Shown: piece after piece, positions 1-64,000 of the stretch
How positions within the stretch are numbered: the first letter of the stretch is position 1
Layout: each line of letters starts with the position of its first letter
NCBI GenBank assembly: GCA_036496425.1
Contig: DASXLG010000070.1
Location: 6,087-70,086, forward strand
DNA: 64,000 bases
DNA from: Terriglobia bacterium
GTDB lineage: Bacteria; Acidobacteriota; Terriglobia; 20CM-2-55-15
Direction of reading: 5' to 3'
The notes under the pieces: generated by a model
Databases searched by the model: none
Seen by the model: only the letters and a program-made list of their open reading frames with translations
Told to the model about the DNA's origin: nothing
Made by a program: the position numbers and the translations under genes

Positions 1-410
1 CGCTGAACCGTTACGTCGCGCGGCCCGGCTACAGGAGCGGCCGGCGGCGCGGCGTGCTCCACGTCATGGCCGTTGCCATTGCCGCTTCCGTTGCCATTCC
101 CGTTGCCATGGCCATTGCCATTTCCGTTGCCGTTCCCATTGCCGATCTGGCTCAGCGTGATCGTCACTTCCGCCATGCCCATCGGCTTCCGGTTCCGGGT
201 GCCGTTGAAGATGACATCTTCCATCTTCTCGCCACGCAGGGATTTAGCGCTCTGCTCGCCGAGAACCCATGCAATGGCGTCGGACACGTTACTTTTGCCG
301 CACCCGTTCGGACCCACAATGGCGGTAACCCCCGCTTCGTTAACGGTGATTTCCCCCCGGTCGGAGAACGACTTAAAACCTAGAATTTCAATGCGCCGTA
401 ATTTCAGCAT
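1..410 (-). CDS. SMC-like ATPase head, N-terminal fragment; the gene runs off the left edge
   Basis: Reverse-strand translation from the ATG at 408-410 gives MLKLRRIEILGFKSFSDRGEITVNEAGVTAIVGPNGCGKSNVSDAIAWVLGEQSAKSLRGEKMEDVIFNGTRNRKPMGMAEVTITL. This matches the canonical SMC/RecF-like N-terminal Walker A head (GPNGxGKSN...WVLGEQSAKSLRG.KMEDVIF.G). It continues into a (GN)n low-complexity stretch, and there is no stop before position 1. Confidence 0.6.
   Translation of the reverse strand, partial: MLKLRRIEILGFKSFSDRGEITVNEAGVTAIVGPNGCGKSNVSDAIAWVLGEQSAKSLRGEKMEDVIFNGTRNRKPMGMAEVTITLSQIGNGNGNGNGNGHGNGNGNGSGNGNGHDVEHAAPPAAPVAGPRDVTVQ
64..150. repeat. Coding hexanucleotide microsatellite (GCCATTGCCGTT-type, about 14 units) that encodes a (Gly-Asn)n tract inside the SMC-like head
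   Basis: The sequence reads gccgttgccattgccgcttccgttgccattcccgttgccatggccattgccatttccgttgccgttcccattgcc. It has period 6 and reads GNGNGNGNGHGNGNGNGSGNGNGH on the minus strand. Confidence 0.8.
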
Positions 411-495
411 TTGCTCCCACTCACCTTTTCGTTGTGCCCCTAGCTTCGGGGGTATGAGTGACAGATTGGGTCCAAGTAAGATATTGTCGGGAAAT

Positions 496-918
496 ATGAA
501 AGTGTCCGCCAGAGACGAATATGCGTGTTCGGCCGTGCTGGAACTGGCGCTGAATTATGACAGTGAAGCTCCCGTACGCGTGCAGGATATCGCGCAAAGG
601 CAGGCAATACCGATGAAATTCCTGTTTCAAATCATGCAGATCCTGAAACGGGTGGAGATCGTCCGGAGCCGCCGCGGCACTGAAGGTGGGTTCACCCTCA
701 CGCGAGCGCCCTCGCAGATCACCCTCGGCGATGTCGTCCGCGCCATGAGCGGCCCTTTCGTCCAGCTTTCGTCTCTCGACAACGGAAAAGACTCGCAGTT
801 CAAACTGATCTGGGACGACGTGGATCGCGCGATCGGCGGCGTTCTGAACAACATCACATTCGAAGAACTCGTCCGCCGCGAGCGCAGCAACCAGCGCCGG
901 TTGATGTACCACATCTAA
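496..918 (+). CDS. Rrf2 family transcriptional regulator (IscR/NsrR-like)
   Basis: MKVSARDEYACSAVLELALNYDSEAPVRVQDIAQRQAIPMKFLFQIMQILKRVEIVRSRRGTEGGFTLTRAPSQITLGDVVRAMSGP matches the Rrf2 winged-helix signature (MKLSTKxxYALRAL..LA...GP...I..I...I...L..I...L.....V.S.RG..GGY.LAR....I.L.DV..A.EG). It is divergent from the SMC-like gene. Confidence 0.75.
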   Translation: MKVSARDEYACSAVLELALNYDSEAPVRVQDIAQRQAIPMKFLFQIMQILKRVEIVRSRRGTEGGFTLTRAPSQITLGDVVRAMSGPFVQLSSLDNGKDSQFKLIWDDVDRAIGGVLNNITFEELVRRERSNQRRLMYHI

Positions 919-925
919 GGCGCCC

Positions 926-2098
926 ATGCGGTCGATCCTGCACGTCGACATGGATGCGTTCTACGCCTCTGTTGAACAGCTCGACCATCCTGAATACAAA
1001 TCGAAGCCTGTCATTGTCGGCGCCGATCCGAAAGACGGACAAGGCCGGGGCGTGGTTGCGGCGTGTTCCTACGAGGCGAGAAAATTCGGAGTTCGCTCCG
1101 CTCTCCCGATCAGCCGCGCGTGGAAACTCTGTCCGGACGGCGTGTACGTCCGGCCGCGGATGAAGCGGTACGTGGAAGTGTCCGGACAGGTCATGGAAGT
1201 CTTCCGCCATTTCACAGATCTCGTCGAACCGCTCAGCATCGACGAAGCCTTCCTTGATATCACCGGTTCTGTGGCCCTCCTGGGCGCTCCTGTTCAGATC
1301 GCCCGATCGATCAAAGCCGAAATCCGCGAGAAGACCGGTCTGACCGCATCCGTCGGCCTCGCGCCCAACAAGTTTCTTGCCAAGATCGCTTCCGACATTC
1401 AAAAACCGAACGGCTTCGTGGTGGTCGAAGAAAGCCAGATCCAGCCCTTCCTCCGCGATCTGCCGATCTCCAGACTCTGGGGCGTCGGACCGAAAACCGA
1501 GGTGCGCCTGCACGAACTGGGGTTCCGGACGATCGGCGACATTGCCGCAGCGGACCGGGAATCCGTTGTCCGCCGGCTGGGCAGCCTTGGTGAACATCTC
1601 TATCAGCTGTCTCGCGGCAATGACGACCGGCCGGTCGTGCCGGACTGGGAACCCAAGTCGATTTCGAGCGAAACCACGTTCGAAGAGGATACCGATGACC
1701 GGCAGCTCCTGCTCGGTACCATCCTCGAACTCTCCGATCACGTCGCCGAACGCCTTCGCAAAGACAATTACCGCGCGAGGAAAGTAACGCTTAAGCTCCG
1801 CTACTCCAGCTTTACGACACACACGAAACAACAGTCGCTCGAACAACGCGTTCAAACCGGCGAGGCCATCGCCGCCATCGCTCGCGGCCTGTTCTCGAAA
1901 TTTCCGTTGAAGCAGAAGATCCGATTGATCGGCGTCGCCGCCGGCGACCTGCGCCGGGACGGCGAAGACCCGCACCAGTTGACGCTTTTTGCCGAAGCCA
2001 CGGCCCAGAAGGAGAAGGAGAAACTCAGCCACACCGTCGACGAGATCAAACAGAAATTCGGTGAGGGGGCTTTGCGCCGCGGCTCGCAGATGCTGTAG
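926..2098 (+). CDS. dinB: DNA polymerase IV (Y-family translesion polymerase)
   Basis: The N-terminus is MRSILHVDMDAFYASVEQLDHPEYKSKPVIVGADPKDGQGRGVVAACSYEARKFGVRSALPISRAWKLCPDGVYVRPRMKRY, which carries the DMDAFYASVE and SYEARKFGV catalytic motifs. The length is 390 aa. Confidence 0.9.
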   Translation: MRSILHVDMDAFYASVEQLDHPEYKSKPVIVGADPKDGQGRGVVAACSYEARKFGVRSALPISRAWKLCPDGVYVRPRMKRYVEVSGQVMEVFRHFTDLVEPLSIDEAFLDITGSVALLGAPVQIARSIKAEIREKTGLTASVGLAPNKFLAKIASDIQKPNGFVVVEESQIQPFLRDLPISRLWGVGPKTEVRLHELGFRTIGDIAAADRESVVRRLGSLGEHLYQLSRGNDDRPVVPDWEPKSISSETTFEEDTDDRQLLLGTILELSDHVAERLRKDNYRARKVTLKLRYSSFTTHTKQQSLEQRVQTGEAIAAIARGLFSKFPLKQKIRLIGVAAGDLRRDGEDPHQLTLFAEATAQKEKEKLSHTVDEIKQKFGEGALRRGSQML

Positions 2099-2137
2099 AA
2101 AGGAGAAGGAACCACAAGAAGCACAAGAGACACAAGA
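2099..2137. repeat. Half copy (purine-rich arm only) of the GGAACACAAGAAGCACAAG palindromic repeat family, sitting in the dinB-PPIase spacer
   Basis: aaaggagaaggaaccacaagaagcacaagagacacaag lies directly 5' of the PPIase ATG at 2139. The partner arm is absent here. The arm carries an AAGGAG Shine-Dalgarno. Confidence 0.6.
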
Positions 2138-2138
2138 T

Positions 2139-3212
2139 ATGAATCTGTTGCTATTAGCCGCATTGCTCCTCGCACCTCCACAGGAGGATCTCAAACAACT
2201 CCAGGCCGTGTTCGACACCTCGGCCGGAACATTCATCATGGAGTTCTACCCGGATCAGGCCCCGTCACACGTCAAGCAATTCATTCAGCTTGCACGCGAC
2301 GGCTTCTACAACGGCACGACGTTCCACAGCATGGTGGCGCATGGCATTGTTCAAGGCGGCGATCCCGAAACCAGGGATCCGCAGGCGCGCGCGAAATACG
2401 GCACCGGCGGCTTCAATCGCGGACTGAAACCCGAAATCAGCAACCTTCCATTCACTCAGGGCACCGTCGCGGCCACGCTGCTTCCGGGCAAGCCGGACAG
2501 CGCGGGATCCGAGTTCCTGATCATCGTCGCGGACCAGCCTCAGTTCACCGGCCAATTCACTGCCTTTGGCCACATTGTCGAGGGCATGGAAGTCGTGGAT
2601 AAGATTTCCACCAGCCCGGTCGACGAAAAGCAGATCGCCAGGGAGCGCATCGAAGTCAAAAGCATCACGATTCGCCCGCGGCCGGCGCCCGTTCCGCCGC
2701 CGTTCACTCAGGAAACAGTAGAGGAGCTTTCCCGGTTCCGCGTCGTCATGGAGACATCGAAAGGCAATATCGTGATGGAAATGTTCCCGGATAAAGCGCC
2801 GAATCACGTGCGCCATTTCCTGCAGCTCGTATCATCGGGTGCTTACGACAAGACGGCATTCCACCGCATTGCGCCCGGCTTCGTCATTCAGGCGGGCGAT
2901 CTCAACACCCGCAGCGAGCCGGTACCTCAGGCGGCCCAGAAGTATGTCGTGAAGATCAAGGCGGAGCTCAACGATGTGAAGCACACCGCCGGCATCGTCT
3001 CGATGGCGCGAGGCGACGAGATTGACAGCGCTCTCACTTCCTTCTTTATCGTTCTCGCCGACCAGCCTCCGCTGGCTGGCGTCTATACCGTCTTTGGAAA
3101 AGTCGTGGAAGGCATGGACGTGGTGGAAAAGATCGCGGCCGTTCCCCAGGAAAACGAACGCCCGAAGGAACGCGTCGATATTTACGCCATGAAGGTGGAA
3201 CGTAGGAAGTAG
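2139..3212 (+). CDS. Secreted peptidyl-prolyl cis-trans isomerase with two tandem cyclophilin domains
   Basis: Signal peptide MNLLLLAALLLAPP. Two cyclophilin-type blocks are present: FHSMVAHGIVQGGDP...GTVAATLLPGKPDSAGSEFLIIVADQPQFTGQFTAFGHIVEGMEVVDKI and FHRIAPGFVIQAGDL...GIVSMARGDEIDSALTSFFIVLADQPPLAGVYTVFGKVVEGMDVVEKI. Confidence 0.85.
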   Translation: MNLLLLAALLLAPPQEDLKQLQAVFDTSAGTFIMEFYPDQAPSHVKQFIQLARDGFYNGTTFHSMVAHGIVQGGDPETRDPQARAKYGTGGFNRGLKPEISNLPFTQGTVAATLLPGKPDSAGSEFLIIVADQPQFTGQFTAFGHIVEGMEVVDKISTSPVDEKQIARERIEVKSITIRPRPAPVPPPFTQETVEELSRFRVVMETSKGNIVMEMFPDKAPNHVRHFLQLVSSGAYDKTAFHRIAPGFVIQAGDLNTRSEPVPQAAQKYVVKIKAELNDVKHTAGIVSMARGDEIDSALTSFFIVLADQPPLAGVYTVFGKVVEGMDVVEKIAAVPQENERPKERVDIYAMKVERRK

Positions 3213-3874
3213 TCGCGGTCTTTTTCGAGGTCGGAAACGGCGAAGGTTGCGCCGGCTTCGAGCAACTGCGCGACGGAATAGCTGCCGGTCGCGACACCCA
3301 CGGTTTTGAATCCCGCGCGCTTCCCTGCCTCGATATCCAGAGGCGTGTCGCCGATGACAAAAGTGTCATCTGCAAGGAAAGTCCTGCCGATTTTGTGCGC
3401 TGCCCGGGCGGCGCCTTTCCGGACCAGTTCGGATCGGTCCTCGGCGTCAGATCCGTATCCACCAAAGTCAAAATACCGGTTCAACCCGCCGCGCTCGAGT
3501 TTGACTCGTCCGCCCATTTCAATGTTGCCCGTCGCGAGGCCCATCGCCGCCCCGTCGTGTGCCACCAGGTGGTCGAGCAATGAAATGATGCCGGGCAATA
3601 CCCGGTAGGCCGGCGAGAGGCGAACTTCATCCTTCAGAAAGGAAAGATACGCTTCCAGGATTGTTTCGATTTCTCTTTGTGAGGGAGAGATGTTTTTCAA
3701 CCGAACACGAAAGATTTCCCGGACAATCGCGGGGTCGGTCTTGCCGTGCGGGCTGATTCCGTCCATGGCACGTTCGAGTTGGATAAGTTGCTGACAAGCA
3801 CGGTCCAACGCGCGCAATCCCGCGCCGCCCGTGTTCACCAGGGTCTGATCAATGTCGAAGAGGAGTAGCTTCAC
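3182..3874 (-). CDS. HAD-superfamily hydrolase (GTG start)
   Basis: (M)KLLLFDIDQTLVNTGG carries the DxDxT motif I. ...GLATGN and ...FVIGDTPLDIEAGKRAGFKTVGVATG carry HAD motifs III/IV. The start codon is GTG (plus-strand cac at 3872-3874). Confidence 0.75.
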   Translation of the reverse strand: MKLLLFDIDQTLVNTGGAGLRALDRACQQLIQLERAMDGISPHGKTDPAIVREIFRVRLKNISPSQREIETILEAYLSFLKDEVRLSPAYRVLPGIISLLDHLVAHDGAAMGLATGNIEMGGRVKLERGGLNRYFDFGGYGSDAEDRSELVRKGAARAAHKIGRTFLADDTFVIGDTPLDIEAGKRAGFKTVGVATGSYSVAQLLEAGATFAVSDLEKDRDYFLRSTFMA

Positions 3875-3877
3875 TCC

Positions 3878-4036
3878 CTAACAACACACTAATTCTGCCT
3901 CGAATTCAAGCACTTGCATGGCCTCGGCCGGTTCCATTTCAAGTTCGAGGCCACAGTCCGATTCCAGACAGACAAATCCGTGGGAAAGAGCGGAGTACGC
4001 CATTTCGTTTTCGCTTTTGCATCCTGGACAAATCAT
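3878..4036 (-). CDS. Small (52 aa) Cys-rich zinc-ribbon-like protein. It is below the 60-aa cutoff of the ORF track
   Basis: Manual translation gives MICPGCKSENEMAYSALSHGFVCLESDCGLELEMEPAEAMQVLEFEAELVCC, with a CxxC...CxxxxC pattern. A GGGAGG Shine-Dalgarno lies 7 nt upstream (plus-strand cctccc at about 4044-4049). The TAG stop sits 3 nt before the HAD GTG start, suggesting translational coupling. GC3 is high and consistent with the genome. Confidence 0.4.
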   Translation of the reverse strand: MICPGCKSENEMAYSALSHGFVCLESDCGLELEMEPAEAMQVLEFEAELVCC

Positions 4037-4185
4037 TTCAATACCTCCCTGAAATGGATGAGCACTTCAAATGCCACGAGCTCGGAGGTTAGACGCCGGC
4101 CGTGAAATAATGTTTTTGTCCCGCCGGAAAATTTCGATATTCTCTTCGACTTGCAGGGAACCTCTATAGACGATCACGGAGAAGC

Positions 4186-4527
4186 TTGATGATCGAAATC
4201 GCAGAGATCTCGCTGGAAAAGCTATGCTTGTTCACCGGCAGTTCCAACACACTGATTACTATTGACGCACCTTTATTCAGCAGCTTCATGATTTTCAACG
4301 GGCGTGTCCTCACGAAAAGCGCCCACTACGTTGAACCCGGAAAAATCGGCAACTCGGTAGGTTTTCCGGCTCACGAACAGGTCATAGCCGAAGCCTCCCG
4401 CTTCTGGCTGGTGGACGATCGCGGCATCCGGCAGCGCAAGAGCCGAAGCGAAATGGCCGAACTCCTCGAGAAATCCGAGCTGCGGATGTCGCGTATTTCG
4501 CAAAGAAAATCCGCGAAATCCGTGTAG
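4186..4527 (+). CDS. Hypothetical protein
   Basis: A 113-aa ORF (MMIEIAEISLEKLCLFTGSSNTLITIDAPLF...) on the same strand as, and immediately upstream of, the DUF374 gene. I recognise no family. An antisense ORF of similar size makes the strand call uncertain. Confidence 0.25.
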   Translation: MMIEIAEISLEKLCLFTGSSNTLITIDAPLFSSFMIFNGRVLTKSAHYVEPGKIGNSVGFPAHEQVIAEASRFWLVDDRGIRQRKSRSEMAELLEKSELRMSRISQRKSAKSV

Positions 4528-4537
4528 TTTTCAACCC

Positions 4538-5170
4538 TTGAAATCCTGGCTGATCGGCTGGATCGGCACGATAGCGATCGCGGTCATCGGCCGGACCGTC
4601 CGGTGGGAATCCGAAGGCGACTCCCACCTCGACGACATTTATAAGTCCGGACAGCGCGCGATTTTTACCTTCTGGCATGGCCGGATCTTTCCCTCCACGT
4701 ACTATTGGCGGAATCGCGGAATCGTGGTCATGACCAGCATGAATCGGGACGGCGATGCCATCGCCCAGTGCATCCGGCGATTCGGATTCGGCGCCGCCCG
4801 CGGCTCCAGTTCCCGCGGCGGCTTTCGCGCGCTGGCCGAGATGGCGCGGGAAATTCGCAAAGGCCACGACGCAGCTTTCACCATTGACGGCCCGCGCGGC
4901 CCACGCTATGTCGCGAAACAAGGTCCCGTGCTCCTGGCAATGAAAACCGGCGCCGCGATTTTCTGCTTTCACATTTCGATGAAACACAAGATCCAACTCA
5001 AAAGCTGGGACGAGTTTCAGATTCCGTTGCCGTTTACGCGCGCCATTGTGTTGAAGGCAGAACCCATCTGGGTGCCACCCGACGCCTCCGAGGAAGTACT
5101 CCGCAACCTCCACCAGCAAATGCAGACGGCCCTTGATAAGTTGAGAAATGAAGGGGATACGCGGTGGTAG
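4538..5170 (+). CDS. DUF374-type lysophospholipid acyltransferase family protein
   Basis: RAIFTFWHGRIFPSTYYWRNRGIVVMTSMNRDGDAIAQCIRRFGFGAARGSSSRGGFRALAEMAREIRKGHDAAFTIDGPRGPRYVAKQGPVLLAMKTGAAIF matches the DUF374/LPLAT pattern (FWHGR...S.S.DGE.I.....GF..IRGSSSRGG..AL..M...L..G....ITPDGPRGP). Confidence 0.7.
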   Translation: MKSWLIGWIGTIAIAVIGRTVRWESEGDSHLDDIYKSGQRAIFTFWHGRIFPSTYYWRNRGIVVMTSMNRDGDAIAQCIRRFGFGAARGSSSRGGFRALAEMAREIRKGHDAAFTIDGPRGPRYVAKQGPVLLAMKTGAAIFCFHISMKHKIQLKSWDEFQIPLPFTRAIVLKAEPIWVPPDASEEVLRNLHQQMQTALDKLRNEGDTRW

Positions 5171-5232
5171 TCGACAGCCACGGCCTCTTCGCGTATATTG
5201 AACATGACTAATTTAATCTAGTAAGGGTAACG

Positions 5233-6408
5233 ATGAGCGACTTTAAACAGATTCTGAATGACGCAAAGCGGCAAATTAAGGAAGTTTCCGTTCAGGAAGT
5301 TAACGAGAAGTTGAATCCTGCCAATGGTTTCACCCTCCTCGACGTGCGCGAAGGCGACGAATGGGAGCAGGGTCATCTCGATCAGGCCATTTTCCTGCCC
5401 CGCGGCTTTCTGGAAGTGAAGGCCGACAAGGAATTGACAGATAAGAATCAGCCGATCGTCGTTTACTGCGCCGGCGGCACCCGCTCCGCGCTCGCGGCCA
5501 AAACGCTCCAGGAACTGGGCTACACCAAGGTCTACTCGATGCGCGGCGGTTTCAACGAGTGGAAAAACAACGGCTTCCGGTTCGTTACGCCGGAAAAGGT
5601 CCGCAAAGATCAGTGGGCGCGCTACAGCCGCCACCTGCGGATCCCGCAGGTCGGTGAGAAGGGACAACTCCAACTGCTCAAAAGCAAGGTTCTGCTGGTC
5701 GGCGCTGGCGGGCTGGGATCGCCGGCCGGTGTCTTCCTTGCGGCGGCCGGAGTGGGAACGCTTGGTCTGGTCGATTATGACGTCGTCGATGAATCCAATC
5801 TGCAGCGGCAGATCCTCCATTGGACATCGTCGGTCGGAATGCCGAAGGTCGATTCGGCGCGCCGGACCTTATTTGAAGTGAATCCCGATGTGAAAGTCCG
5901 GACATACCAGCTGCATCTGGATGCCTCCAACATTCTCGACATCTTCGCCGACTACGACGTCATCGTCAGCGGCTCCGACAATTTCACGACGGCATACATG
6001 GTGAATGACGCCGCGGTGCTGCTGAAGAAGCCGGTCGCCTATGGAAGCATCTTCCAGTTCGAAGGACAGGCCTCGACGTTCATTCCCTATCAGGGACCGT
6101 GCTTCCGCTGCCTTTATCCGGAAGCCGCTCCGCCGGAGCTCGCGCCGAGCTGCGATGAAGCCGGAGTGCTGGGCGTGCTGCCGGGCACGATCGGTCTGGT
6201 TCAAGCGACCGAAGTGATCAAGCTGTTGCTCAATATCGGAAAGCCGCTGAACGGCCGGTTGCTGTATTACGATGCGCTCGAGATGACGTTCCGCACATTG
6301 AAGATCACCCGCAATCCGAACTGCGCGGCGTGCGGACCGAATGCACACATCGACCTGGCGTCGATTCCGGAGTTTGTATGCTCCGTACAGACAACCGCGA
6401 AAGGGTGA
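5233..6408 (+). CDS. Rhodanese-ThiF/MoeB fusion (E1-like sulfur-carrier adenylyltransferase with an N-terminal rhodanese domain)
   Basis: Residues 1-120 form a rhodanese domain with the active-site loop VVYCAGGTRSALAA. Residues 130-391 form a ThiF/MoeB domain (LLKSKVLLVGAGGLGSPAGVFLAAAGVGTLGLVDYDVVDESNLQRQ, then a CFRCLYP...CAACG zinc-binding CxxC pair). The domain order is reversed relative to classical MoeZ (ThiF then rhodanese). An AT-rich promoter-like stretch precedes the ATG. Confidence 0.8.
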   Translation: MSDFKQILNDAKRQIKEVSVQEVNEKLNPANGFTLLDVREGDEWEQGHLDQAIFLPRGFLEVKADKELTDKNQPIVVYCAGGTRSALAAKTLQELGYTKVYSMRGGFNEWKNNGFRFVTPEKVRKDQWARYSRHLRIPQVGEKGQLQLLKSKVLLVGAGGLGSPAGVFLAAAGVGTLGLVDYDVVDESNLQRQILHWTSSVGMPKVDSARRTLFEVNPDVKVRTYQLHLDASNILDIFADYDVIVSGSDNFTTAYMVNDAAVLLKKPVAYGSIFQFEGQASTFIPYQGPCFRCLYPEAAPPELAPSCDEAGVLGVLPGTIGLVQATEVIKLLLNIGKPLNGRLLYYDALEMTFRTLKITRNPNCAACGPNAHIDLASIPEFVCSVQTTAKG

Positions 6409-6830
6409 AGGCCAGCCCGATCCAGGTAGGCGATTTCGTCTACTGCCGGTCGAAATACTATCGAGACCAGCTCCAGCTTCCCGAAGAAGTGGGGCTGGTC
6501 ATCGAAATCAAGCGCAGCAACTTCAAACTCGTCTATTCCAGCGACAAACGCTGCTGGCTCCCGAAGGAAGCGCTCGCCCGCGTCCGGCCGGAAAAGCTCG
6601 ACTATTCCGGGTTTCTCCAGAAGCTTCACTACCTTATTAAGAAGGTCCACGCTTTGGAGTGCGAACTCGTCTCGGATAACGGCACGCATCGCCTCGGCCT
6701 CCGCATCGATAAGATCACTCATCAGACCATGGGAGAGATCCGCGACTTCCTCGGCCCCGGCTTCGGCTCACTGACCGTCGTGCCGGAAGGCATGGCCTTC
6801 ATGCAGCTGGAGCTGGTATTTCAGGCCTGA
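6378..6830 (+). CDS. Hypothetical protein
   Basis: 150-aa ORF MLRTDNRERVKASPIQVGDFVYCRSKYYRDQLQLPEEVGLVIEIKRSNFKLVYSSDKRCWLPKEALARV... It overlaps the 3' end of the ThiF gene by 31 nt. No family is recognised. Confidence 0.3.
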   Translation: MLRTDNRERVKASPIQVGDFVYCRSKYYRDQLQLPEEVGLVIEIKRSNFKLVYSSDKRCWLPKEALARVRPEKLDYSGFLQKLHYLIKKVHALECELVSDNGTHRLGLRIDKITHQTMGEIRDFLGPGFGSLTVVPEGMAFMQLELVFQA

Positions 6831-6848
6831 AAGGTGGTTCCTTCCCTT

Positions 6849-9320
6849 CTAAAACAGAATCTCGAAGTCTGCGCGATAGCGTCTCTTGTAATGCCCGAAG
6901 AAGGTTCCGAACAGCGGGTCCGCGACGTTCGCGTGCACGTCCAGCGGATTGAAATGGTTCAGTGCGTTCATCACGGTCGCGGAGATTCGCGCCTTGTACT
7001 TCTTCGTGACCTGAAAGTCCTTTGAAATACGCGCGTCGAGTCCGACATAACTTCGATACCGTGAGGCGTCTGAATATGGCAGGCCGACATAATTCCGGTT
7101 GGCGTCGAGGACGGCGTACGGCAATCCCGTGTGATATTCGAAGATCGGAGCCACGCGCGTCTTCCACGGCGTGTTGATGAAGCCCCATGCGAGAAACCGG
7201 TTCGGGATATCGCCCCTCAGGTTTGAGAAGAAATTCGGCTGGATCGGCGTCACGGGGTAGTCCCCCAGATAGCTGCTGAACGTATTCAGGTCTCCTCGCG
7301 CTTTGCTCCGGACGTAAGAAAACATCATCTGCTGGGCGCCTTTCCAGGTCAGCCGCGCCGTCGCTTCGAATTGGCGATAGGTGGACTGGCCGCCGCCGCC
7401 GAGCGCATGCACATTGGCGCCGTTGAGCGCCTGCGCCGTCAGGAGCACTTCATCCCCCGAGTTGCTGTGCTGATAGTTCACGCGAACGTGAAGGTTTCTC
7501 GCGACCGTGCGTTCGAGCTCGACAGTCCACGTCTGGTTGTAAGGAGCGAAATTGCCACGCCCCGTCCCGTGATGGACGAAAGGAAAGGACTGGCTGTCGG
7601 TTTCCATCATGTTGGCGAAGGAGCGGGTTTGCGGCGCGGCGCTCCCGGAACGATCGAACGTCGTGACGATTTCGGCCGGATAGTGGAGGAACGAAAAAAC
7701 CGAAAGCGGCACACGGTCATAGAACACGCCGAAGCCGCCGCGCAGGATCAGCTTGCCCTCCCGGAAAGGCGTCCACGCCGCTGCGACGCGGGGCGCAATA
7801 CGCACCGACGATGCGTCGGCCTGATACTCCATGCGGGCGCCGGCGTCGATCGAGAGGTTGGGGATCAGTGTCCAGTGATCCTGGGCGAACAGCGCAACCT
7901 CCGTATCCATCTTCTGGAATGAGGGAACGCTCGTAAATTCGATGCGTTCGAGTATGTCCAGACTGGAATCCTGAATTTGGACGGGATTGAACGAGACCGT
8001 TGCGCTGTTCGCCACATGCGCCAACAGCGAACCGAACTTCAACGCATGAGCGCTGCCTTTGTTGATGGACAACGTTTCCAGCCATTCGGTCCGGGAACTC
8101 TCGCGGTTGCGGCGCGCGAAATAATTGCCGAGGTTGCCGAAAGGGGTGAATACCATGTCCGCATTGCCCTGCGCTCCAACCCGGGCCCGGTAACCTTGCC
8201 GCGTGATCGTACTGTCCAGCAGACCGTTGAATACGCTCAGATGATCGCCGAAGATAACGGCGTTTTCGAAACTGCGCAGACTGGGAGTCACCGGCTGCGG
8301 GTTGAAAAACGCCGGATCGACGAAATTGATGTGTTCCGGCGCGATATGAGCACTCGCCGTCACGAAATGCGATCCGGAGAGGATGTAATCGAATTGCGTG
8401 AACGAATTCACGCTTTCGTCTTTCGATTCGTTGTTTGGAAACGACAACGTGCGGATCTGTCTCTTCTGCAGGAAATACTGGCCGGATTCGTCGAAGAAAA
8501 GCCTGTTCCGGATCAACGGCCCGCCGAAGGTCACGCGCGGCGTCTCATTGCGAAGGCCGCGAAGGTGCCCGCTGCGGACACGGATGTCCGGGAAGGGATC
8601 CTTCAAAGCGAACTTCCATTTGTCGCCGCCGCGTTTGGTTTCCACGTCGACGACGCCGGCCGTGAAGCCTCCATACTGAGGGAGAAACGGGCTCTTCAGA
8701 ACGTTGATGGACTCCACGCTGTCGACCGGCACCGTGGCGCCGAAACCTCCCGTGACGGGATCGGCCACGTTTGTCGCATTCACCAGGAGCGCGCTTTGTT
8801 GTTCGCCCTGACCGTTAATCTGAACTTCTCCATCCGGCCCGCGGTTGATGCCGGGTACCAGCGTCAGCGCTTCCGCAACCGTTGCCGGACGCGTCGCCAC
8901 ATCGTCCAATTGGGCCGATTTCAGTTCCGCGGCCGGCGGTGCCCCGGCTTGAACATCGACGCCCGGCGCATCGGCGACAACATCCACGTTGTCCGTTCGC
9001 CGGAGCTTCGAAAGCAGCGTCACGTCGATGTCGATCTGCTGCCGCTCGTCGGCGATCGCGATCGTCTGCACCGACGGCTCGAAGCCGTCGCAGGCGATAG
9101 AAATCTTATATTCGCCCGCGGGCAGCGCCGCGATCGCCGCCTTTCCGTCCGGATCGCTCACGGCGCGCGCGACAGGTTTGCCGTCTCGCTCTGCCTGAAC
9201 AATCGCACCCTGGATCCCGACGCCGGCGTCCGTATGTACGTTGATCAGCACCGGCCGCAGTCCCTGTGCGGATAACAACGTCGCGATCCCGGCGATGATG
9301 AGCGCCTTTATCGCCAACAC
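6849..9320 (-). CDS. TonB-dependent outer-membrane receptor with an N-terminal carboxypeptidase-regulatory-like domain
   Basis: Signal peptide MLAIKALIIAGIATLLSAQG. The N-terminal beta-sandwich (GAIVQAERDGKPVARAVSDPDGKAAIAALPAGEYKISIACDGFEP) is followed by a plug/barrel region (VQINGQGEQQSALLVNATNVADPVTGGFGATVPVDSVESINVLKSPF..). The protein is 823 aa and ends ...ADFEILF, a terminal Phe typical of OM beta-barrels. Confidence 0.8.
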   Translation of the reverse strand: MLAIKALIIAGIATLLSAQGLRPVLINVHTDAGVGIQGAIVQAERDGKPVARAVSDPDGKAAIAALPAGEYKISIACDGFEPSVQTIAIADERQQIDIDVTLLSKLRRTDNVDVVADAPGVDVQAGAPPAAELKSAQLDDVATRPATVAEALTLVPGINRGPDGEVQINGQGEQQSALLVNATNVADPVTGGFGATVPVDSVESINVLKSPFLPQYGGFTAGVVDVETKRGGDKWKFALKDPFPDIRVRSGHLRGLRNETPRVTFGGPLIRNRLFFDESGQYFLQKRQIRTLSFPNNESKDESVNSFTQFDYILSGSHFVTASAHIAPEHINFVDPAFFNPQPVTPSLRSFENAVIFGDHLSVFNGLLDSTITRQGYRARVGAQGNADMVFTPFGNLGNYFARRNRESSRTEWLETLSINKGSAHALKFGSLLAHVANSATVSFNPVQIQDSSLDILERIEFTSVPSFQKMDTEVALFAQDHWTLIPNLSIDAGARMEYQADASSVRIAPRVAAAWTPFREGKLILRGGFGVFYDRVPLSVFSFLHYPAEIVTTFDRSGSAAPQTRSFANMMETDSQSFPFVHHGTGRGNFAPYNQTWTVELERTVARNLHVRVNYQHSNSGDEVLLTAQALNGANVHALGGGGQSTYRQFEATARLTWKGAQQMMFSYVRSKARGDLNTFSSYLGDYPVTPIQPNFFSNLRGDIPNRFLAWGFINTPWKTRVAPIFEYHTGLPYAVLDANRNYVGLPYSDASRYRSYVGLDARISKDFQVTKKYKARISATVMNALNHFNPLDVHANVADPLFGTFFGHYKRRYRADFEILF

Positions 9321-9460
9321 GACTCCCTCTCAATGCCAAACGATTACCAGTTCTTCTGTTCTGAGAACCTTTGAGCAAAATTATACGCCCCGCAGAGCGC
9401 ACATTAGAAAAAGATAAAGAAGATTTTTACGGGGTCTGCGAGGGCTTAAGGGTTTGAACG

Positions 9461-9490
9461 AAGACGAATCCCCTCCTTGAAAAGGAGGGG
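9461..9490. repeat. Isolated CCCCTCCTTGAAAAGGAGGGG hairpin, the same stem-loop that terminates the R2 repeat family
   Basis: cgaatcccctccttgaaaaggaggggattacg sits in the 400-bp divergent intergenic region between the TonB receptor and the beta-propeller gene. An identical hairpin occurs at 62858-62880, and a CCCCGCC variant at 48247-48267. Confidence 0.6.
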
Positions 9491-9723
9491 ATTACGCTCG
9501 GTTCGACAATTCAGGCTAGAAAATGTTCTCCTCCAAAGATGTTTGCCTGACAAAACAGGCGAACATGATAGGGGGACGAGACACGCGGACGCGTCACAAT
9601 CAAGTAAATATCTTGTCAATAAAAAGCTTCGGGGAATAAACCCGGCGGGTGAGGGCTTGTACGCCACAGACGTTCAAACCGCAGAACGGCAATTAAAGAA
9701 ACAATTCACAAGAAGGAGATGGA

Positions 9724-11343
9724 ATGAAAAAACAGCTCATCGCGTTGTTTAGTGCAGCCTTCATGATTGCGGGTTTCTCTGCAAAAGTGCAGGCTGCCGA
9801 TCCCCAGAAAACTCTGGTCGTCACCATGACGAACGACTCCAACAATAATTCGGTCATCGTGGTCGACGCTGCCATGCAGACCCGGCTTCAAACGCTCTCC
9901 ACTAATGGGAAAGGGGGCGTCACCGGAAATAATCGAGGAGTGAGGCAATACCAGGACCAGTTATTTGCAGCCGTCAACTATGGCTCCGGAACGGTGGCCG
10001 TGTTTCAACGTGCTGGGGACCAGTTGACGTTCGAGCAAACAGTCGTAACCACCAGCCCTCCGGTCAGCCTGGAGTTCGCCAACGGCCACATGTACGTTGC
10101 CGGAGACACGACCGTGGATTCATTCATTCTTCAGGGAAGCCACATCGGAGGATTGGATGGTACCGCACGGCTGGTTCTGGCCGGCGGCGGCGTTCCCATC
10201 GGCGGCGATACCGCTCAGGTCGCGGCGGCGGGTGGCAACACGTTGCTCGTATCGATTAAAACAGACCCGATTCCGGGCACGATGGATGTGGTCCCCCTCA
10301 ATTCGAACGGAGCGGTTTCCGGAATGCCTGTTGGCGTTTCAGCTCCTCCGGGCACCCTGACGCCCTTCGGCTTTTCGGTTTATCCGGACGGAAGCGCTGT
10401 GGTTACTCTGGCACATTCCAACCAATTCGGACTGTTCAGGAATAATTCATTTATCGACGTTGTGGCTGCCGGCCAGATGGCGGACTGCTGGACCACGCGG
10501 GTCGGAAAATATGTATTCGCCGTCAATACAGGCAGCCACACCATCAGCCGTGTTCTGGGCACCGGGAGCAATATCTTCGTGGATAGCGCCGTGGCGACAA
10601 CCATCACCACCGGGGCGCCAACGGACGCGGATTCGACCGGTGGTTATTTCGGCGTTATCGACCATACCACCGGCGCCGGGGCGGCATCGCATTTGACCTT
10701 GTTTACCTACGATGAACTCGGAGAATTGTCTCCTATCGGCAGCGCGCTCAACCTCGGCGTTCCTGCCCCTGACGGGATAGCCATAATGGCGCCGGAGTTC
10801 GCCGCCGCCAATAGCATCACGGGAAACCTGACCGTTTCGGCGGGCCAGGTCGTGAATCTCAGCCAACAAACCGTGACCGGCAACGTCACCGTGACCGGCG
10901 GCACGTTGATCTTGAGAAACGGCTCCCGGATCGGCGGCAACCTGCAAGTTTCAGGGGGCAGTGTTTCACTCGCCAAGAGTGCGATTGGCGGAAACGCGCA
11001 GTTTGATGGCGGCGGCAGCTTCTCGATTGGGGAAGGCGTCGCAATCAACGGCAACCTCCAGATTGGAAATCTCCCCGCTAGTGCGGGACTCAACACCGTG
11101 TGCGGTTCCAGTGTCGGGGGCAACCTGGAGTTCCACAACAACAACGCGCCCGCGGCGATCGGGTCAGGCAGCGGCTGTGCTGGAAATCTGGTCGGCGGGA
11201 ATCTGCAAGTCAACAACAACTTCGCTCAAGTGCAGGTTTTCGGCAATCAAGTGACGAACAATCTGCAGTGCCAGCAAAATTCGTCCATCACCGGCGGCGG
11301 GAACGCGGCCAGATCCAAACAGGGGCAGTGCTCGGCGTTCTGA
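9724..11343 (+). CDS. Secreted beta-propeller (lactonase/NHL-like) protein with a C-terminal GG-N-L-x-V repeat (beta-helix/bactofilin-like) extension
   Basis: AAGGAG Shine-Dalgarno. Signal peptide MKKQLIALFSAAFMIAGFSAKVQA. Residues 25-360 are about 70% identical to the downstream paralog. The C-terminal 180 aa consist of GNLTVSAGQVVNL / GNVTVTGGTLIL / GGNLQVSGGSVSL / GGNAQFDGGGSFSI / NGNLQIGNL / GGNLEFHNNN / GGNLQVNNN repeats. Confidence 0.65.
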   Translation: MKKQLIALFSAAFMIAGFSAKVQAADPQKTLVVTMTNDSNNNSVIVVDAAMQTRLQTLSTNGKGGVTGNNRGVRQYQDQLFAAVNYGSGTVAVFQRAGDQLTFEQTVVTTSPPVSLEFANGHMYVAGDTTVDSFILQGSHIGGLDGTARLVLAGGGVPIGGDTAQVAAAGGNTLLVSIKTDPIPGTMDVVPLNSNGAVSGMPVGVSAPPGTLTPFGFSVYPDGSAVVTLAHSNQFGLFRNNSFIDVVAAGQMADCWTTRVGKYVFAVNTGSHTISRVLGTGSNIFVDSAVATTITTGAPTDADSTGGYFGVIDHTTGAGAASHLTLFTYDELGELSPIGSALNLGVPAPDGIAIMAPEFAAANSITGNLTVSAGQVVNLSQQTVTGNVTVTGGTLILRNGSRIGGNLQVSGGSVSLAKSAIGGNAQFDGGGSFSIGEGVAINGNLQIGNLPASAGLNTVCGSSVGGNLEFHNNNAPAAIGSGSGCAGNLVGGNLQVNNNFAQVQVFGNQVTNNLQCQQNSSITGGGNAARSKQGQCSAF

Positions 11344-11398
11344 GCAGAACGTCAAAACGCAAAACGGTAATCAAAGAAACGATTCACAAGGAGATGGA

Positions 11399-12484
11399 AT
11401 GAAAAGACAGCTCATCGCGTTGTTTAGTGCAGCCGTCATGATTGCGGGTTCTTCTGCAAGAGTGCAGGCTGCCGGTTCCCAAAAAACTCTGGTCGTTACG
11501 ATGACGAACGACCCCAACAATAATGCAGTCATCGTGGTCGATGCTGCCACGCAGACCCGGCGTCAAACGCTCTCCACCAACGGGAAAGGAGGCGTCAGCG
11601 GGAACAATCGAGGATTGAAGCAATACCAGGACCAGTTGTTTGCAGCCGTCAACTATCGCTCCGGAACGGTGGCCGTGTTTCAACGGGTGGGTGACCAGTT
11701 GGCGCTCCAGCAAACTGTCGTTACCTCCAGCCCTCCGGTAAGCGTGGACTTCGCCAATGGCCACATGTACGTTGCCGGCGATACCACTGCGGATTCATTC
11801 ATTCTTGACGGGAGCCGTGTCGGAGTATTGGATGGTAGCGCACGACTGGTTCTGGCCGGCGGCGGTATTCCCGTCAGCGGAGACACGGCTCAGGTCTCGG
11901 CTGCGGATGCCAAAACGTTACTGGTATCGATCAAGACAGACCCGACCCCGGGCACAATGGATGTGGTTCCCCTCAATCCGAACGGAGCCATTTCCGGAAC
12001 GCCTGCTGCTGTTTCAGCTCCTCCAGGAAGCTTGACGCCCTTCGGCTTTTCGGTTTACCCGGACGGAACCGCGGTAATCACCTTGGCACATTCCAGCCAA
12101 CTCGGACTGTTCAGGAATAACTCATTTGTCGGCGTTGTGCCCGCCGGCCAGGCGGCGGATTGCTGGACCACACGGATCGGAAAATATGTTCTGGTTGTCA
12201 ATACCGGCAGCCAGACGATCAGCCGTGTTTTGGGCACCGGAAGCAATATCTTCGTGGACAGCTCCGTGGTGACAAGAATCGTCACGGGAAATCCTACGGA
12301 CACCGATGCTGCCGGCGGTTATCTCGGCGTCATCGACAAAGGCACCGGTGCCGGGGCGCATTTGACCCTGTTTACATACAATGACTTCGCAGAATTGTCG
12401 CCGAGCGGTACGCTCAACCTCGGAAATATTGCTCCTAACGGGGTAGCCATAATGACTCCAGCGCAATTCGAAGACGAAGACTGA
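11399..12484 (+). CDS. Secreted beta-propeller paralog, a tandem duplicate that lacks the C-terminal repeat extension
   Basis: MKRQLIALFSAAVMIAGSSARVQAAGSQKTLVVTMTNDPNNNAVIVVDAATQTRRQTLSTNGKGGVSGNNRGLKQYQDQLFAAVNY... aligns colinearly with 9724..11343, and the 5' leader (aaagaaac.attcacaag.aggagatggaatg) is also duplicated. Confidence 0.65.
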   Translation: MKRQLIALFSAAVMIAGSSARVQAAGSQKTLVVTMTNDPNNNAVIVVDAATQTRRQTLSTNGKGGVSGNNRGLKQYQDQLFAAVNYRSGTVAVFQRVGDQLALQQTVVTSSPPVSVDFANGHMYVAGDTTADSFILDGSRVGVLDGSARLVLAGGGIPVSGDTAQVSAADAKTLLVSIKTDPTPGTMDVVPLNPNGAISGTPAAVSAPPGSLTPFGFSVYPDGTAVITLAHSSQLGLFRNNSFVGVVPAGQAADCWTTRIGKYVLVVNTGSQTISRVLGTGSNIFVDSSVVTRIVTGNPTDTDAAGGYLGVIDKGTGAGAHLTLFTYNDFAELSPSGTLNLGNIAPNGVAIMTPAQFEDED

Positions 12485-12509
12485 AGCGAAGGGATCCCCG
12501 TGACTTTTC

Positions 12510-12537
12510 CTGGGAAGCTCGAACTATGAGCTTCCCA
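12510..12537 (+). terminator. Hairpin terminator downstream of the beta-propeller paralog
   Basis: gggaagctcgaactatgagcttccc has a 9-bp GC-rich stem and begins 26 nt after the stop codon. Confidence 0.45.
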
Positions 12538-12713
12538 GTCCTCCGTTTCTGTTTGCGATATCAGAATGATACCGCTCCGTTGTCAATTGGACACTGAGGC
12601 TCAAGACATCACCGGAACAGATCATGGGGTGAGTCTGAACGTCGGAGACGTTAGCCGAGGCTTCTGGCTGGGTTCGCGCTGGCATCGCTTTGCACAAAAA
12701 GTCGCCCAGAAGG

Positions 12714-12810
12714 ACATTCCCCGCCTTTCCAAGGCGGGGTGGCTGCGCCACTAATAAAACGGTCCCGTTCCTTAGCGGCGCAGACGGGGCGGTTAGTAAC
12801 TTCCATCAAC
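12714..12810. repeat. R2 structured repeat, copy b (core only)
   Basis: acattccccgcctttccaaggcggggtggctgcgccactaataaaacggtcccgttccttagcggcgcagacggggcggttagtaacttccatcaac is near-identical to the cores at 48079-48175 and 62704-62800. It contains the hairpins CCCCGCCtttccaaGGCGGGG and CTGCGCC...GGCGCAG. Confidence 0.8.
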
Positions 12811-13144
12811 CACCCTCGCGCCGGATCTCGGAAAAACAGGGCATGCGCCTCATCGCGGTCTAAGAGCGGGATTACGTATGCGGCCGCTTGCCGGCCGAAG
12901 TCTGGGAGATTGTGGATATCGAACTTCGATTGCTTCCTTAAGAAGAGGTTTGGATCTAAACTTGCGTTAATGCTGTCAACACCTTACGAGGAATCATGCG
13001 TCGTCCACACACAACATTCCGGACGCCGCCGAATGGGTTGATTCGATACCCGGCCTTTGACAACGTAAAAGGGACCCATGCAGAATTCCGGGACGTGACC
13101 GCAAATCTCCCGATTTAAGTTCCGATCTGGAGATTTTCTTTCCC

Positions 13145-13440
13145 AAAACGAGATTTATTCTCCGAAAATGAAAAAGGAGTTCCTATCTCCAGATTCTTTC
13201 TCCTATTTCCAGATTCTCTTTCCCAAAACGGGGATTTATTCTCCGAAAACGAAAAAGGAATTCCTATCTCCAGATTCTTTCTCCCATTTCCAGATTTTCT
13301 TTCCGAAATCGAGATTCATTCTCCGAAAACGAAAAAGGAGTTCCTATCTCCAGATTCTTTCTCCTATTTCCAGATTCTCTTTCCGAAATCGAGATTCATT
13401 CTCCGAAAACGAAAAAGGAGTTCCTTTGTGGAACCCACCC
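13145..13440. repeat. AT-rich tandem satellite, about 3.7 copies of an 80-81 bp unit
   Basis: The unit ttctccgaaaacgaaaaaggagttcctatctccagattctttctcctatttccagattctctttcc(c/g)aaa(a/t)cg.gat(t)tat recurs at 13158, 13239, 13319 and 13399 with a few substitutions. The region's GC is far below the window average. Confidence 0.85.
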
Positions 13441-13485
13441 GCGGATCCGAACGAATGACCGCGGGCGGGTTGGATTTTCAATCCG

Positions 13486-13791
13486 TTAGGCGGCTTCCTG
13501 GCCGGATTTGCCGGTAGTGGTGGTGGTAGAGCTTTCACCCTTGATTTCGATCTTCCGCCGGTTTTTGTATTGTTGAGGAGCATCGACCGTCACTTCGAGA
13601 ACACCGTTCTTGAAGTTTGCGGTGGTCATACCCGGCATATCTGCACGAAGGACGAGCTTTCCATTGCGTTCAAAAATATCGATCTGCGGCGAGAACGTCT
13701 CGAGTCGCATCGAGGGCGTAAACCTTCTTCAGGCGGGAAAGCCGAAGCCTTCGACCATCCGATCCATCTCATCCGCAAAACGCCGCATCAT
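13486..13791 (-). pseudogene. Degenerate Hsp20/alpha-crystallin small heat-shock gene, with an in-frame TGA and an internal deletion
   Basis: A single frame reads MMRRFADEMDRMVEGFGFPA-TGA(13729-13731)-RRFTPSMRLETFSPQIDIFERNGKLVLRADMPGMTTANFKNGVLEVTVDAPQQYKNRRKIEIKGE. The Hsp20 N-terminal motif (R.F..EMDR...F) and the first strands (P.VDI.E.....V.A.LPG) are present. About 50 residues between the LPG turn and the C-terminal NGVL.V..PK...K.I.I block are missing. Confidence 0.45.
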
Positions 13792-13796
13792 AAGTT

Positions 13797-15398
13797 TCAA
13801 TTGTCGGTCGGCCGTTCCTCGATGTGATCGACGATGAAAACGGGGTAGGTGCGCTTCTGCGCTTCCAGTTTCAGCCCGAGCTGTTTGTCAATGACGTCGA
13901 CAAGCGAAAGTCCTCCGACCGGATCGGATGTAGCCCCCGCAGGCCCTCCCGAAAACGGATTGCCCCGTCCAGCAGCCTGAAGCGCCACGAGAGGATCAAA
14001 GGCGAAGCTAAAGTCCCAGCCTCCGTCGAGCCCGGTTGCGTCCACAATAGGATAGCGAAAGTATGGACCCCCATATGGTCCTGCGATGCTTTGCAGCTGA
14101 CTGGCAAACTGTGCCATCGTCATGTTCTGGCACGATACAGGTTGAGAGATCACCTGCCCTGTACGCGATAGGTTTTCCAGCTTACAACCGGTACGAGTCG
14201 AAGCGTCCGCCTTCTTGAGTTTCGGCTTTGCAGCCACCAACGCATAAGCAGCCACCAAGCGGTCCTCATAATGGATCTTCATTTTGAAGCGGTCCATCAG
14301 CAAAGTTTGAAGCATCTCCGGTATGGGAGCCGTCGCGGCATCTGCACCTCTGAAGGCGGCCGGCAACGTTGCAATCATGTCGAATCTCGCCGAATCGAGC
14401 CATTTCGGCGCGCCGATCAACTCTTCATTCGGGTCCAGGTTCCAGGCGATTGAGATCACTGAATGCAGGGGAATAATCCCGCCTGATATCATGACGCGGC
14501 CGCCCGGCTGAATGCCTCCGGCCCCTACCTCGTTGCCACCGGTCCCGGTCGGCTTAATCACCGCTACTTCGAACGCGGCTGGTGGAAGAGGGGGTAGCCG
14601 TTTGGCGGTGTCCGGCGGATTGACGCTGGGTTTTTCATTGACTCCGTCTACCAGGATGACAGGAGTCAGCACCGTTTGCTCCTGGAGCTTCAGCCCCAGT
14701 TGCGTATTGATGCCATCCAACAGGGTGACGCGTTCGGATCCGGCTGGCTGGCTCTTATCGGTAAAGCGGATATCGAGGTCCCATGAACCCTTCAACCCGG
14801 TGGAGTTTAAAACATAGCCACCGGCGCGGCCCTTCAGTTCTGCCGCAAACGCATCCATGGTGATGTTGCGGCAGGAAAGGTTCACCATAATTATCTGGCG
14901 CTCAATGACTGGTTGCGACTGGCATCCCGTCTTGCCCGATACGTCCGCGTCCTTAAGTTTGCTCTTGCCCACCGATAGTACGAACCCGGGGATAAGTTTT
15001 GTATCGTTGTGGACCATCAGCTTGAACCGGTCCGCGAGGAGAGACTGGAGCATGAGATTTAGCGTAGCTTGCTGCGTGTTGGGCGGAACCAGGGCCGTCA
15101 CATCGAATTGATCGAATTCCAACCAGCTCGGCCCCCCACTGACCCTGTCGCTGTCGACCGTATAGGCGGTCCCGATCAAGTCCACCATGGTAGCGTTGCG
15201 CACTTCGTAGCGTTCACCCCTCAGGCTCGTTCGAAAACCCTCCTTGCCGCCAATCCGGCCCAATATGCCATTGCGGATAATTCGAGAGCTCTCATGGACA
15301 TCCGCAATTTCAAACGTGGGACGTGTACGCGTCGATTGACCAAATCCCGAACCCGACAGAACGGCAGCCACCGTTAAAACAACGCATACTCGCATCAT
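13797..15398 (-). CDS. Secreted two-repeat DUF3738/TIGR03435-like protein (Acidobacteria-expanded family)
   Basis: Signal peptide MMRVCVVLTVAAVLSGSGFGQ. Two internal repeats each carry the blocks ...FEVA(D/V)...N..M..LI..A(Y/W)......(I/V).G.P.WL....FD(V/M).A..P and ...L..(L/M)L..RF..K.H...(K/R)...(F/Y)(V/A)L..(G/A)K.K.L.K.A. Length is 533 aa. Confidence 0.55.
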   Translation of the reverse strand: MMRVCVVLTVAAVLSGSGFGQSTRTRPTFEIADVHESSRIIRNGILGRIGGKEGFRTSLRGERYEVRNATMVDLIGTAYTVDSDRVSGGPSWLEFDQFDVTALVPPNTQQATLNLMLQSLLADRFKLMVHNDTKLIPGFVLSVGKSKLKDADVSGKTGCQSQPVIERQIIMVNLSCRNITMDAFAAELKGRAGGYVLNSTGLKGSWDLDIRFTDKSQPAGSERVTLLDGINTQLGLKLQEQTVLTPVILVDGVNEKPSVNPPDTAKRLPPLPPAAFEVAVIKPTGTGGNEVGAGGIQPGGRVMISGGIIPLHSVISIAWNLDPNEELIGAPKWLDSARFDMIATLPAAFRGADAATAPIPEMLQTLLMDRFKMKIHYEDRLVAAYALVAAKPKLKKADASTRTGCKLENLSRTGQVISQPVSCQNMTMAQFASQLQSIAGPYGGPYFRYPIVDATGLDGGWDFSFAFDPLVALQAAGRGNPFSGGPAGATSDPVGGLSLVDVIDKQLGLKLEAQKRTYPVFIVDHIEERPTDN

Positions 15399-15521
15399 CT
15401 TGTCTCATCTCCGTAAGGGAATCGCTGCTGTTATTTGTAAGACGCTCGGAAGCGGCTGGAAGTTTAATTTATCATCAAGGGTGGATAGCGACGGGAAACC
15501 GGCCGCAGAACGTCCGTTATT

Positions 15522-15779
15522 TTGTTCCGGCCGTCGACCTGCGCGCGGATGACTTTTCTGTCAAAACTACGACTCTTTGATACACACGACATAGGCCGTT
15601 ATTGGGAGCACATGCCCGCGGTGGAGTTCGAGCCTGGAGCCATCAAAGTCAGAAAGCACCTTGTCGCCATCGACGAAGAGATTGTTCCCAAGCTCGATCG
15701 CATCGCGAAATCGAAAAAGATGTCTTCCGAATCGCTCATCAACAAGTGGTTGAGAGAGAAGCTTTCCAGAGCGGGATAG
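15522..15779 (+). CDS. Orphan ribbon-helix-helix (BrnA/CopG-like) antitoxin-domain protein
   Basis: ...DTHDIGRYWEHMPAVEFEPGAIKVRKHLVAIDEEIVPKLDRIAKSKKMSSESLINKWLREKL resembles BrnA-type antitoxins (a dsbB-like N-terminal acidic block plus a C-terminal RHH ...LINSVLREYL). No cognate toxin lies directly adjacent. Confidence 0.4.
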   Translation: MFRPSTCARMTFLSKLRLFDTHDIGRYWEHMPAVEFEPGAIKVRKHLVAIDEEIVPKLDRIAKSKKMSSESLINKWLREKLSRAG

Positions 15780-15944
15780 GCTTCACGGCGCTTTGCACAA
15801 CGGAACCCGCGTGTCATACATCGCACACCTCTCGAGCGGGCGGCAGTGCCTGCCGATTGGCCGCGTGGCAAGTTGCTGAAAGCCGTGCCGAAGTAGAACA
15901 AGTCGTTCTTGTCTATGCATTGCATATACAATCTGGATTAGGCA

Positions 15945-16220
15945 ATGTTCGAATGGGACCGGAATAATCTGCGAAAGATTCGGACGCATGGAATCACGCA
16001 GGAGGAGCCAGAACAGGCGCTCCTTAACAATCCGATTTCGATCTATGAACAAGATGTGGAGGGTGAACGCCGCTTCGTATACTACGGAGGAACCACCGCA
16101 GGCCGGCTGCTGGCTGTCATCGTGAAGGAAATCGGCGATAAGCTGCGGGTGGTGACCGCTTACGATCTCGACGCGGGGCAGCGGCGGGACTACACCGATA
16201 GACGCGCAAAAGGGCAGTAA
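15945..16220 (+). CDS. brnT: BrnT-family toxin (DUF497 ribonuclease toxin)
   Basis: MFEWDRNNLRKIRTHGITQEEPEQALLNNPISIYEQDVEGERRFVYYGGTTAGRLLAVIVKEIGDKLRVVTAYDLDAGQRRDY matches the BrnT signature (FEWD..K...N..KHGV.F.EA..VF.DP....D.....E.R....G....GR.L.VV.T......R.ISAR.A...E). Confidence 0.75.
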   Translation: MFEWDRNNLRKIRTHGITQEEPEQALLNNPISIYEQDVEGERRFVYYGGTTAGRLLAVIVKEIGDKLRVVTAYDLDAGQRRDYTDRRAKGQ

Positions 16221-16224
16221 CGCA

Positions 16225-16536
16225 ATGAAGAAGAAATCTCTTAAAATGCCGAAGTTCCGCAACGAGAGCGAAGAAGCGGATTGGTGGGCCAGCCCGGCCG
16301 GGCGCACTTATGTAAAGCAGAGATCCGCTCAAGCTCAATCGCAAAAAACCAAAGGGATGGGATCGAGCCTGGTTGCGGGGTTGAATAAAAAGGGCAGCGT
16401 GCAGATCGCCATTCGTCTGCCTGAAGCCGACCTTGCGCAGGCTCGCAAACTCGCTGAACGCAAGGGTATTGGCTATCAAACGCTGCTGAAAATGCTCGTC
16501 CGGGAGGGCCTTGTGCGGGAATCCCGCCGCAGCTAA
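16225..16536 (+). CDS. brnA: BrnA-family antitoxin (ribbon-helix-helix)
   Basis: MKKKSLKMPKFRNESEEADWWASPAG...SVQIAIRLPEADLAQARKLAERKGIGYQTLLKMLVREGL shows the typical BrnA architecture (N-terminal DUF-like region then an RHH with ..I.IRL....L...K..A...G.GYQTL...LL.E.L). It starts 4 nt after the brnT stop. Confidence 0.75.
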   Translation: MKKKSLKMPKFRNESEEADWWASPAGRTYVKQRSAQAQSQKTKGMGSSLVAGLNKKGSVQIAIRLPEADLAQARKLAERKGIGYQTLLKMLVREGLVRESRRS

Positions 16537-16683
16537 CGAAGATTTATCCCCGCGTTGAGACCGGCCCGCACGGGGGAATTCGGCTTCTTCTGCATGTGAC
16601 CATGCCAAACCTATCGCTGCCGTTCGGAACAGCCGCGGGCTTACTTTTTCCCATTTTGCCTTCTCTCAGTAACGGTCATATCC

Positions 16684-16860
16684 CTAACAATGCGATGATT
16701 CGTCGCCGAATCCTCCGCGCCAGTTGATGTAGTTGTGATTGCCGTTAAATTCGCGGTATTTCACGGCGTATCCTTTGGCGACGAGCATATCGCGCATCCG
16801 GCGGTTAGGCTCCAACTGGACTTCTGACGCGCCTCCGGCGCTGAGGCATGCAGTTAACTT
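16684..16860 (-). pseudogene. Gene remnant: the C-terminal 45 codons of an esterase-like protein, in frame immediately after the DUF1501 stop
   Basis: Reading continues in the DUF1501 frame past its TGA (16861-16863) as KLTACLSAGGASEVQLEPNRRMRDMLVAKGYAVKYREFNGNHNYINWRGGFGDESSHC*. The ...L...GY.V.Y.EF.GGH.Y..W... block resembles esterase/enterochelin-esterase-type C-termini. No plausible start or upstream catalytic region is present. Confidence 0.3.
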
Positions 16861-18186
16861 TCAGATCTCCATCGCGGCTGTGCTGTCGCCGAAGGATTCC
16901 CGCGGCACGTCGAGCTTGTGGAGAACGGCGAGCAGCAGGTTGGACATGGTGGTGTCCTTCGGATTGCGCAGATGACGGCCGCTTTTCAGCTTGCCGGACG
17001 CGGAGCCGGCAAGAATAACCGGCAGCGGCGCGTGATTGTGCTGGTTGCCGTCGGCCATTGCGCTGCCGTAGAGCACCATCGAATGGTCGAGCAGGCTGCC
17101 GTCGCCGTCCGGCGTGTTCTTCAGTTTCTCGAGCAGATAAGTGAACACGGTCACGTGATAGCGGTTCAGGACGGCAAACTTGTCCATGTTCTCGCGCAGA
17201 TTGGAATGATGCGAAAGGATGTGGAACGCGTCGCGGATTCCGCTTTTCGGATAGACCGCATTGCTGAGTTCCTTCGCCATTAATAACGTCGTGACGCGTG
17301 TGAGATCCGCCTGCCAGGCCAGAACCCACAGGTCGAACATCAATTTGATGTGTTCTTCGAAATCCTTCGGAATACCTGTCGGAGCGGCGGGCACATTCAG
17401 ATCCGAAGAGACCTGGGCGCCCGCTTTCTCGATGCGCCGTTCGATTTCGCGCAGGTCATTCATGTATTGATCGACGCGGGCACGGTCGCTGGCGGAAACC
17501 TTCTTGTTTAGCGCATTCACATCGCCCATCACCGAATCCAGCAGGCTCAGCGACTGTTCGCGGCGGGCGCGGCGCAGTTCATCGGTGCTGCCGTCGCCGA
17601 ACAGGCGTTCGAAAACCACCTGCGGATTGTTCTGCATCGGCAGCGGCGAAGTCGCACTCTGCCACGAAAGCGTGTCGCGATAGGCGCAGCTCAACCCGTC
17701 GCCGCAGCTCAGGCTCGCATCTTCGATACCGAGTTCGAGCGAAGGCATCGCCGTATCCTGGCCGATCTTCTGGGCGGCAACCTGGTCGGCCGTCACTCCA
17801 AGGTAAGCCTGGGGACCCGAGCGCGCTTGCGCGCCGCTGAGATAGGCGGCAGCCGAGCGCGTATGGTTCGAAGTCGCCGATCCGCCGCCGTAGGCCTGCG
17901 GATGGCTCATATCGCTGACGATGTTGATGCGGTCGCGATACGGTTTCAACGGTTCGAGGATCTCGGAGAATTCAAACGTGGCGCCGTTGCCGGCCGGCGT
18001 CCACTTGTCCATCGTGGCGCCGTGCGGGAAATAAATCGCGCCGAAACGCGTCCGCACTTTCGCGGCGGCCGTCTGCCGCAGCGGCGTTGCCGCAGGAACC
18101 ATGGATTCCAGAAAAGGCAGCGCGATCGTAACGCCCGCTCCGGTCAGGAAGGTGCGCCGTGAAAGATGCTTTTTCGTGATGAACAT
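16861..18186 (-). CDS. DUF1501 family protein (Tat-exported, sulfatase/alkaline-phosphatase fold), module 1
   Basis: MFITKKHLSRRTFLTGAGVTIALPFLESM has the twin-arginine signal SRRTFL. Conserved family blocks are FIYFPHG, MD.W.PA..G, PL...R...I....S and HS.VLYGS.M...N.HNH.PLP..L.G. Length is 441 aa. Confidence 0.85.
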   Translation of the reverse strand: MFITKKHLSRRTFLTGAGVTIALPFLESMVPAATPLRQTAAAKVRTRFGAIYFPHGATMDKWTPAGNGATFEFSEILEPLKPYRDRINIVSDMSHPQAYGGGSATSNHTRSAAAYLSGAQARSGPQAYLGVTADQVAAQKIGQDTAMPSLELGIEDASLSCGDGLSCAYRDTLSWQSATSPLPMQNNPQVVFERLFGDGSTDELRRARREQSLSLLDSVMGDVNALNKKVSASDRARVDQYMNDLREIERRIEKAGAQVSSDLNVPAAPTGIPKDFEEHIKLMFDLWVLAWQADLTRVTTLLMAKELSNAVYPKSGIRDAFHILSHHSNLRENMDKFAVLNRYHVTVFTYLLEKLKNTPDGDGSLLDHSMVLYGSAMADGNQHNHAPLPVILAGSASGKLKSGRHLRNPKDTTMSNLLLAVLHKLDVPRESFGDSTAAMEI

Positions 18187-18200
18187 TTCCCGTCTCCTGT

Positions 18201-20486
18201 CTACGATTTGAGTTTCTTCTGAAACGCGTCGCTCTGCACGACTCCGAGCACCAGCGACGAAAATTTATAATCGTTCTGAGCGGCCCGCCGGACAATCGTC
18301 CGAACCGCCGGCATGTCGTAGTATTGCACCGTGCGGCCCGTAGCATAAGTCAAAAGCTTCTGCGTGGCCGTGGTTACGAACCTGTCCTTGCGCGACAGCA
18401 GCGCGTTCCGCAGGTCGGCGACGCCGTTCAGCTTTGTCCCATCAACGAGTTGCCCCGACGAATCGATCGGCGTTTTACCGTCGAGCGTGCGCCAGGTTCC
18501 GACCATATCGAAATTCTCCAAGGCAAAACCGATCGGGTCCATGATCTTGTGACAGCTCGCGCAGGGCTCGACTTTCCGGTGCAGCTCCAGCCGCTGCCGC
18601 AACGAGGTGACCTTCACCTGCTCGGCATCCTTTTCCAGATTCGTGTCGATGCCGGGCGGCGGTACCGGCGCCGGCGTACCCAGCACGTTTTCGAGAATCC
18701 AGCGTCCGCGCGTCACCGGCGAGGTGCGCGTTCCAACCGAGCTGACAGTCAGGAAAGAGCCCTGCCCGAGGATGCCGCGCCTTGGACTCGAGGCCTCCAG
18801 AGTCACGCGTCGGAAATAACTGCCGTGGATATTCGGAATGCCGTAGTGCTGCGCGAGGCGTTCGTCCACGAACGTGTAGTCGGCATCGAGCAGCGTCACG
18901 ATGCTGCGGTCCTCCCGAATGATGCTGTCGAACAGCATCTCGGTTTCGCGCTTGAACGCCTGGCGCAGATTGTCGTCGAAATTCTTGGCGGACGTTTCCG
19001 CCTTGGCCAGCTCACGCAGTCCCAGCCATTGTCCGCCGAAGTTGGTGACCAGCGCTGCGGACTTCGGGTCGGCCAGCATGCGCTTCGTCTGCTGCTCGAA
19101 GACTTTCGGATCGCTCAGCCTGCCTTTGATCGCAACGTCGAGAAGCTCATCGTCCGGCATGCTGCTCCACAGGAAGAACGACAACCGCGATGCGAGCTCG
19201 AGATTGCTGAGCCGGTAGACGCCGCCTGCGGCCACGGTTGCGGGCTCGTCCTCGATGCGATACAGAAATGCGGGAGCCACCAGTATCCGCGCGATGGCTT
19301 CCTGAATGCCGGTCTCGAAGTCGGAGTCCTTGCGTCCATGCTGATAGAAACTCATCAGCTTGGTGAGTTCGGCTTCCTGCACCGGGCGGCGAAATGCGCG
19401 CCGCGCAAGCGTGCTCACAACCTGGCGGGCGCAGGCGGGTTCCTCGGCCAGGTTCGCAGGCCGGCAAACGAAGATGCGCTTGCGGCTCGGCGAATCGCCG
19501 GCGCCGGCTGGATTGAACGGCCCGTTGATCACGATCGTGTTGACGCCGCCGGCCGGATTGAAGAGGCCATTGACGCGAAAATCGGAATACGCTTCATCGA
19601 CGCCGGCGCCGCGCTGCCGGTCGATCAGGGCGGCGCCGATCGTATGCGGCCCGGCGGCAATCGCAAGCCGGAAGTTCCGGGTGTTACGCACACCGATCCG
19701 GTTGCCGTCCACCGTAATGTCGGTCGTCGCCCCGCCACCGCCGATGCCGCCGCCAACCGTGAAGTCATACTCGGCATCCATCGGAAACGTATGCTGGACC
19801 AGCATGCCGCCGCGCGTTCCGAGCGGCAGCCCTTCAATATGGCGATCCTGGGCGAAGGCCGGAGGCGCGTTGTACGTCGCCTGCGACGGAATCAGCGTCC
19901 GGTCGCCGACGGCGCGCCGCGAAATTTTCATGGCCGCGGAGATATATCCCTGAATCAACGAAGGCGAGGTTCCCAAGGCGTCCGCGATGTTGTCAAAACC
20001 CTCAGTCGCGTCGTCCTGCGGCAAAAGCGCCGGCACATCCACATCCAGCGCGAGCAGGTCGCGGATCACGTTCGCATATTCGGTACGGTTCAGACGATGC
20101 AACGCCGGCGTGCCGGGATTCGGATGCAGCGCGGCCGCGCTGTCGAGGCGTTTCTCGATTTCCGATGCGAAGGCGTCAAGCTCGGCGCGCTCCGGACGGC
20201 GCGCTCCGCTCGGCGGCATCATCCCGGTCTTGATCTTGCGGACAACCTTTTCCCAGGTGGCGGCATCTTTCGCGATGTTCGAGTAGTCCATGCTGTCGAG
20301 CATGAGACCGGCGGTCTTCGCGCGCTGATTGTGGCAGCCGACGCAGTATTTCGTTGGCAGCGCGTTATCGAGCGGCGGCGCCTGGGCCGCGAAGAGGGGG
20401 ACGGAACACAAGAAGCACAAAAAGCACAAGATTCCCGGGAACCGATTTTGCTCTTTCTTGTGCCTCTTGTGCTTCTTGTGTTCCAT
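18201..20486 (-). CDS. PSCyt/PSD multidomain di-heme family protein (DUF1585/1587/1588/1592/1595-type 'Planctomycete cytochrome C' architecture), module 1
   Basis: N-terminal MEHKKHKRHKKEQNRFPGILCFLCFLCSVPLFAAQA then ...YCVGCHNQRAKTAGL (heme motif 1). Family blocks include NPG.P.LHRLNRTEYANVIRDLL, ILDADYTFVDERLAQHYGIPN and FRRVTL....RRGILGQGS.LT.TS...RTSPV.RG. A second motif, CASCHKIMDPIGFALENFD, lies near the C-terminus. Length is 761 aa. The first 28 codons are encoded by the palindromic repeat. Confidence 0.85.
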   Translation of the reverse strand: MEHKKHKRHKKEQNRFPGILCFLCFLCSVPLFAAQAPPLDNALPTKYCVGCHNQRAKTAGLMLDSMDYSNIAKDAATWEKVVRKIKTGMMPPSGARRPERAELDAFASEIEKRLDSAAALHPNPGTPALHRLNRTEYANVIRDLLALDVDVPALLPQDDATEGFDNIADALGTSPSLIQGYISAAMKISRRAVGDRTLIPSQATYNAPPAFAQDRHIEGLPLGTRGGMLVQHTFPMDAEYDFTVGGGIGGGGATTDITVDGNRIGVRNTRNFRLAIAAGPHTIGAALIDRQRGAGVDEAYSDFRVNGLFNPAGGVNTIVINGPFNPAGAGDSPSRKRIFVCRPANLAEEPACARQVVSTLARRAFRRPVQEAELTKLMSFYQHGRKDSDFETGIQEAIARILVAPAFLYRIEDEPATVAAGGVYRLSNLELASRLSFFLWSSMPDDELLDVAIKGRLSDPKVFEQQTKRMLADPKSAALVTNFGGQWLGLRELAKAETSAKNFDDNLRQAFKRETEMLFDSIIREDRSIVTLLDADYTFVDERLAQHYGIPNIHGSYFRRVTLEASSPRRGILGQGSFLTVSSVGTRTSPVTRGRWILENVLGTPAPVPPPGIDTNLEKDAEQVKVTSLRQRLELHRKVEPCASCHKIMDPIGFALENFDMVGTWRTLDGKTPIDSSGQLVDGTKLNGVADLRNALLSRKDRFVTTATQKLLTYATGRTVQYYDMPAVRTIVRRAAQNDYKFSSLVLGVVQSDAFQKKLKS
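20403..20484. repeat. Palindromic repeat family 1, copy B (28-nt arms, 26-nt loop); it encodes the signal peptide of the module-1 PSCyt gene
   Basis: Arm 1 is ggaacacaagaagcacaaaaagcacaag (20403-20430). Arm 2 is cttgtgcctcttgtgcttcttgtgttcc (20457-20484), which is the reverse complement of arm 1 with one mismatch. On the minus strand it encodes M-EHKKHKRHK-KEQNRFPG-ILCFLCFLCS. Confidence 0.85.
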
Positions 20487-20490
20487 TTCC

Positions 20491-22002
20491 CTAGTTGGCT
20501 TTCGATTGAAGTTTATTGATGAGCTCGATCGAGCTGGGTTTCGCTTTCGCCGGATGCGTGGCGAGGAAAACGCCTTCGGCCCAGTTGAGGGTTGTGCGGC
20601 CTTCGTTATCCTTCAGGTCGAGACGCGCGCCTTTGCTGACAAGCCACTCGAGGATCTCGTCGGAACCGCGATTCGCCGCGCCCATGACGGCAGTAATGCC
20701 CATCGAATTCACATCGTTCACGCTGAGTCCGAGATCGAAGCAAAGCTTCACGGCCTCGAGGAGATTCTTCTGGCCCTCGTCATAGGTCTGATCGACAACC
20801 CAGTTCACGCCGGCGGCGGCCATTAGCGGAGTGGTTCCTCCAAATGTCGCGATTTTCGGATCCGCACCGGACTTCAGCAGCAGGCGCATGACGGTAACAT
20901 CGCCGGAATAGGCCGCGCGAAGGAATGGCGTCTGGCCAGTAAAGTCGACCCATTCGAGTGTGCCGGTCGTGCGGAGCATGAAGCGGCGGATCGGAATACT
21001 CTCCTTTGTCCGGGAATTCGGATCGGCGCCTTTGTCGAGCAACGTCTTGATGAGGTCCAGGACAGGTTCGCGTTCGATGCCGTTTTCAAATGTTCCATTG
21101 TCTTCGTCCATGTTGCGGACTTCGACGGCGGTCCATAGCGGCGTGCGCCCATACCAATCGCTGACGTTGATCCTGGCGCCTTTATCGATCAGAAATTGCG
21201 CCGTCGCCATCTGGTCGTCGGCGATGGCCATCAGCAGCGGCGTGATTCCGTTCGGATCGGCCTTTTCGAGATCCGCGCCGGCATTCACCAGGAGCTTTGC
21301 GGCGTCGAGCCGCCCGTCGCGCGCCGCATAGAGCAACGGCGTGAGACCGCCGGGAATGAAATATCGCGAGCCGCGCGCCGGCAGTCCGCCGCGGATGATG
21401 CCGATGCCGTGACCGAAGCCGGGCACGGAATTCGGAAGAATCCAGCCCGGCGTTTCGCCGGTCCGGGTCTGCGCATTCACGTTGGCGCCATGTTCGACGA
21501 GAAGCCCGGCGACATCCGGATGATTTTCGCGCACAGCGATCATCAACGCGGTCTGCTTGTACAGCGGGTCTTCGGTGTCGACCTTCGCTCCGTGATCGAG
21601 AAGGGCGCGGACGGTTTCGAGATCCCCAACCTTGGAGGCCGTCATCAATGCGGTCTCGCTCGTCGGATCGGTCGTATTGGGATCGGCGCCGGCATCGAGC
21701 AGCAGCCTGGTCATCGCGGCGTTGCCGTTGGAGCACGCAAGGTAGATCGGAGTGACGCCGTAGCGGTCGGCAAGCTTCACGTCCGCGCCCGCCTTAATAA
21801 GGAGACGCGCGGTTTCCAGATCGTCGACGCGCACAACCCAGTGGAGCGCCGGAGTGCCGTCGGTTCCAGGCGCGTTGACATCGACCTTTTGATTCAGCAT
21901 CGAGCGGACGGTTGCCATGTCGCGGTGCGCGGCCGCATCCGCCAGGTTTCCATAAGCGATCAATGACGCCAGCAGGATTGAAGGGATCATAATGGTGTCC
22001 AT
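20491..22002 (-). CDS. Secreted ankyrin-repeat protein, module 1
   Basis: Signal-like N-terminus MDTIMIPSILLASLIAYGNLADA. At least 10 ankyrin repeats are present (e.g. DGTPALHWVVRVDDLETARLLIKAGADVKLADRYGVTPIYLACSNGNAAMTRLLLDAGADPN). The stop is 4 nt before the PSCyt start. Confidence 0.85.
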   Translation of the reverse strand: MDTIMIPSILLASLIAYGNLADAAAHRDMATVRSMLNQKVDVNAPGTDGTPALHWVVRVDDLETARLLIKAGADVKLADRYGVTPIYLACSNGNAAMTRLLLDAGADPNTTDPTSETALMTASKVGDLETVRALLDHGAKVDTEDPLYKQTALMIAVRENHPDVAGLLVEHGANVNAQTRTGETPGWILPNSVPGFGHGIGIIRGGLPARGSRYFIPGGLTPLLYAARDGRLDAAKLLVNAGADLEKADPNGITPLLMAIADDQMATAQFLIDKGARINVSDWYGRTPLWTAVEVRNMDEDNGTFENGIEREPVLDLIKTLLDKGADPNSRTKESIPIRRFMLRTTGTLEWVDFTGQTPFLRAAYSGDVTVMRLLLKSGADPKIATFGGTTPLMAAAGVNWVVDQTYDEGQKNLLEAVKLCFDLGLSVNDVNSMGITAVMGAANRGSDEILEWLVSKGARLDLKDNEGRTTLNWAEGVFLATHPAKAKPSSIELINKLQSKAN

Positions 22003-22086
22003 TTTATAAACATTGCGAAACGATTGCACGCAGAAAGCCAGTGTGCCAGCGCGGCCGGGCGGTCCGCTGATCAAGCCGCAGCTGCG

Positions 22087-22470
22087 CTATTGCCTGGTCA
22101 GCTGAAAATCGCCCTGCTCGCCATCATGCGACCAGGTTCCCGCCATTTTATTGCCTTCAATTTTGCCATCGACAACGTAATGGACCGTCCGGCCGTTTGC
22201 CTGAGCATCGAATTGGATGTTGATGGCGCTCATCTCCGGCTTGAAAACGGCCTGAGTCACATCAAGCGATCGAGTCCCCGCCTGAACCGTTCCGCGAAGT
22301 GTCGTATTGTCCCATTTCAAATCGAGAGTGATGGGATCGCGCCGTTCGGCATTCGGGCCGTAGTCGCCGGTCCATCGTCCGCTTGGCGGCGCCGTTGAAG
22401 GACCGGCCTTCGGACCGCAGGCCGCTAGCAGCATGAATATCGATATCGAACAAACGATTTTGAGTTTCAT
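22087..22470 (-). CDS. Small lipoprotein, hypothetical
   Basis: MKLKIVCSISIFMLLAACGP is a lipobox (LLAAC-G). The protein is 127 aa and sits between the module-2 DUF1501 gene and the module-1 ankyrin gene on the same strand. Confidence 0.5.
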   Translation of the reverse strand: MKLKIVCSISIFMLLAACGPKAGPSTAPPSGRWTGDYGPNAERRDPITLDLKWDNTTLRGTVQAGTRSLDVTQAVFKPEMSAINIQFDAQANGRTVHYVVDGKIEGNKMAGTWSHDGEQGDFQLTRQ

Positions 22471-22502
22471 TGCTGCCGTCAGAATCGAGTATTTTCGCAA
22501 CA

Positions 22503-23816
22503 TCAGATCTCCGCAATAACTCCGGTACTGTCCCCGATTTTTTCTGCCGGGACTCCAGCCTTATGCAGGATGGTGAGCAGAAGGTTCGAATGGGTGGTCA
22601 GTTTTGCCAGTTTGATGTGCCTGCCGCCTTTGACGGTACCGTAAGCCCCTCCCGAGAGAATCATCGGCAACGGGCTGTGATTGTGTTCGTTGCTGTTGCT
22701 CATGCCACTGCCGTAGAGAACGAGCGCGTGATCGAGCAGCGTTCCATCTCCGTCCGGAGTGGCTTTGAGCTTCCCGAGGAAATAGGCCAGCATGCTGTGA
22801 TGGTATGCATTGAGTTCCGCGAACTTGTCCATATTGGCCCGTACGTTCGAATGATGCGAGAGATTGTGGAAGCCGTCGCGGATGTTGGTTGCGGGATATA
22901 CCGCATTGCTGACCTCATGAGCGAGCATCAGGGTTGCAATGCGGGTGATCTCGGCGCGGAAGGCGAGCACCTGGAGATCAAACAGCATTTTGATGTGATC
23001 TTCGAAGGCATCCGGCACACCCGCCGGAGTATCCGGCACATCCAACTTCGCTGCCTCCAGCTTCTGTTGCGATTTCTGGATCCGGCGTTCGATTTCGCGC
23101 ACGTCATCCAGGTAATCGGTAACCCGTCCTCGATCGCCGGCCGGAAGCTGCCGCTGCAGGGCGCCGAGCTGGTCCGTTACGGAATCGAGCAGGCTGCGTG
23201 CTTCTTTGCGCCGCGCATTCCGTTCGGCCTCATTCGAGCCGTCACCGAAAAGTTTTTCGAAGATGACCTGCGGATTGTTTTCCATGGGTAGTGGAGAGGT
23301 CGCGGACTGCCAGGCGATGGAATTCCGGAAGGGGCTGGTCAAGCCGCCCTCTTCGACCGTCATTTCGATGGACGGCAGAGGCGTATCCTGTCCAATCTTT
23401 TTGGCCGCCATCTGATCGGCGGATTCTCCGAGAACCGGACGCGGCGTCTCTTCCGGCTTGGCCCCTGTAATAAACACGGCCGATGAATTGGTATGGTTGG
23501 CGCCGGCTGAGGCATCTTTGCCATACGCCATCGGCGCATAAGTGTTGCTGATGATGTTGACATGGTCGCGGAACGGTTCAAGCGGCTTCAGGATGGGTGT
23601 AAATTCAAACCCTGCGCCTTCGGTTGCGGGCGCCCATTTGTCCATCGTCACACCGTGCGGGAAATAGATGAAGCTGAGCCGTGTCCTGGAATTTGCGGCC
23701 GCTGTCAATGGCGTCTGGGCCGGCAGCATAGACTCCAGAAAAGGCAGAGCCAGCGTGACGCCTGCACCGCGTATAAAGGTCCGTCGCGAAAGATGTTTTT
23801 TGGTGATGAAGTTCAT
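22503..23816 (-). CDS. DUF1501 family protein (Tat-exported), module 2
   Basis: MNFITKKHLSRRTFIRGAGVTLALPFLESM, with the same family blocks as the other four paralogs. A 4-nt overlap with the PSCyt stop is present. Confidence 0.85.
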   Translation of the reverse strand: MNFITKKHLSRRTFIRGAGVTLALPFLESMLPAQTPLTAAANSRTRLSFIYFPHGVTMDKWAPATEGAGFEFTPILKPLEPFRDHVNIISNTYAPMAYGKDASAGANHTNSSAVFITGAKPEETPRPVLGESADQMAAKKIGQDTPLPSIEMTVEEGGLTSPFRNSIAWQSATSPLPMENNPQVIFEKLFGDGSNEAERNARRKEARSLLDSVTDQLGALQRQLPAGDRGRVTDYLDDVREIERRIQKSQQKLEAAKLDVPDTPAGVPDAFEDHIKMLFDLQVLAFRAEITRIATLMLAHEVSNAVYPATNIRDGFHNLSHHSNVRANMDKFAELNAYHHSMLAYFLGKLKATPDGDGTLLDHALVLYGSGMSNSNEHNHSPLPMILSGGAYGTVKGGRHIKLAKLTTHSNLLLTILHKAGVPAEKIGDSTGVIAEI

Positions 23817-26095
23817 TGTTTCGACTCCTGTGGACGGTCGTTAACCGCTCCTGCAATTTTGGGCGCCGTTTGCTCTTTTGCGCGCATCTGGAAAGGTACG
23901 CTCTTGACTACACCCAGAACGAGCGATGAAAAACGATAGTTGTTGCGCTCGGCCTCCCGGGCAATGCTCCGGACTGCCGGCATGTCATAAGGTGTCGTTG
24001 CGCGGCCGATGGCGTAGGTCATGAGTTTCTCGGCAGCGACCGTGACAAACACGTTCGAACGGCTGAGCAGCGCGCGCCGCAGGCTGGCCGGCCCGTCGAG
24101 CTGCGTTCCATCGACCATCTGCGCTGTGGCATCGATCGGGACTTTGGAATCGGTCTCGCGCCATTTGCCTGTCAGATCGAAATTCTCCAGAGTGAATCCA
24201 ATGGGATCCATGATGCTGTGGCACGAGTTGCAGACCGGGTTCTGACGGTGCATTTCCATGCGCTGCCGCAGCGTCTGAGGTTCGGGTCCATCCGATGGTT
24301 TGTCGAGATTGACCTCGACTCCAGGCGGCGGGTTTGGAGCTTTTGCTCCGAGCACATTTTCCAGAATGAACTGGCCGCGCTGAACCGGAGACGTCCGGTT
24401 GGCTGCCGACGTCACCAGCAGTATGCTCGCTTTTCCGATAATGCCGCGGCGGGGATCGTCTTGCGGCAAGGTGACACGCCGGAACAGGCTGCCTTTCACA
24501 TTCGGAATCCCATAATGCCGCGCCAGCCGGTCATCGACGAATGTGTAATCGGCATCGAGAATATCGATGATGCTGCGATCTTCGCGAATGATGGTTTCAA
24601 AGAACAGCTGCATTTCGCGCTGCAAGGCGAGACGCAGGTTGCCATCGAAGTCCGGAGACTCGGGTTCGGCATTGTCCAGTTCGCGCACTCGCATCCATTC
24701 CATCGCGAAGTTGTCCACCAGCGCTTTGGATTTCGGATCTTTGAGCATCCGGCGGGTCTGCTGCTCGAGCACTGCCGGGTTCGAAAGCTTTCCCGCGATC
24801 GCGAGATTCAGAAGCTCGTCGTCCGGAATGCTGCTCCACACAAAGAATGCCAGCCGCGTTGCGATTTCGAGATCGTTCAGACGATACGGCGTACCGGCAG
24901 CGAGATTCACAGGCACATGCTCCATCCGCAAAATGAATCGCGGATCGACCAGGATGCGTGCGAGACCCTTTCGGATGCCATCTTCGAACGAACCTTCGCT
25001 CCTGCCTTCCTGATAGAAACGAAGCAGCGTTTCCATGGCAGGATCGTCATCTTTTATGGGTTGTTTGAACGCCCGCGTTGCGAGCGTCCGAAGAATCTGT
25101 TTGGCGCACGGAATTTCATCGGCCGGTTTGGCCGCTGTACAGCCGAAGATGCGGCGGCGGCTCGGTGTGCCGCCGGGACCGGCCGCGTTGAAAGGACCCG
25201 TTACCGTTATCGTCGAAATGCCGCCACCGCCGCGTTCCGGCGCGCTGAACACGTCGTCCAGGCCTGCGGTTTCCGCCGCGCGGACCGCTGCGGCGCGTAT
25301 GGTGTGCGGACCTGCTGGAATAGCCACGCGTATGGCGCCGCGGCCGGTCACGGGAACCGCCTGGCCGTCGATCGTCAGATCGATGCGGCCGTTGCCGGCC
25401 CGGATTTCATATTCCGCATCCAAAGGAAAGTTGTGTTGCGCGACCATTCCACCCTGAGTTCCGAGAGGCATGCCGTCGAGATGACTGCGTTGCGACAGGC
25501 CCTTCGGCGCGCGATAGGCTACCGGTGTGGGCGGGGCGGACCGGTCGCCTACCGCAAGACGGCTGATCTTCATGGCGGCGGACAGATAGCCCTGGATCAG
25601 CGAGGGTGATGTTCCAAGAATGTCCGAAATGTTGTCGAACCCGGCACTGCTGCTGTCGCTGGGAAGCAATGTCGTCACGTCCACGCGCAGATCGAGCAGA
25701 TCACGAATTGCGTTCGCATACTCGTTACGGTTCATCCTGTGCAGGGAAGGCGATCCCGGATTGGGATGCTGTGCCGCAGCGCGATCGAGACCGGTTTCCA
25801 GCCAGGCCGCAACGCCGTCCAGGGTTGCACGATCCGGCCGGGAGGCGTTTTTCGGCGGCATCATTCCGGTTCGAAGTTTCCGGACGACAGCTTCCCAGAC
25901 CGGCACGTCGCTTTCGACGTGACTCAGATCCTTGATATCCAGCTCGAGATTGGCCGTCTTCGCACGCTGATTATGGCAGGTGAAACAATACTGTTTCAGA
26001 ACTGCCTGGACGTCCGGCTGCGACAATGGCGCGCCTGCGGCATAGGAACTGATCAGACAAACAACAATGAGCAGGTATAGACGATAACGCATCAT
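23813..26095 (-). CDS. PSCyt/PSD multidomain di-heme family protein, module 2
   Basis: Signal peptide MMRYRLYLLIVVCLISSYAAGA, then ...YCFTCHNQRAKTANL. Family blocks include HPNPGSPSLHRMNRNEYANAIRDLL and ILDADYTFVDDRLARHYGIPN. A C-terminal CNSCHSIMDPIGFTLENFD is present. Length is 760 aa. Confidence 0.85.
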   Translation of the reverse strand: MMRYRLYLLIVVCLISSYAAGAPLSQPDVQAVLKQYCFTCHNQRAKTANLELDIKDLSHVESDVPVWEAVVRKLRTGMMPPKNASRPDRATLDGVAAWLETGLDRAAAQHPNPGSPSLHRMNRNEYANAIRDLLDLRVDVTTLLPSDSSSAGFDNISDILGTSPSLIQGYLSAAMKISRLAVGDRSAPPTPVAYRAPKGLSQRSHLDGMPLGTQGGMVAQHNFPLDAEYEIRAGNGRIDLTIDGQAVPVTGRGAIRVAIPAGPHTIRAAAVRAAETAGLDDVFSAPERGGGGISTITVTGPFNAAGPGGTPSRRRIFGCTAAKPADEIPCAKQILRTLATRAFKQPIKDDDPAMETLLRFYQEGRSEGSFEDGIRKGLARILVDPRFILRMEHVPVNLAAGTPYRLNDLEIATRLAFFVWSSIPDDELLNLAIAGKLSNPAVLEQQTRRMLKDPKSKALVDNFAMEWMRVRELDNAEPESPDFDGNLRLALQREMQLFFETIIREDRSIIDILDADYTFVDDRLARHYGIPNVKGSLFRRVTLPQDDPRRGIIGKASILLVTSAANRTSPVQRGQFILENVLGAKAPNPPPGVEVNLDKPSDGPEPQTLRQRMEMHRQNPVCNSCHSIMDPIGFTLENFDLTGKWRETDSKVPIDATAQMVDGTQLDGPASLRRALLSRSNVFVTVAAEKLMTYAIGRATTPYDMPAVRSIAREAERNNYRFSSLVLGVVKSVPFQMRAKEQTAPKIAGAVNDRPQESKQ

Positions 26096-27675
26096 TGTTT
26101 CGCCGCGGCCTGGCCGTTACCGGTGAGTTTTTGAATGAGAGCCATCGTGCCCGGCTTCGGCACCGCCGCATGCGTCGCCAGGAAAATTCCTTCGGCCCAG
26201 TTGAAAGCGGTTCTGCCGGTTTTGTCCTTCACATCCAGACGCGCACCCTTCGAGACGAGAAACTCGATGATCGCGTCCGACCCGCGATTTGCGGCGCCCA
26301 TTGCGGCAGTCAAACCCATCGAATTTGCCGCATTCACATCCAGGCCGAGCTCCGAACACAACTTGACGGCCTCGAGCAGCGCCGGTTCGCCCTCGGTGTA
26401 TGTCTGATTCACGACCCAGTTCACGCCGGCCGCGGCCATCAGCGCATTCGTGCCGCTATAGGTCGTTATTTTCGGATCCGCGTCGTGTTTCAGGAGAAGG
26501 CGCATCGTTGAAAGGTCTCCCGACAGGGATGCAAGGATAAATGGCGTCTGGCCTGTAAAATCGACCCAGGCCAGTGAGCCTCCGAGCAGGTACATCCAGC
26601 GGCGGAGCGGCGCAACTTCTTTGACGCGGATGTTGGGATCCACGCCGCGATCGAGAAGATACCCGATGAAATCCAGGATCACTTTCCGGTCATCCTCATT
26701 GACCATGTGCTGAAACGTGACGTAATGCAGGTCCACGTTCCGCATTTCGATGGCCGCGAACAGCGGAGTCCGTCCGTACCAGTCGACCGCATTGATGTTC
26801 GCCCCGCGATCGATCAGCATCCGTGCCATCTCGATGCGGTTATTGCTGATGGCCATGAAGAGGGGCGTGATCGCGTTCTTGTCGACGGCGTTTACATCCG
26901 CGCCGGCTTCGATCAATGCCTTTGCGGCATCGAGATGTCCTTCACGCGCCGCGTACATCAAAGGCGTCATATCGCCTGGAATGGGCGCGCGATATCCCTG
27001 GTCCGGAAGACCGCCGCGAATGATCCCGACGCCATGCGACCCGCAGCCGGCCTTGTCGATGCAGGGCAGTTTCGGCTCCGGTGTGGCGCCCGTTCTGGTG
27101 CGGGCATGAACGTCTGCGCCACGGGCCAGAAGAGCCCGGACGATTTCGGCATTCCCGGTATCGGCGGCGAGCATCAGGGGAGTAAGCCGGAGTTGGGGTT
27201 CTGCAGCGTTGGGGTTGGCGCTTGAGGAAAGAAGCGCCTGAACAGATCCGGCCGCTCCTGCGCGGATGGCAACCATCAAAATCGATTCGCCGGTTGCGCG
27301 GTCGATCTGGTTGGCATTGGCTCCCGCAGAAAGGAGTGCGCGGACCATTTCGGGATCGCCATTCTGCGCCGCCAGATAAAGCGGCGTGACGCCAAGCCGG
27401 GTCTCCGCATTCGGATCCGCACCGGCCCGGAGCAACAATGTCGCGACTTCGAGTTCGTCGGCGCGCACAGCCCAGTGCAATGGCCGTGTGCCGTCGGTGT
27501 CGGCGGAATTGACGGCCTCCTTTGTCGATCCTTTCGAGACCAGCGAACGGACGCCGCTCCAGTTCGCCGATCGCGCTGCATCCAACAGTGCGATATCACC
27601 TGCGCCCGCCGCCAGGCATGCGCCGGCTGCAACGATCAGAACGAGAAATGCGTTTCTCACCAACCGAATAGACAT
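26092..27675 (-). CDS. Secreted ankyrin-repeat protein, module 2
   Basis: MSIRLVRNAFLVLIVAAGACLAAGA, followed by more than 10 ankyrin repeats (DGTRPLHWAVRADELEVATLLLRAGADPNAETRLGVTPLYLAAQNGDPEMVRALLSAGANAN...). A 4-nt overlap with the PSCyt start is present. Confidence 0.85.
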   Translation of the reverse strand: MSIRLVRNAFLVLIVAAGACLAAGAGDIALLDAARSANWSGVRSLVSKGSTKEAVNSADTDGTRPLHWAVRADELEVATLLLRAGADPNAETRLGVTPLYLAAQNGDPEMVRALLSAGANANQIDRATGESILMVAIRAGAAGSVQALLSSSANPNAAEPQLRLTPLMLAADTGNAEIVRALLARGADVHARTRTGATPEPKLPCIDKAGCGSHGVGIIRGGLPDQGYRAPIPGDMTPLMYAAREGHLDAAKALIEAGADVNAVDKNAITPLFMAISNNRIEMARMLIDRGANINAVDWYGRTPLFAAIEMRNVDLHYVTFQHMVNEDDRKVILDFIGYLLDRGVDPNIRVKEVAPLRRWMYLLGGSLAWVDFTGQTPFILASLSGDLSTMRLLLKHDADPKITTYSGTNALMAAAGVNWVVNQTYTEGEPALLEAVKLCSELGLDVNAANSMGLTAAMGAANRGSDAIIEFLVSKGARLDVKDKTGRTAFNWAEGIFLATHAAVPKPGTMALIQKLTGNGQAAAKQ

Positions 27676-27807
27676 ACCGCCTCCAGCTCGCTGTCGTTTG
27701 CGACACATTTCCAAATGGATATACCACCTGCACCATAGTCCCGATCGTCCCTTGAATCCAATATTTTCGTTCTGTTCTCCGTCCATGCGCCGATTATGGC
27801 CGGAGGT

Positions 27808-28668
27808 CTATGTGGCCTTCAACTCGAGCATGATCCGGTTGTTGTCGCGGAAACGCACGACACCGGGCTCGTCGTCCGAGGGGAGAATCTCGACGCCGAT
27901 TTTCTTGAGGCCCGCAATCACTGCAGCTCTATCGAACGGCCGCACCCTGATGCAGAAGTGTTCGATGGCCGGGGACTGACCGGCGGCAACTTTCTGGAGT
28001 CCGATCCGAGTACCCTTCTTCAGATTCAACCACAGCCGCTCGGGATTACGTTCGCGCGCACCGTCCACGTCTTTTCCGTATACGAAGTGGTAATAGGGCA
28101 GTGATGCGTTGATGTCCCGGACGTTCAGCACCACATGATCCAGACCCAGGGGTGTGACAAGCCCGTTCATTTCGACCGCAAGCTCGGATGGTACAGCTGC
28201 TTTGACGACGCCGGCGGGTGGCTGGAAGAGTTGAAGCTCGAGATCGTCGGGATCGGGCCACATTCCGAAGCTGCCCTGGGCGGTTTTATACCCGGCCGCT
28301 TCCATTTCCCGTGCCACGGCATTGCGGTCATAGTGTTCCGCCAGTGAGCAATAATGGCCGATTCCTGTCGGCCGGGTTCCCCCCGCGCCGATCGCGATGT
28401 ATCCGACCTGCCGGTCCTCAGGCAGCTCGCCCAGCAGAATGAAATAGCGGATCCCGCCCTGAAACGGCTGCTGGTGGAGCTTGGTGCGGAATACCTGCAT
28501 ATAAAATTTGGCGCTCACAGCCGTGTCGGGTACGACGATATCGAGGTGTTCGAGTCCCAGATTCTTCAGCGGCAGTGCCGTTGCCGCGGATTGTGCCCGG
28601 ACGGATGCCGCCGGCGCGAACAACGCCGCGCCCATGCCTGCAATAAACGATCGACGCGTTTGGCTCAT
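27808..28668 (-). CDS. Tat-exported two-domain VOC/glyoxalase-family protein
   Basis: MSQTRRSFIAGMGAALFAPAASVRAQ is a Tat signal. Two VOC-like modules are present (LEHLDIVVPDTAVSAKFYMQVF... and LDHVVLNVRDINASLPYYHFVYG...). Confidence 0.6.
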   Translation of the reverse strand: MSQTRRSFIAGMGAALFAPAASVRAQSAATALPLKNLGLEHLDIVVPDTAVSAKFYMQVFRTKLHQQPFQGGIRYFILLGELPEDRQVGYIAIGAGGTRPTGIGHYCSLAEHYDRNAVAREMEAAGYKTAQGSFGMWPDPDDLELQLFQPPAGVVKAAVPSELAVEMNGLVTPLGLDHVVLNVRDINASLPYYHFVYGKDVDGARERNPERLWLNLKKGTRIGLQKVAAGQSPAIEHFCIRVRPFDRAAVIAGLKKIGVEILPSDDEPGVVRFRDNNRIMLELKAT

Positions 28669-28704
28669 AGAAAGTACCTTTCAAAATCCTTAATCTAAAC
28701 TTCA

Positions 28705-28754
28705 CAGACACCAAATTGTCTTTCCCTTACGATTTCAATTCGGTGTCTGTCCCC
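28705..28754. repeat. Degenerate copy of the GGGACAGACACCGAATTC hairpin (family 3)
   Basis: acagacaccaaattg...caattcggtgtctgtcccc shares the 18-nt arm aattcggtgtctgtcccc with the perfect palindrome at 34619-34680. It lies 3' of the NTF2-like gene. Confidence 0.55.
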
Positions 28755-28794
28755 AGAACTCCCTCATTCATTACGTAACGCAATCAACGCGCTC

Positions 28795-29187
28795 CTACAT
28801 ATGCATCACAAACCGCGCGCGACGAATGCTGAATTTCCAGCCTTCGGAGGTTCGAATGAATTCGTCTTCGAATTCGCCGATACGCTCCTCCGCCTTCTCA
28901 TTCCCTGTCGCCGAGTAGACCACGGCGTATGTGATTCCGCGCGCCCGATCCGCGGAGTCGACCGTGATCCGGATATTGCTGCAGACGTGCCGCGTCATGC
29001 GGCCCGCGGGACGCGAACGATAGGCCTGCAGAATCGCCTCGCGGCCGATGGGATCGCCGCTCGGGCGATGCATGATTCCATCAGCCGCAAAAAGCGCCGC
29101 GAGCGCTTCATATTCCTGATGATCGCTGAAATACGCAAAGTCCAGAACCAGACGCTCGCACGCCCTCTCAATCGTAAGACTGTCCAT
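28795..29187 (-). CDS. SnoaL/NTF2-like fold protein
   Basis: MDSLTIERACERLVLDFAYFSDHQEYEALAALFAADGIMHRPSGDPIGREAILQAYRSRPAGRMTRHVCSNIRITVD... matches the nuclear-transport-factor-2/SnoaL-like pattern (...L...Y....D....D.L..LFA.DG.....G...G.). Confidence 0.5.
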   Translation of the reverse strand: MDSLTIERACERLVLDFAYFSDHQEYEALAALFAADGIMHRPSGDPIGREAILQAYRSRPAGRMTRHVCSNIRITVDSADRARGITYAVVYSATGNEKAEERIGEFEDEFIRTSEGWKFSIRRARFVMHM

Positions 29188-30334
29188 TAGCTCTCCACAG
29201 CCGCTTCGACGCCAGTTCCGCGCCCTCGACAAGCGCCCTCAATTTCTTGAATGAGATCCCGGCATCCATTTTACCGATCCCCGCGAATGTTCCAAAACCG
29301 CAGTCGGTTCCCGCAATGACGCGCTCGCGTCCCACGATCTCGGCGAACTGGCAGATCCGCTGGGCCACGAGCTCGGGATGCTCGACGTAATTCGATGTCG
29401 ATGTGAGCACGCCGGGAATGAGAATCTTATCCTCCGGAACGCGGGCTCCCTTCCACACGGCCCATTCGTGAGCGTGCCGCGGATTCGAGGCTTCGAACTG
29501 AATCGCCTTGGGCTTCGCTCTCAGGATAATTCCGATGACTTTCTGCAACGGGATGTCGTGGTCGTGCGGTCCTTCATAGTTGCCCCAGCAGACGTGCATC
29601 CGCAGCGAGTCCGCCGGAACGTTGCGGAGTGCGTGGTTCATCACCTCAACCTGATGCTCGGCCCGCTTCAGGAATTCGGCTTCCGTCAGGTCCTGAAAAC
29701 CGGTGTGGCGCGCCATCGCCAGGTCGGGACAGTCGAGTTGCAGAACGAATCCGGCGTTGACAATCGCTTCGTATTCGATCCGCATCGCTTCGCCGATCGC
29801 TTCAACATAGGCCGTGTGGGTGGGATAAAACCGGTTCGGCTGAAACGCGGAGACCACGCCCGGAGATGCGGCATTCAAGAACGCATCGTGCGGACGATGC
29901 TCCTTCACGGCGGAGTGGAACCGCGCGATGTCTCTCTCCAGATCGGCATGGCCCGCAAACCGGATCTCGCCCGTACACGACTGCCGCTTGAACGTCTGCT
30001 TGCCCGCAAAAGCCGCCATCCGCGACCGGAACTCCGGATACGGTTGAAGATCCAACGCAATCTGGCGCGGGCTGTCGCCCGCGAACCCGGTGAGCCGATC
30101 CTTTATATATGTCGCATAACCGATCTTCGACGTCTCACCGTCACTGACGACGTCGATGCCGGTTTCGACCTGGCGCCGCACGGTATCCGAAACCGCCTGG
30201 GCCATCACGCGATCGAATTCAGCGGTATCAAACGGTTCACCTGCCTCGCGCTTGAACAGCAAATCCACCACGCCTTGTGAGCGCGGGAGACTGCCGACAT
30301 GCGTGGTGAGTATGCGATCCGAACTGAGCTTCAT
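29168..30334 (-). CDS. Cobalamin-independent methionine synthase (MetE) C-terminal-domain-like protein
   Basis: MKLSSDRILTTHVGSLPRSQ..., ...IDVVSDGE..., and ...HVCWGNYEGPHDHDIPLQKV...AIQFEASNPRHAHEW... match the short MetE-like/UroD-fold methyltransferase family (TT.IGSFPR, D..GE, H.C.GN....). Length is 388 aa. Confidence 0.7.
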   Translation of the reverse strand: MKLSSDRILTTHVGSLPRSQGVVDLLFKREAGEPFDTAEFDRVMAQAVSDTVRRQVETGIDVVSDGETSKIGYATYIKDRLTGFAGDSPRQIALDLQPYPEFRSRMAAFAGKQTFKRQSCTGEIRFAGHADLERDIARFHSAVKEHRPHDAFLNAASPGVVSAFQPNRFYPTHTAYVEAIGEAMRIEYEAIVNAGFVLQLDCPDLAMARHTGFQDLTEAEFLKRAEHQVEVMNHALRNVPADSLRMHVCWGNYEGPHDHDIPLQKVIGIILRAKPKAIQFEASNPRHAHEWAVWKGARVPEDKILIPGVLTSTSNYVEHPELVAQRICQFAEIVGRERVIAGTDCGFGTFAGIGKMDAGISFKKLRALVEGAELASKRLWRANGQSYD

Positions 30335-30490
30335 AAAAAGGAGCGAGTATACACGCTGCCGCGCGCCATCCGCGTCATCTGCGGCTATAAATACTCCCTC
30401 TTTTCCGAATTTACGTTGACAACAACTCTGTAAGTGAATTTAATGGGCGCAAATTTCCGGTTAAGAGAATTTCAGGTGGAGGACTCTACG

Positions 30491-33400
30491 ATGAAACGGT
30501 TCGCTCTCGCGGTGGCTCTGTTTTTGATAATTCTTCCGCTTCCAGCATTCGCGCAATCGAGCAATGCGAATCTCAGCGGAACGGTAACGGACGCTGGAAA
30601 AGCCTTCATCCCCGGAGTAAGCGTGTCGGCGGCGAACACGGAAACGGGGGTTGTCTCAACTGCAGTAAGCAACGAGACCGGAACGTACTCGATTCCCAGC
30701 CTGCTGCCGGGAACCTACAAAGTCAGCGCGGAGTTGCCTGGCTTTCAGACCCAGACCTATACCAATGTGCAGCTCGGAAATGCCGGACAGCTTCGATTGA
30801 ACTTCACGCTGCAGGTGGCTTCGTTGAGTACCGCCGTCGAAGTGACCGTTGAAGCCGATCGGCTGCTGCTGGAATCGACATCGTCTGTCGGCGCCGTGCT
30901 TCCGCAAAGGACGGTGGTTGACCTTCCGATCACCGGAGTCATGGGCAACGATGCGGTCAGTGGCCTGATTGGAACCCTGCCGGGCATCAACCTGTCCAGC
31001 GATCTGGTCCTCGCAGCCAACAGCACCATGGCGGCCGGCGTCAGCGCCGCCTATGTCAATGTCACGCGGGACGGGGTTGACGCCAGCGCTGCGGGACGAA
31101 ACGCCGCCGGTTTCCAACCGGCCACGATCATGAACCCGGATATGGTCGGCGAGGTCCGCATGGTCACCTCACCGGTGGATGCCGAACTCGGCCGCGGCAA
31201 TTCGCAGGTTCAGGTTCAGACGCGGTCCGGAACGAACCAGTACCGCGGGGCGTTGGTCTATAACATCCGGAACAGCGCCATCGAACCCAATTCCTGGGCC
31301 AACAACCGCGTACAGCCGACCCCCATCATTCCAAACTGGACAAACCTCAATGAATACACCGGAAGCGTCGGCGGGCCGATCATTAAAAATAAAACATTTT
31401 TCTTCTTTTTATGGGACGGCCTGCTCCCGTCGACACGAGCCAACGTCAATGCCACCGTACTATCGCCATGCGCACGAAATGGCATCTTCCGGTACTTCGA
31501 CGGCTGGCAAAGCGGCAATTCGCAGGCGGTCACCACGACAGGCGGCGCGACACCCGTGACCGCCACCGTCGATCAGGCCGGCAATATCCTGACTCCGGCG
31601 ACCAATGCGACCGGCACCGGGCCTTTCACCGGATCTCTCCATTATGTGAGCGTGTTCGGTAAACTGCCGGCCACCCTCCCCGCAGCAAATGCGGACTGCT
31701 CCAACATCTCCGCGCTCCTGCAGCCGGGAACCAGCTGGGATCCCAACCGGACACAGATCGATCCGACCGGATATGTCCAGAAAATATTTGGCGTGATGCC
31801 GGCGGTGAACAATTATCGAGTCGGGGACGGCTTGAACACTGAGGGATTTCAGTGGACGCAGAGCGCACACGGCGCCAACAATCGTTTTGCTTTCGGCTCT
31901 GCAGAGGTCCGGAAACAGCTCAACATCCGGATCGATCACAATTTCAACTCCAAAAACAAAATCAACGGCGGATGGAGCTTCGAACGCGACCACGCGGACT
32001 ACGCCCAGCCCCAGTGGCCAACCCAATTCACGGGCGTCGCGCACCACCAGCCGCAAGTCCTGACGGTGAGTTTCACGTCCACGCTATCGGCGACGTTGCT
32101 CAATGAAGCCCGATTCGGAATGCGCCGGATTGGGACCAATACCGCACACGCGTTGGCAAACCCGGCAACCATGAAGGCAGCGCTTGCTTTTATCCCCAAC
32201 GTGCAGGGGACACCCGTGCTTCCACAGTTGGGCATGAACGCCGTTGGAGCCGTGCAGGACATCTGCATCTGTGGCGGGCAGCCCCTGTTCCAGGGGGAAA
32301 CGGGGGGTACTCTTTTCAATGGCAATATCTCCGAAAAGACCCCGCTGTTCACTTATGGCGACTCGATAACCTGGACGAAAGGCAAACACACGTTCAAAGG
32401 CGGCGGCGAATTGCGCTTCGGGAGTTCACTGTTTGGCGACGACATTGAAGGCGGAAACTTCAGCTCCTTCGCGCGTGCCTTCGGCGGGGACTCGCCGCTG
32501 GCGCCGACCCAAAACATCGACAGCACGCATCAGCCGGGACTCCAGGGCACATCCACCACTGGAGCTCAACTGTATATGCGAAGCCTGTTGTCGCTGCTCT
32601 CCGGCTCGCTCGCCCAGGTGACCCAGCTGGATTGGCTGGCTAACGCCACAGACACGAAGTTTTCCGGTTACCAGACGGCCGCTCAGAGGTTTCGTCAGGT
32701 CAACCAGAACGAGGCTTCCCTTTTCTTCAAAGACGATTGGAAGTTCCGCCAGTCCCTGACGCTCAACCTCGGCCTGCGCTGGGATTATTATGGCCCGGCA
32801 TGGGTTTCCAATGGTTTGACGGCCGTTCCCGTCGGAGGCGGTAACGCGCTGTTCGGATATTCCGGCCGGGGTTTCCAGAACTGGATGCAGCCCGGACAAC
32901 GCGGTGCCAACACTCAGATCCAATTGGTTGGACCGGGCTCGCCGAATCCCGGGATCAGCGCCTGGTCCAAGGACTACCACAACTTCGGTCCGGCAGTGGG
33001 ATTTGCCTGGCAGATCCCTTACTTTGGAGCCGGGCAGACCACTCTTCGCGGCGGCTATCAGGTCAGCTTTCTGCCGGGAGGGGGCGGGCGGGTTTCGACT
33101 CTGAATGGCATTCTCGCAAATCCGCCGGGAAGCTCCTATGACGCCAGTATCAATCAGGCTCCAGGGCTGGAATACCTCGATATGACCAAACTGGCCAGCC
33201 TCGTTCCGGTAAACGTTCCGATCAAGCCGCTGCAGCCGGTTGATGTCACGAACCGGAGCGTGGGTCTGTCGGCGCTGGACCCCAACTTGACGAACCCTTA
33301 CGTTCAGAACCTGACGCTGAATCTGACGCGGCAGGTTGGACGAAACCTGACACTGGACGCCCGCTACATCGGAACGCTGAGCCGGAAGCTATACGGAAGT

Positions 33401-34615
33401 ATCAATCTCAACTCGCCCGATTTCCTGTACAACGGATTGAAGGAAGCCTTCGATGCCGCGCGCAGCGGGGGAGAATCGCCGTTGCTGGACCAGATGTTCA
33501 AAGGAATCAACCTTGTCGGCGGCGCAGGGACTGGACCGGTGGGAACTGTTGTCGGCGGCGTTCTGCAGACCGGAGCTGGTCAGCTTCGGGCTGACACGGC
33601 CAGTTTAATCCGCAACAACCTGGCCAATGGAAACTATTCCGCACTCGCCAGCACGCTCAATACATTAAATTATGCTGGGAGTAATAATCCCACTCTGCCG
33701 GTGATTCCGACCAACGTCTTGGGTGCTGTGCTGCGTAATAGCGGATTATTCCCGGAGAACTTCATCGCGACCAATCCGCAGTTCACCAGCGCAACCTGGC
33801 AAACAAATCTCGGCAACACCAACTACAACTCACTTCAATTCCAGTCGACGCTACGGCCGACCGCCGGCGTCAATCTTCAGGCAACCTACACCTGGAGCAA
33901 GCTTCTTGGACGCAGCGGCACCTTTACGAATCCCGTGGATCGGGGCCCGGATTACACGCTGCAAACGGGCGACATCCGGCATGACTTCCGCACCAACGGC
34001 ATTTTCAACGTGCCGATCGGACCGGGCCAACTGCTGCTCGGAAAGAGCTCGGGTGTTCTCGCCCGGTCGGTCGCGGGTTGGCAGATGGGCTGGATCGTTG
34101 ATCTGTCGAGCGGGGTTCCGACGAGCATTAGCGCGCAGAGCATGCTTTATGCGAACGGCGTTCCCGATAGGGTTGGGCCGTTTAACCCGCATGCCGGAAA
34201 AGTCCAGTGGCAAAATGGCGCCCTCGCCGGAAACTTCTTCGGCGGCGCTTACAAAACGGTTGCGGACCCGCAATGCTCCAGTATCGCGTCCAGTCTGCAA
34301 TCCCTCTGCACACTCACAGCCGTTGCGAATTCCTCAGGGACCGTCGTCCTGCAGAATCCGAAACCCGGAACCCGGGGCAATCTCGGCCAGAACGTCATCG
34401 AAAATCCCGGGATGTGGACTTTGAACACGTCCATGAGCAAGGCATTCAAGATCAGGGAAAGCAAAACCCTGAGATTCCGCATGGATGCCACAAACATCCT
34501 GAACCATCCGACTCCCTCCAACCCCACTCTGAGCATCAACAGCGCTCCGTTCGGTAACATTGCCTCGAAATCCGGCAACCGCCAGTTCCAGGCTGTAATG
34601 CGCTTGGAGTTTTAA
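30491..34615 (+). CDS. Very large TonB-dependent outer-membrane receptor with an N-terminal carboxypeptidase-regulatory-like domain
   Basis: Signal peptide MKRFALAVALFLIILPLPAFAQ. The N-terminal domain is GTVTDAGKAFIPGVSVSAANTETGVVSTAVSNETGTYSIPSLLPGTYKVSAELPGFQTQ. The protein is 1375 aa and ends ...NRQFQAVMRLEF, with a terminal Phe. Confidence 0.8.
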   Translation: MKRFALAVALFLIILPLPAFAQSSNANLSGTVTDAGKAFIPGVSVSAANTETGVVSTAVSNETGTYSIPSLLPGTYKVSAELPGFQTQTYTNVQLGNAGQLRLNFTLQVASLSTAVEVTVEADRLLLESTSSVGAVLPQRTVVDLPITGVMGNDAVSGLIGTLPGINLSSDLVLAANSTMAAGVSAAYVNVTRDGVDASAAGRNAAGFQPATIMNPDMVGEVRMVTSPVDAELGRGNSQVQVQTRSGTNQYRGALVYNIRNSAIEPNSWANNRVQPTPIIPNWTNLNEYTGSVGGPIIKNKTFFFFLWDGLLPSTRANVNATVLSPCARNGIFRYFDGWQSGNSQAVTTTGGATPVTATVDQAGNILTPATNATGTGPFTGSLHYVSVFGKLPATLPAANADCSNISALLQPGTSWDPNRTQIDPTGYVQKIFGVMPAVNNYRVGDGLNTEGFQWTQSAHGANNRFAFGSAEVRKQLNIRIDHNFNSKNKINGGWSFERDHADYAQPQWPTQFTGVAHHQPQVLTVSFTSTLSATLLNEARFGMRRIGTNTAHALANPATMKAALAFIPNVQGTPVLPQLGMNAVGAVQDICICGGQPLFQGETGGTLFNGNISEKTPLFTYGDSITWTKGKHTFKGGGELRFGSSLFGDDIEGGNFSSFARAFGGDSPLAPTQNIDSTHQPGLQGTSTTGAQLYMRSLLSLLSGSLAQVTQLDWLANATDTKFSGYQTAAQRFRQVNQNEASLFFKDDWKFRQSLTLNLGLRWDYYGPAWVSNGLTAVPVGGGNALFGYSGRGFQNWMQPGQRGANTQIQLVGPGSPNPGISAWSKDYHNFGPAVGFAWQIPYFGAGQTTLRGGYQVSFLPGGGGRVSTLNGILANPPGSSYDASINQAPGLEYLDMTKLASLVPVNVPIKPLQPVDVTNRSVGLSALDPNLTNPYVQNLTLNLTRQVGRNLTLDARYIGTLSRKLYGSINLNSPDFLYNGLKEAFDAARSGGESPLLDQMFKGINLVGGAGTGPVGTVVGGVLQTGAGQLRADTASLIRNNLANGNYSALASTLNTLNYAGSNNPTLPVIPTNVLGAVLRNSGLFPENFIATNPQFTSATWQTNLGNTNYNSLQFQSTLRPTAGVNLQATYTWSKLLGRSGTFTNPVDRGPDYTLQTGDIRHDFRTNGIFNVPIGPGQLLLGKSSGVLARSVAGWQMGWIVDLSSGVPTSISAQSMLYANGVPDRVGPFNPHAGKVQWQNGALAGNFFGGAYKTVADPQCSSIASSLQSLCTLTAVANSSGTVVLQNPKPGTRGNLGQNVIENPGMWTLNTSMSKAFKIRESKTLRFRMDATNILNHPTPSNPTLSINSAPFGNIASKSGNRQFQAVMRLEF

Positions 34616-34618
34616 CAA

Positions 34619-34680
34619 GAATTAAGGGGACAGACACCGAATTCTGAAGTACAAGAATTCGGTGTCTGTCCCCTTAATTC
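34619..34680. terminator. Perfect 26-bp-stem palindrome (family 3) 4 nt after the TonB receptor stop
   Basis: gaattaaggggacagacaccgaattc-tgaagtacaa-gaattcggtgtctgtccccttaattc. No U-tract follows, so it is REP-like rather than a classical intrinsic terminator. Confidence 0.5.
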
Positions 34681-34741
34681 GTTGTGGCTAATGTCCCCAA
34701 ATTCATGGCTTTTTTTGATATTTCAGACTAAACTTCCGCCA

Positions 34742-35656
34742 ATGATCCCGGTACAGACTAGAAGAGGGTTTCTTTCAACTCTCGCGCTCGTGTTTGCGGC
34801 ACGGAAAGCCTTCGCTTTCCCCTCGCAAATTGCGTCGGCGAAGCTGACGGAAAACCTCACATTCATCACCGGCGCCGGGGGCAACATCGTTGTCCTGAGT
34901 CAGCCCGAAGGCCTGCTTCTGGTGAACGGCAGTTCCCCCGAAATGGCGGCCGAACTCATGAAGTACCTGGCGGATCAGTTCAAGGGGCAGCCGGTGAAAG
35001 CCGTCTTCAACACCGACTGGCACCTCGATCACACGGGCTCGAACGAGCTGTTCAAAAAGGCCGGCGCGAAAATCTACGCGCACGAAAACACGAAGCTCTG
35101 GATCGGCGCCGATTTCTACTCCGACTGGGACAAGCACACGTACAAACCGCGCTCTGCGGCGGCGCTGCCGACGGACACGTTTTATACCTCGGGGAAAATG
35201 ACCTTCGGCAAGGAACCAATCGAGTACGGCTACATGGCGCAGGCTCATACGGACGGCGACATCTATGTTTTCTTCCCCGGCCAGAATGTGCTCGCGGCGG
35301 GCGATATCCTGAGTGTCGGAAAATATCCGCTCCTGGATTACGTGACCGGCGGATGGCTGGGCGGCCTTCAGAACGCCAACACCGCGCTCTTGAAAGTCGC
35401 CAATGCGGAGACGCGCATCATCCCGGGCAGCGGGCCCGTGCAGACGCGCGCCGACCTTCAGGCTCAGGCCGACATGTGCACAATGATGAGGGACCGCCTT
35501 GTCAAGCTGATGCGGCAGGGCATGGGGCCGGCCGACATGATCGCCTCAAAGCCGACCGAAGATTTCGATGCGAAGTGGGGTAATCCGGAACTCTTCATCC
35601 GAATGGCCTATCGCGGCATGTGGGGACACGTGCGCGAACTGGGCGGCATCATATAG
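34742..35656 (+). CDS. Tat-exported metallo-beta-lactamase-fold protein, module 3
   Basis: MIPVQTRRGFLSTLALVFAARKAFA is a Tat signal. The zinc-binding motif is NTDWHLDHTGSN, with downstream HTDGD. It is a paralog of 53700..54632 (the shared blocks HENT.LW, YGY...AHTDGD.YV.FP.QNVLA.GD and TGGW.GG are present). Confidence 0.75.
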   Translation: MIPVQTRRGFLSTLALVFAARKAFAFPSQIASAKLTENLTFITGAGGNIVVLSQPEGLLLVNGSSPEMAAELMKYLADQFKGQPVKAVFNTDWHLDHTGSNELFKKAGAKIYAHENTKLWIGADFYSDWDKHTYKPRSAAALPTDTFYTSGKMTFGKEPIEYGYMAQAHTDGDIYVFFPGQNVLAAGDILSVGKYPLLDYVTGGWLGGLQNANTALLKVANAETRIIPGSGPVQTRADLQAQADMCTMMRDRLVKLMRQGMGPADMIASKPTEDFDAKWGNPELFIRMAYRGMWGHVRELGGII

Positions 35657-35666
35657 GAGATAATTC

Positions 35667-38099
35667 ATGCGCTATGTGTGCGCGGTTTTGGCTTTCGCGG
35701 TCGCCATCCTGGCCTCGGGGTCGGCGGGCTCCGGTGGTTCCGGTAGTCTTCGAGCCGCGGCGCTGCAGGAAAAGACAGCGGTGACGCCATCTCCTCAGCA
35801 GGCACTCATCAATCAGTATTGCGTGACCTGTCACAACCAGCGCGCCAAGACCGCCAACGTCATGTTCGACACGATGGATGTGAACGACGTGTCGAAAAAT
35901 CCCCAGATCTGGGAACGCGCCGTCCGCAAGCTGCGCGGCGGGATGATGCCGCCACCGGGAGCGCGGCGTCCGGATCCGGGCGCCGCGCAGGGATTCGCAA
36001 CCTATCTCGAAAATGAACTCGATAAGGCGGCAGCTGCTCATCCGAATCCGGGACGCGTCGGCGTACACCGGATGAACCGCGATGAGTACGCGAATGCCGT
36101 CGAAGATCTGCTCGGCGTGCGGGTCGATGCCAGCGCCTTGCTCCCGAAGGATGACATCGCGGACGGCTTTGACAACATCGCCGACGTTCTCAAAGTTTCG
36201 CCGTCATTTCTCGATCAATACATTTCGGCCGCCCGCTTCGTGACCAATGAAGCCATCGGCAATCCCGCACCGAAGACGACCAGCGCCGTGTTTCGCGCTT
36301 CCCGCAGCACGGACCAGAGCGCTCATATCGACGGACTGCCGCTCGGCACCCGCGGCGGAATGCTGATCGACTATCTCTTCCCTGCCGACGGCGAATACAA
36401 GTTCAACATCAACGGCCTTGCCAGTGCCGGGTATGTCCGCGGCCTGGAGTGGGAACACACCGTCGTCATCACCATCGACGGCCACCGCGTCTGGGAAAAG
36501 AACGTCGGCGGCGAGGCCGACATCAAAGAGATCGATCAAAAACAGGCCGCCGCCGTGGCGGCGATTAACGGCCGGTTTCAGAACATTCTGATTCCCGTGA
36601 AGTCCGGACCACACAAGGTCGGGATAACCTTCATCGAACGTTCCTACGCCGAGCCGGACGAAACGCTCCGCTCATTTATCCCGGGAAAACTCGAAGATCG
36701 CATCGCGCGGATCTCGAATGTGGAAGTCCTTGGTCCGTACAACTCCGACGGAGTCACGGAGACGCCGAGCCACAAGCACGTTTTCATTTGCCATCCGGCC
36801 GGCGCCGCTTCCGAATCCGAGCAGACGGCCTGCGCAAAACAGATCCTCTCGGCGCTGGCGAAGCGCGCCTACCGCCGTCCCGTCACGGAGCGGGATCTGG
36901 TCGCGCCGATGGCATTCTACAAAACCGGTAAAGACGAAGGCGGCAGCTTCGACTCCGGCGTCAAGAGCGCCTTGACCGCGGTTCTGTCCAGCCCGAAGTT
37001 CCTGTACCGCGCCGAGACTTTCCCGGGAAACGTCGCAGCCGGATCGAACTATCGCATCAGTGATCTGGATCTGGCGGCGCGGATGTCGTTCTTCATCTGG
37101 AGCCGGTTGCCCGACGACGAACTGATCAATGCCGCGGCCAAGGGACAGCTGACCGATCCGAAAAATCCGCAGGCTCTGAATCAGGAAGTGCGGCGAATGC
37201 TGGCCGACCCGAAGTCGAAATCGCTGGTCACGAACTTTGCTTTCGAATGGCTGAAAGTCCGCAGCATCGACGATATCGATCCGGATGCCATCCAGTTTCC
37301 CAACTGGGACGACAGTCTGCGCGAAGCCTTCAAGCGCGAAATGGAACTGTTCGTCGGCAGCATCATTCAGGAAGACCGCAGCGTGGTGGATCTCCTCACG
37401 GCGAATTACACCTACCTTAATGAACGGCTGGCCCTGCACTACGGAATTCCGAACGTCCGTGGCGACCGCTTCCGCAGAGTCACGCTCGACGATCCGAACC
37501 GCTTCGGACTGTTCGGCAAAGGCAGCATTCTGATGGCGACGTCTTATCCGAACCGGACGGCTCCGGTTCTGCGCGGCGCTTTCGTTCTGGAAAACATCAT
37601 GGGAACGCCGCCCTCGCCGCCACCGCCGGACGTCGAAGGCTTCAAGGAAAACAAGGAAGGCGAAAAGGCGAAAACCGTGCGCGAGATCATGGAGAAGCAT
37701 CGCGCGAACCCGGTGTGCAATAACTGCCACGGCGTCATGGATCCGCTCGGCTTCTCGCTCGAGAATTTCGATGCGATCGGAGCCTGGCGATCGAAAGACG
37801 TTTTCGCGGACACGACTATCGACGCTTCCGGCAAACTGGTCGACGGAACGCCGGTCAATGGACCGGTGGATCTCCGCAATGCATTGCTGAAACATCCCGA
37901 ACAGTTCGTTCAGACACTCACCGAGAAGATGATGACGTTTGCCCTGGGACGCAGCGTGGAGTACTACGACATGCCGACCATACGCAAAATCGTCCGGGAC
38001 TCGGCGAAAGATAATTACAGGTTTTCTTCGATCGTGCTGGGCATCGTCAACAGCCCGGCGTTCCAGATGAGACGAGCGGAAAAGGTTACGAGTAATTAG
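35667..38099 (+). CDS. PSCyt/PSD multidomain di-heme family protein, module 3
   Basis: MRYVCAVLAFAVAILASGSAGS..., then YCVTCHNQRAKTANV. Family blocks include HPNPGRVGVHRMNRDEYANAVEDLL, LTANYTYLNERLALHYGIPN and FRRVTLDDPNRFGLFGKGSILMATSYPNRTAPVLRG. A C-terminal CNNCHGVMDPLGFSLENFD is present. A GGAG Shine-Dalgarno precedes it 11 nt after the MBL stop. Confidence 0.85.
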   Translation: MRYVCAVLAFAVAILASGSAGSGGSGSLRAAALQEKTAVTPSPQQALINQYCVTCHNQRAKTANVMFDTMDVNDVSKNPQIWERAVRKLRGGMMPPPGARRPDPGAAQGFATYLENELDKAAAAHPNPGRVGVHRMNRDEYANAVEDLLGVRVDASALLPKDDIADGFDNIADVLKVSPSFLDQYISAARFVTNEAIGNPAPKTTSAVFRASRSTDQSAHIDGLPLGTRGGMLIDYLFPADGEYKFNINGLASAGYVRGLEWEHTVVITIDGHRVWEKNVGGEADIKEIDQKQAAAVAAINGRFQNILIPVKSGPHKVGITFIERSYAEPDETLRSFIPGKLEDRIARISNVEVLGPYNSDGVTETPSHKHVFICHPAGAASESEQTACAKQILSALAKRAYRRPVTERDLVAPMAFYKTGKDEGGSFDSGVKSALTAVLSSPKFLYRAETFPGNVAAGSNYRISDLDLAARMSFFIWSRLPDDELINAAAKGQLTDPKNPQALNQEVRRMLADPKSKSLVTNFAFEWLKVRSIDDIDPDAIQFPNWDDSLREAFKREMELFVGSIIQEDRSVVDLLTANYTYLNERLALHYGIPNVRGDRFRRVTLDDPNRFGLFGKGSILMATSYPNRTAPVLRGAFVLENIMGTPPSPPPPDVEGFKENKEGEKAKTVREIMEKHRANPVCNNCHGVMDPLGFSLENFDAIGAWRSKDVFADTTIDASGKLVDGTPVNGPVDLRNALLKHPEQFVQTLTEKMMTFALGRSVEYYDMPTIRKIVRDSAKDNYRFSSIVLGIVNSPAFQMRRAEKVTSN

Positions 38100-38112
38100 T
38101 AAGGAGCAGACC

Positions 38113-39423
38113 ATGTTCATCACTAAGAAACATTTGTCACGCCGCACGTTCCTTCGCGGCGCAGGCGTCGCTGTTGGATTGCCGTTACTGGACGCAATGA
38201 TCCCGGCGGGCACAATGCTCGCTCAGACCGCGGCCAAAGCAACGCCGCACATGGGATTCATCTATTTCCCTCACGGCGCGATCATGGATAACTGGATGCC
38301 GGCGAAGGAGGGCGCCGACTTCGACCTGAAGCCCATCCTGAAACCGCTCGAACCTTTCAAGAAGCAATTGACCGTCATCAGCGGCCTGGCCAACAAGCAG
38401 GCGTACGGTCCCGTTCACGCTCTGTCGCCGGGAACATGGTTGAGTTGCGTCCGGCCGCGTGAAAGCCAGGATCCGTACGGCGGCGTGACCGTCGATCAGA
38501 TTGCGGCAAAACACATCGGCCAGGACACGCCAATGCCGTCGATCGAACTTGCCGTGGAAGGCGGCGGACTGGCCGGCGCGTGCGACCGGAACTTCGGCTG
38601 CAGTTATGCGGGAACGATCTCATTCCGCACGCCATCGACGCCGATGCCGATGGAATACAACCCGAGAAAGACATTCGAACGCCTGTTCGGGCAGGGCGAC
38701 ACCCCGCAGGAGCGCAAAGCTCTGGGCAAGCAATATGCCAGCATCCTCGACCTCATCAGCGAGGAAGCCGCCGATCTTCAATCGCACCTGGATCCCCAGG
38801 ACCGCGTGGCGGTCAGCGACTATCTGGAAAGCGTGCGCGAAGTGGAGCGGCGCGTCCAGAAAATGGACGAGCACGATCTGACCAGGCTCGACCTGCCGAA
38901 CGTTCCTCCCGGAACGCCCCCGCTCGACGACCGGCTCAACCTCATGTTCGACATGGTGGCTTTGGCCTATCAGGCGAACCTGACGCGCATCTTCTCGTTC
39001 ATGATGGCCGCCGAGGGCAGCAACATGACGTACAACCACATCGGCGTGCCCGATGCGTTCCATCCCGTATCGCATCACCAGAACAATCCGAAACGCATGG
39101 AAAGCTGTACGAAGATCCAGACCTATAACGCCGGGGTCGTTGCAAAATTCCTGGGGAAACTTCAAAAGATGCAGGACGGCGACGGCACCATGCTCGACCA
39201 TTCGATCATCCTGTTCGGCAGCAACATGAGCAACAGCAACGCTCACAATCACGATCCGTTACCGACAGCGCTCGTCAGCGGATGGAAGACGATCAAGGGT
39301 GGGCAGCATCTGAAATATCCGGAACACACGACGCTTGCGAACCTGCACCTGACGTTGCTCGAACGCGCCGGAATTGTGGAAAACGCTTTCGGAGACAGCA
39401 CCGGAAAGTTATCGGAGGTCTAA
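38113..39423 (+). CDS. DUF1501 family protein (Tat-exported), module 3
   Basis: MFITKKHLSRRTFLRGAGVAVGLPLLDAM, with an AAGGAG Shine-Dalgarno. Length is 436 aa. Confidence 0.85.
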   Translation: MFITKKHLSRRTFLRGAGVAVGLPLLDAMIPAGTMLAQTAAKATPHMGFIYFPHGAIMDNWMPAKEGADFDLKPILKPLEPFKKQLTVISGLANKQAYGPVHALSPGTWLSCVRPRESQDPYGGVTVDQIAAKHIGQDTPMPSIELAVEGGGLAGACDRNFGCSYAGTISFRTPSTPMPMEYNPRKTFERLFGQGDTPQERKALGKQYASILDLISEEAADLQSHLDPQDRVAVSDYLESVREVERRVQKMDEHDLTRLDLPNVPPGTPPLDDRLNLMFDMVALAYQANLTRIFSFMMAAEGSNMTYNHIGVPDAFHPVSHHQNNPKRMESCTKIQTYNAGVVAKFLGKLQKMQDGDGTMLDHSIILFGSNMSNSNAHNHDPLPTALVSGWKTIKGGQHLKYPEHTTLANLHLTLLERAGIVENAFGDSTGKLSEV

Positions 39424-40887
39424 ATGCCCACGATCATTCTTGCCATGCTGCTTGCAGCCGCCGGGCTGGTCGATGCCGTGAAATCCGGCGACCGGACGAC
39501 CGCCCTTTCACTGCTCCAGCAGAAAGTGAATGTCAACGCGCCCGAGGCGGACGGAACCACGGCCCTGCACTGGGCCGTTCAGAAAGACGACGCGGACCTC
39601 GTGGACCGGCTGATCAAAGCCGGCGCCAACGTCAACGCGAAAAACGACTACGGCTCGACGCCGATGTCGGAAGCCGCCATCAATGGCGACGTCGCGATCA
39701 TGGACAAACTGCTGAAGGCCGGCGCCAGCGCCGAATCGTCAAATGCCGACGGCCAGACAGCGTTGATGATCGTCGCGCGCACGAATAACGTCGAAGCAGC
39801 GCGGCTTCTGTTGAATCACGGCGCGAATGTCAACGCGGCAGAAAAGTTCCATGAACAAACGCCTCTGATGTGGGCGGCCGCCGAAGGCCAGGCCTCGATG
39901 ACCAAAGAACTCATCGCGCACGGCGCCGATGTCAATGCGCGCTCTCACGTCAATGACTGGGATCGCCAGGTCACTGCAGAAGCCCGCGCAATCGCTCGGC
40001 CGGCCGGCGGATTGACGGCGCTCCTGTACGCCGCGCGCCAGGGATGCACCGGATGCGCCAAAGCGCTGGCGGAAGGCGGCGCGGATTTGAATCTTGCCGA
40101 TCCGGAAGGCGTGTCTCCCCTGCTCCTCTCCATCCTTAACATGAACTTCGATGTCGCGGCCTATCTGATCCAGAAAGGCGCCAACGTCGACAAATGGGAT
40201 TGGTGGGGACAAAGTCCGGTCTACGCGGCTGTCGACGTGAATACGATTCCTCACGGCGGACGCCCGGACCGTCCTTCAGCCGACGAGACCACCAGCCTCC
40301 AGGTTCTGCAGATGCTGCTCGATAAAGGCGCGAACGCGAACCTTCAACTCAAGCTCTTGCCGCCTTATCGCAACCTTGGCGCCGATCGCGGAGTCGATGG
40401 AATGCTCACCATCGGCACAACGCCTCTGCTGCGGGCCGCCAAAGGCCTGGATGCGCCCGCGATCAAATTGTTGCTCGAACACGGCGCCAATCCGAACCTG
40501 CCCAATACGCGGAATTTCATTCCGATCGTGGCCGCTGCCGGAATCGGATCGAGCGATGCCGATACGCGCGGCTGGTTCAAAACCGACGACGTTCAGCAGC
40601 GGGCCATCGCTTCTCTGGACCTTCTGCTGAAAGCCGGAGGCGACATCAACGCCAAGGATACACAGGGCAAAACCCTGCTGCTGGGCGCCGCATTCTGGGG
40701 TTGGAGTGACGTCGTGAAATATCTCGCCGCTCATGGCGCCGACTTGAGTGCGAAAGATAATCGCGGGCACGATGCCGTCGACACAGCGCTCGGCAAAGCC
40801 GGCGGCAACAGCCGCGGCGGCCAACGCGTCGATGTGCATCAGGACACCGCGGACCTGCTCAAACAACTGATCGCGGCCAAACAATGA
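39424..40887 (+). CDS. Secreted ankyrin-repeat protein, module 3
   Basis: MPTIILAMLLAAAGLVDA. Ankyrin repeats include DGTTALHWAVQKDDADLVDRLIKAGANVNAKNDYGSTPMSEAAINGDVAIMDKLLKAGA.... The ATG immediately follows the DUF1501 TAA. Confidence 0.85.
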   Translation: MPTIILAMLLAAAGLVDAVKSGDRTTALSLLQQKVNVNAPEADGTTALHWAVQKDDADLVDRLIKAGANVNAKNDYGSTPMSEAAINGDVAIMDKLLKAGASAESSNADGQTALMIVARTNNVEAARLLLNHGANVNAAEKFHEQTPLMWAAAEGQASMTKELIAHGADVNARSHVNDWDRQVTAEARAIARPAGGLTALLYAARQGCTGCAKALAEGGADLNLADPEGVSPLLLSILNMNFDVAAYLIQKGANVDKWDWWGQSPVYAAVDVNTIPHGGRPDRPSADETTSLQVLQMLLDKGANANLQLKLLPPYRNLGADRGVDGMLTIGTTPLLRAAKGLDAPAIKLLLEHGANPNLPNTRNFIPIVAAAGIGSSDADTRGWFKTDDVQQRAIASLDLLLKAGGDINAKDTQGKTLLLGAAFWGWSDVVKYLAAHGADLSAKDNRGHDAVDTALGKAGGNSRGGQRVDVHQDTADLLKQLIAAKQ

Positions 40888-41831
40888 GAAAAAGAAAAGG
40901 AACACAAAAAGCACAAGAGACACAAGCAAGACGCATTATTCCTCTCTTGTGTTGCTTTTTGTGCTTCTTGTGTTCCTTTCCCGTCTTCGCCGCCAACGAC
41001 TGCGATCGGCCCTGCCTCAAGACCACCCTCGACCAGTATCTCAACGCCGCCATCAAGCATGACCCGGCGGGCGCTCCTCTTTTCGCCGGCTTCCGCCAGA
41101 CCGAAAACGCCATCGTGGTGCGCACCGGTACCGGCATCTGGAAATCGCTGACCGGCCTCGGCAAGGTTCAGCGCCGTTACTTCGATCCGGTGTCCGGACA
41201 GGCCGCCTATTACGGAATCATCGAAGAAGGTTCAACTGCCGATATCGCGACAGTCCGCCTCAAGGTGGAAGACAAGAAGATCACGGAAGCCGAATGGATT
41301 ATCAGCCGCAAAACCGATATCGGCCTGAACGGCACCGGCCCGAATCTTCTCGATCCCGGGAATCTAGCCGCCAATGCCCCTCCCGATAAACCCATGCCGC
41401 GCGACGCGAAGCTCTCGCGCGCAGCGCTGATGGCCATCGTGAACAGTTATTTCGACGGCATCACGACACACGACGGCTCCATCATCAATGCGTATCAAGG
41501 ATGCACCCGAATCGAAAACGGCGTTACGATGACCGGCCGCGGAAGCCGCGGCGGAGCAACGAGCGATTGCACCTCCGGCCTGGAAACCATCAACATTCTG
41601 AATGTTGCGGCACGCCGCTTCCCTATCGTCGACGAGGATGCCGGCGTCGTCCTGGCGATGGCTGTCTTCATCCGGAAACCCGGCACCACGACACGCCGGA
41701 ACGTTTTCTCGGAATGGTTCTACATCGATAAAGGGAAGATCCGGACGATTTACACTGCGATGTTCTATCCGCCCGCGGAGCTTCCGGTTCCCAACTGGCC
41801 GCCATACGACGGCAACTGGCCGGTGAAATAA
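40884..41831 (+). CDS. Secreted hypothetical protein whose signal peptide is supplied by a palindromic repeat
   Basis: MRKRKGTQKAQETQARRIIPLLCCFLCFLCSFPVFAAND... The ATGA overlaps the ankyrin stop. The mature part (CDRPCLKTTLDQYLNAAIKHDPAG...) has no family I recognise. Length is 315 aa. Confidence 0.55.
   Translation: MRKRKGTQKAQETQARRIIPLLCCFLCFLCSFPVFAANDCDRPCLKTTLDQYLNAAIKHDPAGAPLFAGFRQTENAIVVRTGTGIWKSLTGLGKVQRRYFDPVSGQAAYYGIIEEGSTADIATVRLKVEDKKITEAEWIISRKTDIGLNGTGPNLLDPGNLAANAPPDKPMPRDAKLSRAALMAIVNSYFDGITTHDGSIINAYQGCTRIENGVTMTGRGSRGGATSDCTSGLETINILNVAARRFPIVDEDAGVVLAMAVFIRKPGTTTRRNVFSEWFYIDKGKIRTIYTAMFYPPAELPVPNWPPYDGNWPVK
40899..40976. repeat. Palindromic repeat family 1, copy C
   Basis: Arm 1 is ggaacacaaaaagcacaagagacacaag. 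Arm 2 is ctcttgtgttgctttttgtgcttcttgtgttcc, an imperfect reverse complement. It encodes GTQKAQETQ...LLCCFLCFLCS of the downstream protein. Confidence 0.8.
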
Positions 41832-41844
41832 GTTACTATCGGGC

Positions 41845-42759
41845 GTGCTTCTTTTATTTATTCTCTCCGCCGTTACAGTTCTTGCCCCGGCAAAAGTGGA
41901 TATTCAGGGCGAGATCGTGGCCTCTCACTTCGTCGATGCCCCGGCGACGCTGCAATTGTTCAGCGGCAAGAATCTTGTTCAGACGGTCACTTCCGATGAG
42001 CACGGGCACTTCAGGTTCACGAAGATCGAAGCCGGTTCTTATACGATGCACGTCGAATGCGACGGTTACTACGCGCAGGACATTCCTGTTCAGGTGGCGA
42101 ATTCAACGTCACACGTAAGCGTCATGCTGAAGCCCGCGCCCGACAACCCGTCGCTGACGGCCGCCTTCGACCCGTTTCGCGATCTCGACATTCCCGCGAA
42201 GGCCAGGAAGGAATTCGACCTCGGAGTGCGTCCTCAGAAGGACGGGAAATGCGGCATGAGAATCGAGCATCTCCGGAAAGCCCTGTCGCTGTTTCCGAGA
42301 TATGGTGAAGCATTCACCGAGATCGCCCGCTGCTATGTGCAGATGAATGATATGGCGGGCGCGGAAGCGGCGTTCAAGAGTGCGATCCGCTACACGACCG
42401 GCATCTATCCGACGATTAACCTGGCGAACTTATTGATCAATGAAAACCGCCTGGATGATGCGCAGGCGCTGATTACTCCCCTGTTCAAGAAGAACCCCAC
42501 GGAGGGCGAGCCATACGCCTCCATGGCCCGAATCAATTACGCCAGAGGCCAGCTACGCGAAACAGAGGCCGCCGTGATCGCGGCGCACGAGCGCGGACAT
42601 CAGTCGCCGGATATTCACCTGATTCTCGCGAAGATTTATGAAGACCGTGGAATGCGAGGCGCGCTTGCCACTCAGCTGCTCAATTACCTCGACGAAGCCC
42701 CACACGGCGCAGCGGCGGATCAAGTCCGCAAGAAACTGCAGGACCTTCAGGACCGGTAG
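41845..42759 (+). CDS. Carboxypeptidase-regulatory-like domain plus TPR-repeat protein
   Basis: GEIVASHFVDAPATLQLFSGKNLVQTVTSDEHGHFRFTKIEAGSYTMHVECDGYYAQDIPVQV is a CarbopepD_reg-like beta-sandwich. The C-terminal half carries TPR-like helices (ALSLFPRYGEAFTEIARCYVQMNDMAGAEAAFKSAIRY...). Confidence 0.5.
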   Translation: MLLLFILSAVTVLAPAKVDIQGEIVASHFVDAPATLQLFSGKNLVQTVTSDEHGHFRFTKIEAGSYTMHVECDGYYAQDIPVQVANSTSHVSVMLKPAPDNPSLTAAFDPFRDLDIPAKARKEFDLGVRPQKDGKCGMRIEHLRKALSLFPRYGEAFTEIARCYVQMNDMAGAEAAFKSAIRYTTGIYPTINLANLLINENRLDDAQALITPLFKKNPTEGEPYASMARINYARGQLRETEAAVIAAHERGHQSPDIHLILAKIYEDRGMRGALATQLLNYLDEAPHGAAADQVRKKLQDLQDR

Positions 42760-43087
42760 GATATGCACCAATGAAGAAACTTGCGATGATGCGCTGATCC
42801 AATATCATCTTAACGAGGGGGACGCCCTTCGGGCTTTATCTTTCGCGCGCGTCCTGGCGACGTGAAGTATCGATCGGGCATAGGCTGCCAGGCACTCGCT
42901 GCATTTGTCGATGTGGTCGAACTCGAATTTCGTGAAGCGGGAATCCTTCCCGGCCAGTTCAAGGAGCCGCTTCTTCAGCACGTGTTCCTGCACGGTTTGT
43001 ATAACGACAAAGATCGAAGGTTGGATGCCTGATTTTTTTGAATCCGGCGGCAGGGTTTTGTCGTTCTTCTAAACGGAGTGTACGTCG

Positions 43088-43810
43088 GTGTACCAAGTCC
43101 GTCCGCCTGCCGGAAGCCTCTTGACGGAAAACTGTTTGCCGCGGCATGATTTCAAGGTGAGTACGGCAAGACCTACGAGCCCTGACTGGCCTGAATCTGA
43201 AGGAAGAACGCTGGGCGACCTGCTTTACGCCTCAAGACAGAGGTTTCGTGTTTCCGAGCAGGAGTGGGTCGAACTGGTCAAGGCGATCGCCGGAGGCGAC
43301 CAGCTTGCGCTGCATTCGTTATATGAGCGGACGCATCGGATCGTCTTCACGTTGATCGTACGGATCACTCGCAACCGGGAGACGGCCGAAGAATTGACGC
43401 TCGACGTATTTCACGACGTGTGGCGAAGAGCTGCGGCGTACGATCCCGCAGGTGGAAGCGTCCTCGGGTGGATCATGAATCAGGCGCGATCGCGCGCCAT
43501 CGACCGGGTGCGGTTCGATCAGCGTAAGAAGCGGGTCAACATTTCTGGTGAAGATCCGGTTACGGCCCAGCTTCCGGCCGATCCTCAACAGGCATGCCAG
43601 CTTGAAGAAGAAGCGCGGCATCTGCGAGAGGCGCTCGAGGTACTCACTCCAGAGGAGCGTCAGGTGATCGAAACGGCCTTTTTCTCCGAGTTGACGTACC
43701 ACGAGGTCGCGCAAAAGCTGAGTCAACCTCTAGGTACCGTCAAGACACGGATCCGGTCCGGACTCGGCAAACTGCGGCATACTCTCGGCAGGACTTTGAA
43801 GCGTATATGA
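43088..43810 (+). CDS. ECF (group IV) RNA polymerase sigma factor; the true start may lie downstream of 43088
   Basis: Region 2 is ...ELVKAIAGGDQLALHSLYERTHRIVFTLIVRITRNRETAEELTLDVFHDVWRRAAAYDP. Region 4 is ...LTPEERQVIETAFFSELTYHEVAQKLSQPLGTVKTRIRSGLGKLR. Confidence 0.75.
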   Translation: MYQVRPPAGSLLTENCLPRHDFKVSTARPTSPDWPESEGRTLGDLLYASRQRFRVSEQEWVELVKAIAGGDQLALHSLYERTHRIVFTLIVRITRNRETAEELTLDVFHDVWRRAAAYDPAGGSVLGWIMNQARSRAIDRVRFDQRKKRVNISGEDPVTAQLPADPQQACQLEEEARHLREALEVLTPEERQVIETAFFSELTYHEVAQKLSQPLGTVKTRIRSGLGKLRHTLGRTLKRI

Positions 43811-44388
43811 ATTCGCCAATCCAACAACACGATGGCGAACACCACGACCTGGTGTTCCTCTATGCCCTTCAGGCGCTTCCGACAGCCGAGATTCCCGCCG
43901 CTGAGACCCACTTCACCGGATGCGACGCCTGCCGTCAGGAGTTGGAACTCCTGCGTCCGATTGTAGGGGGCTTCACTGCATGGCCGTCGGACGTCCTGAG
44001 GCCAGCGCAGCCGCTGTGGGAACGCCTGACGCGCCGCATCTCGATGCAAACGGGACAGGAACCTGTTCTGAATCCACCACGAGCACCGGCGCAACCCGAA
44101 TGGGAAACCGTTGTGCCCGGTATCTCCGTCAAACTGCTTGCGACGGATACGCTGAAAAACCGTACCAGCATGCTGGTACGGCTCGATCCCGGAACCGAAT
44201 ATCCCCCTCATTGTCATGCCGGCGAAGAGGAGTTGCATCTCCTGTACGGCGAACTCATAATCAACAACCGGAAACTCCATCCGGGCGATTATTTTCGTGC
44301 TGCGGCCGGATCGGTGGATCATCGCGTCTGGAGCGAGACTGGCTGCACCTGCGTTCTGATCACGTCTAACGACGACGAAATCCTCTAA
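43807..44388 (+). CDS. ChrR-like zinc anti-sigma factor (ZAS domain plus C-terminal cupin)
   Basis: The ZAS motif H-x3-C-x2-C is ETHFTGCDAC. The C-terminal cupin is ...EYPPHCHAGEEELHLLYGEL..., as in the RpoE-ChrR pair. An ATGA overlaps the sigma-factor stop. Confidence 0.7.
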   Translation: MNSPIQQHDGEHHDLVFLYALQALPTAEIPAAETHFTGCDACRQELELLRPIVGGFTAWPSDVLRPAQPLWERLTRRISMQTGQEPVLNPPRAPAQPEWETVVPGISVKLLATDTLKNRTSMLVRLDPGTEYPPHCHAGEEELHLLYGELIINNRKLHPGDYFRAAAGSVDHRVWSETGCTCVLITSNDDEIL

Positions 44389-44406
44389 GATTCGACGCCA
44401 ACCCGA

Positions 44407-44940
44407 TCACAACACCTCGAACACGTGATAGATGGCACCGCCGGCCATGCGGTGTCCGTAGGCGACTGAGACGAGACGATTGAGCCAGTCGTATTTCTGC
44501 GAAGCGGTTTCGAAGTTCACAGTCACACGCATGTAATACTCCGACGGGCTGACCTGTTCGCCGCGGCCCAGGCGGTCCAGAACCTCCTTCGGCCCATGCC
44601 GCATTCCGAAATACCGCATACCGATCAGCTCGCCGTCGTCGGTCTGCATGACGAGCCGCACATTGATCGTGGTCGCGCCGTCTGCGCGAAGAGACTGCCA
44701 GTCACTGCCGCCTGAAAGAAATTTTCCTCGCAACCGCTCGCCTTCGAAACGGCCTCCGGCAATCTCGCCAATGCGCCGGTCGTAGCCGGGAGTGGCGCCG
44801 ATGATCGTCGGGGGTTTCACCTCGATCTGGAAGATAAACAGAGGCAGGACGCGAAGCGTCGCCATCTCCGATGGAAGCAATGCGGCGAGTGAGTCTGTGC
44901 TCATGAACTTTATTCCTTTCTCTGCTGTAGGGGCGGTCAT
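44407..44940 (-). CDS. DUF3237-like hypothetical protein
   Basis: ...PGYDRRIGEIAGGRFEGERLRGKFLSGGSDWQSLRADG... carries the conserved PGGDRR-type block of that family. The family assignment is tentative. Confidence 0.4.
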   Translation of the reverse strand: MTAPTAEKGIKFMSTDSLAALLPSEMATLRVLPLFIFQIEVKPPTIIGATPGYDRRIGEIAGGRFEGERLRGKFLSGGSDWQSLRADGATTINVRLVMQTDDGELIGMRYFGMRHGPKEVLDRLGRGEQVSPSEYYMRVTVNFETASQKYDWLNRLVSVAYGHRMAGGAIYHVFEVL

Positions 44941-44949
44941 AGACCGCGC

Positions 44950-46113
44950 CTACAAAAGCGATCTCAACTCCGAAATCGAGCGGACAATCCGGTCAGGGCG
45001 CACACTGCCAGACTGCGAGTGGCCGTTTCCGGACGGATGTATCCAAATGGAGAAAATTCCCAGCCGCTGGGGTTGCACGACATCCCATTCCAGATTGTCG
45101 CCGGCCATCCAGACGTCGGCTGGAGATACGGAGAGGCGCTCGAGCGCCAGTTCATAGACGCGCCGGTCGGGCTTGCCGAAACCGACTTCGCCTTCAATCA
45201 GGATCGAATCGAAAAATGGCGCAAGGCCGAAGGTCTCGATCTTTCTGCGTTGAGGAGCGCCATTGCCATTCGTCAGCAACGCCAGTTTGCATCCGCGCCC
45301 GCGGAGCCAGCGCAGAGTCTCCAGAGCGTCCGGAAAGATCTCGAGGCACTCTTCCCTCCGGTCGTGATACACGCCGCCGATCCGCAGCGCCAGACCCTCG
45401 TCCGGCATTCCAAGATCCTTCAGAGCGAGACGCACCACTTCGGTCCTGGCCGTTTGCAGATCGAGCCGGCCGGTGCGATGACGCTCGGCGTCGGACCAGA
45501 ACCACTTGCCGGAAGCCTTGACGGCTTCATAGAGAACATCGGACGCAATGCCGCATTCGGATGAGCCCGCCGAACAGGCTTCACGCCAGCACGCATCGAC
45601 CGGTCCGGAGTCATTCAGAATCGTGTCGTCGAGGTCGAGGAAAACAGCTTTCGGCGTCCGGACTTCGAGCGCAGCCCAGTCCACGGAATCGCCGATCGCA
45701 ATCTCGCCGCCGGTGATCACCTCGGCAAAAGCGCCGCCGCCCCAATTCGAATACATGAGGTTCTTCAAGCCAGGCTGGACCTCATCCATGCGCTCGCAGG
45801 GCTTCGTCTCGCCTGCGATCCGAAGCACAGCGGCGCCGACTCGCAGCAAACGTCCGCGGGAATTCGCCAGGGAGATTCCGCTGAGCATCAGGTTGGCTCG
45901 TCTTCTGGATGGAGGCGCATCGCTTCCGGCTTCGGCCGTCACCGCATCCCAGAGTTCGCGCTCCATGAGTGTCACCTGGCGCGTCCGGCTGTTGTCCACA
46001 TTGCCGCCAAGACCTTTACCGGCAATGAGGGAGGCCGTCAGCCTCGCATCCATCGATCCCCGGTGCGCACGTTTGATCCAGATTGCATCGAGCCTTCCTG
46101 CCATGAAGTTCAA
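44950..46113 (-). CDS. MOSC-domain / HAD-hydrolase fusion protein
   Basis: The N-terminal MOSC beta-barrel is SRTRQVTLMERELWDAV...RRANLMLSGISLANSRGRLLRVGAAVLRIAGETKPCERMDEVQPGL. The C-terminal HAD domain is VFLDLDDTILND...KLALLTNGNG...GKPDRRVYELALERLSVSPADVWMAGDNLEWDV. Confidence 0.65.
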   Translation of the reverse strand: MNFMAGRLDAIWIKRAHRGSMDARLTASLIAGKGLGGNVDNSRTRQVTLMERELWDAVTAEAGSDAPPSRRRANLMLSGISLANSRGRLLRVGAAVLRIAGETKPCERMDEVQPGLKNLMYSNWGGGAFAEVITGGEIAIGDSVDWAALEVRTPKAVFLDLDDTILNDSGPVDACWREACSAGSSECGIASDVLYEAVKASGKWFWSDAERHRTGRLDLQTARTEVVRLALKDLGMPDEGLALRIGGVYHDRREECLEIFPDALETLRWLRGRGCKLALLTNGNGAPQRRKIETFGLAPFFDSILIEGEVGFGKPDRRVYELALERLSVSPADVWMAGDNLEWDVVQPQRLGIFSIWIHPSGNGHSQSGSVRPDRIVRSISELRSLL

Positions 46114-46129
46114 TCGGCTGCGGCTCGTT

Positions 46130-47989
46130 CTAATTCTTCTGTTCCGGCGCGGGTTCCGCAGCAGGCGGCGCCTGTCCCCGGTTGGCTGGCGGCGGCGGAA
46201 CCGCGGCCGCGGGCATCACTGCGGTGCCGTCCAGCGCAAAGACGAACATGATCGGCGGACTATCCACTTTCGCATTGTTCGGTCCGATGGTGGTTGCCGG
46301 ACGTCCTAAACCGCCGCCGAAAGCGACGTACTGTTTGCCGTCGACTTCGTAGGTGATCGGCGGAGCCATGCCGGTGCGGCCCGTCTTCACCTCATAAAGC
46401 ACCTCGCCGTTATCGGCGCGAATGGCGCGGAAGCGCCCATCGTTGATGGTCTGGAACACCAGGTTGCCCGCGGTCGTCGTGGTTCCTCCGCCGATGCCGC
46501 CGCCCCCTTCGACATTCCACTTCAACTTCTGATTCGCCGGATCCCATGCTTGCAATCCGCCGCGCGCACCCTGAGGCGGCTCGGGACCGAAGGCCGGTCC
46601 AATCGTTTTTGTCGGACCCGAAGGACGTACATAACCGGTCGTGCCGGGCTTGTGCTCCACCTGCGCCTGATACGGGAAACTACTGTAGGAGGCGGGAATG
46701 TATACCAGTCCGGTATTCGGATTGAAGGACATCGGCGCCCAGTTGTGGGCGCCGCCGCCGGTCGGAAACACCGATACCGGATCCTGATCGTAATACGCTT
46801 CGGGATTCACGACGGGCCGCCCGCCTTCGCCCATGCGCAACGCCCAGCTCACTTTGACGAACGGCTCGGCCGAAATCAATTCGCCGGTCACGCGGTCCAG
46901 AACATAGAAGAACCCGTCCTTTGGCGCCTGCGTGATGACCTTGCGCATGCGGCCGTTGATATTGAGGTCGAGAAGCATCAATTGCGCCACGTTGTCGTAA
47001 TCCCAGTTGTCGTTCGGGACGGCCTGGTAATACCACTTGAGCTGGCCGGTCGTCAGGTCGACTGCCAGAATCGAGCATGTATAAAGGTTGTCCAGACCCT
47101 GCGCGCCGCGGAACTTCTGAACCCAGGGTTCCGCGTTGCCCGTACCGAGATAAACGAGATTCACTTCGGGATCGTAGGCAAAGCCGTCCCACACCGCGCC
47201 CCCGCCGCCATTCTTGTAGAAATCACCGCCCCAGGTCTTTGCCGCGGTGCGCAACACCGGGCTCTCATACGGCTTTGAAGGGTCGCCCGGCACCGTGTAG
47301 AAGCGCCACGCGATCTGGCCGCTCTGCGCATCCACGGCAACGAACTGGCCGCGCGTGGGTTTGTCGCCGCCGGAGGCGCCGATGATGACTTTGCCGCCTG
47401 CGATACGCGGCGCCATGGTCAATGTGTACTGGTCCTGCGGATAAACGATCCGCGTTTCCCAAACCGGCCTGCCGGTCGTGGCGTTCAATGCAAACAAACG
47501 GCCGTCGATCGCCGGCGCGATGACCATGCCGTTATACAGCGCGATCCCGCGATTCACGATGCCGCAGCAGATCGCCGGCCGTATCGTCTGGTTGACCTCT
47601 GGATCCCATCGCCAGAGTTCTTTGCCCGTCCGCGCATCGAGCGCGAAAACGACACTCCACGTCGTGATGCCGTAAAGTGTGTTGTTCCACATCAGCGGCG
47701 TACCTTCCTGATTGCCGCCGCCGGCTCCCATCTCGTAGTACCACGCCAGACCGAGACGCTTCGCGTTTGAAGCGTCGATCTGTTTCAGCGGGCTGTAACG
47801 CGTCTCGCTCTGCGTGCGGCCGTAACTCAACCACGCACCGGATTGCGAGTCATTCGCGCTGCCCGTGCGCCGAAGCACGTCGTTGGTGATGTTGGCAGGC
47901 GTGCCGACACGGGTCTGTTGTGCATACATCGCGGCGCTCACTGCAGCGATCAATAGAATAAGCACAGCGGATCGACGAAATCTGGCCAT
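46130..47989 (-). CDS. PQQ-dependent (quinoprotein) alcohol/sugar dehydrogenase, eight-bladed propeller
   Basis: Signal peptide MARFRRSAVLILLIAAVSAAMYAQQ. Family blocks include W.SYGRT..ETRYSPL.QI...N...L.LAW and the vicinal disulfide PAICCGIVNRG characteristic of PQQ-ADH-type enzymes. Repeated W-motif propeller blades and a Pro-rich C-terminal tail are present. Confidence 0.75.
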   Translation of the reverse strand: MARFRRSAVLILLIAAVSAAMYAQQTRVGTPANITNDVLRRTGSANDSQSGAWLSYGRTQSETRYSPLKQIDASNAKRLGLAWYYEMGAGGGNQEGTPLMWNNTLYGITTWSVVFALDARTGKELWRWDPEVNQTIRPAICCGIVNRGIALYNGMVIAPAIDGRLFALNATTGRPVWETRIVYPQDQYTLTMAPRIAGGKVIIGASGGDKPTRGQFVAVDAQSGQIAWRFYTVPGDPSKPYESPVLRTAAKTWGGDFYKNGGGGAVWDGFAYDPEVNLVYLGTGNAEPWVQKFRGAQGLDNLYTCSILAVDLTTGQLKWYYQAVPNDNWDYDNVAQLMLLDLNINGRMRKVITQAPKDGFFYVLDRVTGELISAEPFVKVSWALRMGEGGRPVVNPEAYYDQDPVSVFPTGGGAHNWAPMSFNPNTGLVYIPASYSSFPYQAQVEHKPGTTGYVRPSGPTKTIGPAFGPEPPQGARGGLQAWDPANQKLKWNVEGGGGIGGGTTTTAGNLVFQTINDGRFRAIRADNGEVLYEVKTGRTGMAPPITYEVDGKQYVAFGGGLGRPATTIGPNNAKVDSPPIMFVFALDGTAVMPAAAVPPPPANRGQAPPAAEPAPEQKN

Positions 47990-48078
47990 GAGATTCTCCC
48001 GGTTAAGTCCGATCAAAATATCATGAACGGCGCAAAAGGACGTAGCGGTATGAAGGCGGAGAATCGTTGTGAGAGCAG

Positions 48079-48270
48079 ACATTCCCCGCCTTTCCAAGGC
48101 GGGGAGGCTGCGCCATCAAGAGATAGTCCCGTTCCTTATCGGCGCAGACGGGGCGGTTTGTAACTTCCATCAACAAGTAAGGAGCGCTACGCGGTTCGTT
48201 GATAACCGCCCCGCCCGAGCGTTCTAACGTTTGATCTCTCGGGCACCCCGCCTTGAAAAGGCGGGGAATG
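48079..48270. repeat. R2 structured repeat, copy c, the most complete copy; it lies in the 5' leader of the PQQ-dehydrogenase gene
   Basis: acattccccgcctttccaaggcggggaggctgcgccatcaag...cggcgcagacggggcggtttgtaacttccatcaac...gttgataaccgccccgcc...caccccgccttgaaaaggcgggg. At least four hairpins are visible, and the core matches 12714-12810 and 62704-62800. Confidence 0.8.
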
Positions 48271-48277
48271 GTACAAC

Positions 48278-49933
48278 CTACTTCGATGCCGGAGCGCCTT
48301 TTGCGCCCATCAGGGATTGAAGCAAGGCGACCGTCTCCGGGAACGGTTCCGGAGCCGGGCCGCCGCGGGCGCCTCCGCGGACACCCTTCGCGAGATCGAG
48401 CGCCATTCTGCCGTCGGCATCCTTCGCCTGGAGATCGGCGCCGTGCTCGGCGAGAAACTTCACGAACGGCGTGAAGCCGTGCTCGGCCGCGCCGTGCAAA
48501 GCGGTTTCGCCCGGCACCGCAAACGCACTCGGCACCTGGCTGGAACGGCCGCCGCGGCCCGCACCGGCTGACGCGCGCTGAGCCGCGCTGTCCGTCGCCA
48601 CACGACGCGGTTCAGTGAGCATGTGGGCATTGACGTTGGCGCCGGCGTCGACGAGAAGTTTCATCGTCGCAAGCACGCCTTCGTTCGTCCGGTTCCGGCC
48701 GCGCGTGACGCGCGTTCCAAATTCAACACCGGCCGCAGCCATCAGCGGCGTGACGCCTTCTTTACTCGGCAGATCGACCAGCGCGCCGTGCTGGAGTAGA
48801 AGTTCGACAAACTTGGCATCTCCGGCCCGTGCCGCGCGCAACAACGGGGTCGCGCCCTGAGCCAGAATCGAGTCGCCGCCGCGATCCTGAGGTACATCGC
48901 GGTACGGCGGCCGGCGCTTGAGCTGAATATTCGGATTCGCGCCGGCTTCAAGCAACATCCGGCCGACATCGACGGCGGTGAGCTTGTCTTCGCTCGGAAT
49001 CACGGCCATCGCGCCGTTGCCCTTCATCGGAAGCGTGCTGACATCGGCGGCCATATAGACCGGCGAACGGCCGAAGAGATCCCACTTATCGAGGTCGGCG
49101 CCGCCCTTGATCATATACGCCGCAAACTCGAAATGAAGATTCAAGAGAGCCATGTTCATCGGCGTCACGCGATCGGGATCGTCGAGATCCGGATCGGCCT
49201 TCGCCGCGATCAAGGCTCGCGCACATTCGACGCAACCTTCGCGCGCTGCGTACAACAAAGGTGTAAAACCACCCTTGTTCATGTCCTTGGGGCGCGGCTC
49301 GGTGATGACCTTGCGTTCCCATTGGTGAACCACTCCGCGCGCATTCACGTCCGCACCATGTGACGCCAGCAGCTTGATCATCTCCGCCTGGCTCTGCGCC
49401 GCGGCCCACATGATCGCGGACTGTCCGCCCCACGTCTCTTTGGCATTAACGTCCGCTCCCGCATCCAGCAGCCGCTTAGCCGCGTCGACCTTTCCGGCGC
49501 GGGCGGCTTCCATCAACGGTGTTTCGCCGTCCGGGTTCTTTGTATTCGGATCGGCTCCGGCCTTCAACAACGCATCGATGACCGGCGTCGCACCGATAAT
49601 TGAAGCTTCGGTGATCGCCGAGGTGCCGAACTGATTCATCAATTTGACGTTGGCGCCGGCCTTGATCAGCGCGCGCACGAGGTCGAGGTCGTTATTCGCG
49701 GCCGCGTACATGATCGCCGTTGTGCCGTCGGGGCCAACCGTGTTCGGATCGGCCTTCGCGGCTAGCAACTTCAAGGCCGCCGGCCGATCGCCGGACTCGG
49801 CAGCGTCCAGAAGCGAAGGCTTCGCCGCGGTCGCGGCCCTTCCCACGACAAAGGAGACGGAACACAAGAAGCACAAAAAGCACAAGAGAGCCATTCTTGT
49901 GCCTCTTGTGTTCCTTCCCTGTTTCCTCTGCAT
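48278..49933 (-). CDS. Secreted ankyrin-repeat protein, module 4; the N-terminal signal is supplied by a palindromic repeat
   Basis: MQRKQGRNTRGTRMALLCFLCFLCSVSFVVGRAATAAKPS, then ankyrin repeats (DGTTAIMYAAANNDLDLVRALIKAGANVKLMNQFGTSAITEA...). A GGAGG Shine-Dalgarno sits 7 nt upstream inside the DUF1501 3' end. There is a 1-nt spacer between the DUF1501 stop and the ATG. Confidence 0.8.
   Translation of the reverse strand: MQRKQGRNTRGTRMALLCFLCFLCSVSFVVGRAATAAKPSLLDAAESGDRPAALKLLAAKADPNTVGPDGTTAIMYAAANNDLDLVRALIKAGANVKLMNQFGTSAITEASIIGATPVIDALLKAGADPNTKNPDGETPLMEAARAGKVDAAKRLLDAGADVNAKETWGGQSAIMWAAAQSQAEMIKLLASHGADVNARGVVHQWERKVITEPRPKDMNKGGFTPLLYAAREGCVECARALIAAKADPDLDDPDRVTPMNMALLNLHFEFAAYMIKGGADLDKWDLFGRSPVYMAADVSTLPMKGNGAMAVIPSEDKLTAVDVGRMLLEAGANPNIQLKRRPPYRDVPQDRGGDSILAQGATPLLRAARAGDAKFVELLLQHGALVDLPSKEGVTPLMAAAGVEFGTRVTRGRNRTNEGVLATMKLLVDAGANVNAHMLTEPRRVATDSAAQRASAGAGRGGRSSQVPSAFAVPGETALHGAAEHGFTPFVKFLAEHGADLQAKDADGRMALDLAKGVRGGARGGPAPEPFPETVALLQSLMGAKGAPASK
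49859..49914. repeat. Palindromic repeat family 1, copy D
   Basis: Arm 1 is ggaacacaagaagcacaaaaagcacaagaga. Arm 2 is tcttgtgcctcttgtgttcc, a shortened reverse complement. It encodes RNTRGTR-MA-LLCFLCFLCS on the minus strand. Confidence 0.8.
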
Positions 49934-49934
49934 C

Positions 49935-51221
49935 TTAGACCTCCGAAAGAACCTTATCGCTGTCGCCGATCGACTTCACCGGGATATCGTTGCGGTCGAA
50001 GATCGTCAGCAACAGGTTGGCGTGCCGCGAATCCTGCGGATACTTCAGATGCTGGCCGCCTTTGATCTTGCCGTGCGCATGGCCGAGCAGAGCCGAGGGC
50101 AGCGGATCGTTGTTGTGGCGGTCGCTGTTGCTCATATTGCTGCCGAACAGGATCGTCGAGTGATCGAGAATAGTGCCGTCGCCTTCCTGTGCCGCCGCGA
50201 TGTGCTTGATAAATCCGGCAAACACTTCGGTGTGGTACTTCTGGATCTGGACCAGCTTATCCATTTTTTGCGGATTGTTTCCGTGATGCGACAGAGGATG
50301 GAAACCCTCGGCGATGCCGAGGTTCGTGTAGGTGCGCATGCTGGCTTCGCGATCCATCGACATCGTGATGATGCGGGTAATGTCGGCCTGGAACGCGAGC
50401 GACATCAGATCGAACATCAGCTTGAAATGTTCGGTGATGTCGTTGGGCGTGCCGACCGGTGCATCGGGAATGTTCAGTGCCGCGGTGTCCTGTTTCTCCG
50501 CCATCTGGACGCGGCGCTCGATCTCGCGAACCGAATCAAGGTAGTCGCCCACCACAACGCGGTCACGCGCGCCGAGGCCGGCCTGCAATCGTTTGGCTTG
50601 CGCCTGCACACGGTCCAGAATGCTGTCGGTTTCGTGCAGAATTTCCGCGCGTTCTTTATCGGTGTCGCCCTGGCCGAATAGTTTCTGGAACACCGCGCGG
50701 GGATTGCCTTCCTGCGGCAGCGACTGCGTCGGCGTCCGCCAGGACAATCGGGCGCCTCCTTGAGCGGTCGTGAGTTCCAGCGACGGCAGCCGCGTATCCT
50801 GACCGACGTAGCGCACCAGCATCTGATCGGCGGTAACGCCGGCATCCTTACCGGCAACGCCCATATCCCAAGGCTTCACACAGCTTAACCACGTCTGCTC
50901 GATGTAGGCGTGGGGCTCCGGCGTTTCTCCCTGTTTGTTGCGCAAACCCGACACGATGGTCAGGTGCTGTCGATACGGCGCCAACGGCTCGAGAATCGGC
51001 GACATCTCGTAGGCCGTGCCGGTCTCCTTCGGCGACCAGTGATCCATGATTGCGCCGTGGGGAAATCCGATAAACGCGAACCGTTTCGGCGTTGAACCGG
51101 CGGCCGTGGCTGCCCACGCAGTGGCGGCAGGACTCATCGCATCCAGGAGCGGCAGCCCGATCGTGGCTCCGATGCCCTTCAATACCGTGCGTCTCGAAAT
51201 ATGCTTCTTGTCGATAAACAT
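49935..51221 (-). CDS. DUF1501 family protein (Tat-exported), module 4
   Basis: MFIDKKHISRRTVLKGIGATIGLPLLDAM, with the family blocks FIGFPHG and HS.ILFGSNMSNSDRHNNDPLP. Length is 428 aa. Confidence 0.85.
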   Translation of the reverse strand: MFIDKKHISRRTVLKGIGATIGLPLLDAMSPAATAWAATAAGSTPKRFAFIGFPHGAIMDHWSPKETGTAYEMSPILEPLAPYRQHLTIVSGLRNKQGETPEPHAYIEQTWLSCVKPWDMGVAGKDAGVTADQMLVRYVGQDTRLPSLELTTAQGGARLSWRTPTQSLPQEGNPRAVFQKLFGQGDTDKERAEILHETDSILDRVQAQAKRLQAGLGARDRVVVGDYLDSVREIERRVQMAEKQDTAALNIPDAPVGTPNDITEHFKLMFDLMSLAFQADITRIITMSMDREASMRTYTNLGIAEGFHPLSHHGNNPQKMDKLVQIQKYHTEVFAGFIKHIAAAQEGDGTILDHSTILFGSNMSNSDRHNNDPLPSALLGHAHGKIKGGQHLKYPQDSRHANLLLTIFDRNDIPVKSIGDSDKVLSEV

Positions 51222-51247
51222 GACGTATCTCCCCTATCGAAGATTGC

Positions 51248-53692
51248 TTATTTGCTCGCTACCTTACTCGCAACTGCCGAGGTCTGAGGCACGCGGCGCA
51301 TTCTGAACTGGTCGCTCCGGACGATCGCCTGAACGATCGTCGAGAATTTGTAGTTATCTTTGGACGCGTCGCGGACAATCCGCCGGACGGTCGGCATGTC
51401 GTAGTACTGGACGGTGCGCCCGCTTGCATACATCAACAAGCGTTCGGTAAACGTCTGCACAAACTGGTCGGGCCGCTTCAACAGCGCATTGCGCAGATCG
51501 TCGGGCCCTTTTAGCGGTGTACCGTCGGGCAACTGACCCGCGGAATCAATCACAGTTCCCGCATAACGATCGCGATCCCGCCACATGCCGGTCGCGTCGA
51601 AGTTTTCGAGCGCAAAGCCGAGCGGATCCATGATTGCATGACAGGATGAACAGGCCGCGCTCGACCGGTGCTTCGCCATCATCTCGCGGACGGTCAGCGC
51701 CTTCGTGGTGCCGATATCTTTTTCATCGAGCGTGGGGACGTTGGGCGGCGGGTTTGCAGGCGGCACACCTTCGATGTACTGAAGGATGAACTTGCCGCGC
51801 AAGACCGGCGAGGTTCGATTCGGATAAGCAGCCGCCATCAGCACGGCGCCTTTACCGAGCAGGCCCCAGCGCACGGAATCCTTCAATTCGACGCGCTGAA
51901 AACGATCGCCTTTGATGTCGGTAATCCCGTAGTGGAGTGCAAGATGCTCGTTCACGAAGGTGTGGCTTGCCTTCAACAAATCAACGACGCTGCGATCTTC
52001 CCTGAAGATGCTGTCGGAAAACAGTGTCAGTTCGGTCTTGAAATCCTGACGCGGATCGGCCCGGCCGGAGGCATATGGAAAGACATTCTGGTCCGGAACG
52101 ATCTCGTCCAGACGCTTCATCTCGAGCCATTGTTGTACAAAATTGCTGGCCAGCGTCTCGGAACGCGGATCGGCCAGCATCCGTTTGACCTGCTTGTCGA
52201 GCGTGGCCGGATCGCTGAGTTTGTTCTTCACCGCAAGGTCCAGCAGTTCGTCATCGGGAATCGTATTCCAAAGGAAGAACGATAGCTTCGACGCGAGTTC
52301 GAGATCGTCAACCTTATAAGTCTCACCCGCCCGCACGGCTGCGGGTATGCGTTCCGCGCGATACAGGAAGAAGGGACTCGCAAGAACGCCGGTAATTGCG
52401 GTCCGGATACCGTTCTCGAAGTTGCCACCCTTTACGCCGTCCTGGTAATACTGAAGAATCTCAGTCACATCTTCATCGGTAACCGGCCGCCGGTATGCGC
52501 GCTTCGCGAGAGATGCAATGATCTGTCTGGCGCAGGCCGCCTGGACGTCCGGCTTGGCGTCATTCGCCGGATGGCAGATGAAGATGCGGTCGCGGCTGGG
52601 AGTCGCTCCAACGCCTTTGGCGTTGTACGGCCCAAGCAGTTGGAACGAGTTCACGCGGTACATCCGATCCTGCCCGCCGCCGGGTACGAACATCTGCAAC
52701 CGGTCGTCGGACTCGGCAAACGTCTTCCGTTTGAATGCCACGCCGATCTTGTGCGGCCCCGCAGGCGCGGTGAATCGGATATTCTTCAGGCGTGCATTGA
52801 CGCGGTCGAGCGCTCCGCTCTGCACCTGATCGTAGGCCTTCATGTCTTCTTCGCCGCCGATCACCGTCTGGTAAACCTGCTTGTTGTCGAGCGTGACCAC
52901 CAGCGGATTCTCGTACTCCATGCCGTTGCCCCAGATATGGGTAGCCATGTCCGCAATGTTGATCACGTATTCGCCGTCGGAGGGCAGATCCACATTTGCC
53001 AGAATGCCGCCGCGCGTACCGAGCGGCAGCCCCGCCACGTGCGTGTATTGCGTGCCGGAGGTTGCGCGGAACGTCCAGCCCGAAGGCCTTGCGTCCGGCC
53101 GCCCCATCGCTTCCACCGCTACGGAGCGCGCTGCGCTGACGTACTGTTCGATGAACGATGGAGAGACCTGCAATGCGGTCGCAATGTTGTCGAAGCCTTC
53201 GGCGGTGTCATCCTGCGGCAGGAGTGCGTTACCGTCGACATCGACAGCCAGCAGATCCCGTACGGCATTGGCGTATTCCTTGCGGTTGAGGCGGTGCAGC
53301 ACGATCTGATCGGGAATATGCATCTGACCTTCGGCATGGTCGAGAGAAGTCTCGAGCCATCCCACCAGCGAATCGACGGCCGCGGCGTCCGGCTGCTTCG
53401 AGCCCGGCGGAGGCATGACGCGGCCACGCAGCTTGCGTACAGCTTTCTCGAACAGTTCCGGATGCTGAGTAACACTCGCCGCCGTAATCCCTTCGAAGCT
53501 GACGCCGCCCGTCTTCGCGCGGTCGTTATGGCAACCGGCGCAGTACGTTTGGATGGTCGCGAGTTGCGCGTCGCCGGCCGCAGCTTGAGCCGCGGATTGC
53601 GCGGGCGAGGCAGTGAACACGCCGGCCGCGGACGCGATGAGAATTCCGGCCAGCGCAATGGCAACCGTCGGTGCGATTCGATTCTTTGTCAT
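51248..53692 (-). CDS. PSCyt/PSD multidomain di-heme family protein, module 4
   Basis: MTKNRIAPTVAIALAGILIASAAGVFTASPAQSAAQA, then ...YCAGCHNDRAKTGGV. Family blocks include HRLNRKEYANAVRDLL, LKASHTFVNEHLALHYGI and FQRVELKDSVRWGLLGKGAVLMAAAYPNRTSPVLRG. A C-terminal CSSCHAIMDPLGFALENFD is present. Confidence 0.85.
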   Translation of the reverse strand: MTKNRIAPTVAIALAGILIASAAGVFTASPAQSAAQAAAGDAQLATIQTYCAGCHNDRAKTGGVSFEGITAASVTQHPELFEKAVRKLRGRVMPPPGSKQPDAAAVDSLVGWLETSLDHAEGQMHIPDQIVLHRLNRKEYANAVRDLLAVDVDGNALLPQDDTAEGFDNIATALQVSPSFIEQYVSAARSVAVEAMGRPDARPSGWTFRATSGTQYTHVAGLPLGTRGGILANVDLPSDGEYVINIADMATHIWGNGMEYENPLVVTLDNKQVYQTVIGGEEDMKAYDQVQSGALDRVNARLKNIRFTAPAGPHKIGVAFKRKTFAESDDRLQMFVPGGGQDRMYRVNSFQLLGPYNAKGVGATPSRDRIFICHPANDAKPDVQAACARQIIASLAKRAYRRPVTDEDVTEILQYYQDGVKGGNFENGIRTAITGVLASPFFLYRAERIPAAVRAGETYKVDDLELASKLSFFLWNTIPDDELLDLAVKNKLSDPATLDKQVKRMLADPRSETLASNFVQQWLEMKRLDEIVPDQNVFPYASGRADPRQDFKTELTLFSDSIFREDRSVVDLLKASHTFVNEHLALHYGITDIKGDRFQRVELKDSVRWGLLGKGAVLMAAAYPNRTSPVLRGKFILQYIEGVPPANPPPNVPTLDEKDIGTTKALTVREMMAKHRSSAACSSCHAIMDPLGFALENFDATGMWRDRDRYAGTVIDSAGQLPDGTPLKGPDDLRNALLKRPDQFVQTFTERLLMYASGRTVQYYDMPTVRRIVRDASKDNYKFSTIVQAIVRSDQFRMRRVPQTSAVASKVASK

Positions 53693-53699
53693 ATTAAGG

Positions 53700-54632
53700 T
53701 TAGGCATCGGGTGACAAATAAGCCCACAGACTCTCGAACGCCCGGCGAACGAATTCATCGGGGTTCCCCATCTGAGCATCAAATTCCTTCGTTGGCTTCG
53801 CCGCCACGGCTTCGCCTGGGCCGCGCCCACGATTCAACAGCTGACTGAGGCGGCCGTATATCGTGCTGTACATCTCGGCCTGCTTCTTGAGGTCTTCGAG
53901 GCTCAGCACGGGACCGCGGGCAGGAACGATTTTGGTGTCGGCATTAGCCAGGGTTTGCAGGCGTTCGATGCCGCCCACGATGCCGCCGATCCATCCGCCG
54001 GTCCAATAATCGATCTCCGGCCAGCCCTCGCCTGTCGCCACATCCCCTATTGCCAACACATTCTGCTTCGGGAAATAAACGTACATGTCGCCGTCGGTGT
54101 GCGCCGCGTCGGGAACGTAGCCATAGCGGACGCCGGAATCGAGGCTGCCGGTCGTATAGAAAGTCTTGTTTGGCTGCGCCACCTTCGGGAACTTCTTGAA
54201 CTGCCGCCCGTTCCACGGCCAGGTGATGTTCTGCGTCAGCCAGAGCCGCGTGTTCTCGTGGGCAATGATCGTGGCGCCGGCCTTGCCGAGCCGCTCATTC
54301 GAGCCGGTCTGCTCAGGGTGCCAGTGCGTATTAAATAAGGTGTGGATTTTGCCGGCGCCGGGCAGCGCGGCCACGGCTTTCATGATCGCATCCGAACCGG
54401 CCGTGGAGCCGCCGTCGACAAGCAGAACGCCATCGGCTCCCGTCTGGGCGATGACATTGGCTTGTCCGGGGATCCGCAAAACGAACAAATCGTCGCTTAA
54501 TTTCAGCGGTCCCGGGTCTTGAGCAAGCCCGCGCAGGACCGGTGCGCCCAGAACGATTCCGGCCGCACCTCCGATCGCTGCTTTCAGTATTTCCCGGCGT
54601 GAATGATGACAGCTGACCTTCTCCTGATCCAT
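53700..54632 (-). CDS. Tat-exported metallo-beta-lactamase-fold protein, module 4
   Basis: MDQEKVSCHHSRREILKAAIGGAAGIVLGAPVLRGLA is a Tat signal. Motifs include NTHWHPEQTGSN and HTDGDMYVYFPKQNVLAIGD. It is a paralog of 34742..35656. Its stop is 7 nt before the PSCyt start. Confidence 0.75.
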   Translation of the reverse strand: MDQEKVSCHHSRREILKAAIGGAAGIVLGAPVLRGLAQDPGPLKLSDDLFVLRIPGQANVIAQTGADGVLLVDGGSTAGSDAIMKAVAALPGAGKIHTLFNTHWHPEQTGSNERLGKAGATIIAHENTRLWLTQNITWPWNGRQFKKFPKVAQPNKTFYTTGSLDSGVRYGYVPDAAHTDGDMYVYFPKQNVLAIGDVATGEGWPEIDYWTGGWIGGIVGGIERLQTLANADTKIVPARGPVLSLEDLKKQAEMYSTIYGRLSQLLNRGRGPGEAVAAKPTKEFDAQMGNPDEFVRRAFESLWAYLSPDA

Positions 54633-54697
54633 CTCGGTTTCGTCCTGTCTGGTATTAGGTAACCTTATATCAGGATTCGGGTTAGAAGAACATCAAA

Positions 54698-55183
54698 TTA
54701 AAGGCCGGAAAGGATGCTTTCACCTCCGCTGATGGTGCACTGGCCCGCTGACGGCTCGACCTGAAGCTTGTCCACGACGCCGTTTTTGACGATCATCGCG
54801 AAGCGCTGTCCGCGCGTCCCCATGCCGAAGCCGGAAGCGTCCAATTCGAGACCCAGGGCCTTGGTGTATGCCGCGTTACCATCGGCCAGCATCAGAACCT
54901 TGCCGTCGGCGCCCGCGCCCTTCCCCCAGGCATCCATCACGAACACGTCATTCACCGCCAGGCACGCAATTGTGTCCACACCCTTGGTTTTGATTGCCGG
55001 CGCATTCTGTACAAACCCGGGCAGGTGTGTCTTCGAACAGGTGGGCGTGAATGCGCCCGGCACCGAAAATAAAACGACGGTTTTGCCATTGAACAAATCG
55101 TCCGTCGAAATCGATCCCGGGCCTGCGGTGTTCATAACTCCGAAACTGCCGGATGGAACCTTGTCACCAACTTTAATTGCCAT
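54698..55183 (-). CDS. Peroxiredoxin (Prx5/AhpC-TSA family)
   Basis: MAIKVGDKVP...KTVVLFSVPGAFTPTCS is the Prx5-type peroxidatic Cys motif. A AGGGAGG Shine-Dalgarno lies upstream. Confidence 0.8.
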   Translation of the reverse strand: MAIKVGDKVPSGSFGVMNTAGPGSISTDDLFNGKTVVLFSVPGAFTPTCSKTHLPGFVQNAPAIKTKGVDTIACLAVNDVFVMDAWGKGAGADGKVLMLADGNAAYTKALGLELDASGFGMGTRGQRFAMIVKNGVVDKLQVEPSAGQCTISGGESILSGL

Positions 55184-55247
55184 ATCTATCCTCCCTAAAT
55201 GACTTAATGAATTTGCGCAAACATCATATGGTACAGTTTGCCGCGAA

Positions 55248-55652
55248 ATGTTCAACATCAGATCCATCGATCATCTCGTCCTTCGCGTCGTGGATCTGGA
55301 GAGGATGCTCGATTTCTACGTCAACGTGATCGGTTGTTCGACAGAAAAGATCCAGGAAGAACTCGGCCTGTATCAGCTTCGGGCAGGCAACTCTCTGATC
55401 GATTTCATTCCCGTCGACGGCCCGCTGGGTAAGGCCGGCGGAGCCGCACCCGGTCCCGAAGGACGAAACCTCGATCACTTTTGCCTCCGCATCGAACCAT
55501 TTGATGGAGACGAGATTCTAAAGTACCTGCGCGGCAAAGGAATCGATCCAGGAAAGGTAGAGTCCCGCTATGGCGCCGACGGCGACGGCCCATCCGTTTA
55601 CGTGAGCGATCCGGAAGGCAACGTCGTCGAGTTGAAGGGACCACCGTTTTAG
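55248..55652 (+). CDS. VOC/glyoxalase-family protein
   Basis: MFNIRSIDHLVLRVVDLERMLDFYVNVIGC...LDHFCLRIEPFDGDEILKYLRGKG...YVSDPEGNVVEL is a glyoxalase I / fosfomycin-resistance-like fold. Confidence 0.65.
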   Translation: MFNIRSIDHLVLRVVDLERMLDFYVNVIGCSTEKIQEELGLYQLRAGNSLIDFIPVDGPLGKAGGAAPGPEGRNLDHFCLRIEPFDGDEILKYLRGKGIDPGKVESRYGADGDGPSVYVSDPEGNVVELKGPPF

Positions 55653-55714
55653 CCACAAATTACGCCAATTAATTCGCGTAATTTGCGCAATTTGCGGCTA
55701 TCCTGACTTGCATT

Positions 55715-56233
55715 GTGAAAGCGTTCCTTATATTGGCCGCTCTGCTGCTGCCGATTGCAGCCCAGCAAACGACTCTCGACAAGACGATCGAGGGCCAGCT
55801 CAAGCGGGTGTTCCCTTCCGCCACGTCGTTTTCGGCGAAGCAGACCAGTCCGGTTCCTCACTACGTCGCATACACCGGGAATCCCGGCTCACAAACCGTC
55901 GCGGGCTACGTTTTCTGGACCACCGAGTTGGAACCGCTCGAACGCGGATATGATGGCCCGATCAAGATCCTGGTGGGCCTGGACAATACAGCGCACCTGA
56001 CCGGGGTTTTTGTCGCCGAACACCACGAGCCTTACGGCTATTTTTCCGTCGAACCTCCGGAGTTCGCCCGGCAATTTGTAGGCAAAGACATACGGGATCC
56101 GTTCAAAGTGGGCGCCGACGTCGCGGCCGTCTCGCGCGCTTCGATTTCCATCAACAGCTCGTCCCGCGCCATTCGAAACGGCGCGCGTCGCGTTGCTCGA
56201 GCACTCTTGACACCCCCGGGGACAGGCAAGTGA
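55715..56233 (+). CDS. Periplasmic FMN-binding-domain protein (the NosR/NirI/RnfG-type module, encoded as a separate gene)
   Basis: Signal peptide MKAFLILAALLLPIAAQQ. The FMN_bind-like region is ...GYVFWTTELEPLERGYDGPIKILVGLDNTAHLTGVFVAEHHEPYGY...FARQFVGKDIRDPFKVGADVAAVSRASISINSS, including the likely flavinylation site SRAS-I-S. Confidence 0.6.
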   Translation: MKAFLILAALLLPIAAQQTTLDKTIEGQLKRVFPSATSFSAKQTSPVPHYVAYTGNPGSQTVAGYVFWTTELEPLERGYDGPIKILVGLDNTAHLTGVFVAEHHEPYGYFSVEPPEFARQFVGKDIRDPFKVGADVAAVSRASISINSSSRAIRNGARRVARALLTPPGTGK

Positions 56234-57162
56234 AGTCTGCCGCGGCGCGGTTCCTCTTGATTGCTGCTTTGCTGATGGCAATGACTCCTCGTCTTATCGC
56301 GGCGCAGCAATGGAATTTCTCCGATGACGATGCCGCGCCGACCTGGATGGACGACCTCAAAGCTCAGGCCGTGGATCTGACGCTGTTCACGGCATTCGCG
56401 GCGCTGGCGCTGACCAGCTTTTTCAGGAAGAGCGAAAAGCTGAAGTGGATCACGATGGGCATCGCCGTGATCTACCTGGGTTTCTTTCGAAGCCAACTGA
56501 TCACCGTCGTCAACATCTTCGGACTTACGGTGTGGAACCTGCCGGACTTCAGACACAACCTGACCTGGTACCTGTTCGCTAGCTTCACCCTTGTGACGAC
56601 GGTCCTGTGGGGACGGGTGTACTGCGGGCGGGTCTGCGCATTCGGCGCCATGACGCAGCTCATGGATAAGGTCGTTCCGCAAAAACTGCGCATCGAATTA
56701 CCGAGGGCGCTCGAGCAGCGCGCGAATTACATCAAGTACGGCCTGCTCGGAAGCACGGTGCTGTATTTCCTGATCACGCGGGATATCTCGATCTACAGAT
56801 ACGTCGAACCGTTCTGGATGTTCTCGCTCCAGGCTCGCGTGGGAATGTGGGTAGGGCTGGCTGTACTCTTGACCGCAACCGTATTCGTGAGGAATCTGTA
56901 CTGCCGGTTTCTCTGCCCGGTCGGAGCATTTCTCGGGCTCGTTTCCAACCTGACGGTTTTCCGCATCAAGCGCTGGGGGGAATGCAACTCCTGCAAGATC
57001 TGCGAAAAGACCTGCGAATGGGGCGCGATCCGCGGCCCGAAGATTGTCGCCAGCGAATGCGTCCGCTGTGACGATTGCGAACGGCTGTATATGGATGAGG
57101 CGAAGTGCCCGCACTGGCTGATATTGAAGAGGAAGGCCGCGAAAGTGGCTTCGCAGCATTAA
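56230..57162 (+). CDS. NosR/NapH/MauN-like integral-membrane polyferredoxin
   Basis: GTG start overlapping the upstream stop (gTGA). TM helices are present with CGRVCAFGA and CRFLCPVGAF (CxxxCP-type) motifs, plus two C-terminal 4Fe-4S motifs CNSCKICEKTC and CVRCDDCERLY. Length is 310 aa. Confidence 0.65.
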   Translation: MKSAAARFLLIAALLMAMTPRLIAAQQWNFSDDDAAPTWMDDLKAQAVDLTLFTAFAALALTSFFRKSEKLKWITMGIAVIYLGFFRSQLITVVNIFGLTVWNLPDFRHNLTWYLFASFTLVTTVLWGRVYCGRVCAFGAMTQLMDKVVPQKLRIELPRALEQRANYIKYGLLGSTVLYFLITRDISIYRYVEPFWMFSLQARVGMWVGLAVLLTATVFVRNLYCRFLCPVGAFLGLVSNLTVFRIKRWGECNSCKICEKTCEWGAIRGPKIVASECVRCDDCERLYMDEAKCPHWLILKRKAAKVASQH

Positions 57163-57177
57163 TTTGATTGGCGTGGT

Positions 57178-57249
57178 TGAACATGGTGTGTGAGCGACCC
57201 CCTGCCGCCGCTTCGCGGCGGCAGGGGGTCGCTCACACACCATGTTTAT
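57178..57249. terminator. Perfect 32-bp-stem palindrome between convergent genes, likely a bidirectional terminator
   Basis: aacatggtgtgtgagcgaccccctgccgccgc-ttcg-gcggcggcagggggtcgctcacacaccatgtt. It starts 16 nt after the stop of the plus-strand polyferredoxin and overlaps the stop of the minus-strand hypothetical. Confidence 0.6.
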
Positions 57250-57734
57250 TTCTCCTCCCCGCTCTTCAGCACCTCGCACTCTCCGTAGTACTGTTCCGGA
57301 CTCGAGGTAAATCCCGGCAGCGAGATGTCGGTGTACTCATGCCGCGAATGCATGGCCTTGAGCTTTCCACCCGCCGTCTTTTTCTCCAGAACCGTGGTGA
57401 TGTAAAGCTGCCCGTCGAGAAACGATTGAATGAAGTGCAGGTAGCCGTTCGCATAGCGCACCACGATGTCGTACTCTCCCAGACCGCTCTGGAGAGCGGC
57501 GGTTCCTCCTTCGGCGTCGATCGCATCGAACTGCAAAACAAGGCTCGCCGGTTGTACTTTGGCCTCAGGTTTCTCACGTCCCCAGGTTCCGACAGCCATC
57601 AGCGGAAACGTGCACTTGATGCTTTTGACACCGGCCAATAACGGCTTCTCGGTCTGCGCACCAGAGGAACGGTACGGCACCAGCAACAAGACTGCACAGA
57701 TTATGAAGAGGACCACCGTGCGGTTCAGGAACAT
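57246..57734 (-). CDS. Secreted hypothetical protein
   Basis: MFLNRTVVLFIICAVLLLVPYRSSGAQTEKP... is a signal peptide. The protein is 162 aa, and no family is recognised. Confidence 0.4.
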   Translation of the reverse strand: MFLNRTVVLFIICAVLLLVPYRSSGAQTEKPLLAGVKSIKCTFPLMAVGTWGREKPEAKVQPASLVLQFDAIDAEGGTAALQSGLGEYDIVVRYANGYLHFIQSFLDGQLYITTVLEKKTAGGKLKAMHSRHEYTDISLPGFTSSPEQYYGECEVLKSGEEK

Positions 57735-57744
57735 GAATACTCCT

Positions 57745-57833
57745 TTATTACGGCTGCGCGCTATCGCGCTTGCGCTTCGCCTATTACGGCTGCGCGCTAT
57801 CGCGCTTGCGCTTCGCCTATTATGGCGCGTCGG
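57745..57833. repeat. 36-bp tandem direct repeat, 2.5 copies, in the ApbE/hypothetical intergenic spacer
   Basis: ttattacggctgcgcgctatcgcgcttgcgcttcgc, then ctattacggctgcgcgctatcgcgcttgcgcttcgc, then ctattatggcgcgtcgg. Each unit contains the palindrome GCGCGCTATCGCGC. The third partial unit overlaps the ApbE stop codon. Confidence 0.8.
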
Positions 57834-58884
57834 TCGGCTTGGCGAGCATTGTCAGGCGCCCTTTGATGCCCGGGGATACCAGCACTTCGTTTTTCGAACT
57901 GACGATCACGGCATCCACGCCGGGCGTCCGTTGGACCAGCGCCATGCCGGCCTCGGGGCCGAGAATGAAAACACCCTTCGATAACCCGTCGGCCATTGTC
58001 GCGCTGTTGGCAACAATCGTCACGCTGCGGCAGCCCATCGCGGGCTCACCTGTCGCCGGATCGATGATGTGATGATACCGCCGGCCGTTCCGGACAAATG
58101 ACCGCGCATAATCGCCGGACGTGCTGAACGTGCTGTCGGACAAGTCGATCTGCGCGAAGATCTGATTCTGCGGGCCGCGCGGGTCCTGGATGCCGAGCCG
58201 CCACATGTGGTTGTCTTCAAGACCCGCAGCATACATGTCGCCGCCGAACTGCACGATGAAGTCGTGGAATCCCCGGCGTTTGAGAATGTCGCTGGCGCGA
58301 TCGACGGCATACCCTTTTCCGATTCCGCCGAGGTTCACGGTCATTCCCTTCCCCTCGATGAACGCCGTTCCGGCGGCATCGTCAACCACGACCTTCCGGT
58401 AGTCGATGAGTTTTCGCTTGCGCGCGATTTCTGCAGGAGCCGGAATCGTATCGTCCTTGTTCTGGTAATCGAATTTCCAGAGGTCCGACAAGGCGCCCCA
58501 CGTGATATCGAATTTTCCCTCTGTCAACTCGCTGAGTTGATGCGCCGACCGCAGCACCTCGCGGAGCTCGGGCGCCACGCGGACGGGGTGCAACCCGGCG
58601 GCCGCGTTCAATTGTTCGACGTCGCTGGTTTTCAGCCAGTTGCTCAGCAGTCCTTCGAGCCGGTTCATTTCGTTGAACACGGCTTCGAAGGCGGCATTGG
58701 CGCCGGCTTCATCCGCGGTCCAGGCCTGAAGGTGAAGCTCTGTTCCCATCGAGGCGAAGGTTCGCTCGACGAGGTGCGCGGCGGGTTTTGGAGGTGATGG
58801 TGTCTTCGTGCAGGCGGCAAGAAGAAACAGGAAAGCCAGCCGCAGATTACGCGGATGACGCAGATGGGGCGCCACCAGGTTCAT
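57820..58884 (-). CDS. apbE: FAD:protein FMN transferase (ApbE family), lipoprotein
   Basis: MNLVAPHLRHPRNLRLAFLFLLAACTKTP carries a lipobox. ApbE blocks include ...RTFASMGTELHLQAW...FDITWGALSDLWKF...VNLGGIGKGYAVDRASDILK...IVQFGGDMYAAG...STSGDY.R.F..NG..YHHIIDP.TG.P. Confidence 0.8.
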   Translation of the reverse strand: MNLVAPHLRHPRNLRLAFLFLLAACTKTPSPPKPAAHLVERTFASMGTELHLQAWTADEAGANAAFEAVFNEMNRLEGLLSNWLKTSDVEQLNAAAGLHPVRVAPELREVLRSAHQLSELTEGKFDITWGALSDLWKFDYQNKDDTIPAPAEIARKRKLIDYRKVVVDDAAGTAFIEGKGMTVNLGGIGKGYAVDRASDILKRRGFHDFIVQFGGDMYAAGLEDNHMWRLGIQDPRGPQNQIFAQIDLSDSTFSTSGDYARSFVRNGRRYHHIIDPATGEPAMGCRSVTIVANSATMADGLSKGVFILGPEAGMALVQRTPGVDAVIVSSKNEVLVSPGIKGRLTMLAKPTDAP

Positions 58885-58914
58885 TTAATGCGCCCCATCT
58901 GCGTCATCCGCGTA
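58848..58914. promoter_or_regulatory. Perfect 27-bp-stem palindrome that encloses the apbE start codon in its loop
   Basis: attacgcggatgacgcagatggggcgc-caccaggttcatttaat-gcgccccatctgcgtcatccgcgtaat. The minus-strand ATG (58882-58884) lies inside the 13-nt loop. The structure sits 15-80 nt downstream of the DUF1501 stop at 58929. Confidence 0.5.
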
Positions 58915-58928
58915 ATATGCGGCTGGCC

Positions 58929-60257
58929 TTACAAACTCAGGCGGCCGGTGCTGTGTCCGATCTGTTCCAGTTCAACGTTCGCCAGGTCCGCCACGGCAAG
59001 CAGCAGATTTGCGGTAGGCTCTTTGTTTTCGACGGCAATATGCCGATTCCCTTTCAGCCGGCCGTTCGCTCCGCCGATCAGGGCAGCCGGAGGCGTGTTG
59101 CGATCATGCGCGTTGCCGTTGCTCATACCGCTGCCGAAGTAAATGACGGCGCGATCGAGCAGGTTGCCGTCGCCATCCGGAGTCGCTTGCAGCTTAGCGA
59201 TGAACTCCGCGAGTTTCTGCGCGTGATAGGTGGTGATTCTCGCGTACTTCTCGATGTTTTCCGGCTTGTCTCCGTGATGCGAGACCGGATGATGCGGCTC
59301 GGGAATGCCGATATGAGCGTAACTGCGGCTGCTTCCCTCATGGCCGACCATAAAGGTAAAGACGCGCGAAATGTCGCCTTGAAACGCGAGGCGCATCAGG
59401 TCATAGGTCACCGTCATGTGCTCGTCGAAGGTGTCCGGAATTCCGAGCGGCGCCGCTGCGCCCTCTGGAACCGCGGCGGCGCGAGCTTCCATGCGATCGA
59501 GTTGCTGTTCGACGTCGCGGATATTGGACAGGTACTGCTCCAGGATGGCATTGTCCGCCGGCCCGAGTTTCTTCCGCATGGCGGCGGTTTCGCTGGCGAT
59601 CGAATCCAGCATGCTCAGTTTCTCTTTCAGGTTCGCCAGCCGCTTGCGCGAAGAACCGGCTTCGCCGAACATACGCTCGAACGTGACGCGCGGATTGATA
59701 TCCATCGGCAGCGGGCTCGTATCGTCGCGCCAGGAGACGGCGTTGAAGAAGACGCAGGGATAGCCATCGCAGGCGCCGGCCGACGTGCCCATGTCTTCCG
59801 TGCCGACCTGCAGCGAGCGCATCGGCGTATCGTCGGCAATTCCATCGGCAATGAATTGATCGACGGTCTTCTTGGACCGGATCACGGTGTACTCGGCCTG
59901 CTTCGTCAGCGGACCGACTCCGTTCAACCATGCCGCGCTGGCTCCCATGTGGACGCCGCCATTCTCGGGATTGCCGTCGGGCGCCTTCATCTTGCTCACA
60001 GTGACCACATAGTTCCGATAGGGCTCGAGCGGCTTCATGATCGGCTTGAACTCGAAGTCGCTGCCGACCTTGTCCGGATGCCACAACTGCGGATAGATCC
60101 CGTTCGGCACGTAAACCGCGCCAAAGCGGAACGGCCGCACTCTGGACTGAGCGGATAGCGCAGGTGTCATGGCGTCAAGAAAAGGCAGAGCGACCGCTGT
60201 CCCGAAGGCGCCGCGAAGGAAGGTACGGCGGTCGATATGTTTCTTTGTGATGATCAT
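58929..60257 (-). CDS. DUF1501 family protein (Tat-exported), module 5
   Basis: MIITKKHIDRRTFLRGAFGTAVALPFLDAM, with the family blocks AVYVPNG and HS.VIYFGSGMSNGNAHDRNTPP. An upstream in-frame extension to 60311 is possible. Confidence 0.8.
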   Translation of the reverse strand: MIITKKHIDRRTFLRGAFGTAVALPFLDAMTPALSAQSRVRPFRFGAVYVPNGIYPQLWHPDKVGSDFEFKPIMKPLEPYRNYVVTVSKMKAPDGNPENGGVHMGASAAWLNGVGPLTKQAEYTVIRSKKTVDQFIADGIADDTPMRSLQVGTEDMGTSAGACDGYPCVFFNAVSWRDDTSPLPMDINPRVTFERMFGEAGSSRKRLANLKEKLSMLDSIASETAAMRKKLGPADNAILEQYLSNIRDVEQQLDRMEARAAAVPEGAAAPLGIPDTFDEHMTVTYDLMRLAFQGDISRVFTFMVGHEGSSRSYAHIGIPEPHHPVSHHGDKPENIEKYARITTYHAQKLAEFIAKLQATPDGDGNLLDRAVIYFGSGMSNGNAHDRNTPPAALIGGANGRLKGNRHIAVENKEPTANLLLAVADLANVELEQIGHSTGRLSL

Positions 60258-60294
60258 AGGGATGGCTCCTGTTTCCAACTGGACTCTATTGGAT

Positions 60295-62691
60295 TTAATT
60301 CGCATTTTCATCCGTTTTCACCCTCATCTGGAACGGAGAGCTCTGGATGATTCCCAGAATAATGGATTGCATCGGATAGCTATTCTTTGCGGCGCTTCTC
60401 ATGATGCTCCGCACCACCGGCATATCGACCGGCTCGAGCCCGCGGCCCAGCGCATAGATCATCAGCTTTTCCGTTACCGTTCCGACGAACACTTCCGGAC
60501 GCGCCAGGATCGCTTTGCGCAGCGCCACCGGTCCATCGACAGGAGTGCCGTCGGCAAGCACGCCGGCAGAATCGATTTTCAGGCCGTCTTTTGTGGCGGT
60601 CTCCCACTTTCCGACCGCGTTGAAGTTCTCCAGCGCAAACCCGACCGGATCGATATTGCGATGACACGCGCCGCACACTGGATTCGCGCGGTGCAGCTCG
60701 AGCTGCTGGCGAACCGTGGTCGGGCGGTCCTTGGCTGCGCTCGCTTCGAGCGCCGGCACGTTGGGCGGCGGAGGCAGCGGAGGCGTATTCAGGAAATTCG
60801 AAATGATGAACTTCCCGCGCAGAACCGGCGACGTACGATTCGCGGCCGAGGTCAATGCCAGGAGACTGCCCTGTCCGAGCAGGCCGCGGCGGTTGGGATC
60901 GGTCAAGGTCACACGGCGGAAGCGCGAGCCGTACACGTTCGGGATTCCGTAGTGGCGCGCGAGCCGCTCGTTTACGAATGTGTAGTCGGCATCCAGCAGA
61001 TCGAGCACGCTGTGGTTTTCGCGCACGATGCTGGTAAAGAATAATTCCGTTTCGCGCCGGAACGCCTGGCGGACGTTGTCGTCGAAATCCGGAAACATCA
61101 ACAGGTCGGGAGTCACCTTGTCCAGATTGCGAAGCTGCAGCCACTGCCCGGCGAAGCCGGTCATCAGGCTGTCCGCGCGCTCGTCCGCAATCATGCGATG
61201 GACCTGCGCTTCAAGAACACGCGGGTCGTGCAGGCGGCCGGCGGCGGCCAGGTTCAGGAGTTCGTCGTCCGGGAAGCTGCTCCACAGGAAAAAGGAAAGC
61301 CGCGATGCCAGTTCGATATCGGTGATGCGATGCGGCGCGCCCGGCAGCAGCGCGGCCGGATCTTCTTCCGAACGGAAGACGAAGGCCGGGCTCGCCAGAA
61401 TCCGGGCAAGTCCCGCGCGAATGCCGGCGTCGAAGTCGCCGCCGTTCTTGCGAGCGTTGCTGTAGAAATCCATCGGCGCCTTCACATCGGCCGGCGTGAC
61501 CGGCCGGCGGAATGCACGGCGCGCCACGGTCGATAGAATGGTATTGGCGCAGGCGGCCTCTTTAACGGTTGCCGACGGCTTGCAGACGAACAGCCGTTTG
61601 CGCGAAGGCGTGTCGCTGACGCCGGTAACGTTGTACGGCCCCTGAATGTTTCCGGTGCGCAGTCTCGGAATGCCCGAAGGATTGTGCGCTTCGAGGCTGT
61701 CCCGCAGCACCGGCTGCCACACGTTCTGCTCCTGCGCCGGACGCTCGATGAATGTAAATCCAATCTCGTGGGAACCGGCGGTCACCGCGAGGCGCGGCGA
61801 AATCATCCGCCTATTGATCTCTTCGCGCGAAATCACGATATTCTTCGAGCTCGACTCGTGGTCGTCCTTGCCGCCGATCGGCACGGTGAAAACCTGCTCT
61901 CCATCGACAGTGACGATGAACTGATGCGGCGTCTCCTGGCCTTCGACTCCGACATAGCCTTCGGCCACCGTATCCAGCAGCCGGCCGTAGAACACATATT
62001 CGCCATCCGCCGGGAAATCATAATGAACCAGCATGCCGCCCCGCGTACCGAGCGGCAGTCCCTCGATGTGCTGGCCCTGCGTTACCGTGGTCGGGAGCGT
62101 GAACGACGCCGTTCCCGGATCGGCTTCGGCATCGCCGACCGCCTTTTCGCTGATCTCCAGCGCGGCGCTGAGGTAGCGCTCCAGCAGAAGAGGCGAGGTC
62201 GGCAGCGCTGTCGCGATATTGTCGAACCCGAAATCGCCACCGTCGCTCGGCAGATACTCGGCGGCATCTATTTTGATATCGAGAAGATCGCGAATGGCGT
62301 TCGCGTATTCGGTCCGGTTCAGACGATGCAGGACATACCGTCCCGGATTGCTGTTCTTGGCGGCGGCCGCATCGAGGCTGGTGATCAGCGTGGAACGAAA
62401 ATTATTCAGTTCGCCGGTTCCGGGAGTCGGAGAATTTCGCGGAGGCATCGAGCCGACGCCGAGTTTCTTGACGACCCGTTCCCAGACCGCCGCATCGGCG
62501 CCCGGATCTTTGAGGTTCGCCTTGTCCAGAATGAGCGGCGCGCCGGCCGGCGTCTTCGATTTCTCGTTGTGGCAGGTGACGCAGTACTTGTTCACCATCT
62601 CCTGATACGCGGCGGGATCCTTTGCTTGAGCCAAACCGGAGGTCGCCAGAGCAAGAGCGGCGAAGGCGAAGAGAAGAAAGGCGCAACTCAA
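60295..62691 (-). CDS. PSCyt/PSD multidomain di-heme family protein, module 5 (non-ATG start; a TTG at 62691 is proposed)
   Basis: (L/M)SCAFLLFAFAALALATSGLAQA signal, then ...YCVTCHNEKSKTPAGAPL. Family blocks include HRLNRTEYANAIRDLL, LLDADYTFVNERLARHYGIPN and FRRVTLTDPNRRGLLGQGSLLALTSAANRTSPVLRG. A C-terminal CGACHRNIDPVGFALENFN is present. There is no in-frame ATG upstream of the h-region, and the R2 repeat abuts the 5' end. Confidence 0.75.
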   Translation of the reverse strand: MSCAFLLFAFAALALATSGLAQAKDPAAYQEMVNKYCVTCHNEKSKTPAGAPLILDKANLKDPGADAAVWERVVKKLGVGSMPPRNSPTPGTGELNNFRSTLITSLDAAAAKNSNPGRYVLHRLNRTEYANAIRDLLDIKIDAAEYLPSDGGDFGFDNIATALPTSPLLLERYLSAALEISEKAVGDAEADPGTASFTLPTTVTQGQHIEGLPLGTRGGMLVHYDFPADGEYVFYGRLLDTVAEGYVGVEGQETPHQFIVTVDGEQVFTVPIGGKDDHESSSKNIVISREEINRRMISPRLAVTAGSHEIGFTFIERPAQEQNVWQPVLRDSLEAHNPSGIPRLRTGNIQGPYNVTGVSDTPSRKRLFVCKPSATVKEAACANTILSTVARRAFRRPVTPADVKAPMDFYSNARKNGGDFDAGIRAGLARILASPAFVFRSEEDPAALLPGAPHRITDIELASRLSFFLWSSFPDDELLNLAAAGRLHDPRVLEAQVHRMIADERADSLMTGFAGQWLQLRNLDKVTPDLLMFPDFDDNVRQAFRRETELFFTSIVRENHSVLDLLDADYTFVNERLARHYGIPNVYGSRFRRVTLTDPNRRGLLGQGSLLALTSAANRTSPVLRGKFIISNFLNTPPLPPPPNVPALEASAAKDRPTTVRQQLELHRANPVCGACHRNIDPVGFALENFNAVGKWETATKDGLKIDSAGVLADGTPVDGPVALRKAILARPEVFVGTVTEKLMIYALGRGLEPVDMPVVRSIMRSAAKNSYPMQSIILGIIQSSPFQMRVKTDENAN

Positions 62692-62703
62692 TCGTCGTGA
62701 GCG

Positions 62704-62880
62704 ACATTCCCCGCCTTTCCAAGGCGGGGTGGCTGCGCCATCAGTAAATATCCCCAGTCCTTGATCGGCGCAGACGGGGCGGTTGGTAACTTCCGACAAA
62801 ATAAGGTGCGCTTCGCGGCAATTGTCAGGTGGCTTCGCGACATTACTAACCACCCCTACCCCTCCTTGAAAAGGAGGGGA
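62704..62880. repeat. R2 structured repeat, copy d, in the 5' leader of the module-5 PSCyt gene
   Basis: acattccccgcctttccaaggcggggtggctgcgccatcagtaaa...cggcgcagacggggcggttggtaacttcc...ccctacccctccttgaaaaggagggga. It shares its core with copies b and c, and its terminal hairpin is identical to the one at 9468-9488. Confidence 0.8.
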
Positions 62881-62897
62881 ATGCTGCTCCCGCTTTC

Positions 62898-64000
62898 TCA
62901 TTGCGCCTCTCCAGCAGCAGGCGCAGCCGCAGCAGGCGGCAATCCCATCAATTGCCGCAAAAGTTTCGCGACATCCTGAGACGAAGCCGCTCCACGTCCG
63001 CCACGGCCGCGTGCTGCTCCAGCTGCGGGCGGCGCAGTTCCGCGTTCTCCCGCGTCCTTGGCTGCCGGTTTTTTCCCTTCCACAACATCGAGGGCGGTCA
63101 GACCGTCCTTGTTCGTGGCTTTGAAATCCACGCCCGCATTGGCAAGCGCGTGGATCATATCGAGATTCCCCACTTGCGCGGCCATCTGCAGCATCGGCGT
63201 TCCGTCGGGCCCCTTCGCGTTCGGATTGGCCCCCGCTTTAACGAGCAATGCAAAAGCCTCTTCCGGCTTGCGGCTTCCGGGTTCACGGTACGGTACCGTA
63301 CCGGAGCGGATGTATCCCGGTCCGCCCGTCATCGCGGGGCCGCGGCCGCCCGTCATCGTGACCATGGCTGGTGTCTTACCGGCGTTCGGATTGCCGCGCT
63401 GCCCGCGACCGCCTGCGGCCGCCGCGTCGGCAGGCGGCGCGTCTTTGGGTGGCGCGGGAGGAACCGGGATGATTCTGTCGATATCGATGCCGTGCGCGAT
63501 CATGACCTTCAAGGTCTCGACGTCCGACTCGACCGCAGCGCGCAAAAACGGCGAATTGTCGAAACGGTCGGTGTTGGGCATCGACGTCGAATGAAACTGG
63601 CCTGCGAATGGTTTGTACGGATCGGCGCCGCGCTCGAGCAGGAGCTTCACGAGATCCAATGCGGTCAACGTGTTCGGATGGTTCGGCCGCAGCCTGGAGC
63701 CGTCGAAGGCAAACTGGTCGGTGGTGGAATCGCGCATCTCAACGGCTGTGTAGAGCGAGCCGTCGTTGACATCTGCGCCAAAATCCCAGAGCTCCTTCGC
63801 GAGATCGAAGCGGTCATTATAGATAGCGATCATCGCGGCGGAGGCGCCGTCACCGTTCTTCAGGTTGAGATCCGCTCCGGCCTGGACAAGCCGCCCGACG
63901 ACATCTTCATATCCGTTGCGCGCGGCCCACATCAGAGCGGTGAAACCACCGGTGGGATGGTCGGCATTCTTACGTTCGGTGAGCGAGTTCACGTGCGCCT
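62898..64000 (-). CDS. Ankyrin-repeat protein, module 5; the N-terminus runs off the right edge
   Basis: ...HPTGGFTALMWAARNGYEDVVGRLVQAGADLNLKNGDGASAAMIAIYNDRFDLAKELWDFGADVNDG... are ankyrin repeats. The C-terminus is Ala/Gly/Pro-rich, and no start lies within the window. Confidence 0.75.
   Translation of the reverse strand, partial: AHVNSLTERKNADHPTGGFTALMWAARNGYEDVVGRLVQAGADLNLKNGDGASAAMIAIYNDRFDLAKELWDFGADVNDGSLYTAVEMRDSTTDQFAFDGSRLRPNHPNTLTALDLVKLLLERGADPYKPFAGQFHSTSMPNTDRFDNSPFLRAAVESDVETLKVMIAHGIDIDRIIPVPPAPPKDAPPADAAAAGGRGQRGNPNAGKTPAMVTMTGGRGPAMTGGPGYIRSGTVPYREPGSRKPEEAFALLVKAGANPNAKGPDGTPMLQMAAQVGNLDMIHALANAGVDFKATNKDGLTALDVVEGKKPAAKDAGERGTAPPAAGAARGRGGRGAASSQDVAKLLRQLMGLPPAAAAPAAGEAQ

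Follow-up and report, generated by a model that had tools for sequence, protein, structure and literature searches.

The window, by which we mean the whole 64,000-nt stretch of DNA analyzed, comes from a soil acidobacterium. Across 47 kb of it lie five diverged copies (M1 to M5) of one three-gene set encoding a putative two-heme PSD/PSCyt3 protein (the cytochrome), a DUF1552/HXXSHH protein, and an ankyrin-repeat protein. The genes of these modules and their neighbors are as follows.

20491–22002, minus: M1 ankyrin-repeat protein, predicted exported (Pfam Ank/Ank_2, E 1e-62); a hydrophobic N terminus precedes the first repeat
18201–20486, minus: M1 putative two-heme PSD/PSCyt3 (DUF1592-type) protein, 761 aa; PSD3, PSD5, PSD4, PSCyt3, and PSD2 above cut-off; CxxCH at residues 48 and 642
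16861–18186, minus: M1 Tat-signal DUF1552/HXXSHH protein, 441 aa (PF07586, E 4.7e-89); twin-arginine motif SRRTFL
26092–27675, minus: M2 ankyrin-repeat protein, predicted exported (Pfam Ank, E 5.7e-63); 53% identical to that of M1
23813–26095, minus: M2 putative two-heme PSD/PSCyt3 protein, 760 aa; overlaps each neighboring gene by 4 nt
22503–23816, minus: M2 DUF1552/HXXSHH protein, 437 aa (PF07586, E 2.1e-84)
22087–22470, minus: lipoprotein-like small ORF following M2; local addition, no match in Pfam or NCBIfam
30434–34615, plus: TonB-dependent-receptor-like outer membrane protein directly upstream of M3, loosely associated (OMP_b-brl_4, E 4e-122)
34742–35656, plus: M3 leading Tat-signal metallo-beta-lactamase (MBL)-fold protein (Lactamase_B, E 5e-15); atypical motif 1, DWHLDH
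35667–38099, plus: M3 putative two-heme PSD/PSCyt3 protein, 810 aa; N-terminal cytochrome c, CBM6/35/36-like beta-sandwich (about residues 205–358), helical PSD5/PSD4/PSCyt3/PSD2 body
38113–39423, plus: M3 DUF1552/HXXSHH protein, 436 aa; predicted alkaline-phosphatase-superfamily fold
39424–40887, plus: M3 ankyrin-repeat protein, predicted exported, 487 aa; begins directly after the DUF1552 stop codon
40884–41831, plus: hypothetical, predicted secreted protein after the M3 ankyrin gene, a local addition without family match
41845–42759, plus: CarboxypepD_reg and TPR protein (Pfam), a local addition
46130–48097, minus: PQQ-dependent dehydrogenase (methanol/ethanol family) downstream of M4, loosely associated (TIGR03075, 534 bits; cut-off, 480); CC and DYD motifs
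53700–54632, minus: M4 leading Tat-signal MBL-fold protein (Lactamase_B, E 1.5e-14), 39% identical to that of M3; atypical motif 1, HWHPEQ
51248–53692, minus: M4 putative two-heme PSD/PSCyt3 protein, 814 aa
49935–51221, minus: M4 DUF1552/HXXSHH protein, 428 aa (PF07586, E 2.4e-86)
48278–49933, minus: M4 ankyrin-repeat protein, predicted exported; 47% identical to that of M3
62898–64000, minus: M5 ankyrin-repeat protein (Pfam Ank), partial at the window end
60295–62691, minus: M5 putative two-heme PSD/PSCyt3 protein, 798 aa (Pfam; CxxCH motifs)
58929–60257, minus: M5 DUF1552/HXXSHH protein, 442 aa; HxxSHH kept
57820–58884, minus: ApbE flavin transferase following M5; local neighbor (ApbE, E 8.6e-84)

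All five module copies recognized in the initial annotation were recovered, with ORFs at or very near the positions first proposed, and independent JGI gene calls agree with the proposed start codons where comparable (M4 and M5 cytochromes, 814 and 798 aa; M5 DUF1552 protein, 442 aa). The M1 ankyrin ORF is open to 22074, and the ATG at 22002 gives a signal-like N terminus. The M5 ankyrin ORF crosses the window edge; it encodes 553 aa on the source contig, which carries no sixth module beyond it. Genes within modules had been described as separated by 1 to 11 nt or overlapping by 4 nt. Close packing holds for M1 to M4, although the actual range is wider (gaps of 0 to 26 nt or overlaps of 1 to 4 nt), and it fails for M5, where ankyrin and cytochrome genes are about 206 nt apart, with a GC hairpin repeat in the gap, cytochrome and DUF1552 genes 37 nt, and DUF1552 and apbE genes 44 nt. 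The spacing suggests co-transcription within modules. Scans for promoter and terminator consensus sequences gave as many matches as shuffled sequence or fewer and were left unused.

The long proteins were predicted to be di-heme proteins of the PSCyt type, and this is borne out. All five carry PSD3-PSD5-PSD4-PSCyt3-PSD2 in that order, each above its Pfam gathering score (PSD3, 75 to 80 bits; PSD5, 47 to 79; PSD4, 142 to 167; PSCyt3, 108 to 116; PSD2, 75 to 90), and the N-terminal domain has a borderline Cytochrome_CBB3/PSCyt1 match. Each contains exactly two CxxCH motifs, one in the N-terminal cytochrome c domain and one in PSCyt3. Both are invariant across a 38-sequence alignment and mark two putative c-type heme attachment sites per protein. 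The chain of about 800 aa is built from a class-I-like cytochrome c N terminus, a beta-sandwich similar to CBM6/35/36, and a helical PSD5/PSD4/PSCyt3/PSD2 body holding the second CxxCH. A search of the PDB with the cytochrome sequence returned nothing meaningful, so PSD/PSCyt3 has no solved structural relative there, and NCBIfam holds no model for the cytochrome, the DUF1552 protein, the hypothetical protein, or the lipoprotein.

The partner protein of about 440 aa had been assigned to DUF1501, and the pair described as PSCyt-DUF1501. Instead, all five of these proteins match PF07586 (DUF1552) at 261 to 299 bits against a cut-off of 30 (E 1e-77 to 1e-89), and Pfam gave no DUF1501 match at an E of ≤0.01 for any of them. 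The two families share a Pfam clan, that of the alkaline phosphatase (AP) superfamily. That the modules are the PSCyt1/PSCyt2/PSD1 (DUF1549/DUF1553)-plus-DUF1501 system of Planctomycetes with an ankyrin added is almost certainly wrong: all but one of the long proteins show a weak N-terminal PSCyt1 match (19 to 25 bits; cut-off, 22) and the partner has an AP-superfamily fold, which speaks for it, but the Pfam families differ on both sides of the pair, the long proteins having no match to PSCyt2 (DUF1549) or PSD1 (DUF1553), and the Pfam results on both proteins refute that identity. The pair is thus PSCyt3/PSD-DUF1552, to which a different literature and partner family apply. He et al. 2017 (PMC5615132) pointed out two such pairings in Planctomycetes and Verrucomicrobia, of which this is the second; its domains were first defined in Rhodopirellula baltica. 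The known pair (DUF1587-DUF1595-DUF1592-DUF1588-DUF1585 plus DUF1552) shares with the window modules the long-protein architecture, the partner family, the cytochrome-then-DUF1552 order, and tight spacing.

The H, S, H, and H of the HxxSHH motif are invariant in alignments of 5 and 23 DUF1552 sequences, and further His, Asp, and Ser residues are invariant in the 23-sequence alignment. The M5 protein retains the motif and lacks three His residues conserved in the other four paralogs. A structural model of moderate quality (mean pLDDT, 68) places the core in the alpha/beta fold of the alkaline-phosphatase/sulfatase superfamily, and sequence search of the PDB matched no chain. AP-superfamily enzymes (NPP, S1 sulfatases, phosphonate monoester hydrolase, and LtaS/EptA) are 7 to 14% identical to DUF1552 and use a canonical Asp/Ser-Thr-fGly nucleophile, in contrast with the HxxSHH and additional His/Asp set conserved here. 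Given the moderate quality of the model, DUF1552 may alternatively be a noncatalytic binding protein.

The initial annotation had placed all components in the periplasm, and the N termini are consistent with this: twin-arginine motifs occur in the DUF1552 and MBL proteins, and hydrophobic N termini occur in the cytochrome and ankyrin proteins. It had also described the modules as diverged paralogs of partial identity, which agrees with the 36 to 59% identity measured. M1 and M2 are nearest neighbors in all three families, as are M3 and M4, with M5 an outlier, and gene order agrees with this grouping. Over 59 modules, co-divergence was found between DUF1552 and cytochrome (Mantel r = 0.72), DUF1552 and ankyrin (0.74), and cytochrome and ankyrin (0.65; each P = 0.001), correlations driven in part by shared species phylogeny. 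Gene order also tracks DUF1552 distance clustering, in which the ankyrin-upstream arrangement forms one cluster. Classing external modules by nearest window paralog, an approach superseded by the distance-matrix correlation, gave 30 concordant triplets out of 55 and mixed results for the rest, so that for most external modules no single window paralog is the ortholog. These patterns show that the module duplicates and diverges as one unit.

Five ankyrin-repeat proteins are encoded in the window (Pfam Ank/Ank_2, E 1e-21 to 1e-63); in each, Ank, Ank_2, Ank_3, Ank_4, and Ank_5 exceed their cut-offs. They are about 500 aa long, with many repeats and long insertions. Conservation was examined in sets consisting of the 80 best matches to each query, which are biased samples, with ankyrin and MBL detectors that were HMMs made from the window's own proteins. 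Single-protein homolog searches reached close orthologs only; a plasmid collection and a further scan of loci, this one started from a Planctomyces-type query, gave access to distant clades. In the 80 loci whose DUF1552 proteins are close relatives of those in the window (Acidobacteriota and Gammaproteobacteria), an ankyrin gene adjoins 79 of 86 DUF1552 genes (59 downstream, 16 upstream, and 4 divergent). Of the other seven, six lie in sequence cut short around the gene, and L044 alone lacks an ankyrin gene despite full context; adjacency within the window-type DUF1552 clade is about 98% in this set. For 82 of 89 ankyrin ORF fragments, the distance to a core gene is at most 600 nt. The triad is also present, with Pfam confirmation, on a 1.3-Mb replicon of Novosphingobium sp. 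KACC 22771. The claim that an ankyrin gene belongs to every module, and not by coincidence, is therefore upheld by co-conservation.

The generality implied for this link did not hold. No ankyrin ORF was found in the 80 best-matching Planctomyces-type DUF1552 loci, 22 of which extend 1.8 kb or more in both directions, or beside the annotated DUF1592-DUF1552 pairs of Planctomyces SH-PL62, Chondrinema litorale, and Sphingobium herbicidovorans. The ankyrin thus marks one DUF1552 subfamily only (Acidobacteriota, Gammaproteobacteria, and Alphaproteobacteria), in which it is a near-obligate third partner, and is missing from the Planctomyces-type, Bacteroidota, and Sphingobium pairs. The many pairs without ankyrin indicate that the pair can work alone, as expected if the adjacency were a local coincidence or a lineage-specific hitchhiker functionally unlinked to it. 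We consider this highly improbable, given that adjacency spans Acidobacteriota classes, Gammaproteobacteria, and one alphaproteobacterium and outlasts changes in gene order, and that the ankyrin co-diverges with its partners. No paper on a cytochrome-DUF1552-ankyrin triad was found in a literature search, and the ankyrin partner of the PSD/PSCyt3-DUF1552 pair appears to be undescribed so far.

A Tat-signal MBL-fold protein is an optional, clade-restricted fourth gene in leading position. The two window proteins match Lactamase_B at 56.4 and 54.8 bits (cut-off, 22.7; E 1e-14 to 1e-15), and in the PDB the sequences closest to them are those of IMP-1, SPM-1, and CphA (E about 1e-10 to 1e-11). Neither has the canonical HxHxDH metal motif, and both score below the NCBIfam thresholds for class B enzymes (bla_class_B_core, 67 and 40 bits; threshold, 100). 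The MBL-led form, first proposed from M3 and M4, recurs on the same strand in L018, L076, and L079 and divergently in L031 and L057, and M3, M4, L018, and L076 group together in DUF1552 distance clustering. The Planctomyces-type, Chondrinema, and Sphingobium pairs lack both this leader and the ankyrin. Other genes initially counted as module members, those for the lipoprotein, the hypothetical protein, the CarboxypepD_reg/TPR protein, and ApbE, were rejected because they do not recur in related loci: among 80 loci, the lipoprotein had weak, distant matches in 3 and the hypothetical protein had relatives in 2, ApbE had none, and the CarboxypepD_reg/TPR gene was not recurrent. PADLOC returned generic ankyrin-repeat matches only and nothing for cytochrome, DUF1552, or MBL, so an anti-phage defense system was rejected.

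The best overall explanation, which we regard as likely, is that these are five diverged paralogs of a conserved periplasmic module in which DUF1552 would be catalytic and the ankyrin an adaptor. The three proteins would probably assemble in the periplasm, where the substrate of the DUF1552 metalloenzyme would be an anionic ester or a small or oligomeric compound related to one. The beta-sandwich of the heme protein would bind substrate or partner, its two hemes would pass electrons, and the ankyrin solenoid would serve as a dedicated adaptor or stabilizer. Its contact is most likely DUF1552, given that three loci (L028, L030, and L034) retain a DUF1552-ankyrin pair with no cytochrome gene within 10 kb. 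Five paralogs in a row may serve different substrates or partners.

The ankyrin might instead help the heme protein, through heme delivery, folding, or stabilization, in the manner of AnkB or Cj1386. An exported or periplasmic ankyrin lies next to, and is needed by, a heme enzyme in katB-ankB of P. aeruginosa, Cj1386-katA of C. jejuni, and ank-katE of Leptospira; in the first two species it is needed for full heme-catalase activity, probably via heme binding (PMC7567364). These pairs are a precedent, as functional analogy only, for an exported ankyrin working with a heme enzyme, and in the M1/M2 clade the ankyrin gene stands immediately before the cytochrome gene. AnkB/Cj1386-type ankyrins are small and serve b-heme catalases, whereas the window ankyrins are large, the hemes here are c-type (CxxCH), and a third protein with a predicted AP fold is the more constant neighbor. 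Because c-type heme is attached covalently by Ccm/Ccs machinery, a b-heme trafficking role does not transfer directly. No catalase was found beside any window module or among recurrent neighbors, three loci keep the DUF1552-ankyrin pair without cytochrome, and the ankyrin-DUF1552 distance correlation slightly exceeds that of ankyrin and cytochrome. We therefore think a heme-helper role unlikely.

Rather improbable, too, is that the modules are uptake-and-degradation islands for plant or microbial polymers, resembling PULs, in which a TonB receptor imports and the CBM-like domain of the cytochrome binds glycan. Of 81 loci, 18 contain a TonB-dependent-receptor gene, and in L004, L006, L024, and L037, as at M3, it directly precedes the module in the same orientation, but the overall frequency may equal the Acidobacteriota background. 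The jelly-roll fold of the beta-sandwich is not sugar specific, and no glycoside hydrolases or other CAZymes are among the recurrent neighbors. CBM domains occur in some PSCyt proteins, for which He et al. 2017 proposed a role in carbohydrate metabolism (PMC5615132). Cbp2D of Cellvibrio is likewise an exported multidomain protein, in which CBM2 and PSD3/DUF1587 are joined to cytochrome domains with a single CxxCH each; one of these, X183, reduces LPMOs in vitro. Its overall architecture differs, the paper describes no DUF1552 or ankyrin partner, and the passages considered here report no PSD5/PSD4/PSCyt3/PSD2 for it (PMC8981238).

We give little credence to the modules being accessory electron-relay or processing units for periplasmic PQQ dehydrogenases, possibly of the lanthanide type, with the MBL as a SoxH-like "quinoprotein relay" hydrolase. 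The window's PQQ dehydrogenase, which has CC and DYD motifs, is encoded just past the downstream end of M4, but two GC hairpin repeats part them. A gene of this family is present in 20 of 81 loci and in several, including L031, L074, L080, L063, and L018, adjoins the module in the same orientation, yet about three-quarters of loci have none within 10 kb. PQQ-family genes are abundant in these genomes, and neighbor counts may equal background. The quinoprotein relay system zinc metallohydrolase models TIGR04558 and TIGR04559 are among the best NCBIfam matches of both MBLs, at scores (33 to 64 bits) far under the cut-offs of 280 to 300. TonB-receptor and PQQ associations with the modules are regarded here as leads.

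The triad represents a new form of a known, uncharacterized pair, spread over several phyla. DUF1552 is a large, uncharacterized family (15,908 cluster representatives at 50% identity match it at an E of ≤1e-3), and the literature searched names DUF1552 or PSD/PSCyt3 only rarely. A near-obligate third partner provides a clade boundary for comparing DUF1552 proteins with and without ankyrin, and it yields a testable prediction of a periplasmic complex. Novosphingobium sp. KACC 22771, a cultured carrier of the triad, is suited to genetics. A bolder proposal, which we hold to be doubtful, is that the triad forms a periplasmic redox enzyme of three obligate subunits, with the ankyrin solenoid as a core structural one, a role that to our knowledge is not known for bacterial ankyrin proteins; the paralogs and optional MBL would then be substrate-specific machines for oxidative processing of esters or organo-anions, possibly wired to lanthanide-type PQQ dehydrogenases. 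If this were true, soil Acidobacteria would gain a family of substrate-specific processing machines.

An ORF map reproduced the five modules described in the initial annotation (M1 to M5). In all five paralogues, the long protein (760 to 814 aa from likely starts; here, the cytochrome) has the Pfam domain order PSD3-PSD5-PSD4-PSCyt3-PSD2 (as DUFs, DUF1587, DUF1595, DUF1592, DUF1588, and DUF1585), and its N-terminal cytochrome c domain gave a near-threshold score for Cytochrome_CBB3/PSCyt1. The CxxCH motif occurs exactly twice in each long protein, in the N-terminal domain and again in PSCyt3, and "di-haem" is therefore a fair reading at the sequence level. The ~440-aa proteins had been called DUF1501, a family that none of the five matched in Pfam. 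All five are DUF1552/HXXSHH proteins (PF07586; E values of 1e-77 to 1e-89) with a twin-arginine motif (KKHLSRRTFLRGAG) at the N terminus and an invariant HxxSHH. The M5 DUF1552 protein (58929-60257, minus strand) keeps HxxSHH and has lost three histidines shared by the other four paralogues (H54N, H363R, and HNH to HDR); it may have a variant metal site or be a degenerate paralogue. A sequence search found no PDB relatives of DUF1552 or the cytochrome. Five ankyrin proteins and two Lactamase_B (MBL) proteins, which lead M3 and M4, were confirmed. Both MBLs have twin-arginine N termini and an atypical first metal motif (DWHLDH and HWHPEQ), and their best NCBIfam matches, all far below cut-off, include the class B beta-lactamase core and SoxH-related "quinoprotein relay" hydrolases.

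To follow the ankyrin gene in related genomes, a DUF1552 alignment was scanned against one genome per GTDB species, and the best 80 loci were kept (DUF1552 43 to 75% identical to that of M1; Bryobacterales, Vicinamibacterales, other Terriglobia, Gammaproteobacteria, and a few other bins). Neighbors of their 86 DUF1552 genes were counted with HMMs built from the window proteins.

Position of the ankyrin gene relative to 86 DUF1552 genes in the best 80 loci
Directly downstream, same strand: 59
Directly upstream of the cytochrome gene, same strand: 16
Upstream, divergent: 4
Not found, flanking context incomplete: 6
Not found despite full context: 1 (locus L044)

The proposed link of ankyrin to the gene pair was thus borne out, with L044 the only full-context case among these loci to lack it. 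Of 89 ankyrin ORF fragments, 82 had a core gene no more than 600 nt away; the others were split genes or lay at locus ends. A hydrophobic N-terminal segment just ahead of the first repeat was present in 56/59 ankyrin orthologues, which would fit export.

Distant pairs were sought by tblastn of plasmids and secondary replicons. Novosphingobium sp. KACC 22771 (37% identity) has a Pfam-confirmed cytochrome-DUF1552-ankyrin arrangement. No ankyrin gene lay beside the annotated DUF1592-DUF1552 pairs of Planctomyces sp. SH-PL62 (30%), Chondrinema litorale (29%), or Sphingobium herbicidovorans (26%). In the last (L084, 9408-10519), the DUF1592 protein is short, and the position after DUF1552 is taken not by ankyrin but by individual genes for cytochrome c and cytochrome b, an arrangement that fits an electron-transfer role of the pair. 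In a contrast set, the best 80 loci of the Planctomyces-type clade from a metagenome scan seeded with the distant proteins, 0/80 had an ankyrin ORF (22 of them flanked by 1.8 kb or more of context on each side). The ankyrin is therefore near-obligate within a single DUF1552 subfamily and missing outside it, so that the constant partner proposed initially stands as a subfamily marker but not as a feature of the Planctomyces-type, Chondrinema, or Sphingobium pairs. Three related loci keep a DUF1552-ankyrin pair but lack a PSD cytochrome over the surrounding 10 kb (L028, 9809-12861; L030, 9908-12810; L034, 9959-12819), which suggests that the ankyrin tracks DUF1552 more closely than it does the cytochrome. 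Upstream of the L028 pair are a CarboxypepD_reg protein and a serine beta-lactamase-family protein; a PQQ propeller fragment lies upstream of the L030 pair.

The modules are paralogues duplicated as whole units. In every family, M1 is closest to M2 and M3 to M4; M5 is the outlying copy in each of the three families of the triad. M1 and M2 share 56% identity in the cytochrome, 59% in DUF1552, and 53% in the ankyrin (neither has an MBL); the values for M3 and M4 are 50%, 50%, and 47%, with 39% in the MBL. Gene order tracks this grouping in the window: ank-cytochrome-DUF1552 in M1, M2, and M5 and MBL-cytochrome-DUF1552-ank in M3 and M4. Tight spacing, as initially reported, holds for M1 to M4 (gaps of 0 to 26 nt or overlaps of 1 to 4 nt), but M5 is looser, with ~206 nt between ankyrin and cytochrome genes and a repeated GC hairpin inside the gap. 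The M5 ankyrin reaches 553 aa on the source contig, where MMPL, Uma2, and DUF3738 genes follow it; therefore, no sixth module adjoins M5. Two or three tandem modules also occur in L018, L035, L037, L043, and L053, and arrays are therefore common.

Pairwise co-divergence, a question raised with the initial annotation, was evident from distance matrices of 59 complete modules. Mantel r was 0.72 for DUF1552-cytochrome, 0.74 for DUF1552-ankyrin, and 0.65 for cytochrome-ankyrin (each p=0.001), correlations that are inflated by shared species history; the agreement of gene order with cluster is independent of that inflation. In average-linkage clustering of DUF1552 distances, the ankyrin-upstream order forms one cluster, and four MBL-led modules (M3, M4, L018, and L076) group together.

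Clustering of every ORF from the window and its 80 related loci (81 sequences in all) gave three further recurrent families. As raw counts, PQQ dehydrogenases occurred in 20 of 81 loci and TonB-dependent outer-membrane proteins in 18 of 81, links that we treat as leads. MBLs occurred in 9 of 81, with same-strand copies ahead of the cytochrome in L018, L076, and L079 and divergent ones in L031 and L057. The ApbE, lipoprotein, hypothetical, and TPR genes initially included in the modules did not recur among the 81 sequences, and no ApbE gene lay next to the modules of other genomes.

Other features of the window
43088-44385, plus strand: ECF sigma factor gene, then ChrR-like cupin anti-sigma gene, in the M3-M4 interval
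46130-48097, minus strand: PQQ-dependent dehydrogenase, methanol/ethanol family (TIGR03075, 534 bits; cut-off, 480), with vicinal CC and a DYD motif
55715-58884: FMN_bind protein, NosR-like Fer4_5 membrane protein, and ApbE, grouped and adjoining M5
2093-2137, 20395-20492, 40874-40994, and 49843-49890: palindromic repeat (AAGAAGCACAAGA... / ...TCTTGTGCTTCTT)
12719-12739, 48084-48104, 48246-48266, and 62709-62729: GC hairpin (CCCCGCCTT-NNN-AAGGCGGGG)
34626-34673: hairpin with a perfect 20-bp stem, in the interval separating the gene for the TonB-dependent outer-membrane protein from the M3 MBL gene
58832-58872 / 58890-58930: 41-nt inverted repeat, 95% complementary, from the M5 DUF1552 end to the apbE start
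9713-10012 and 11388-11687: direct repeat of 300 nt with 91% identity, over the starts of adjacent ORFs 9724-11343 and 11399-12484

The DYD motif is a signature of lanthanide-dependent XoxF/PedH-type enzymes. The FMN_bind/NosR-like/ApbE group resembles a membrane-to-periplasm electron-donor set. The palindromic repeat (6 matches versus 0 expected) runs in frame at three gene starts (M1 cytochrome, hypothetical protein at 40884, and M4 ankyrin), where it encodes a charged KKHK-type and/or hydrophobic LCFLCFLCS stretch and accounts for much of each predicted signal peptide; among 166 loci, it was found only on L085, from the window's own contig. The GC hairpin (4 matches versus 0 expected) sits in a ~108-nt repeat whose copies are all intergenic, two of them inverted between the M4 ankyrin and PQQ dehydrogenase genes and one between the M5 ankyrin and cytochrome genes; it may represent either a REP-like element or a terminator. 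The two ORFs sharing the direct repeat had no Pfam matches and look like recently duplicated genes.

The literature searched mentions DUF1552 and the PSD-type DUFs sparsely, and no description of the triad was found in it; He et al. (PMC5615132) noted the pairing of the cytochrome with DUF1552, and the word "ankyrin" is absent from the main text of their paper. Cellvibrio Cbp2D combines DUF1587 with cytochrome domains of the c type, one of them able to reduce LPMOs (PMC8981238). The module ankyrin has its nearest functional precedent in the exported ankyrin partners of haem catalases (PMC7567364). Tentatively, and with appreciable doubt, we propose that the cytochrome, DUF1552, and ankyrin proteins would assemble into one complex. 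Catalysis would fall to the Tat-signal, AP-fold DUF1552 protein, a putative metalloenzyme; the two-haem protein would serve as electron carrier and might also bind a ligand; and the ankyrin, most likely touching DUF1552, would act as a dedicated adaptor.

The initial observation was largely correct, with a wrong family label. The data establish that the three genes form a conserved periplasmic module and duplicate together, the ankyrin being clade-specific but near-obligate and the MBL optional; we hold this architecture and its conservation with high confidence. What was known is an uncharacterised cytochrome-DUF1552 gene pair, and what is new is its near-obligate ankyrin partner. The triad is a useful handle on DUF1552, a large family of unknown function.

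Follow-up and report, generated by a model that had tools for sequence, protein, structure and literature searches.

Five paralogous PSCyt3-family proteins of a Terriglobia bacterium carry two conserved CxxCH motifs and are probable di-haem cytochromes

The window analyzed here, a stretch of 64,000 nucleotides from an uncultured Terriglobia bacterium (Acidobacteriota), carries five modules of neighboring genes, each encoding a large PSCyt3-family protein (the cytochrome, below), a DUF1552 protein and an ankyrin-repeat protein. Residues of the cytochromes are numbered as in the module-3 copy. The features are as follows.

16861-18186, minus strand: module-1 DUF1552 partner, with a Tat signal
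18201-20486, minus strand: module-1 PSCyt3-family protein, with CVGCH at 20331-20345 and CASCH at 18549-18563
20491-22074, minus strand: module-1 ankyrin-repeat protein
22503-23816, minus strand: module-2 DUF1552 partner, with a Tat signal
23813-26095, minus strand: module-2 PSCyt3-family protein, with CFTCH at 25973-25987 and CNSCH at 24218-24232
26092-27786, minus strand: module-2 ankyrin-repeat protein
34682-35656, plus strand: protein with a metallo-beta-lactamase fold and a Tat-like signal, encoded directly before the module-3 cytochrome
35667-38099, plus strand: module-3 PSCyt3-family protein, 810 aa
35820-35834, plus strand: N-terminal CVTCH of the module-3 protein (C52, C55, H56)
37716-37730, plus strand: C-terminal CNNCH of the module-3 protein (C684, C687, H688), within PSCyt3
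38113-39423, plus strand: module-3 DUF1552 (HXXSHH) partner, with the twin-arginine signal SRRTFL
39424-40887, plus strand: module-3 ankyrin-repeat protein, with a signal-like N-terminus
48278-49933, minus strand: module-4 ankyrin-repeat protein
49935-51221, minus strand: module-4 DUF1552 partner, with a Tat signal
51248-53692, minus strand: module-4 PSCyt3-family protein, with CAGCH at 53528-53542 and CSSCH at 51638-51652
53700-54632, minus strand: protein with a metallo-beta-lactamase fold and a Tat-like signal, encoded directly before the module-4 cytochrome
58929-60257, minus strand: module-5 DUF1552 partner, with a Tat signal; start as in the JGI gene call, the open frame reaching 60311
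60295-62691, minus strand: module-5 PSCyt3-family protein, with CVTCH at 62569-62583 and CGACH at 60661-60675
62898-64000, minus strand: module-5 ankyrin-repeat protein, running off the window end (553 aa on the JGI contig)

The starts of two cytochromes were chosen within longer open frames. That of module 4 is open back to 53830, and its likely start at 53692 (MTKNR...) matches the gene call on the JGI contig (814 aa); that of module 5 is open back to 62901, and its likely start, a TTG at 62691, also matches the JGI call (798 aa).

Each of the five paralogs contains exactly two CxxCH motifs, and these ten make up all but one of the 11 CxxCH found in a six-frame scan of the window, the eleventh lying in a 44-codon non-coding frame. 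The ten motif strings quoted in the original prediction were all found exactly as written, and the span it gave for the module-3 copy (35819-37739) is correct within a few bases, the motif positions running from 35820 to the end of the proline at 37745. Its placing of the second motif about 120 residues from the C-terminus agrees with copy 3, in which 126 residues separate the C-terminal Cys from the end of the protein. As it also proposed, the first motif follows a signal peptide, insofar as the N-termini of all five cytochromes, judged by eye, are signal-like and hydrophobic ahead of the motif, and both motifs are kept across diverged copies, the other four paralogs being 47-50% identical to that of module 3. 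In the latter, CNNCH is preceded by a conserved H678-R679 and followed by MDPLGFSLENFD.

The domain content identifies the five paralogs as standard Group III PSCyt proteins (PSCyt3/DUF1592 family). In the module-3 protein, a signal-like N-terminus is followed by a cytochrome c domain, PSD3, a beta-sandwich, PSD5, PSD4, PSCyt3 and PSD2. PSCyt3 (PF07627) scores 108-116 bits in all five copies (cut-off 27), and PSD3, PSD5, PSD4 and PSD2 also exceed their cut-offs in every copy, always in the order PSD3, PSD5, PSD4, PSCyt3, PSD2. The combination of PSCyt3 with PSD4, in most cases joined by PSD2, PSD3 and PSD5, has been described (PMC5615132), and our proteins are members of this group, with an identical set and order of domains and a DUF1552 gene likewise adjacent. 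They differ in their host, an acidobacterium, whereas the family was named in PVC phyla, and in having an ankyrin-repeat partner and, for some copies, a metallo-beta-lactamase-fold partner, neither of which is mentioned in the Group III papers. The AlphaFold2 model of the module-3 protein (pLDDT 82, pTM 0.83) contains a central beta-sandwich resembling carbohydrate-binding modules of the CBM6/35/36/60 type. The central 169 residues of the protein matched no Pfam family.

The presence of two CxxCH motifs in such proteins is already known, contrary to the newness that the original prediction implied. The Pfam names PSCyt1 and PSCyt3 record the motifs. According to later papers, the name "planctomycete-specific cytochrome c" goes back to Studholme et al. 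2004; a survey of the family followed (He et al. 2017, PMC5615132), and the published surveys describe the same architecture and neighbor and suggest a redox function (PMC5615132, PMC3542564, PMC2754498). The literature search returned no functional or biochemical study under any DUF or PSCyt name.

A search for the family found 39,629 clusters at 50% identity (E up to 0.001), and the representatives of the best 150 of these, 35-66% identical to copy 3, were aligned with the five paralogs. At the N-terminal site, C52 was kept in 144 of 144 sequences, C55 in 145 of 145 and H56 in 144 of 145, and the Met-Pro-Pro downstream was nearly as constant (M94 145/151, P95 148/150, P96 146/150). The C-terminal site behaved similarly (C684 139/140, C687 143/144, H688 138/144), as did H678 (139/142). 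Every sequence that apparently lacked the C-terminal motif was a fragment or frameshifted, so both motifs are present in all the full-length sequences among the 150 representatives. An independent sample of 80 loci was drawn from GTDB genomes with the PSD4 peptide [SA][FY]FLW[SNG][ST]xPD, a seed that excludes the motif; 67 of its 69 complete genes, from Acidobacteriota, Verrucomicrobiota and Gammaproteobacteria, encoded exactly two CxxCH, and the two exceptions were one gene cut by a contig end and one with an extra N-terminal cytochrome module. The C-terminal CxxCH is therefore conserved well beyond this genome, whereas the original prediction would have fallen had it been confined there. These results refute the idea that the motifs are functionless products of chance or of a single lineage, to which we give practically no credence: it is at odds with the family alignment, with the independent sample, and with the six-frame scan, where nearly all CxxCH belong to the paralogs.

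Judged from profile scores, the domain that holds the N-terminal motif is probably an ordinary cytochrome c domain of class I (PSCyt1/Cytochrome_CBB3). The Pfam family PSCyt1 scores 24.8-25.3 bits in copies 1-3 (cut-off 22), and Cytochrome_CBB3 scores 28.8 and 33.0 bits in copies 2 and 4 (cut-off 27); the N-terminal domain of copy 5 stays under both cut-offs (19.0 and 23.5 bits). Four of the five copies thus score over a Pfam cut-off. Like class I c-type cytochromes (PF13442, PF07635), the domain has its CxxCH after a helix and a Met-Pro-Pro about 40 residues downstream. It differs from them in being fused to a body of about 700 residues of uncharacterized function, and in the low scores of copy 5. 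A first haem would accordingly be held at C52-x-x-C55-H56, and we infer that its sixth ligand is Met94, which lies within GMMPP, 38 residues downstream of His56. Small His/Met class I domains are typically points where electrons enter or leave a protein.

The C-terminal motif sits inside the Pfam domain PSCyt3 (DUF1588, PF07627). Charged residues that are nearly invariant (R672, D692, E699 and R708) lie around it, and the conserved His678 lies six residues upstream of its first Cys. Two methionines were considered as ligands and rejected: Met691, which is Met in only 106 of 143 sequences, and Met769, in the "DMP" of PSD2, a candidate for a distal ligand of the class I type that is conserved in no more than 39 of about 140 sequences. 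Since no Met is conserved downstream of this site, the sixth position of a haem bound at C684-x-x-C687-H688, within the helical PSCyt3 domain, would either be taken by His678, giving bis-His ligation, or be open. A residue so close before the first Cys is an unusual place for a distal ligand.

Comparisons of this region with known proteins gave few matches. At E values up to 10, the isolated C-terminal region matched PSCyt3 and PSD2 and no cytochrome family in Pfam; no sequence relative was found in the PDB with the whole protein, its profile or a profile of the C-terminal 147 residues as queries; and a Foldseek search with the helical core gave no significant match to a solved structure. The haem assignment at the C-terminal site consequently rests on the motif and its conservation. 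Of the two hemes proposed in the original prediction, the N-terminal one is supported by the cytochrome c domain and its Met-Pro-Pro, whereas the C-terminal one has the motif and its conservation in its favor, and the metal site offered there as an alternative may apply. The searched literature contained no experimental evidence of haem in any family member. When the N-terminal domain was aligned with the C-terminal region by hhalign, the probability was 80-87%, the alignment pairing the CxxCH motifs and a shared G-[LF]-x-L-[DE]-x-x-D. This internal match is driven largely by five motif columns.

A non-haem C-terminal site would mean that only the N-terminal motif binds haem and that H678-x5-C684-x2-C687-H688 forms either a metal centre of the Cys2His2 type or a redox-active disulfide at CxxC, stabilizing or regulating the PSCyt3 domain. 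This would be compatible with the near-invariance of all four potential ligands, with the lack of a conserved Met downstream, and with the absence of any match to a cytochrome family or known structure. A further pair of cysteines, C375/C389, is less conserved than the motif cysteines (about 100 of 155 sequences) and indicates that ordinary structural cysteines are also used in these proteins. However, His688 is as conserved as both cysteines in full-length sequences, while a disulfide needs no His, and the region resembles the N-terminal haem module of the same protein, weakly and at profile level, beyond the motif as well. Moreover, Cys-ligated zinc sites are uncommon in the oxidizing periplasm, the binding of one metal ion by an adjacent Cys and His is sterically awkward, and the Ccm system attaches haem by recognizing a CxxCH in polypeptides that are exported and unfolded. 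We therefore consider a non-haem site unlikely. Neither the window nor about 5 kb of the 157,651-bp metagenome contig past each of its ends contains cytochrome c maturation (ccm/ccs) genes, a result that counts against haem attachment but has little weight for the genome as a whole.

The genes around the cytochromes are also conserved. A DUF1552 gene (PF07586, 261-299 bits) lies directly downstream of the cytochrome in all five modules, and all five partners carry a twin-arginine motif (SRRTF or DRRTF). Among the 80 related loci, 75 contain a DUF1552 gene and 69 an ankyrin gene, which identifies the exported ankyrin-repeat protein, as far as gene linkage and N-terminal sequence tell, as a conserved third partner. 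The metallo-beta-lactamase-fold gene found before module 3 has the same arrangement with a cytochrome gene in a Vicinamibacterales MAG. Other redox genes lie beside the modules, namely a PQQ dehydrogenase, a NosR-like/FMN-binding/ApbE cluster and a redoxin.

A PDB search with the DUF1552 profile gave nothing usable. The fold of DUF1552 is predicted to be that of the alkaline-phosphatase/sulfatase superfamily, whose core alpha/beta fold is present in the model. Its invariant residues are H102, H317, S320, H321, H322, D357, D362 and H378. A partner of the alkaline-phosphatase superfamily has no obvious need for electrons, an observation that goes against a redox role of the module.

The hydrolase-type fold predicted for DUF1552 and the CBM-like beta-sandwich of the cytochrome would both suit a module whose reaction is purely hydrolytic, with DUF1552 as the enzyme and the CBM-like domain holding the substrate. 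Both haems would then be present but stand outside this chemistry, as a structural cofactor or to sense the redox state or a ligand such as O2 or NO; a C-terminal haem lacking a conserved Met could indeed be five-coordinate and bind ligands. On the other hand, an N-terminal His/Met class I domain is a typical electron-transfer module, the protein has no signaling output domain in Pfam, and the redox genes beside the modules provide circumstantial evidence in the same direction. This explanation therefore appears quite improbable to us.

A comparable system is that of the PSCyt1-PSCyt2-PSD1 (DUF1549/DUF1553) proteins, which pair with a Tat-exported DUF1501 protein (Kamneva et al. 2012, PMC3542564). 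It follows the same logic, in that an N-terminal PSCyt1 haem motif stands in a large exported protein adjoining a Tat-exported one of uncharacterized function, and both systems are heavily duplicated within genomes. PSCyt1-PSCyt2-PSD1 proteins often carry a carbohydrate-binding domain, matched here by the CBM-like domain of the paralogs. However, the core is PSCyt2/PSD1 in those proteins and PSD3-5/PSCyt3/PSD2 in ours, and the partner is DUF1501 in one case and DUF1552 in the other.

Bacterial di-haem cytochrome c peroxidases and MauG offer an analogy of possible working only. Membership in this group was rejected, as no CCP_MauG Pfam match was obtained, and the two motifs of the paralogs are about 630 residues apart instead of lying in two adjacent cytochrome domains, with a helical core that has no solved counterpart. 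The Sox system (SoxAX, SoxB, SoxH) is likewise an analogy, in that genes for a metallo-hydrolase and a c-type cytochrome of the periplasm occur together. In our modules a metallo-beta-lactamase-fold protein is also encoded, its best NCBIfam matches including two SoxH-related families, both below their cut-offs. However, no Sox family was matched, no carrier protein was seen, and the alkaline-phosphatase-superfamily fold predicted for DUF1552 differs from that of SoxB.

Taken together, each paralog is an exported PSCyt3/DUF1592 member that most likely binds two c-type haems covalently. Because the C-terminal CxxCH is conserved and the N-terminal cytochrome c domain has its Met-Pro-Pro, the redox role put forward in the original prediction is the most reasonable reading. 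In this di-haem protein, the two sites would be separated by PSD3, the CBM-like beta-sandwich (CBM6/35/36/60) and the helical PSD5 and PSD4 domains. Together with the Tat-exported DUF1552 protein and, usually, an adjacent exported ankyrin protein, the cytochrome would make up a conserved module in the periplasm and be its redox subunit. The N-terminal haem could exchange electrons with the respiratory or a periplasmic pool and relay them to the internal haem, which would carry out or assist a redox reaction of a bound substrate, probably anionic or polymeric, that is also processed by DUF1552.

A more speculative version, which we think has a small chance of being right, is that the cytochrome, DUF1552 and ankyrin proteins form a widespread and so far unrecognized periplasmic enzyme system. 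The di-haem, CBM-like subunit would bind an anionic polymer or ester, for example humic material or a glycan bearing sulfate or phosphate groups, and oxidize or reduce it; the partner would hydrolyze the product, and the ankyrin protein would hold the complex together. The PSCyt3 haem would then represent a catalytic haem-c site of a new kind, whose distal side carries His678 and Arg679.

The motif finding itself adds nothing beyond what the domain names say, and its value is as a prompt for a first biochemical test. New here are the Tat signal and predicted fold of DUF1552, the CBM-like domain, the conserved ankyrin partner and the residues listed around each site. Soil Acidobacteriota, Verrucomicrobiota and Planctomycetota carry the family in multiple copies per genome, and all of its members are functionally uncharacterized. 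If haem were shown on both motifs, along with its use for the sulfatase-like partner, thousands of genes that are abundant in the environment would gain a role, and these genes may matter in carbon, sulfur or phosphorus turnover.

Translation of the five cytochrome genes of the window, each belonging to a module with its partner genes, gave exactly two CxxCH motifs per paralog. The coordinates of the genes and of the two motifs of copy 3, whose residue numbering (810 aa) is used throughout, are as follows.

Cytochrome paralogs and the motifs of copy 3
18201-20486, minus strand, large-protein gene, cytochrome copy 1 (module 1)
23813-26095, minus strand, large-protein gene, cytochrome copy 2 (module 2)
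35667-38099, plus strand, large-protein gene, cytochrome copy 3 (module 3)
51248-53830, minus strand, open frame, cytochrome copy 4 (module 4)
60295-62901, minus strand, open frame, cytochrome copy 5 (module 5)
35820-35834, plus strand, CVTCH, N-terminal motif of copy 3
37716-37730, plus strand, CNNCH, C-terminal motif of copy 3

The last two open frames are over-long; copy 4 likely starts at 53692 and copy 5 at the TTG codon at 62691, positions that match gene calls on a JGI contig. Only 11 CxxCH motifs occur when the entire 64 kb is scanned in six frames, ten of them those of the paralogs and the eleventh lying within a 44-codon non-coding frame. As the other paralogs are only 47-50% identical to copy 3, the motifs have been retained through considerable divergence. 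The original prediction, which proposed two conserved CxxCH motifs per paralog and hence a redox role, agrees exactly with the translation in the motifs and the flanking residues it quoted, and its module-3 span falls within a few bases of the mapped motifs. The motif observation is confirmed, far beyond chance.

Three unrelated exported-protein genes carry a palindromic DNA repeat at the 5′ end, namely cytochrome copy 1 (20403-20484, minus strand), a DUF8021-like gene at 40884-41831 (40899-40976, plus strand) and ankyrin copy 4 (49859-49914, minus strand), with a possible half-site at 2109-2126. The arms of the repeat read GGAACACAAGA(A/G)GCACAAGA... and ...TTGTGCTTCTTGTGTTCC, and across the window the arm sequence is matched 10 times, where 0.02 matches are expected. 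If translated, one arm is rich in Lys, Arg and His and the other reads as a hydrophobic LCFLCFLCS, together resembling a signal peptide. One possible reading of the palindrome is a REP-like hairpin caught inside ORFs that were called too long, another a repeat that also encodes signal peptides.

Pfam assigns a single architecture to all five paralogs: a cytochrome c domain (PSCyt1 and/or Cytochrome_CBB3, with scores near or above the cut-offs), PSD3 (DUF1587), a stretch of ~190 residues without a Pfam domain, PSD5 (DUF1595), PSD4 (DUF1592), PSCyt3 (DUF1588) and PSD2 (DUF1585). PSCyt3, which contains the C-terminal CxxCH, scores 108-116 bits in the five copies, and a DUF1552 (HXXSHH) gene directly follows each cytochrome gene. 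This is the “Group III” PSCyt architecture of He et al.; PSCyt abbreviates “planctomycete-specific cytochrome c”, a name for which PMC2754498, PMC3542564 and PMC5615132 cite Studholme et al. 2004. Many homologs carry the JGI label “mono/diheme cytochrome c family protein”. Since the domain names already record the motifs, the observation restates what is known, and these are typical proteins of a named, uncharacterised family.

An exhaustive HMMER search returned 39,629 clusters (50% identity) at E up to 0.001 and 11,146 at E up to 1e-30. The best 150 cluster representatives (35-66% identical to copy 3) were aligned with the five paralogs, an alignment that covers only the closest part of this very large family. 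Both sites were nearly invariant: C52 (144/144), C55 (145/145) and H56 (144/145) at the N-terminal site, and C684 (139/140), C687 (143/144) and H688 (138/144) at the C-terminal one, where all apparent exceptions are short or frameshifted sequences. To avoid selection on CxxCH itself, GTDB species genomes were also scanned with the PSD4 peptide [SA][FY]FLW[SNG][ST]xPD. The genes recovered come mainly from Acidobacteriota, with some from Akkermansiaceae, Opitutaceae, Steroidobacteraceae and Pseudohongiellaceae; 67 of the 69 complete genes encode exactly two CxxCH motifs, the others being one gene truncated by a contig end and one with an extra N-terminal cytochrome module. Both samples thus place the C-terminal CxxCH well beyond this genome, the main point at stake in the original prediction.

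The N-terminal site has the appearance of a normal class I cytochrome c. Pfam cytochrome models exceed their cut-offs in four of the five copies, a helix precedes the CxxCH in the AlphaFold2 model of copy 3 (confident overall, pLDDT 82, pTM 0.83), and M94-P95-P96, 38 residues past His56, is conserved in 145/151, 148/150 and 146/150 sequences, respectively.

No conserved Met follows the C-terminal CxxCH in the aligned sequences (M691, 106/143; M769, 39 of about 140). The residues conserved around it are H678 (139/142), R679, R672, D692, G695, E699 and R708, and among them only His678 is a candidate sixth ligand; without such a ligand, the haem would be five-coordinate. The C-terminal region has no cytochrome family match in Pfam and no sequence match in the PDB, and a structure search with the helical core of the copy-3 model found no solved counterpart. 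A profile-profile comparison of this region with the protein's own N-terminal haem domain gave 80-87% probability, pairing the CxxCH and a shared G-[LF]-x-L-[DE]-x-x-D, with a score leaning heavily on the motif columns; this hints at a common origin of the two regions. As a general rule, the haem-attachment machinery has exported CxxCH motifs as its substrate, and this rule, the exported location and the invariant His and both Cys make the case for a C-terminal haem. It seems unlikely that the same residues instead form a redox disulfide or a metal site of the Cys2His2 type. No cytochrome c maturation genes were found within the window or ~5 kb past each end.

All five paralogs have a second Cys pair where PSD5 starts, at a spacing of 10-13 residues (C375/C389 in copy 3, window about 36789-36833). 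The pair is kept in only about 100-105 of the 155 aligned homologs, lies outside any haem motif and probably forms a structural disulfide.

Further genes of the modules and their surroundings
20491-22074, 26092-27786, 39424-40887, 48278-49933 and 62898-64000, ankyrin-repeat proteins (about 480-560 aa)
34682-35656 and 53700-54632, Tat-signal metallo-beta-lactamase-fold proteins preceding cytochrome copies 3 and 4
46130-48097, PQQ dehydrogenase, beside the modules just past module 4
54698-55267, redoxin, beside the modules
55715-56233, FMN-binding-domain protein, next to module 5
56230-57162, NosR-like polyferredoxin membrane protein, next to module 5
57820-58884, minus strand, flavin transferase ApbE, next to module 5
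6849-9320, minus strand, and 30434-34615, plus strand, large TonB-dependent-receptor-like outer-membrane beta-barrel proteins with a CarboxypepD_reg N-terminal domain

Each of the five DUF1552 copies opens with SRRTF or DRRTF, a twin-arginine motif. A metal site could be formed by their invariant His, Asp and Ser residues, among them D362, H378 and those of the HxxSHH motif. JGI metagenome contigs also encode the module-3 DUF1552 protein; Ga0376661_0000095 (157,651 bp, sample 3300036827) is the longest of them. An identical protein is present at NCBI from a Terriglobia (Acidobacteriota) MAG. The window is 99.98% identical to Ga0376661_0000095 over the compared stretch, barring one 36-base length difference at a short repeat (about 57746-57829) near the 3′ end of apbE.

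Each module also encodes an ankyrin-repeat protein with a signal-like N-terminus. The gene order is ankyrin, cytochrome, DUF1552 in modules 1, 2 and 5, and metallo-beta-lactamase-fold protein, cytochrome, DUF1552, ankyrin in modules 3 and 4; this four-gene form was seen again in a Vicinamibacterales MAG. Of 80 related loci from several phyla, 75 have DUF1552, 69 an ankyrin gene and 4 the beta-lactamase-fold gene. The published PSCyt surveys (PMC5615132, PMC3542564, PMC2754498) make no mention of the ankyrin partner. An ankyrin gene also lies 3′ of a homolog at only 37% identity, and the ankyrin protein is a conserved third partner. A precedent exists in Pseudomonas, where the exported ankyrin protein AnkB serves the haem enzyme KatB, a catalase; the analogy offers a lead for the partner seen here.

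Two c-type haems with a redox role are the most likely reading, one that fits all the evidence and that we hold to be fairly probable. The original prediction is partly supported: it is upheld for the class I-like N-terminal site and the conservation of both motifs, and the C-terminal haem is putative, with a metal site as the less probable alternative. In the two-haem reading, the N-terminal haem would relay electrons to the internal haem, which would act on a substrate shared with DUF1552. The FMN-binding, NosR-like and ApbE cluster (55715-58884) could be an electron route from the membrane to periplasmic proteins; like the PQQ dehydrogenase and the redoxin, it belongs to the periplasmic redox genes that neighbour the modules. 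For the module-3 metallo-beta-lactamase-fold protein, the sole copy scanned, NCBIfam places SoxH-related “quinoprotein relay system” families second and third, with scores well short of the cut-offs. One of the TonB-dependent-receptor-like beta-barrels (30434-34615) sits immediately 5′ of module 3, and the presence of the two suggests that the substrates of the modules may be imported ones.

To this known family, our analysis adds conservation counts for both sites and their surrounding residues, a second site without a Met ligand and with a conserved His-Arg pair, a predicted carbohydrate-binding-like domain within the cytochrome, and the predicted sulfatase/phosphatase-like fold of its Tat-exported partner together with a conserved ankyrin third partner.

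Follow-up and report, generated by a model that had tools for sequence, protein, structure and literature searches.

A REP-like hairpin repeat probably serves as the Sec signal peptide of a DUF8021 protein in an acidobacterial genome

Signal peptides tolerate great sequence variation, and their evolutionary sources are seldom visible. REP elements, including the GTAG/CGTC-tagged families, are abundant short imperfect palindromes of Proteobacteria that lie mostly downstream of coding regions, between unidirectional or convergent ORFs; they frequently border on or overlap stop codons, and some are intragenic (Di Nocera et al. 2013, PMC3733652). An Enterobacterial RU-2/MITE-like repeat contributes to the signal peptide predicted for Y. 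pestis YPO1552, homologues of which in other genera bear unrelated signals (Delihas 2007, PMC2759123). Rickettsia palindromic elements (RPEs), as recounted there, are selfish palindromes inserted in frame in coding genes (Ogata et al. 2000, Science, cited in PMC2759123), and PARCELs, which occur in Mollicutes and other microbes, are domains of tandem 25-residue repeats inside ORFs (2010, PMC2996958).

Here we describe a palindromic repeat, copy C, at the junction of an ankyrin-repeat gene and a DUF8021 gene in a 64,000-nt stretch of Terriglobia bacterium contig DASXLG010000070.1 (hereafter the window; Table 1). The imperfect palindrome spans 40896-40979, with a profile-defined repeat of 78 bases at 40899-40976. 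The ATG of the downstream gene (40884-40886) overlaps the ankyrin TGA (40885-40887) as ATGA, and the GGAACAC of the 5′ arm begins at 40899, 15 nt past the A of the ATG; coordinates read directly from the sequence thus agree with an initial annotation that had placed the repeat 15 nt after the overlap, and the translation of the ORF matches the 315-aa protein it quoted. The outer part of the arms (21 nt) is 95% complementary and the inner part has diverged (GAGACACAAG versus CTTGTGTTGC), a slight divergence that the same annotation had noted along with the suggestion of an older copy; evidence for that age is an in-frame palindrome shared with orthologues at 87% nucleotide identity, which keep it in frame despite a 3-nt indel. 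The RNA of 40870-40995 folds at -47.2 kcal/mol, against -25.2 +/- 3.6 for shuffled sequences (z = -6.1; none of 200 shuffles equal). Compared with the family consensus and with the orthologues, copy C has a GAA to AAA change (E to K), by which one base pair is lost and n-region charge is gained.

Table 1. Coordinates of features at the ankyrin/DUF8021 junction and of further repeat copies in the window
Feature	Position	Strand	Details
Half copy, 5′ arm alone	2106..2138	+	No hairpin left, z = -0.6
Full sister copy in PSCyt/DUF1592 gene 18201..20486	20403..20484	-	N-terminus MEHKKHKRHKKEQNRFPGILCFLCFLCSVPLFA, followed by AQ; fold -59.8 kcal/mol, z = -9.3
Ankyrin-repeat gene, 487 aa	39424..40887	+	ORF; Pfam Ank_2/Ank, E = 1e-53
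DUF8021 (PF26061) gene, 315-aa precursor	40884..41831	+	Predicted exported, two predicted NTF2-like domains; ORF, annotation, model
Predicted Sec signal peptide, residues 1-36	40884..40991	+	Read from sequence, homologue alignment
Copy C, 5′ (A-rich) arm	40896..40926	+	GGA ACA CAA AAA GCA CAA GAG ACA CAA, reads GTQKAQETQ
Copy C, hairpin loop	40927..40945	+	Encodes ARRIIPL: two n-region Arg and start of h-region
Copy C, 3′ (T-rich) arm	40946..40979	+	CTC TTG TGT TGC TTT TTG TGC TTC TTG TGT TCC TTT, reads LLCCFLCFLCSF
Alternative TTG start	40968..40970	+	287-aa product MCSFPVFAAN...; NCBI and JGI annotation (P0004, P0005)
Full sister copy, short loop, in ankyrin gene 48278..49933	49859..49914	-	N-terminus MQRKQGRNTRGTRMALLCFLCFLCSVSFVVGRA, followed by AT; fold -45.3 kcal/mol, z = -5.9

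In the frame of the DUF8021 gene, copy C reads MRKRKGTQKAQETQARR-IIPLLCCFLCFLCSFPVFA, followed directly by the mature protein (AN...). Judged by eye for a basic n-region, an uncharged h-region of about 10-20 residues and small residues at -3/-1, residues 1-36 of the precursor have the sequence characters of a Sec-type (SPase I) signal: the predicted n-region MRKRKGTQKAQETQARR has a net charge of +6, the h-region IIPLLCCFLCFLCSFP contains zero charged residues, the c-region is VFA, and putative cleavage before A37-N38 satisfies the -3/-1 rule (V34, A36). The A-rich arm supplies the basic n-region and the T-rich arm the hydrophobic core; the flanking residues MRKRK and RR add positive charge in this copy, and the cleavage site, SFPVFA before AN, combines the edge of the element with native sequence.

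This reading depends on the start codon. NCBI and JGI annotate the 287-aa product, which makes translation of the palindrome an inference; the peptide is probably made from the ATGA start and drives export. The alternative is an untranslated intercistronic hairpin, with the real start at TTG 40968 or another internal TTG and the signal an accident of a stop-free element. Beyond the two 287-aa annotations, it draws on a codon-usage gene map that likewise picks 40968, which we attribute to the atypical codons of the element, on the mostly extragenic location of family members, and on arms that are open in every frame; the uninterrupted frame across copy C is no evidence on its own, since no frame of either arm has a stop codon. 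However, TTG 40968 sits inside the 3′ arm, and a start there leaves no signal peptide, only MCSFPVFA before AN, eight residues lacking an n- or h-region, whereas nearly all of the 120 listed homologues have a full signal directly before a conserved CDR motif. The ATG of the overlap is kept whether or not the palindrome is present, in the window and in contigs L076, L077, L078 and L079, and in the palindrome-free orthologues it is the sole possible start for the native signal; gene callers placed the start there for P0001-3, P0006 and P0010. The length also stays a multiple of three through the indel and through two structurally different palindromes. We consider an untranslated hairpin very improbable.

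The initial annotation assigned the 315-aa protein to no recognised family, which we correct: it belongs to DUF8021 (PF26061), recognised though uncharacterised. It has 3257 homologues, and a precomputed PF26061 match is present in all 120 that are listed, including the identical P0001, P0004 and P0005; the family name comes from these precomputed annotations only, and searches of NCBIfam and of a local Pfam, in which the model for PF26061 is absent, gave no match. A sequence-profile search of the PDB returned a single, spurious globin (E = 0.05) and no real match. The AlphaFold (AF2) model has a pLDDT of 87.9 and a pTM of 0.83, with low confidence for residues 1-40 and about 97 for the rest, and Foldseek, at a probability of about 1.0, aligned with it many chains of the NTF2-like, ketosteroid-isomerase and limonene-epoxide-hydrolase kinds, each over a single half, as well as an iota-carbonic anhydrase (7c5y) over both halves. 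The protein is thus predicted to have a tandem NTF2-like fold.

Sequence conservation among homologues begins at about residue 38-40, with the conserved mature sequence starting at about NDCDR, and HMMER matches to 2141 cluster representatives start at about query residue 33-40. The CDR motif lies near the N-terminus in 120 of the 120 listed homologues, nearly all with an ordinary Sec-type signal ending in ..FAA or FGA before it. These comparisons uphold the claim that no stretch of this protein other than the repeat-encoded one could serve as its export signal; different, ordinary signals were found in the homologues, as the initial annotation had proposed to check, and the contrary case that it raised, a conserved cytoplasmic protein starting downstream, fits no homologue. 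The ankyrin-DUF8021 gene order and the ATGA overlap recur in the orthologous contigs L079 and L076-L078.

Copy C has sisters in the window. An arm profile run over the whole 64 kb found exactly seven arms, which make up three full palindromes and one half copy. A 28-mer of the 5′ arm occurs at three places at <=3 mismatches (0.00 expected), a 15-mer core has 12 matches versus 0.07 expected, and an 18-mer has 10 versus 0.02 expected. All three full copies lie at gene N-termini, at -4, +1 or +4 nt from the upstream stop, and paralogues of those genes carry ordinary signals; all three read the 3′ arm as LCFLCS, and each uses a frame of its own for the 5′ arm. The PSCyt/DUF1592 gene starts 4 nt past the stop of ankyrin gene 20491..22074, and its orthologue in a related metagenome-assembled genome (MAG CAVTWA01; locus L065, 77% nucleotide identity) starts likewise, with a decayed 5′ arm and a conserved 3′ (h-region) arm. 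Ankyrin gene 48278..49933 starts 1 nt past the stop of DUF1552 gene 49935..51221. The half copy follows the stop of ORF 926..2098 at a distance of 10 nt and closely precedes ATG 2141; the gene beginning there has a hydrophobic N-terminus of its own, MNLLLLAALLLAPP.

The family consensus is [GGAA]GGAACACAAGAAGCACAARAGGCACAAGA-variable loop-TCTTGTGCCTYTTGTGCTTCTTGTGTTCC[TTCC], with three 9-nt units (CACAAGAAG) per arm. Neither arm contains a stop codon in any frame: the A-rich, purine arm gives polar residues whichever frame is used, with basic residues in two of the three (EHKKHK, NTRSTR, GTQEAQ), and the T-rich arm gives no charged residue in any frame and is strongly hydrophobic in two of them (LCFLCFLCS, VLLVLLVFL). 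About 45 loci in the related MAG contain the exact 18-mer, and most copies there lie outside genes. Counting full copies in this MAG and the window together, with contexts that rest on a crude home-made gene map, 7 lie between convergent genes, 20 between tandem and 1 between divergent genes, usually 4-30 nt from a stop codon. Viral contigs scanned with the 18-mer yielded 14 matches, none with a palindromic partner, and we therefore regard these as chance matches that indicate no phage link.

The initial annotation described the repeat as a signal-peptide module that is not restricted to PSCyt and ankyrin genes. The second part holds, as in CAVTWA01 the element fronts genes for an outer-membrane efflux lipoprotein (OEP, lipobox LSSC) and a periplasmic binding protein (Peripla_BP_2), and Peptidase_M1, Peptidase_M14, ankyrin and cytochrome-c-like genes; these have no other hydrophobic N-terminus, and they use frame 0 or 2, never the weakly hydrophobic frame 1. 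The term module goes too far: the family is mainly an extragenic, stop-codon-proximal hairpin, and a minority of copies is read as signals. Of the copies that lie at the 5′ ends of genes in the related MAG, between about a quarter and a third are read in this way. Some element-encoded n-regions are weakly or even negatively charged (for example that of the OEP at L044, MKPETEAQEAQKAQER), and many copies lie upstream of cytoplasmic genes or of genes with their own signals. At L131, an unrelated gene, for a glycosyltransferase, owes its C-terminal tail and stop codon to a copy that its 3′ end overlaps. A home-made hydrophobicity heuristic flagged 25 of 33 genes downstream of the element as exported and also 58% of background genes, which makes it too permissive to establish an enrichment. 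Counts of the frames of long ORFs leaving the element, made without a gene model, showed no frame bias, since shadow ORFs in GC-rich DNA swamp the signal; we replaced them with case-by-case reading and the crude gene map.

It is also possible, if somewhat unlikely, that the hairpin persists chiefly for a role at the RNA level in the operon, such as translational coupling, ribosome stalling at the upstream stop or protection from 3′ exonucleases, with signal coding a tolerated side effect; this and the reading that we prefer are mutually compatible, not exclusive. E. coli REPs shield upstream mRNA from 3′ exonucleases. The hairpins of the orthologues remain strong (-40 to -53 kcal/mol, z = -5 to -8.6) and include one compensatory pair (AAAGG/CCTTT versus AACGG/CCGTT), and across the family the inner stems and outer flanks vary yet stay complementary. 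Also consistent with an RNA role are the placement of copies 4-30 nt past stop codons, with divergent promoter spacers avoided, and the closeness of the three window copies to upstream stops. Against it, the other substitutions in the orthologues reduce pairing and are uncompensated, the CAVTWA orthologue of the PSCyt copy has kept the 3′ arm and let the 5′ arm decay, and retention of the hairpin could reflect youth together with the slippage-tolerant 9-nt periodicity of the arms. Copy C also resembles neither an intrinsic terminator nor an Rfam family. An intrinsic (rho-independent) terminator is a GC-rich stem followed by a U-tract; here A-U/G-U rich stems are followed by UUCCCC with no U-tract, and a promoter and terminator scan found nothing, with no terminator-like site in 40500-41300. 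An Rfam scan of 40700-41150 gave a best match of 26 bits against a threshold of 98, and all matches, generic hairpin matches to miRNA precursors, fall below the gathering threshold, which excludes a known RNA family.

Alleles with and without the palindrome bear on how it came to lie here. Two strain-level alleles, P0006 with a short palindrome and P0008 with an ordinary signal, have mature proteins that are 100% identical, and the difference between their contigs is almost confined to one unalignable block of about 92 nt. Between the alleles of L078 and L080, about 92 nt are replaced by about 89 nt, which is not a simple insertion. Two structurally different palindromes occupy the same junction in two clades, with palindrome-free orthologues between them. 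A metagenome scan for close protein relatives returned 51 loci, with no further palindrome-bearing orthologue; only L081 repeats the native signal of the P0008 type, and L131 is the unrelated gene mentioned above. No target-site duplications were seen around copies, whose flanks are themselves complementary, or at the alleles with and without the palindrome. The absence of flanking direct repeats, and alleles that differ by replacement, set the element apart from a MITE.

Recurrent use across unrelated exported families, the signals encoded by all three full window copies, the two palindromes at one junction and the strain-level swap of the signal region could together point to the strong version of the module idea, a dedicated mobile signal-peptide cassette that inserts at gene starts and is selected for conferring or renewing export signals. 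We think this improbable. Copies in the related MAG are mostly extragenic and include the seven between convergent genes, where there is no gene start, one copy forms the glycosyltransferase tail and stop, many precede cytoplasmic genes or genes with their own signals, and no target-site duplication marks an insertion; moreover, the repeat brought nothing new to DUF8021, which had a signal before.

We favour, at a probability of about 0.72, the explanation that a dispersed REP-like hairpin repeat has been recruited as the Sec signal of the DUF8021 protein, replacing the native n- and h-regions. The palindrome belongs to a lineage-specific family of dispersed hairpins that usually sit in transcribed spacers just past stop codons. 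The ankyrin/DUF8021 joint, an ATGA overlap, has no spacer, and the repeat therefore falls within the 5′ end of the DUF8021 coding sequence. It could supplant the native signal regions because of the composition of its arms, polar or basic and then hydrophobic, and stop-free: read 5′ to 3′, the hairpin presents a ready-made n-region and then an h-region.

A hairpin of -40 to -47 kcal/mol that starts 12 nt past the initiation codon would be expected to impede initiation in the absence of coupled translation, and we speculate that hairpins of -40 to -60 kcal/mol at start codons make translational coupling with the upstream gene a condition of expression. A bolder and rather doubtful proposal is that this stop-codon-proximal family works as a recombining cassette, overwriting time and again, on strain-level time scales, the signal region of the second gene in tightly coupled operons. 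The same bases would then code for a functional Sec signal and for an RNA hairpin, and through the hairpin the translation of the downstream gene would depend strictly on the upstream one; if true, Acidobacteriota would have a way of turning over signal peptides and of controlling operons that has not been described before. The preferred reading itself implies that a DNA repeat, selfish or structural, whose A-rich and T-rich arms are complementary appears to have been adopted as an export signal by several unrelated proteins, and, if confirmed, it would provide a concrete, repeatable mechanism of signal-peptide replacement. For annotation, gene callers truncate element-fronted genes at internal TTG or GTG starts, and exported proteins are therefore misclassified as cytoplasmic in acidobacterial MAGs. 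The locus also offers a natural system for studying how translation copes with so stable a hairpin at the start codon.

Among described systems, the family shares with REPs its copy number and its distribution, including the intragenic overlap at L131. It differs from them in length (55-80 nt versus 20-40) and in the three 9-nt units of each arm, and it falls outside the GTAG/CGTC-tagged class: its arms begin GGAACACAAG, none of 51 extracted copies is tagged, and these are 46-126 nt long. The tagged REP super-families are mobilised by RAYTs, IS200/IS605-like tyrosine transposases. To our knowledge, there is no report of REPs in recurrent use as N-terminal signal peptides. PARCELs resemble the present element as coding DNA with dyad symmetry tied to membrane-targeted proteins; they differ in not being dispersed extragenic hairpins and in not encoding the signal peptide itself. 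RPEs are like it in being selfish, in-frame palindromic repeats retained as extra peptide segments, and have no sequence similarity to it. So far as we are aware, they are inserted internally and tolerated as surface segments of many proteins; we know of no description of RPEs as targeting signals or next to stop codons. The RU-2 case follows the logic of copy C, with an intergenic palindromic repeat fused in frame at the 5′ end of a gene to give a predicted signal, and we regard the Yersinia and Rickettsia elements as partial precedents. In contrast to the Yersinia example, one anecdotal locus predicted in silico, the present element is found at three loci in 64 kb and at several unrelated exported-protein genes of a related MAG, in two reading frames, with orthologous alleles that have or lack it and with arms that map onto the n- and h-regions.

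The repeat occurs in the window beyond chance: its 28-mer arm matches three times (0.00 expected), an 18-mer ten times (0.02 expected) and its 15-mer core 12 times (0.07 expected), and an arm profile finds exactly seven arms, making up three full palindromes and one half copy. All three full copies lie at the very start of ORFs whose paralogues or homologues carry ordinary signal peptides, with the start codon -4 to +4 nt from the preceding gene's stop (ATGA, TAAgATG, and TAGggaaATG). The T-rich arm is read in all three as TTG TGC TTC TTG TGT TCC (LCFLCS), and the A-rich arm is used in all three frames (EHKKHK, NTRGTR, and GTQKAQ). At copy C, the layout described in the initial annotation for 40884-40980 matches the sequence, including the facing arms and the ATGA in which the start codon of the 315-aa ORF is overlapped by the ankyrin-gene stop. 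The arms enclose a 19-nt loop and have diverged in their inner part, as had been claimed, with 95% complementarity over the outer 21 nt; the RNA folds at -47.2 kcal/mol vs -25.2 +/- 3.6 for shuffles (z = -6.1).

Features of the repeat and adjoining genes in the window (slash, predicted signal boundary)
Feature	Position	Strand	Detail
Ankyrin gene upstream of copy C	39424..40887	+	TGA stop 40885-40887
315-aa ORF behind copy C	40884..41831	+	ATG 40884-40886; N-terminus MRKRKGTQKAQETQARRIIPLLCCFLCFLCSFPVFA/AN
Copy C A-rich arm	from 40896/40899	+	AAAGGAACACAAAAAGCACAAGAGACACAAG
Copy C T-rich arm	40946-40979	+	CTTGTGTTGCTTTTTGTGCTTCTTGTGTTCCTTT
Full palindromes	20403-20484, 40899-40976, 49859-49914		arm profile
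Half copy, 5' arm only	2106-2138		arm profile
PSCyt/DUF1592 gene	18201..20486	-	N-terminus MEHKKHKRHKKEQNRFPGILCFLCFLCSVPLFA/AQ
Ankyrin gene	48278..49933	-	N-terminus MQRKQGRNTRGTRMALLCFLCFLCSVSFVVGRA/AT

The half copy lies 10 nt past the stop of an ORF (926..2098) and immediately 5' of an ATG at 2141, whose product begins MNLLLLAALLLAPP; its hairpin is gone (z = -0.6), and it may have been inserted only in part, or be an older copy in decay, with a 3' arm that has become an ordinary Leu/Ala h-region. The window also contains at least three paralogous operon-like modules (16861-26095, minus strand; 35667-40887, plus; 48278-53830, minus) of abutting or overlapping genes, coding for a PSCyt/DUF1592-family cytochrome-c-domain protein, a DUF1552 protein (HXXSHH, Tat-like signal), and an ankyrin-repeat protein; two of the three palindromes fall where genes meet inside these modules. 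Two further overlapping ORFs, 43088..43810 and 43807..44388 (window 43088-44388), resemble, on visual inspection, genes for an ECF-type sigma factor and a partner of anti-sigma/cupin-like type.

The 315-aa protein had been thought to belong to no recognizable family, but a word-indexed search returned 3257 homologues, all with a precomputed Pfam match to PF26061, named DUF8021 in the tables for the orthologue contigs. An exhaustive HMMER search gave 2141 cluster representatives, with homology beginning at about query residue 33-40; the protein has no match in local copies of Pfam and NCBIfam. Of the structure and remote-homology checks proposed in the initial annotation, a sequence profile found no match in the PDB, and the AlphaFold model (m60d22dd26624, window 40884-41828, from a 34-sequence alignment) has a pLDDT of 87.9, with residues 1-40 at 51-61 and the remainder at ~97, and forms two alpha+beta domains. 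By Foldseek, the folds matching each half are of NTF2-like, ketosteroid-isomerase, or limonene-epoxide-hydrolase type; the best PDB match over both domains is iota-carbonic anhydrase 7c5y_B (E = 2.6e-5, with a poor TM of 0.25/0.18). Invariant residues in the family are C40, D41, R42, C44, T73, N75, D101, R125, E137, R179, C207, R209, E211, and D250; Cys occurs among them as two pairs, and no His is conserved.

A CDR motif is present near the N-terminus in 120/120 homologues listed, and in nearly all of them a typical Sec signal ending in ..FAA, ..FGA, or ..LAA directly precedes it; the family is therefore predicted to be exported with a fixed mature N-terminus. Homologues do carry native signals of their own, the point that the initial annotation proposed to check, and in the window protein the palindrome is, as had been suggested, the only candidate signal upstream of NDCDR. 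Both NCBI (P0005, VGK48_04930) and JGI (P0004) annotate a 287-aa product starting at TTG 40968, within the 3' arm, truncations that drop the signal peptide and would leave an N-terminus of MCSFPVFA/AN, without n-region or h-region. Our codon-usage gene model also picks TTG 40968, because the codons of the element are atypical, and other genes fronted by the element in acidobacterial MAGs have probably been cut short at internal starts in a similar way. The ATG of the overlap is kept in five orthologous contigs, including the palindrome-free L079, where the native signal MRSKRGLTVTATAAATAYLLLPILLIAANAFG/AN (P0010) could start nowhere else; in L076 and L077, which carry the long palindrome at 87% nt identity to the window, a 3-nt indel leaves the palindrome in frame. 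Because both arms lack stop codons in every frame, the fact that they can be read through does not by itself count as evidence; the case for a translated palindrome rests on conservation of the start, maintenance of the phase, and the requirement for a signal. The observation, with the palindrome as a predicted signal peptide, is real, moderately surprising, and well supported by comparative evidence.

The length from the ATG to the Asn codon is about equal with and without the palindrome (114 vs 108 nt), and its arrival at the signal region is a replacement, not a simple insertion. The clearest case is a pair of homologues with 100% identical mature proteins, P0006 with the signal MRRGKGTQEPQDVLRFLCILCSFFVSTNAFA/AN coded by a short palindrome (-41 kcal/mol), and P0008 with MVVGTRERGLKPATTYLILVFLLLAGNAFA/AN and no palindrome. 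Alignment of their contigs, L078 and L080 (1312 columns), has 61 mismatches, nearly all within one unalignable ~92-nt block that starts with the last four ankyrin codons, spans the stop/start overlap, and ends at the signal's h/c boundary. No target-site duplication is present at this block; the few flank mismatches cluster beside it, which would fit an allele imported by homologous recombination. A tree built on the mature sequences has the palindrome-free P0008-P0010 separating the window clade (long palindrome) from P0006 and P0007 (short palindrome), and there have therefore been either two acquisitions or a long-standing polymorphism at the junction.

The predicted use as a signal is recurrent. 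Of ~33 genes whose 5' side carries a copy, 8-10 have the element as their only hydrophobic N-terminus; other copies are upstream of genes with their own signals or of cytoplasmic genes. As the initial annotation had argued, the element is not restricted to PSCyt and ankyrin genes: among these 8-10 are genes for an outer-membrane efflux lipoprotein (MKPETEAQEAQKAQERFVLLVLLVFLTALSSC/TVGPKYK, Pfam OEP), a Peripla_BP_2 periplasmic binding protein, Peptidase_M1, Peptidase_M14, an ankyrin protein, and a CxxCH protein. Where it is the only hydrophobic N-terminus, its reading is always frame 0 (LCFLCS) or frame 2 (VLLVFL), and frame 1 (CASCVP) does not occur (p ~0.02 for ~10 independent cases); mean Kyte-Doolittle values for frames 0, 2, and 1 are ~2.6, ~3.8, and ~1.3.

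Scanning one genome per species for the exact 18-mer gave 75 loci, ~45 of them in the long-read MAG MFD04967.bin.2.116 (CAVTWA01), which also has an orthologue of the window PSCyt gene (77% nt identity). Matches in unrelated low-GC genomes and viral contigs lack the palindromic partner and were discounted as chance. The consensus of extracted copies is [GGAA]GGAACACAAGAAGCACAARAGGCACAAGA - loop 4-30 nt - TCTTGTGCCTYTTGTGCTTCTTGTGTTCC[TTCC], with each arm made up of three 9-nt units; copies differ in their innermost stem and outer flanks, but complementarity is kept. By a rough gene map based on codon usage, 20 full copies (the three in the window among them) separate tandem genes, 7 convergent genes, and 1 divergent genes, almost always with a stop codon within 4-30 nt. 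The repeat matches no Rfam family, and a canonical terminator was ruled out at copy C. In metagenome contig Ga0126377_10307623 (L131, 150-235), a palindrome of the same family overlaps the 3' end of a minus-strand glycosyltransferase-like ORF and encodes its C-terminal tail (...EEGTQKAQDAQRL), its loop containing the stop codon. Genes can therefore take up the element at their 3' ends, not only at their 5' ends.

Four contigs of the Verrucomicrobiales MAG UBA11399 (L018, L054, L068, and L071) share a terminal sequence (...CGCCGGATCACCTCTTGTGCTTCTTGTGTTCCACGTTTCTTG...) in which the 18-mer lies ~15 nt before the contig stops, which suggests an unrelated multi-copy repeat that breaks assembly. 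Long palindromes that look similar but are different, made of CACAAAAAG / GCAAAAAGC-type units, are present in other classes of Acidobacteriota (Pyrinomonadaceae, L063/L066; Blastocatellia, L026/L035/L051) and a gammaproteobacterial MAG (Steroidobacter, L074), and may reflect related families, horizontal spread, or convergence. Near-identity of element and flanks between L070 (proteobacterial MFD04967.bin.2.10) and L014/L050 (Acidobacteriota MFD04967.bin.2.116), from the same sample, looks like a misbinned or shared contig and not an independent occurrence.

Evidence for selection on the hairpin vs the peptide is mixed. Counting for the hairpin, orthologue structures are still strong (-40 to -53 kcal/mol, z = -5 to -8.6) and there is covariation at one outer pair (window AAAGG/CCTTT vs AACGG/CCGTT in L076 and L077). 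Counting for the peptide, further changes in the orthologues are uncompensated, the GAA-to-AAA change in the window (E to K) breaks a pair and adds n-region charge, and the CAVTWA PSCyt orthologue (MEHKTPRQDSTDQGKLDFFTSLCLLCLLCS; -39.6 kcal/mol, z = -3.9) has a decayed 5' arm and a conserved 3' h-region arm. We propose that the repeat is a REP-like, stop-proximal hairpin whose only place, where genes are coupled without a spacer, would be inside the 5' end of the next gene. It would survive there where that end codes for a signal peptide, because of its composition: the A-rich arm would give polar residues in all frames and basic ones in two, the T-rich arm uncharged, hydrophobic residues, and their succession an n-region then an h-region, with the native c-region and cleavage site retained. 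The n- and h-regions are a sequence class tolerating much variation. Since the hairpin (-40 to -60 kcal/mol) starts at or no more than 12 nt from the start codon, downstream expression probably depends on ribosomes terminating on the upstream gene.

Rickettsia RPEs are the classical in-frame palindromes, and PARCELs are palindromic coding repeats of membrane proteins (PMC2996958). We found neither this acidobacterial element nor systematic coding of signal peptides by a REP-like repeat described in open-access papers. REP elements, reported at tandem or convergent genes near stops (PMC3733652), are nearest in distribution, and the acidobacterial element shares this placing; however, it is longer, and the absence of the GTAG/CGTC tag sets it outside the REP elements. 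Nearest in effect to copy C is Yersinia pestis YPO1552, in which an RU-2 repeat forms part of the predicted signal and homologues elsewhere have unrelated signals (Delihas 2007, PMC2759123).
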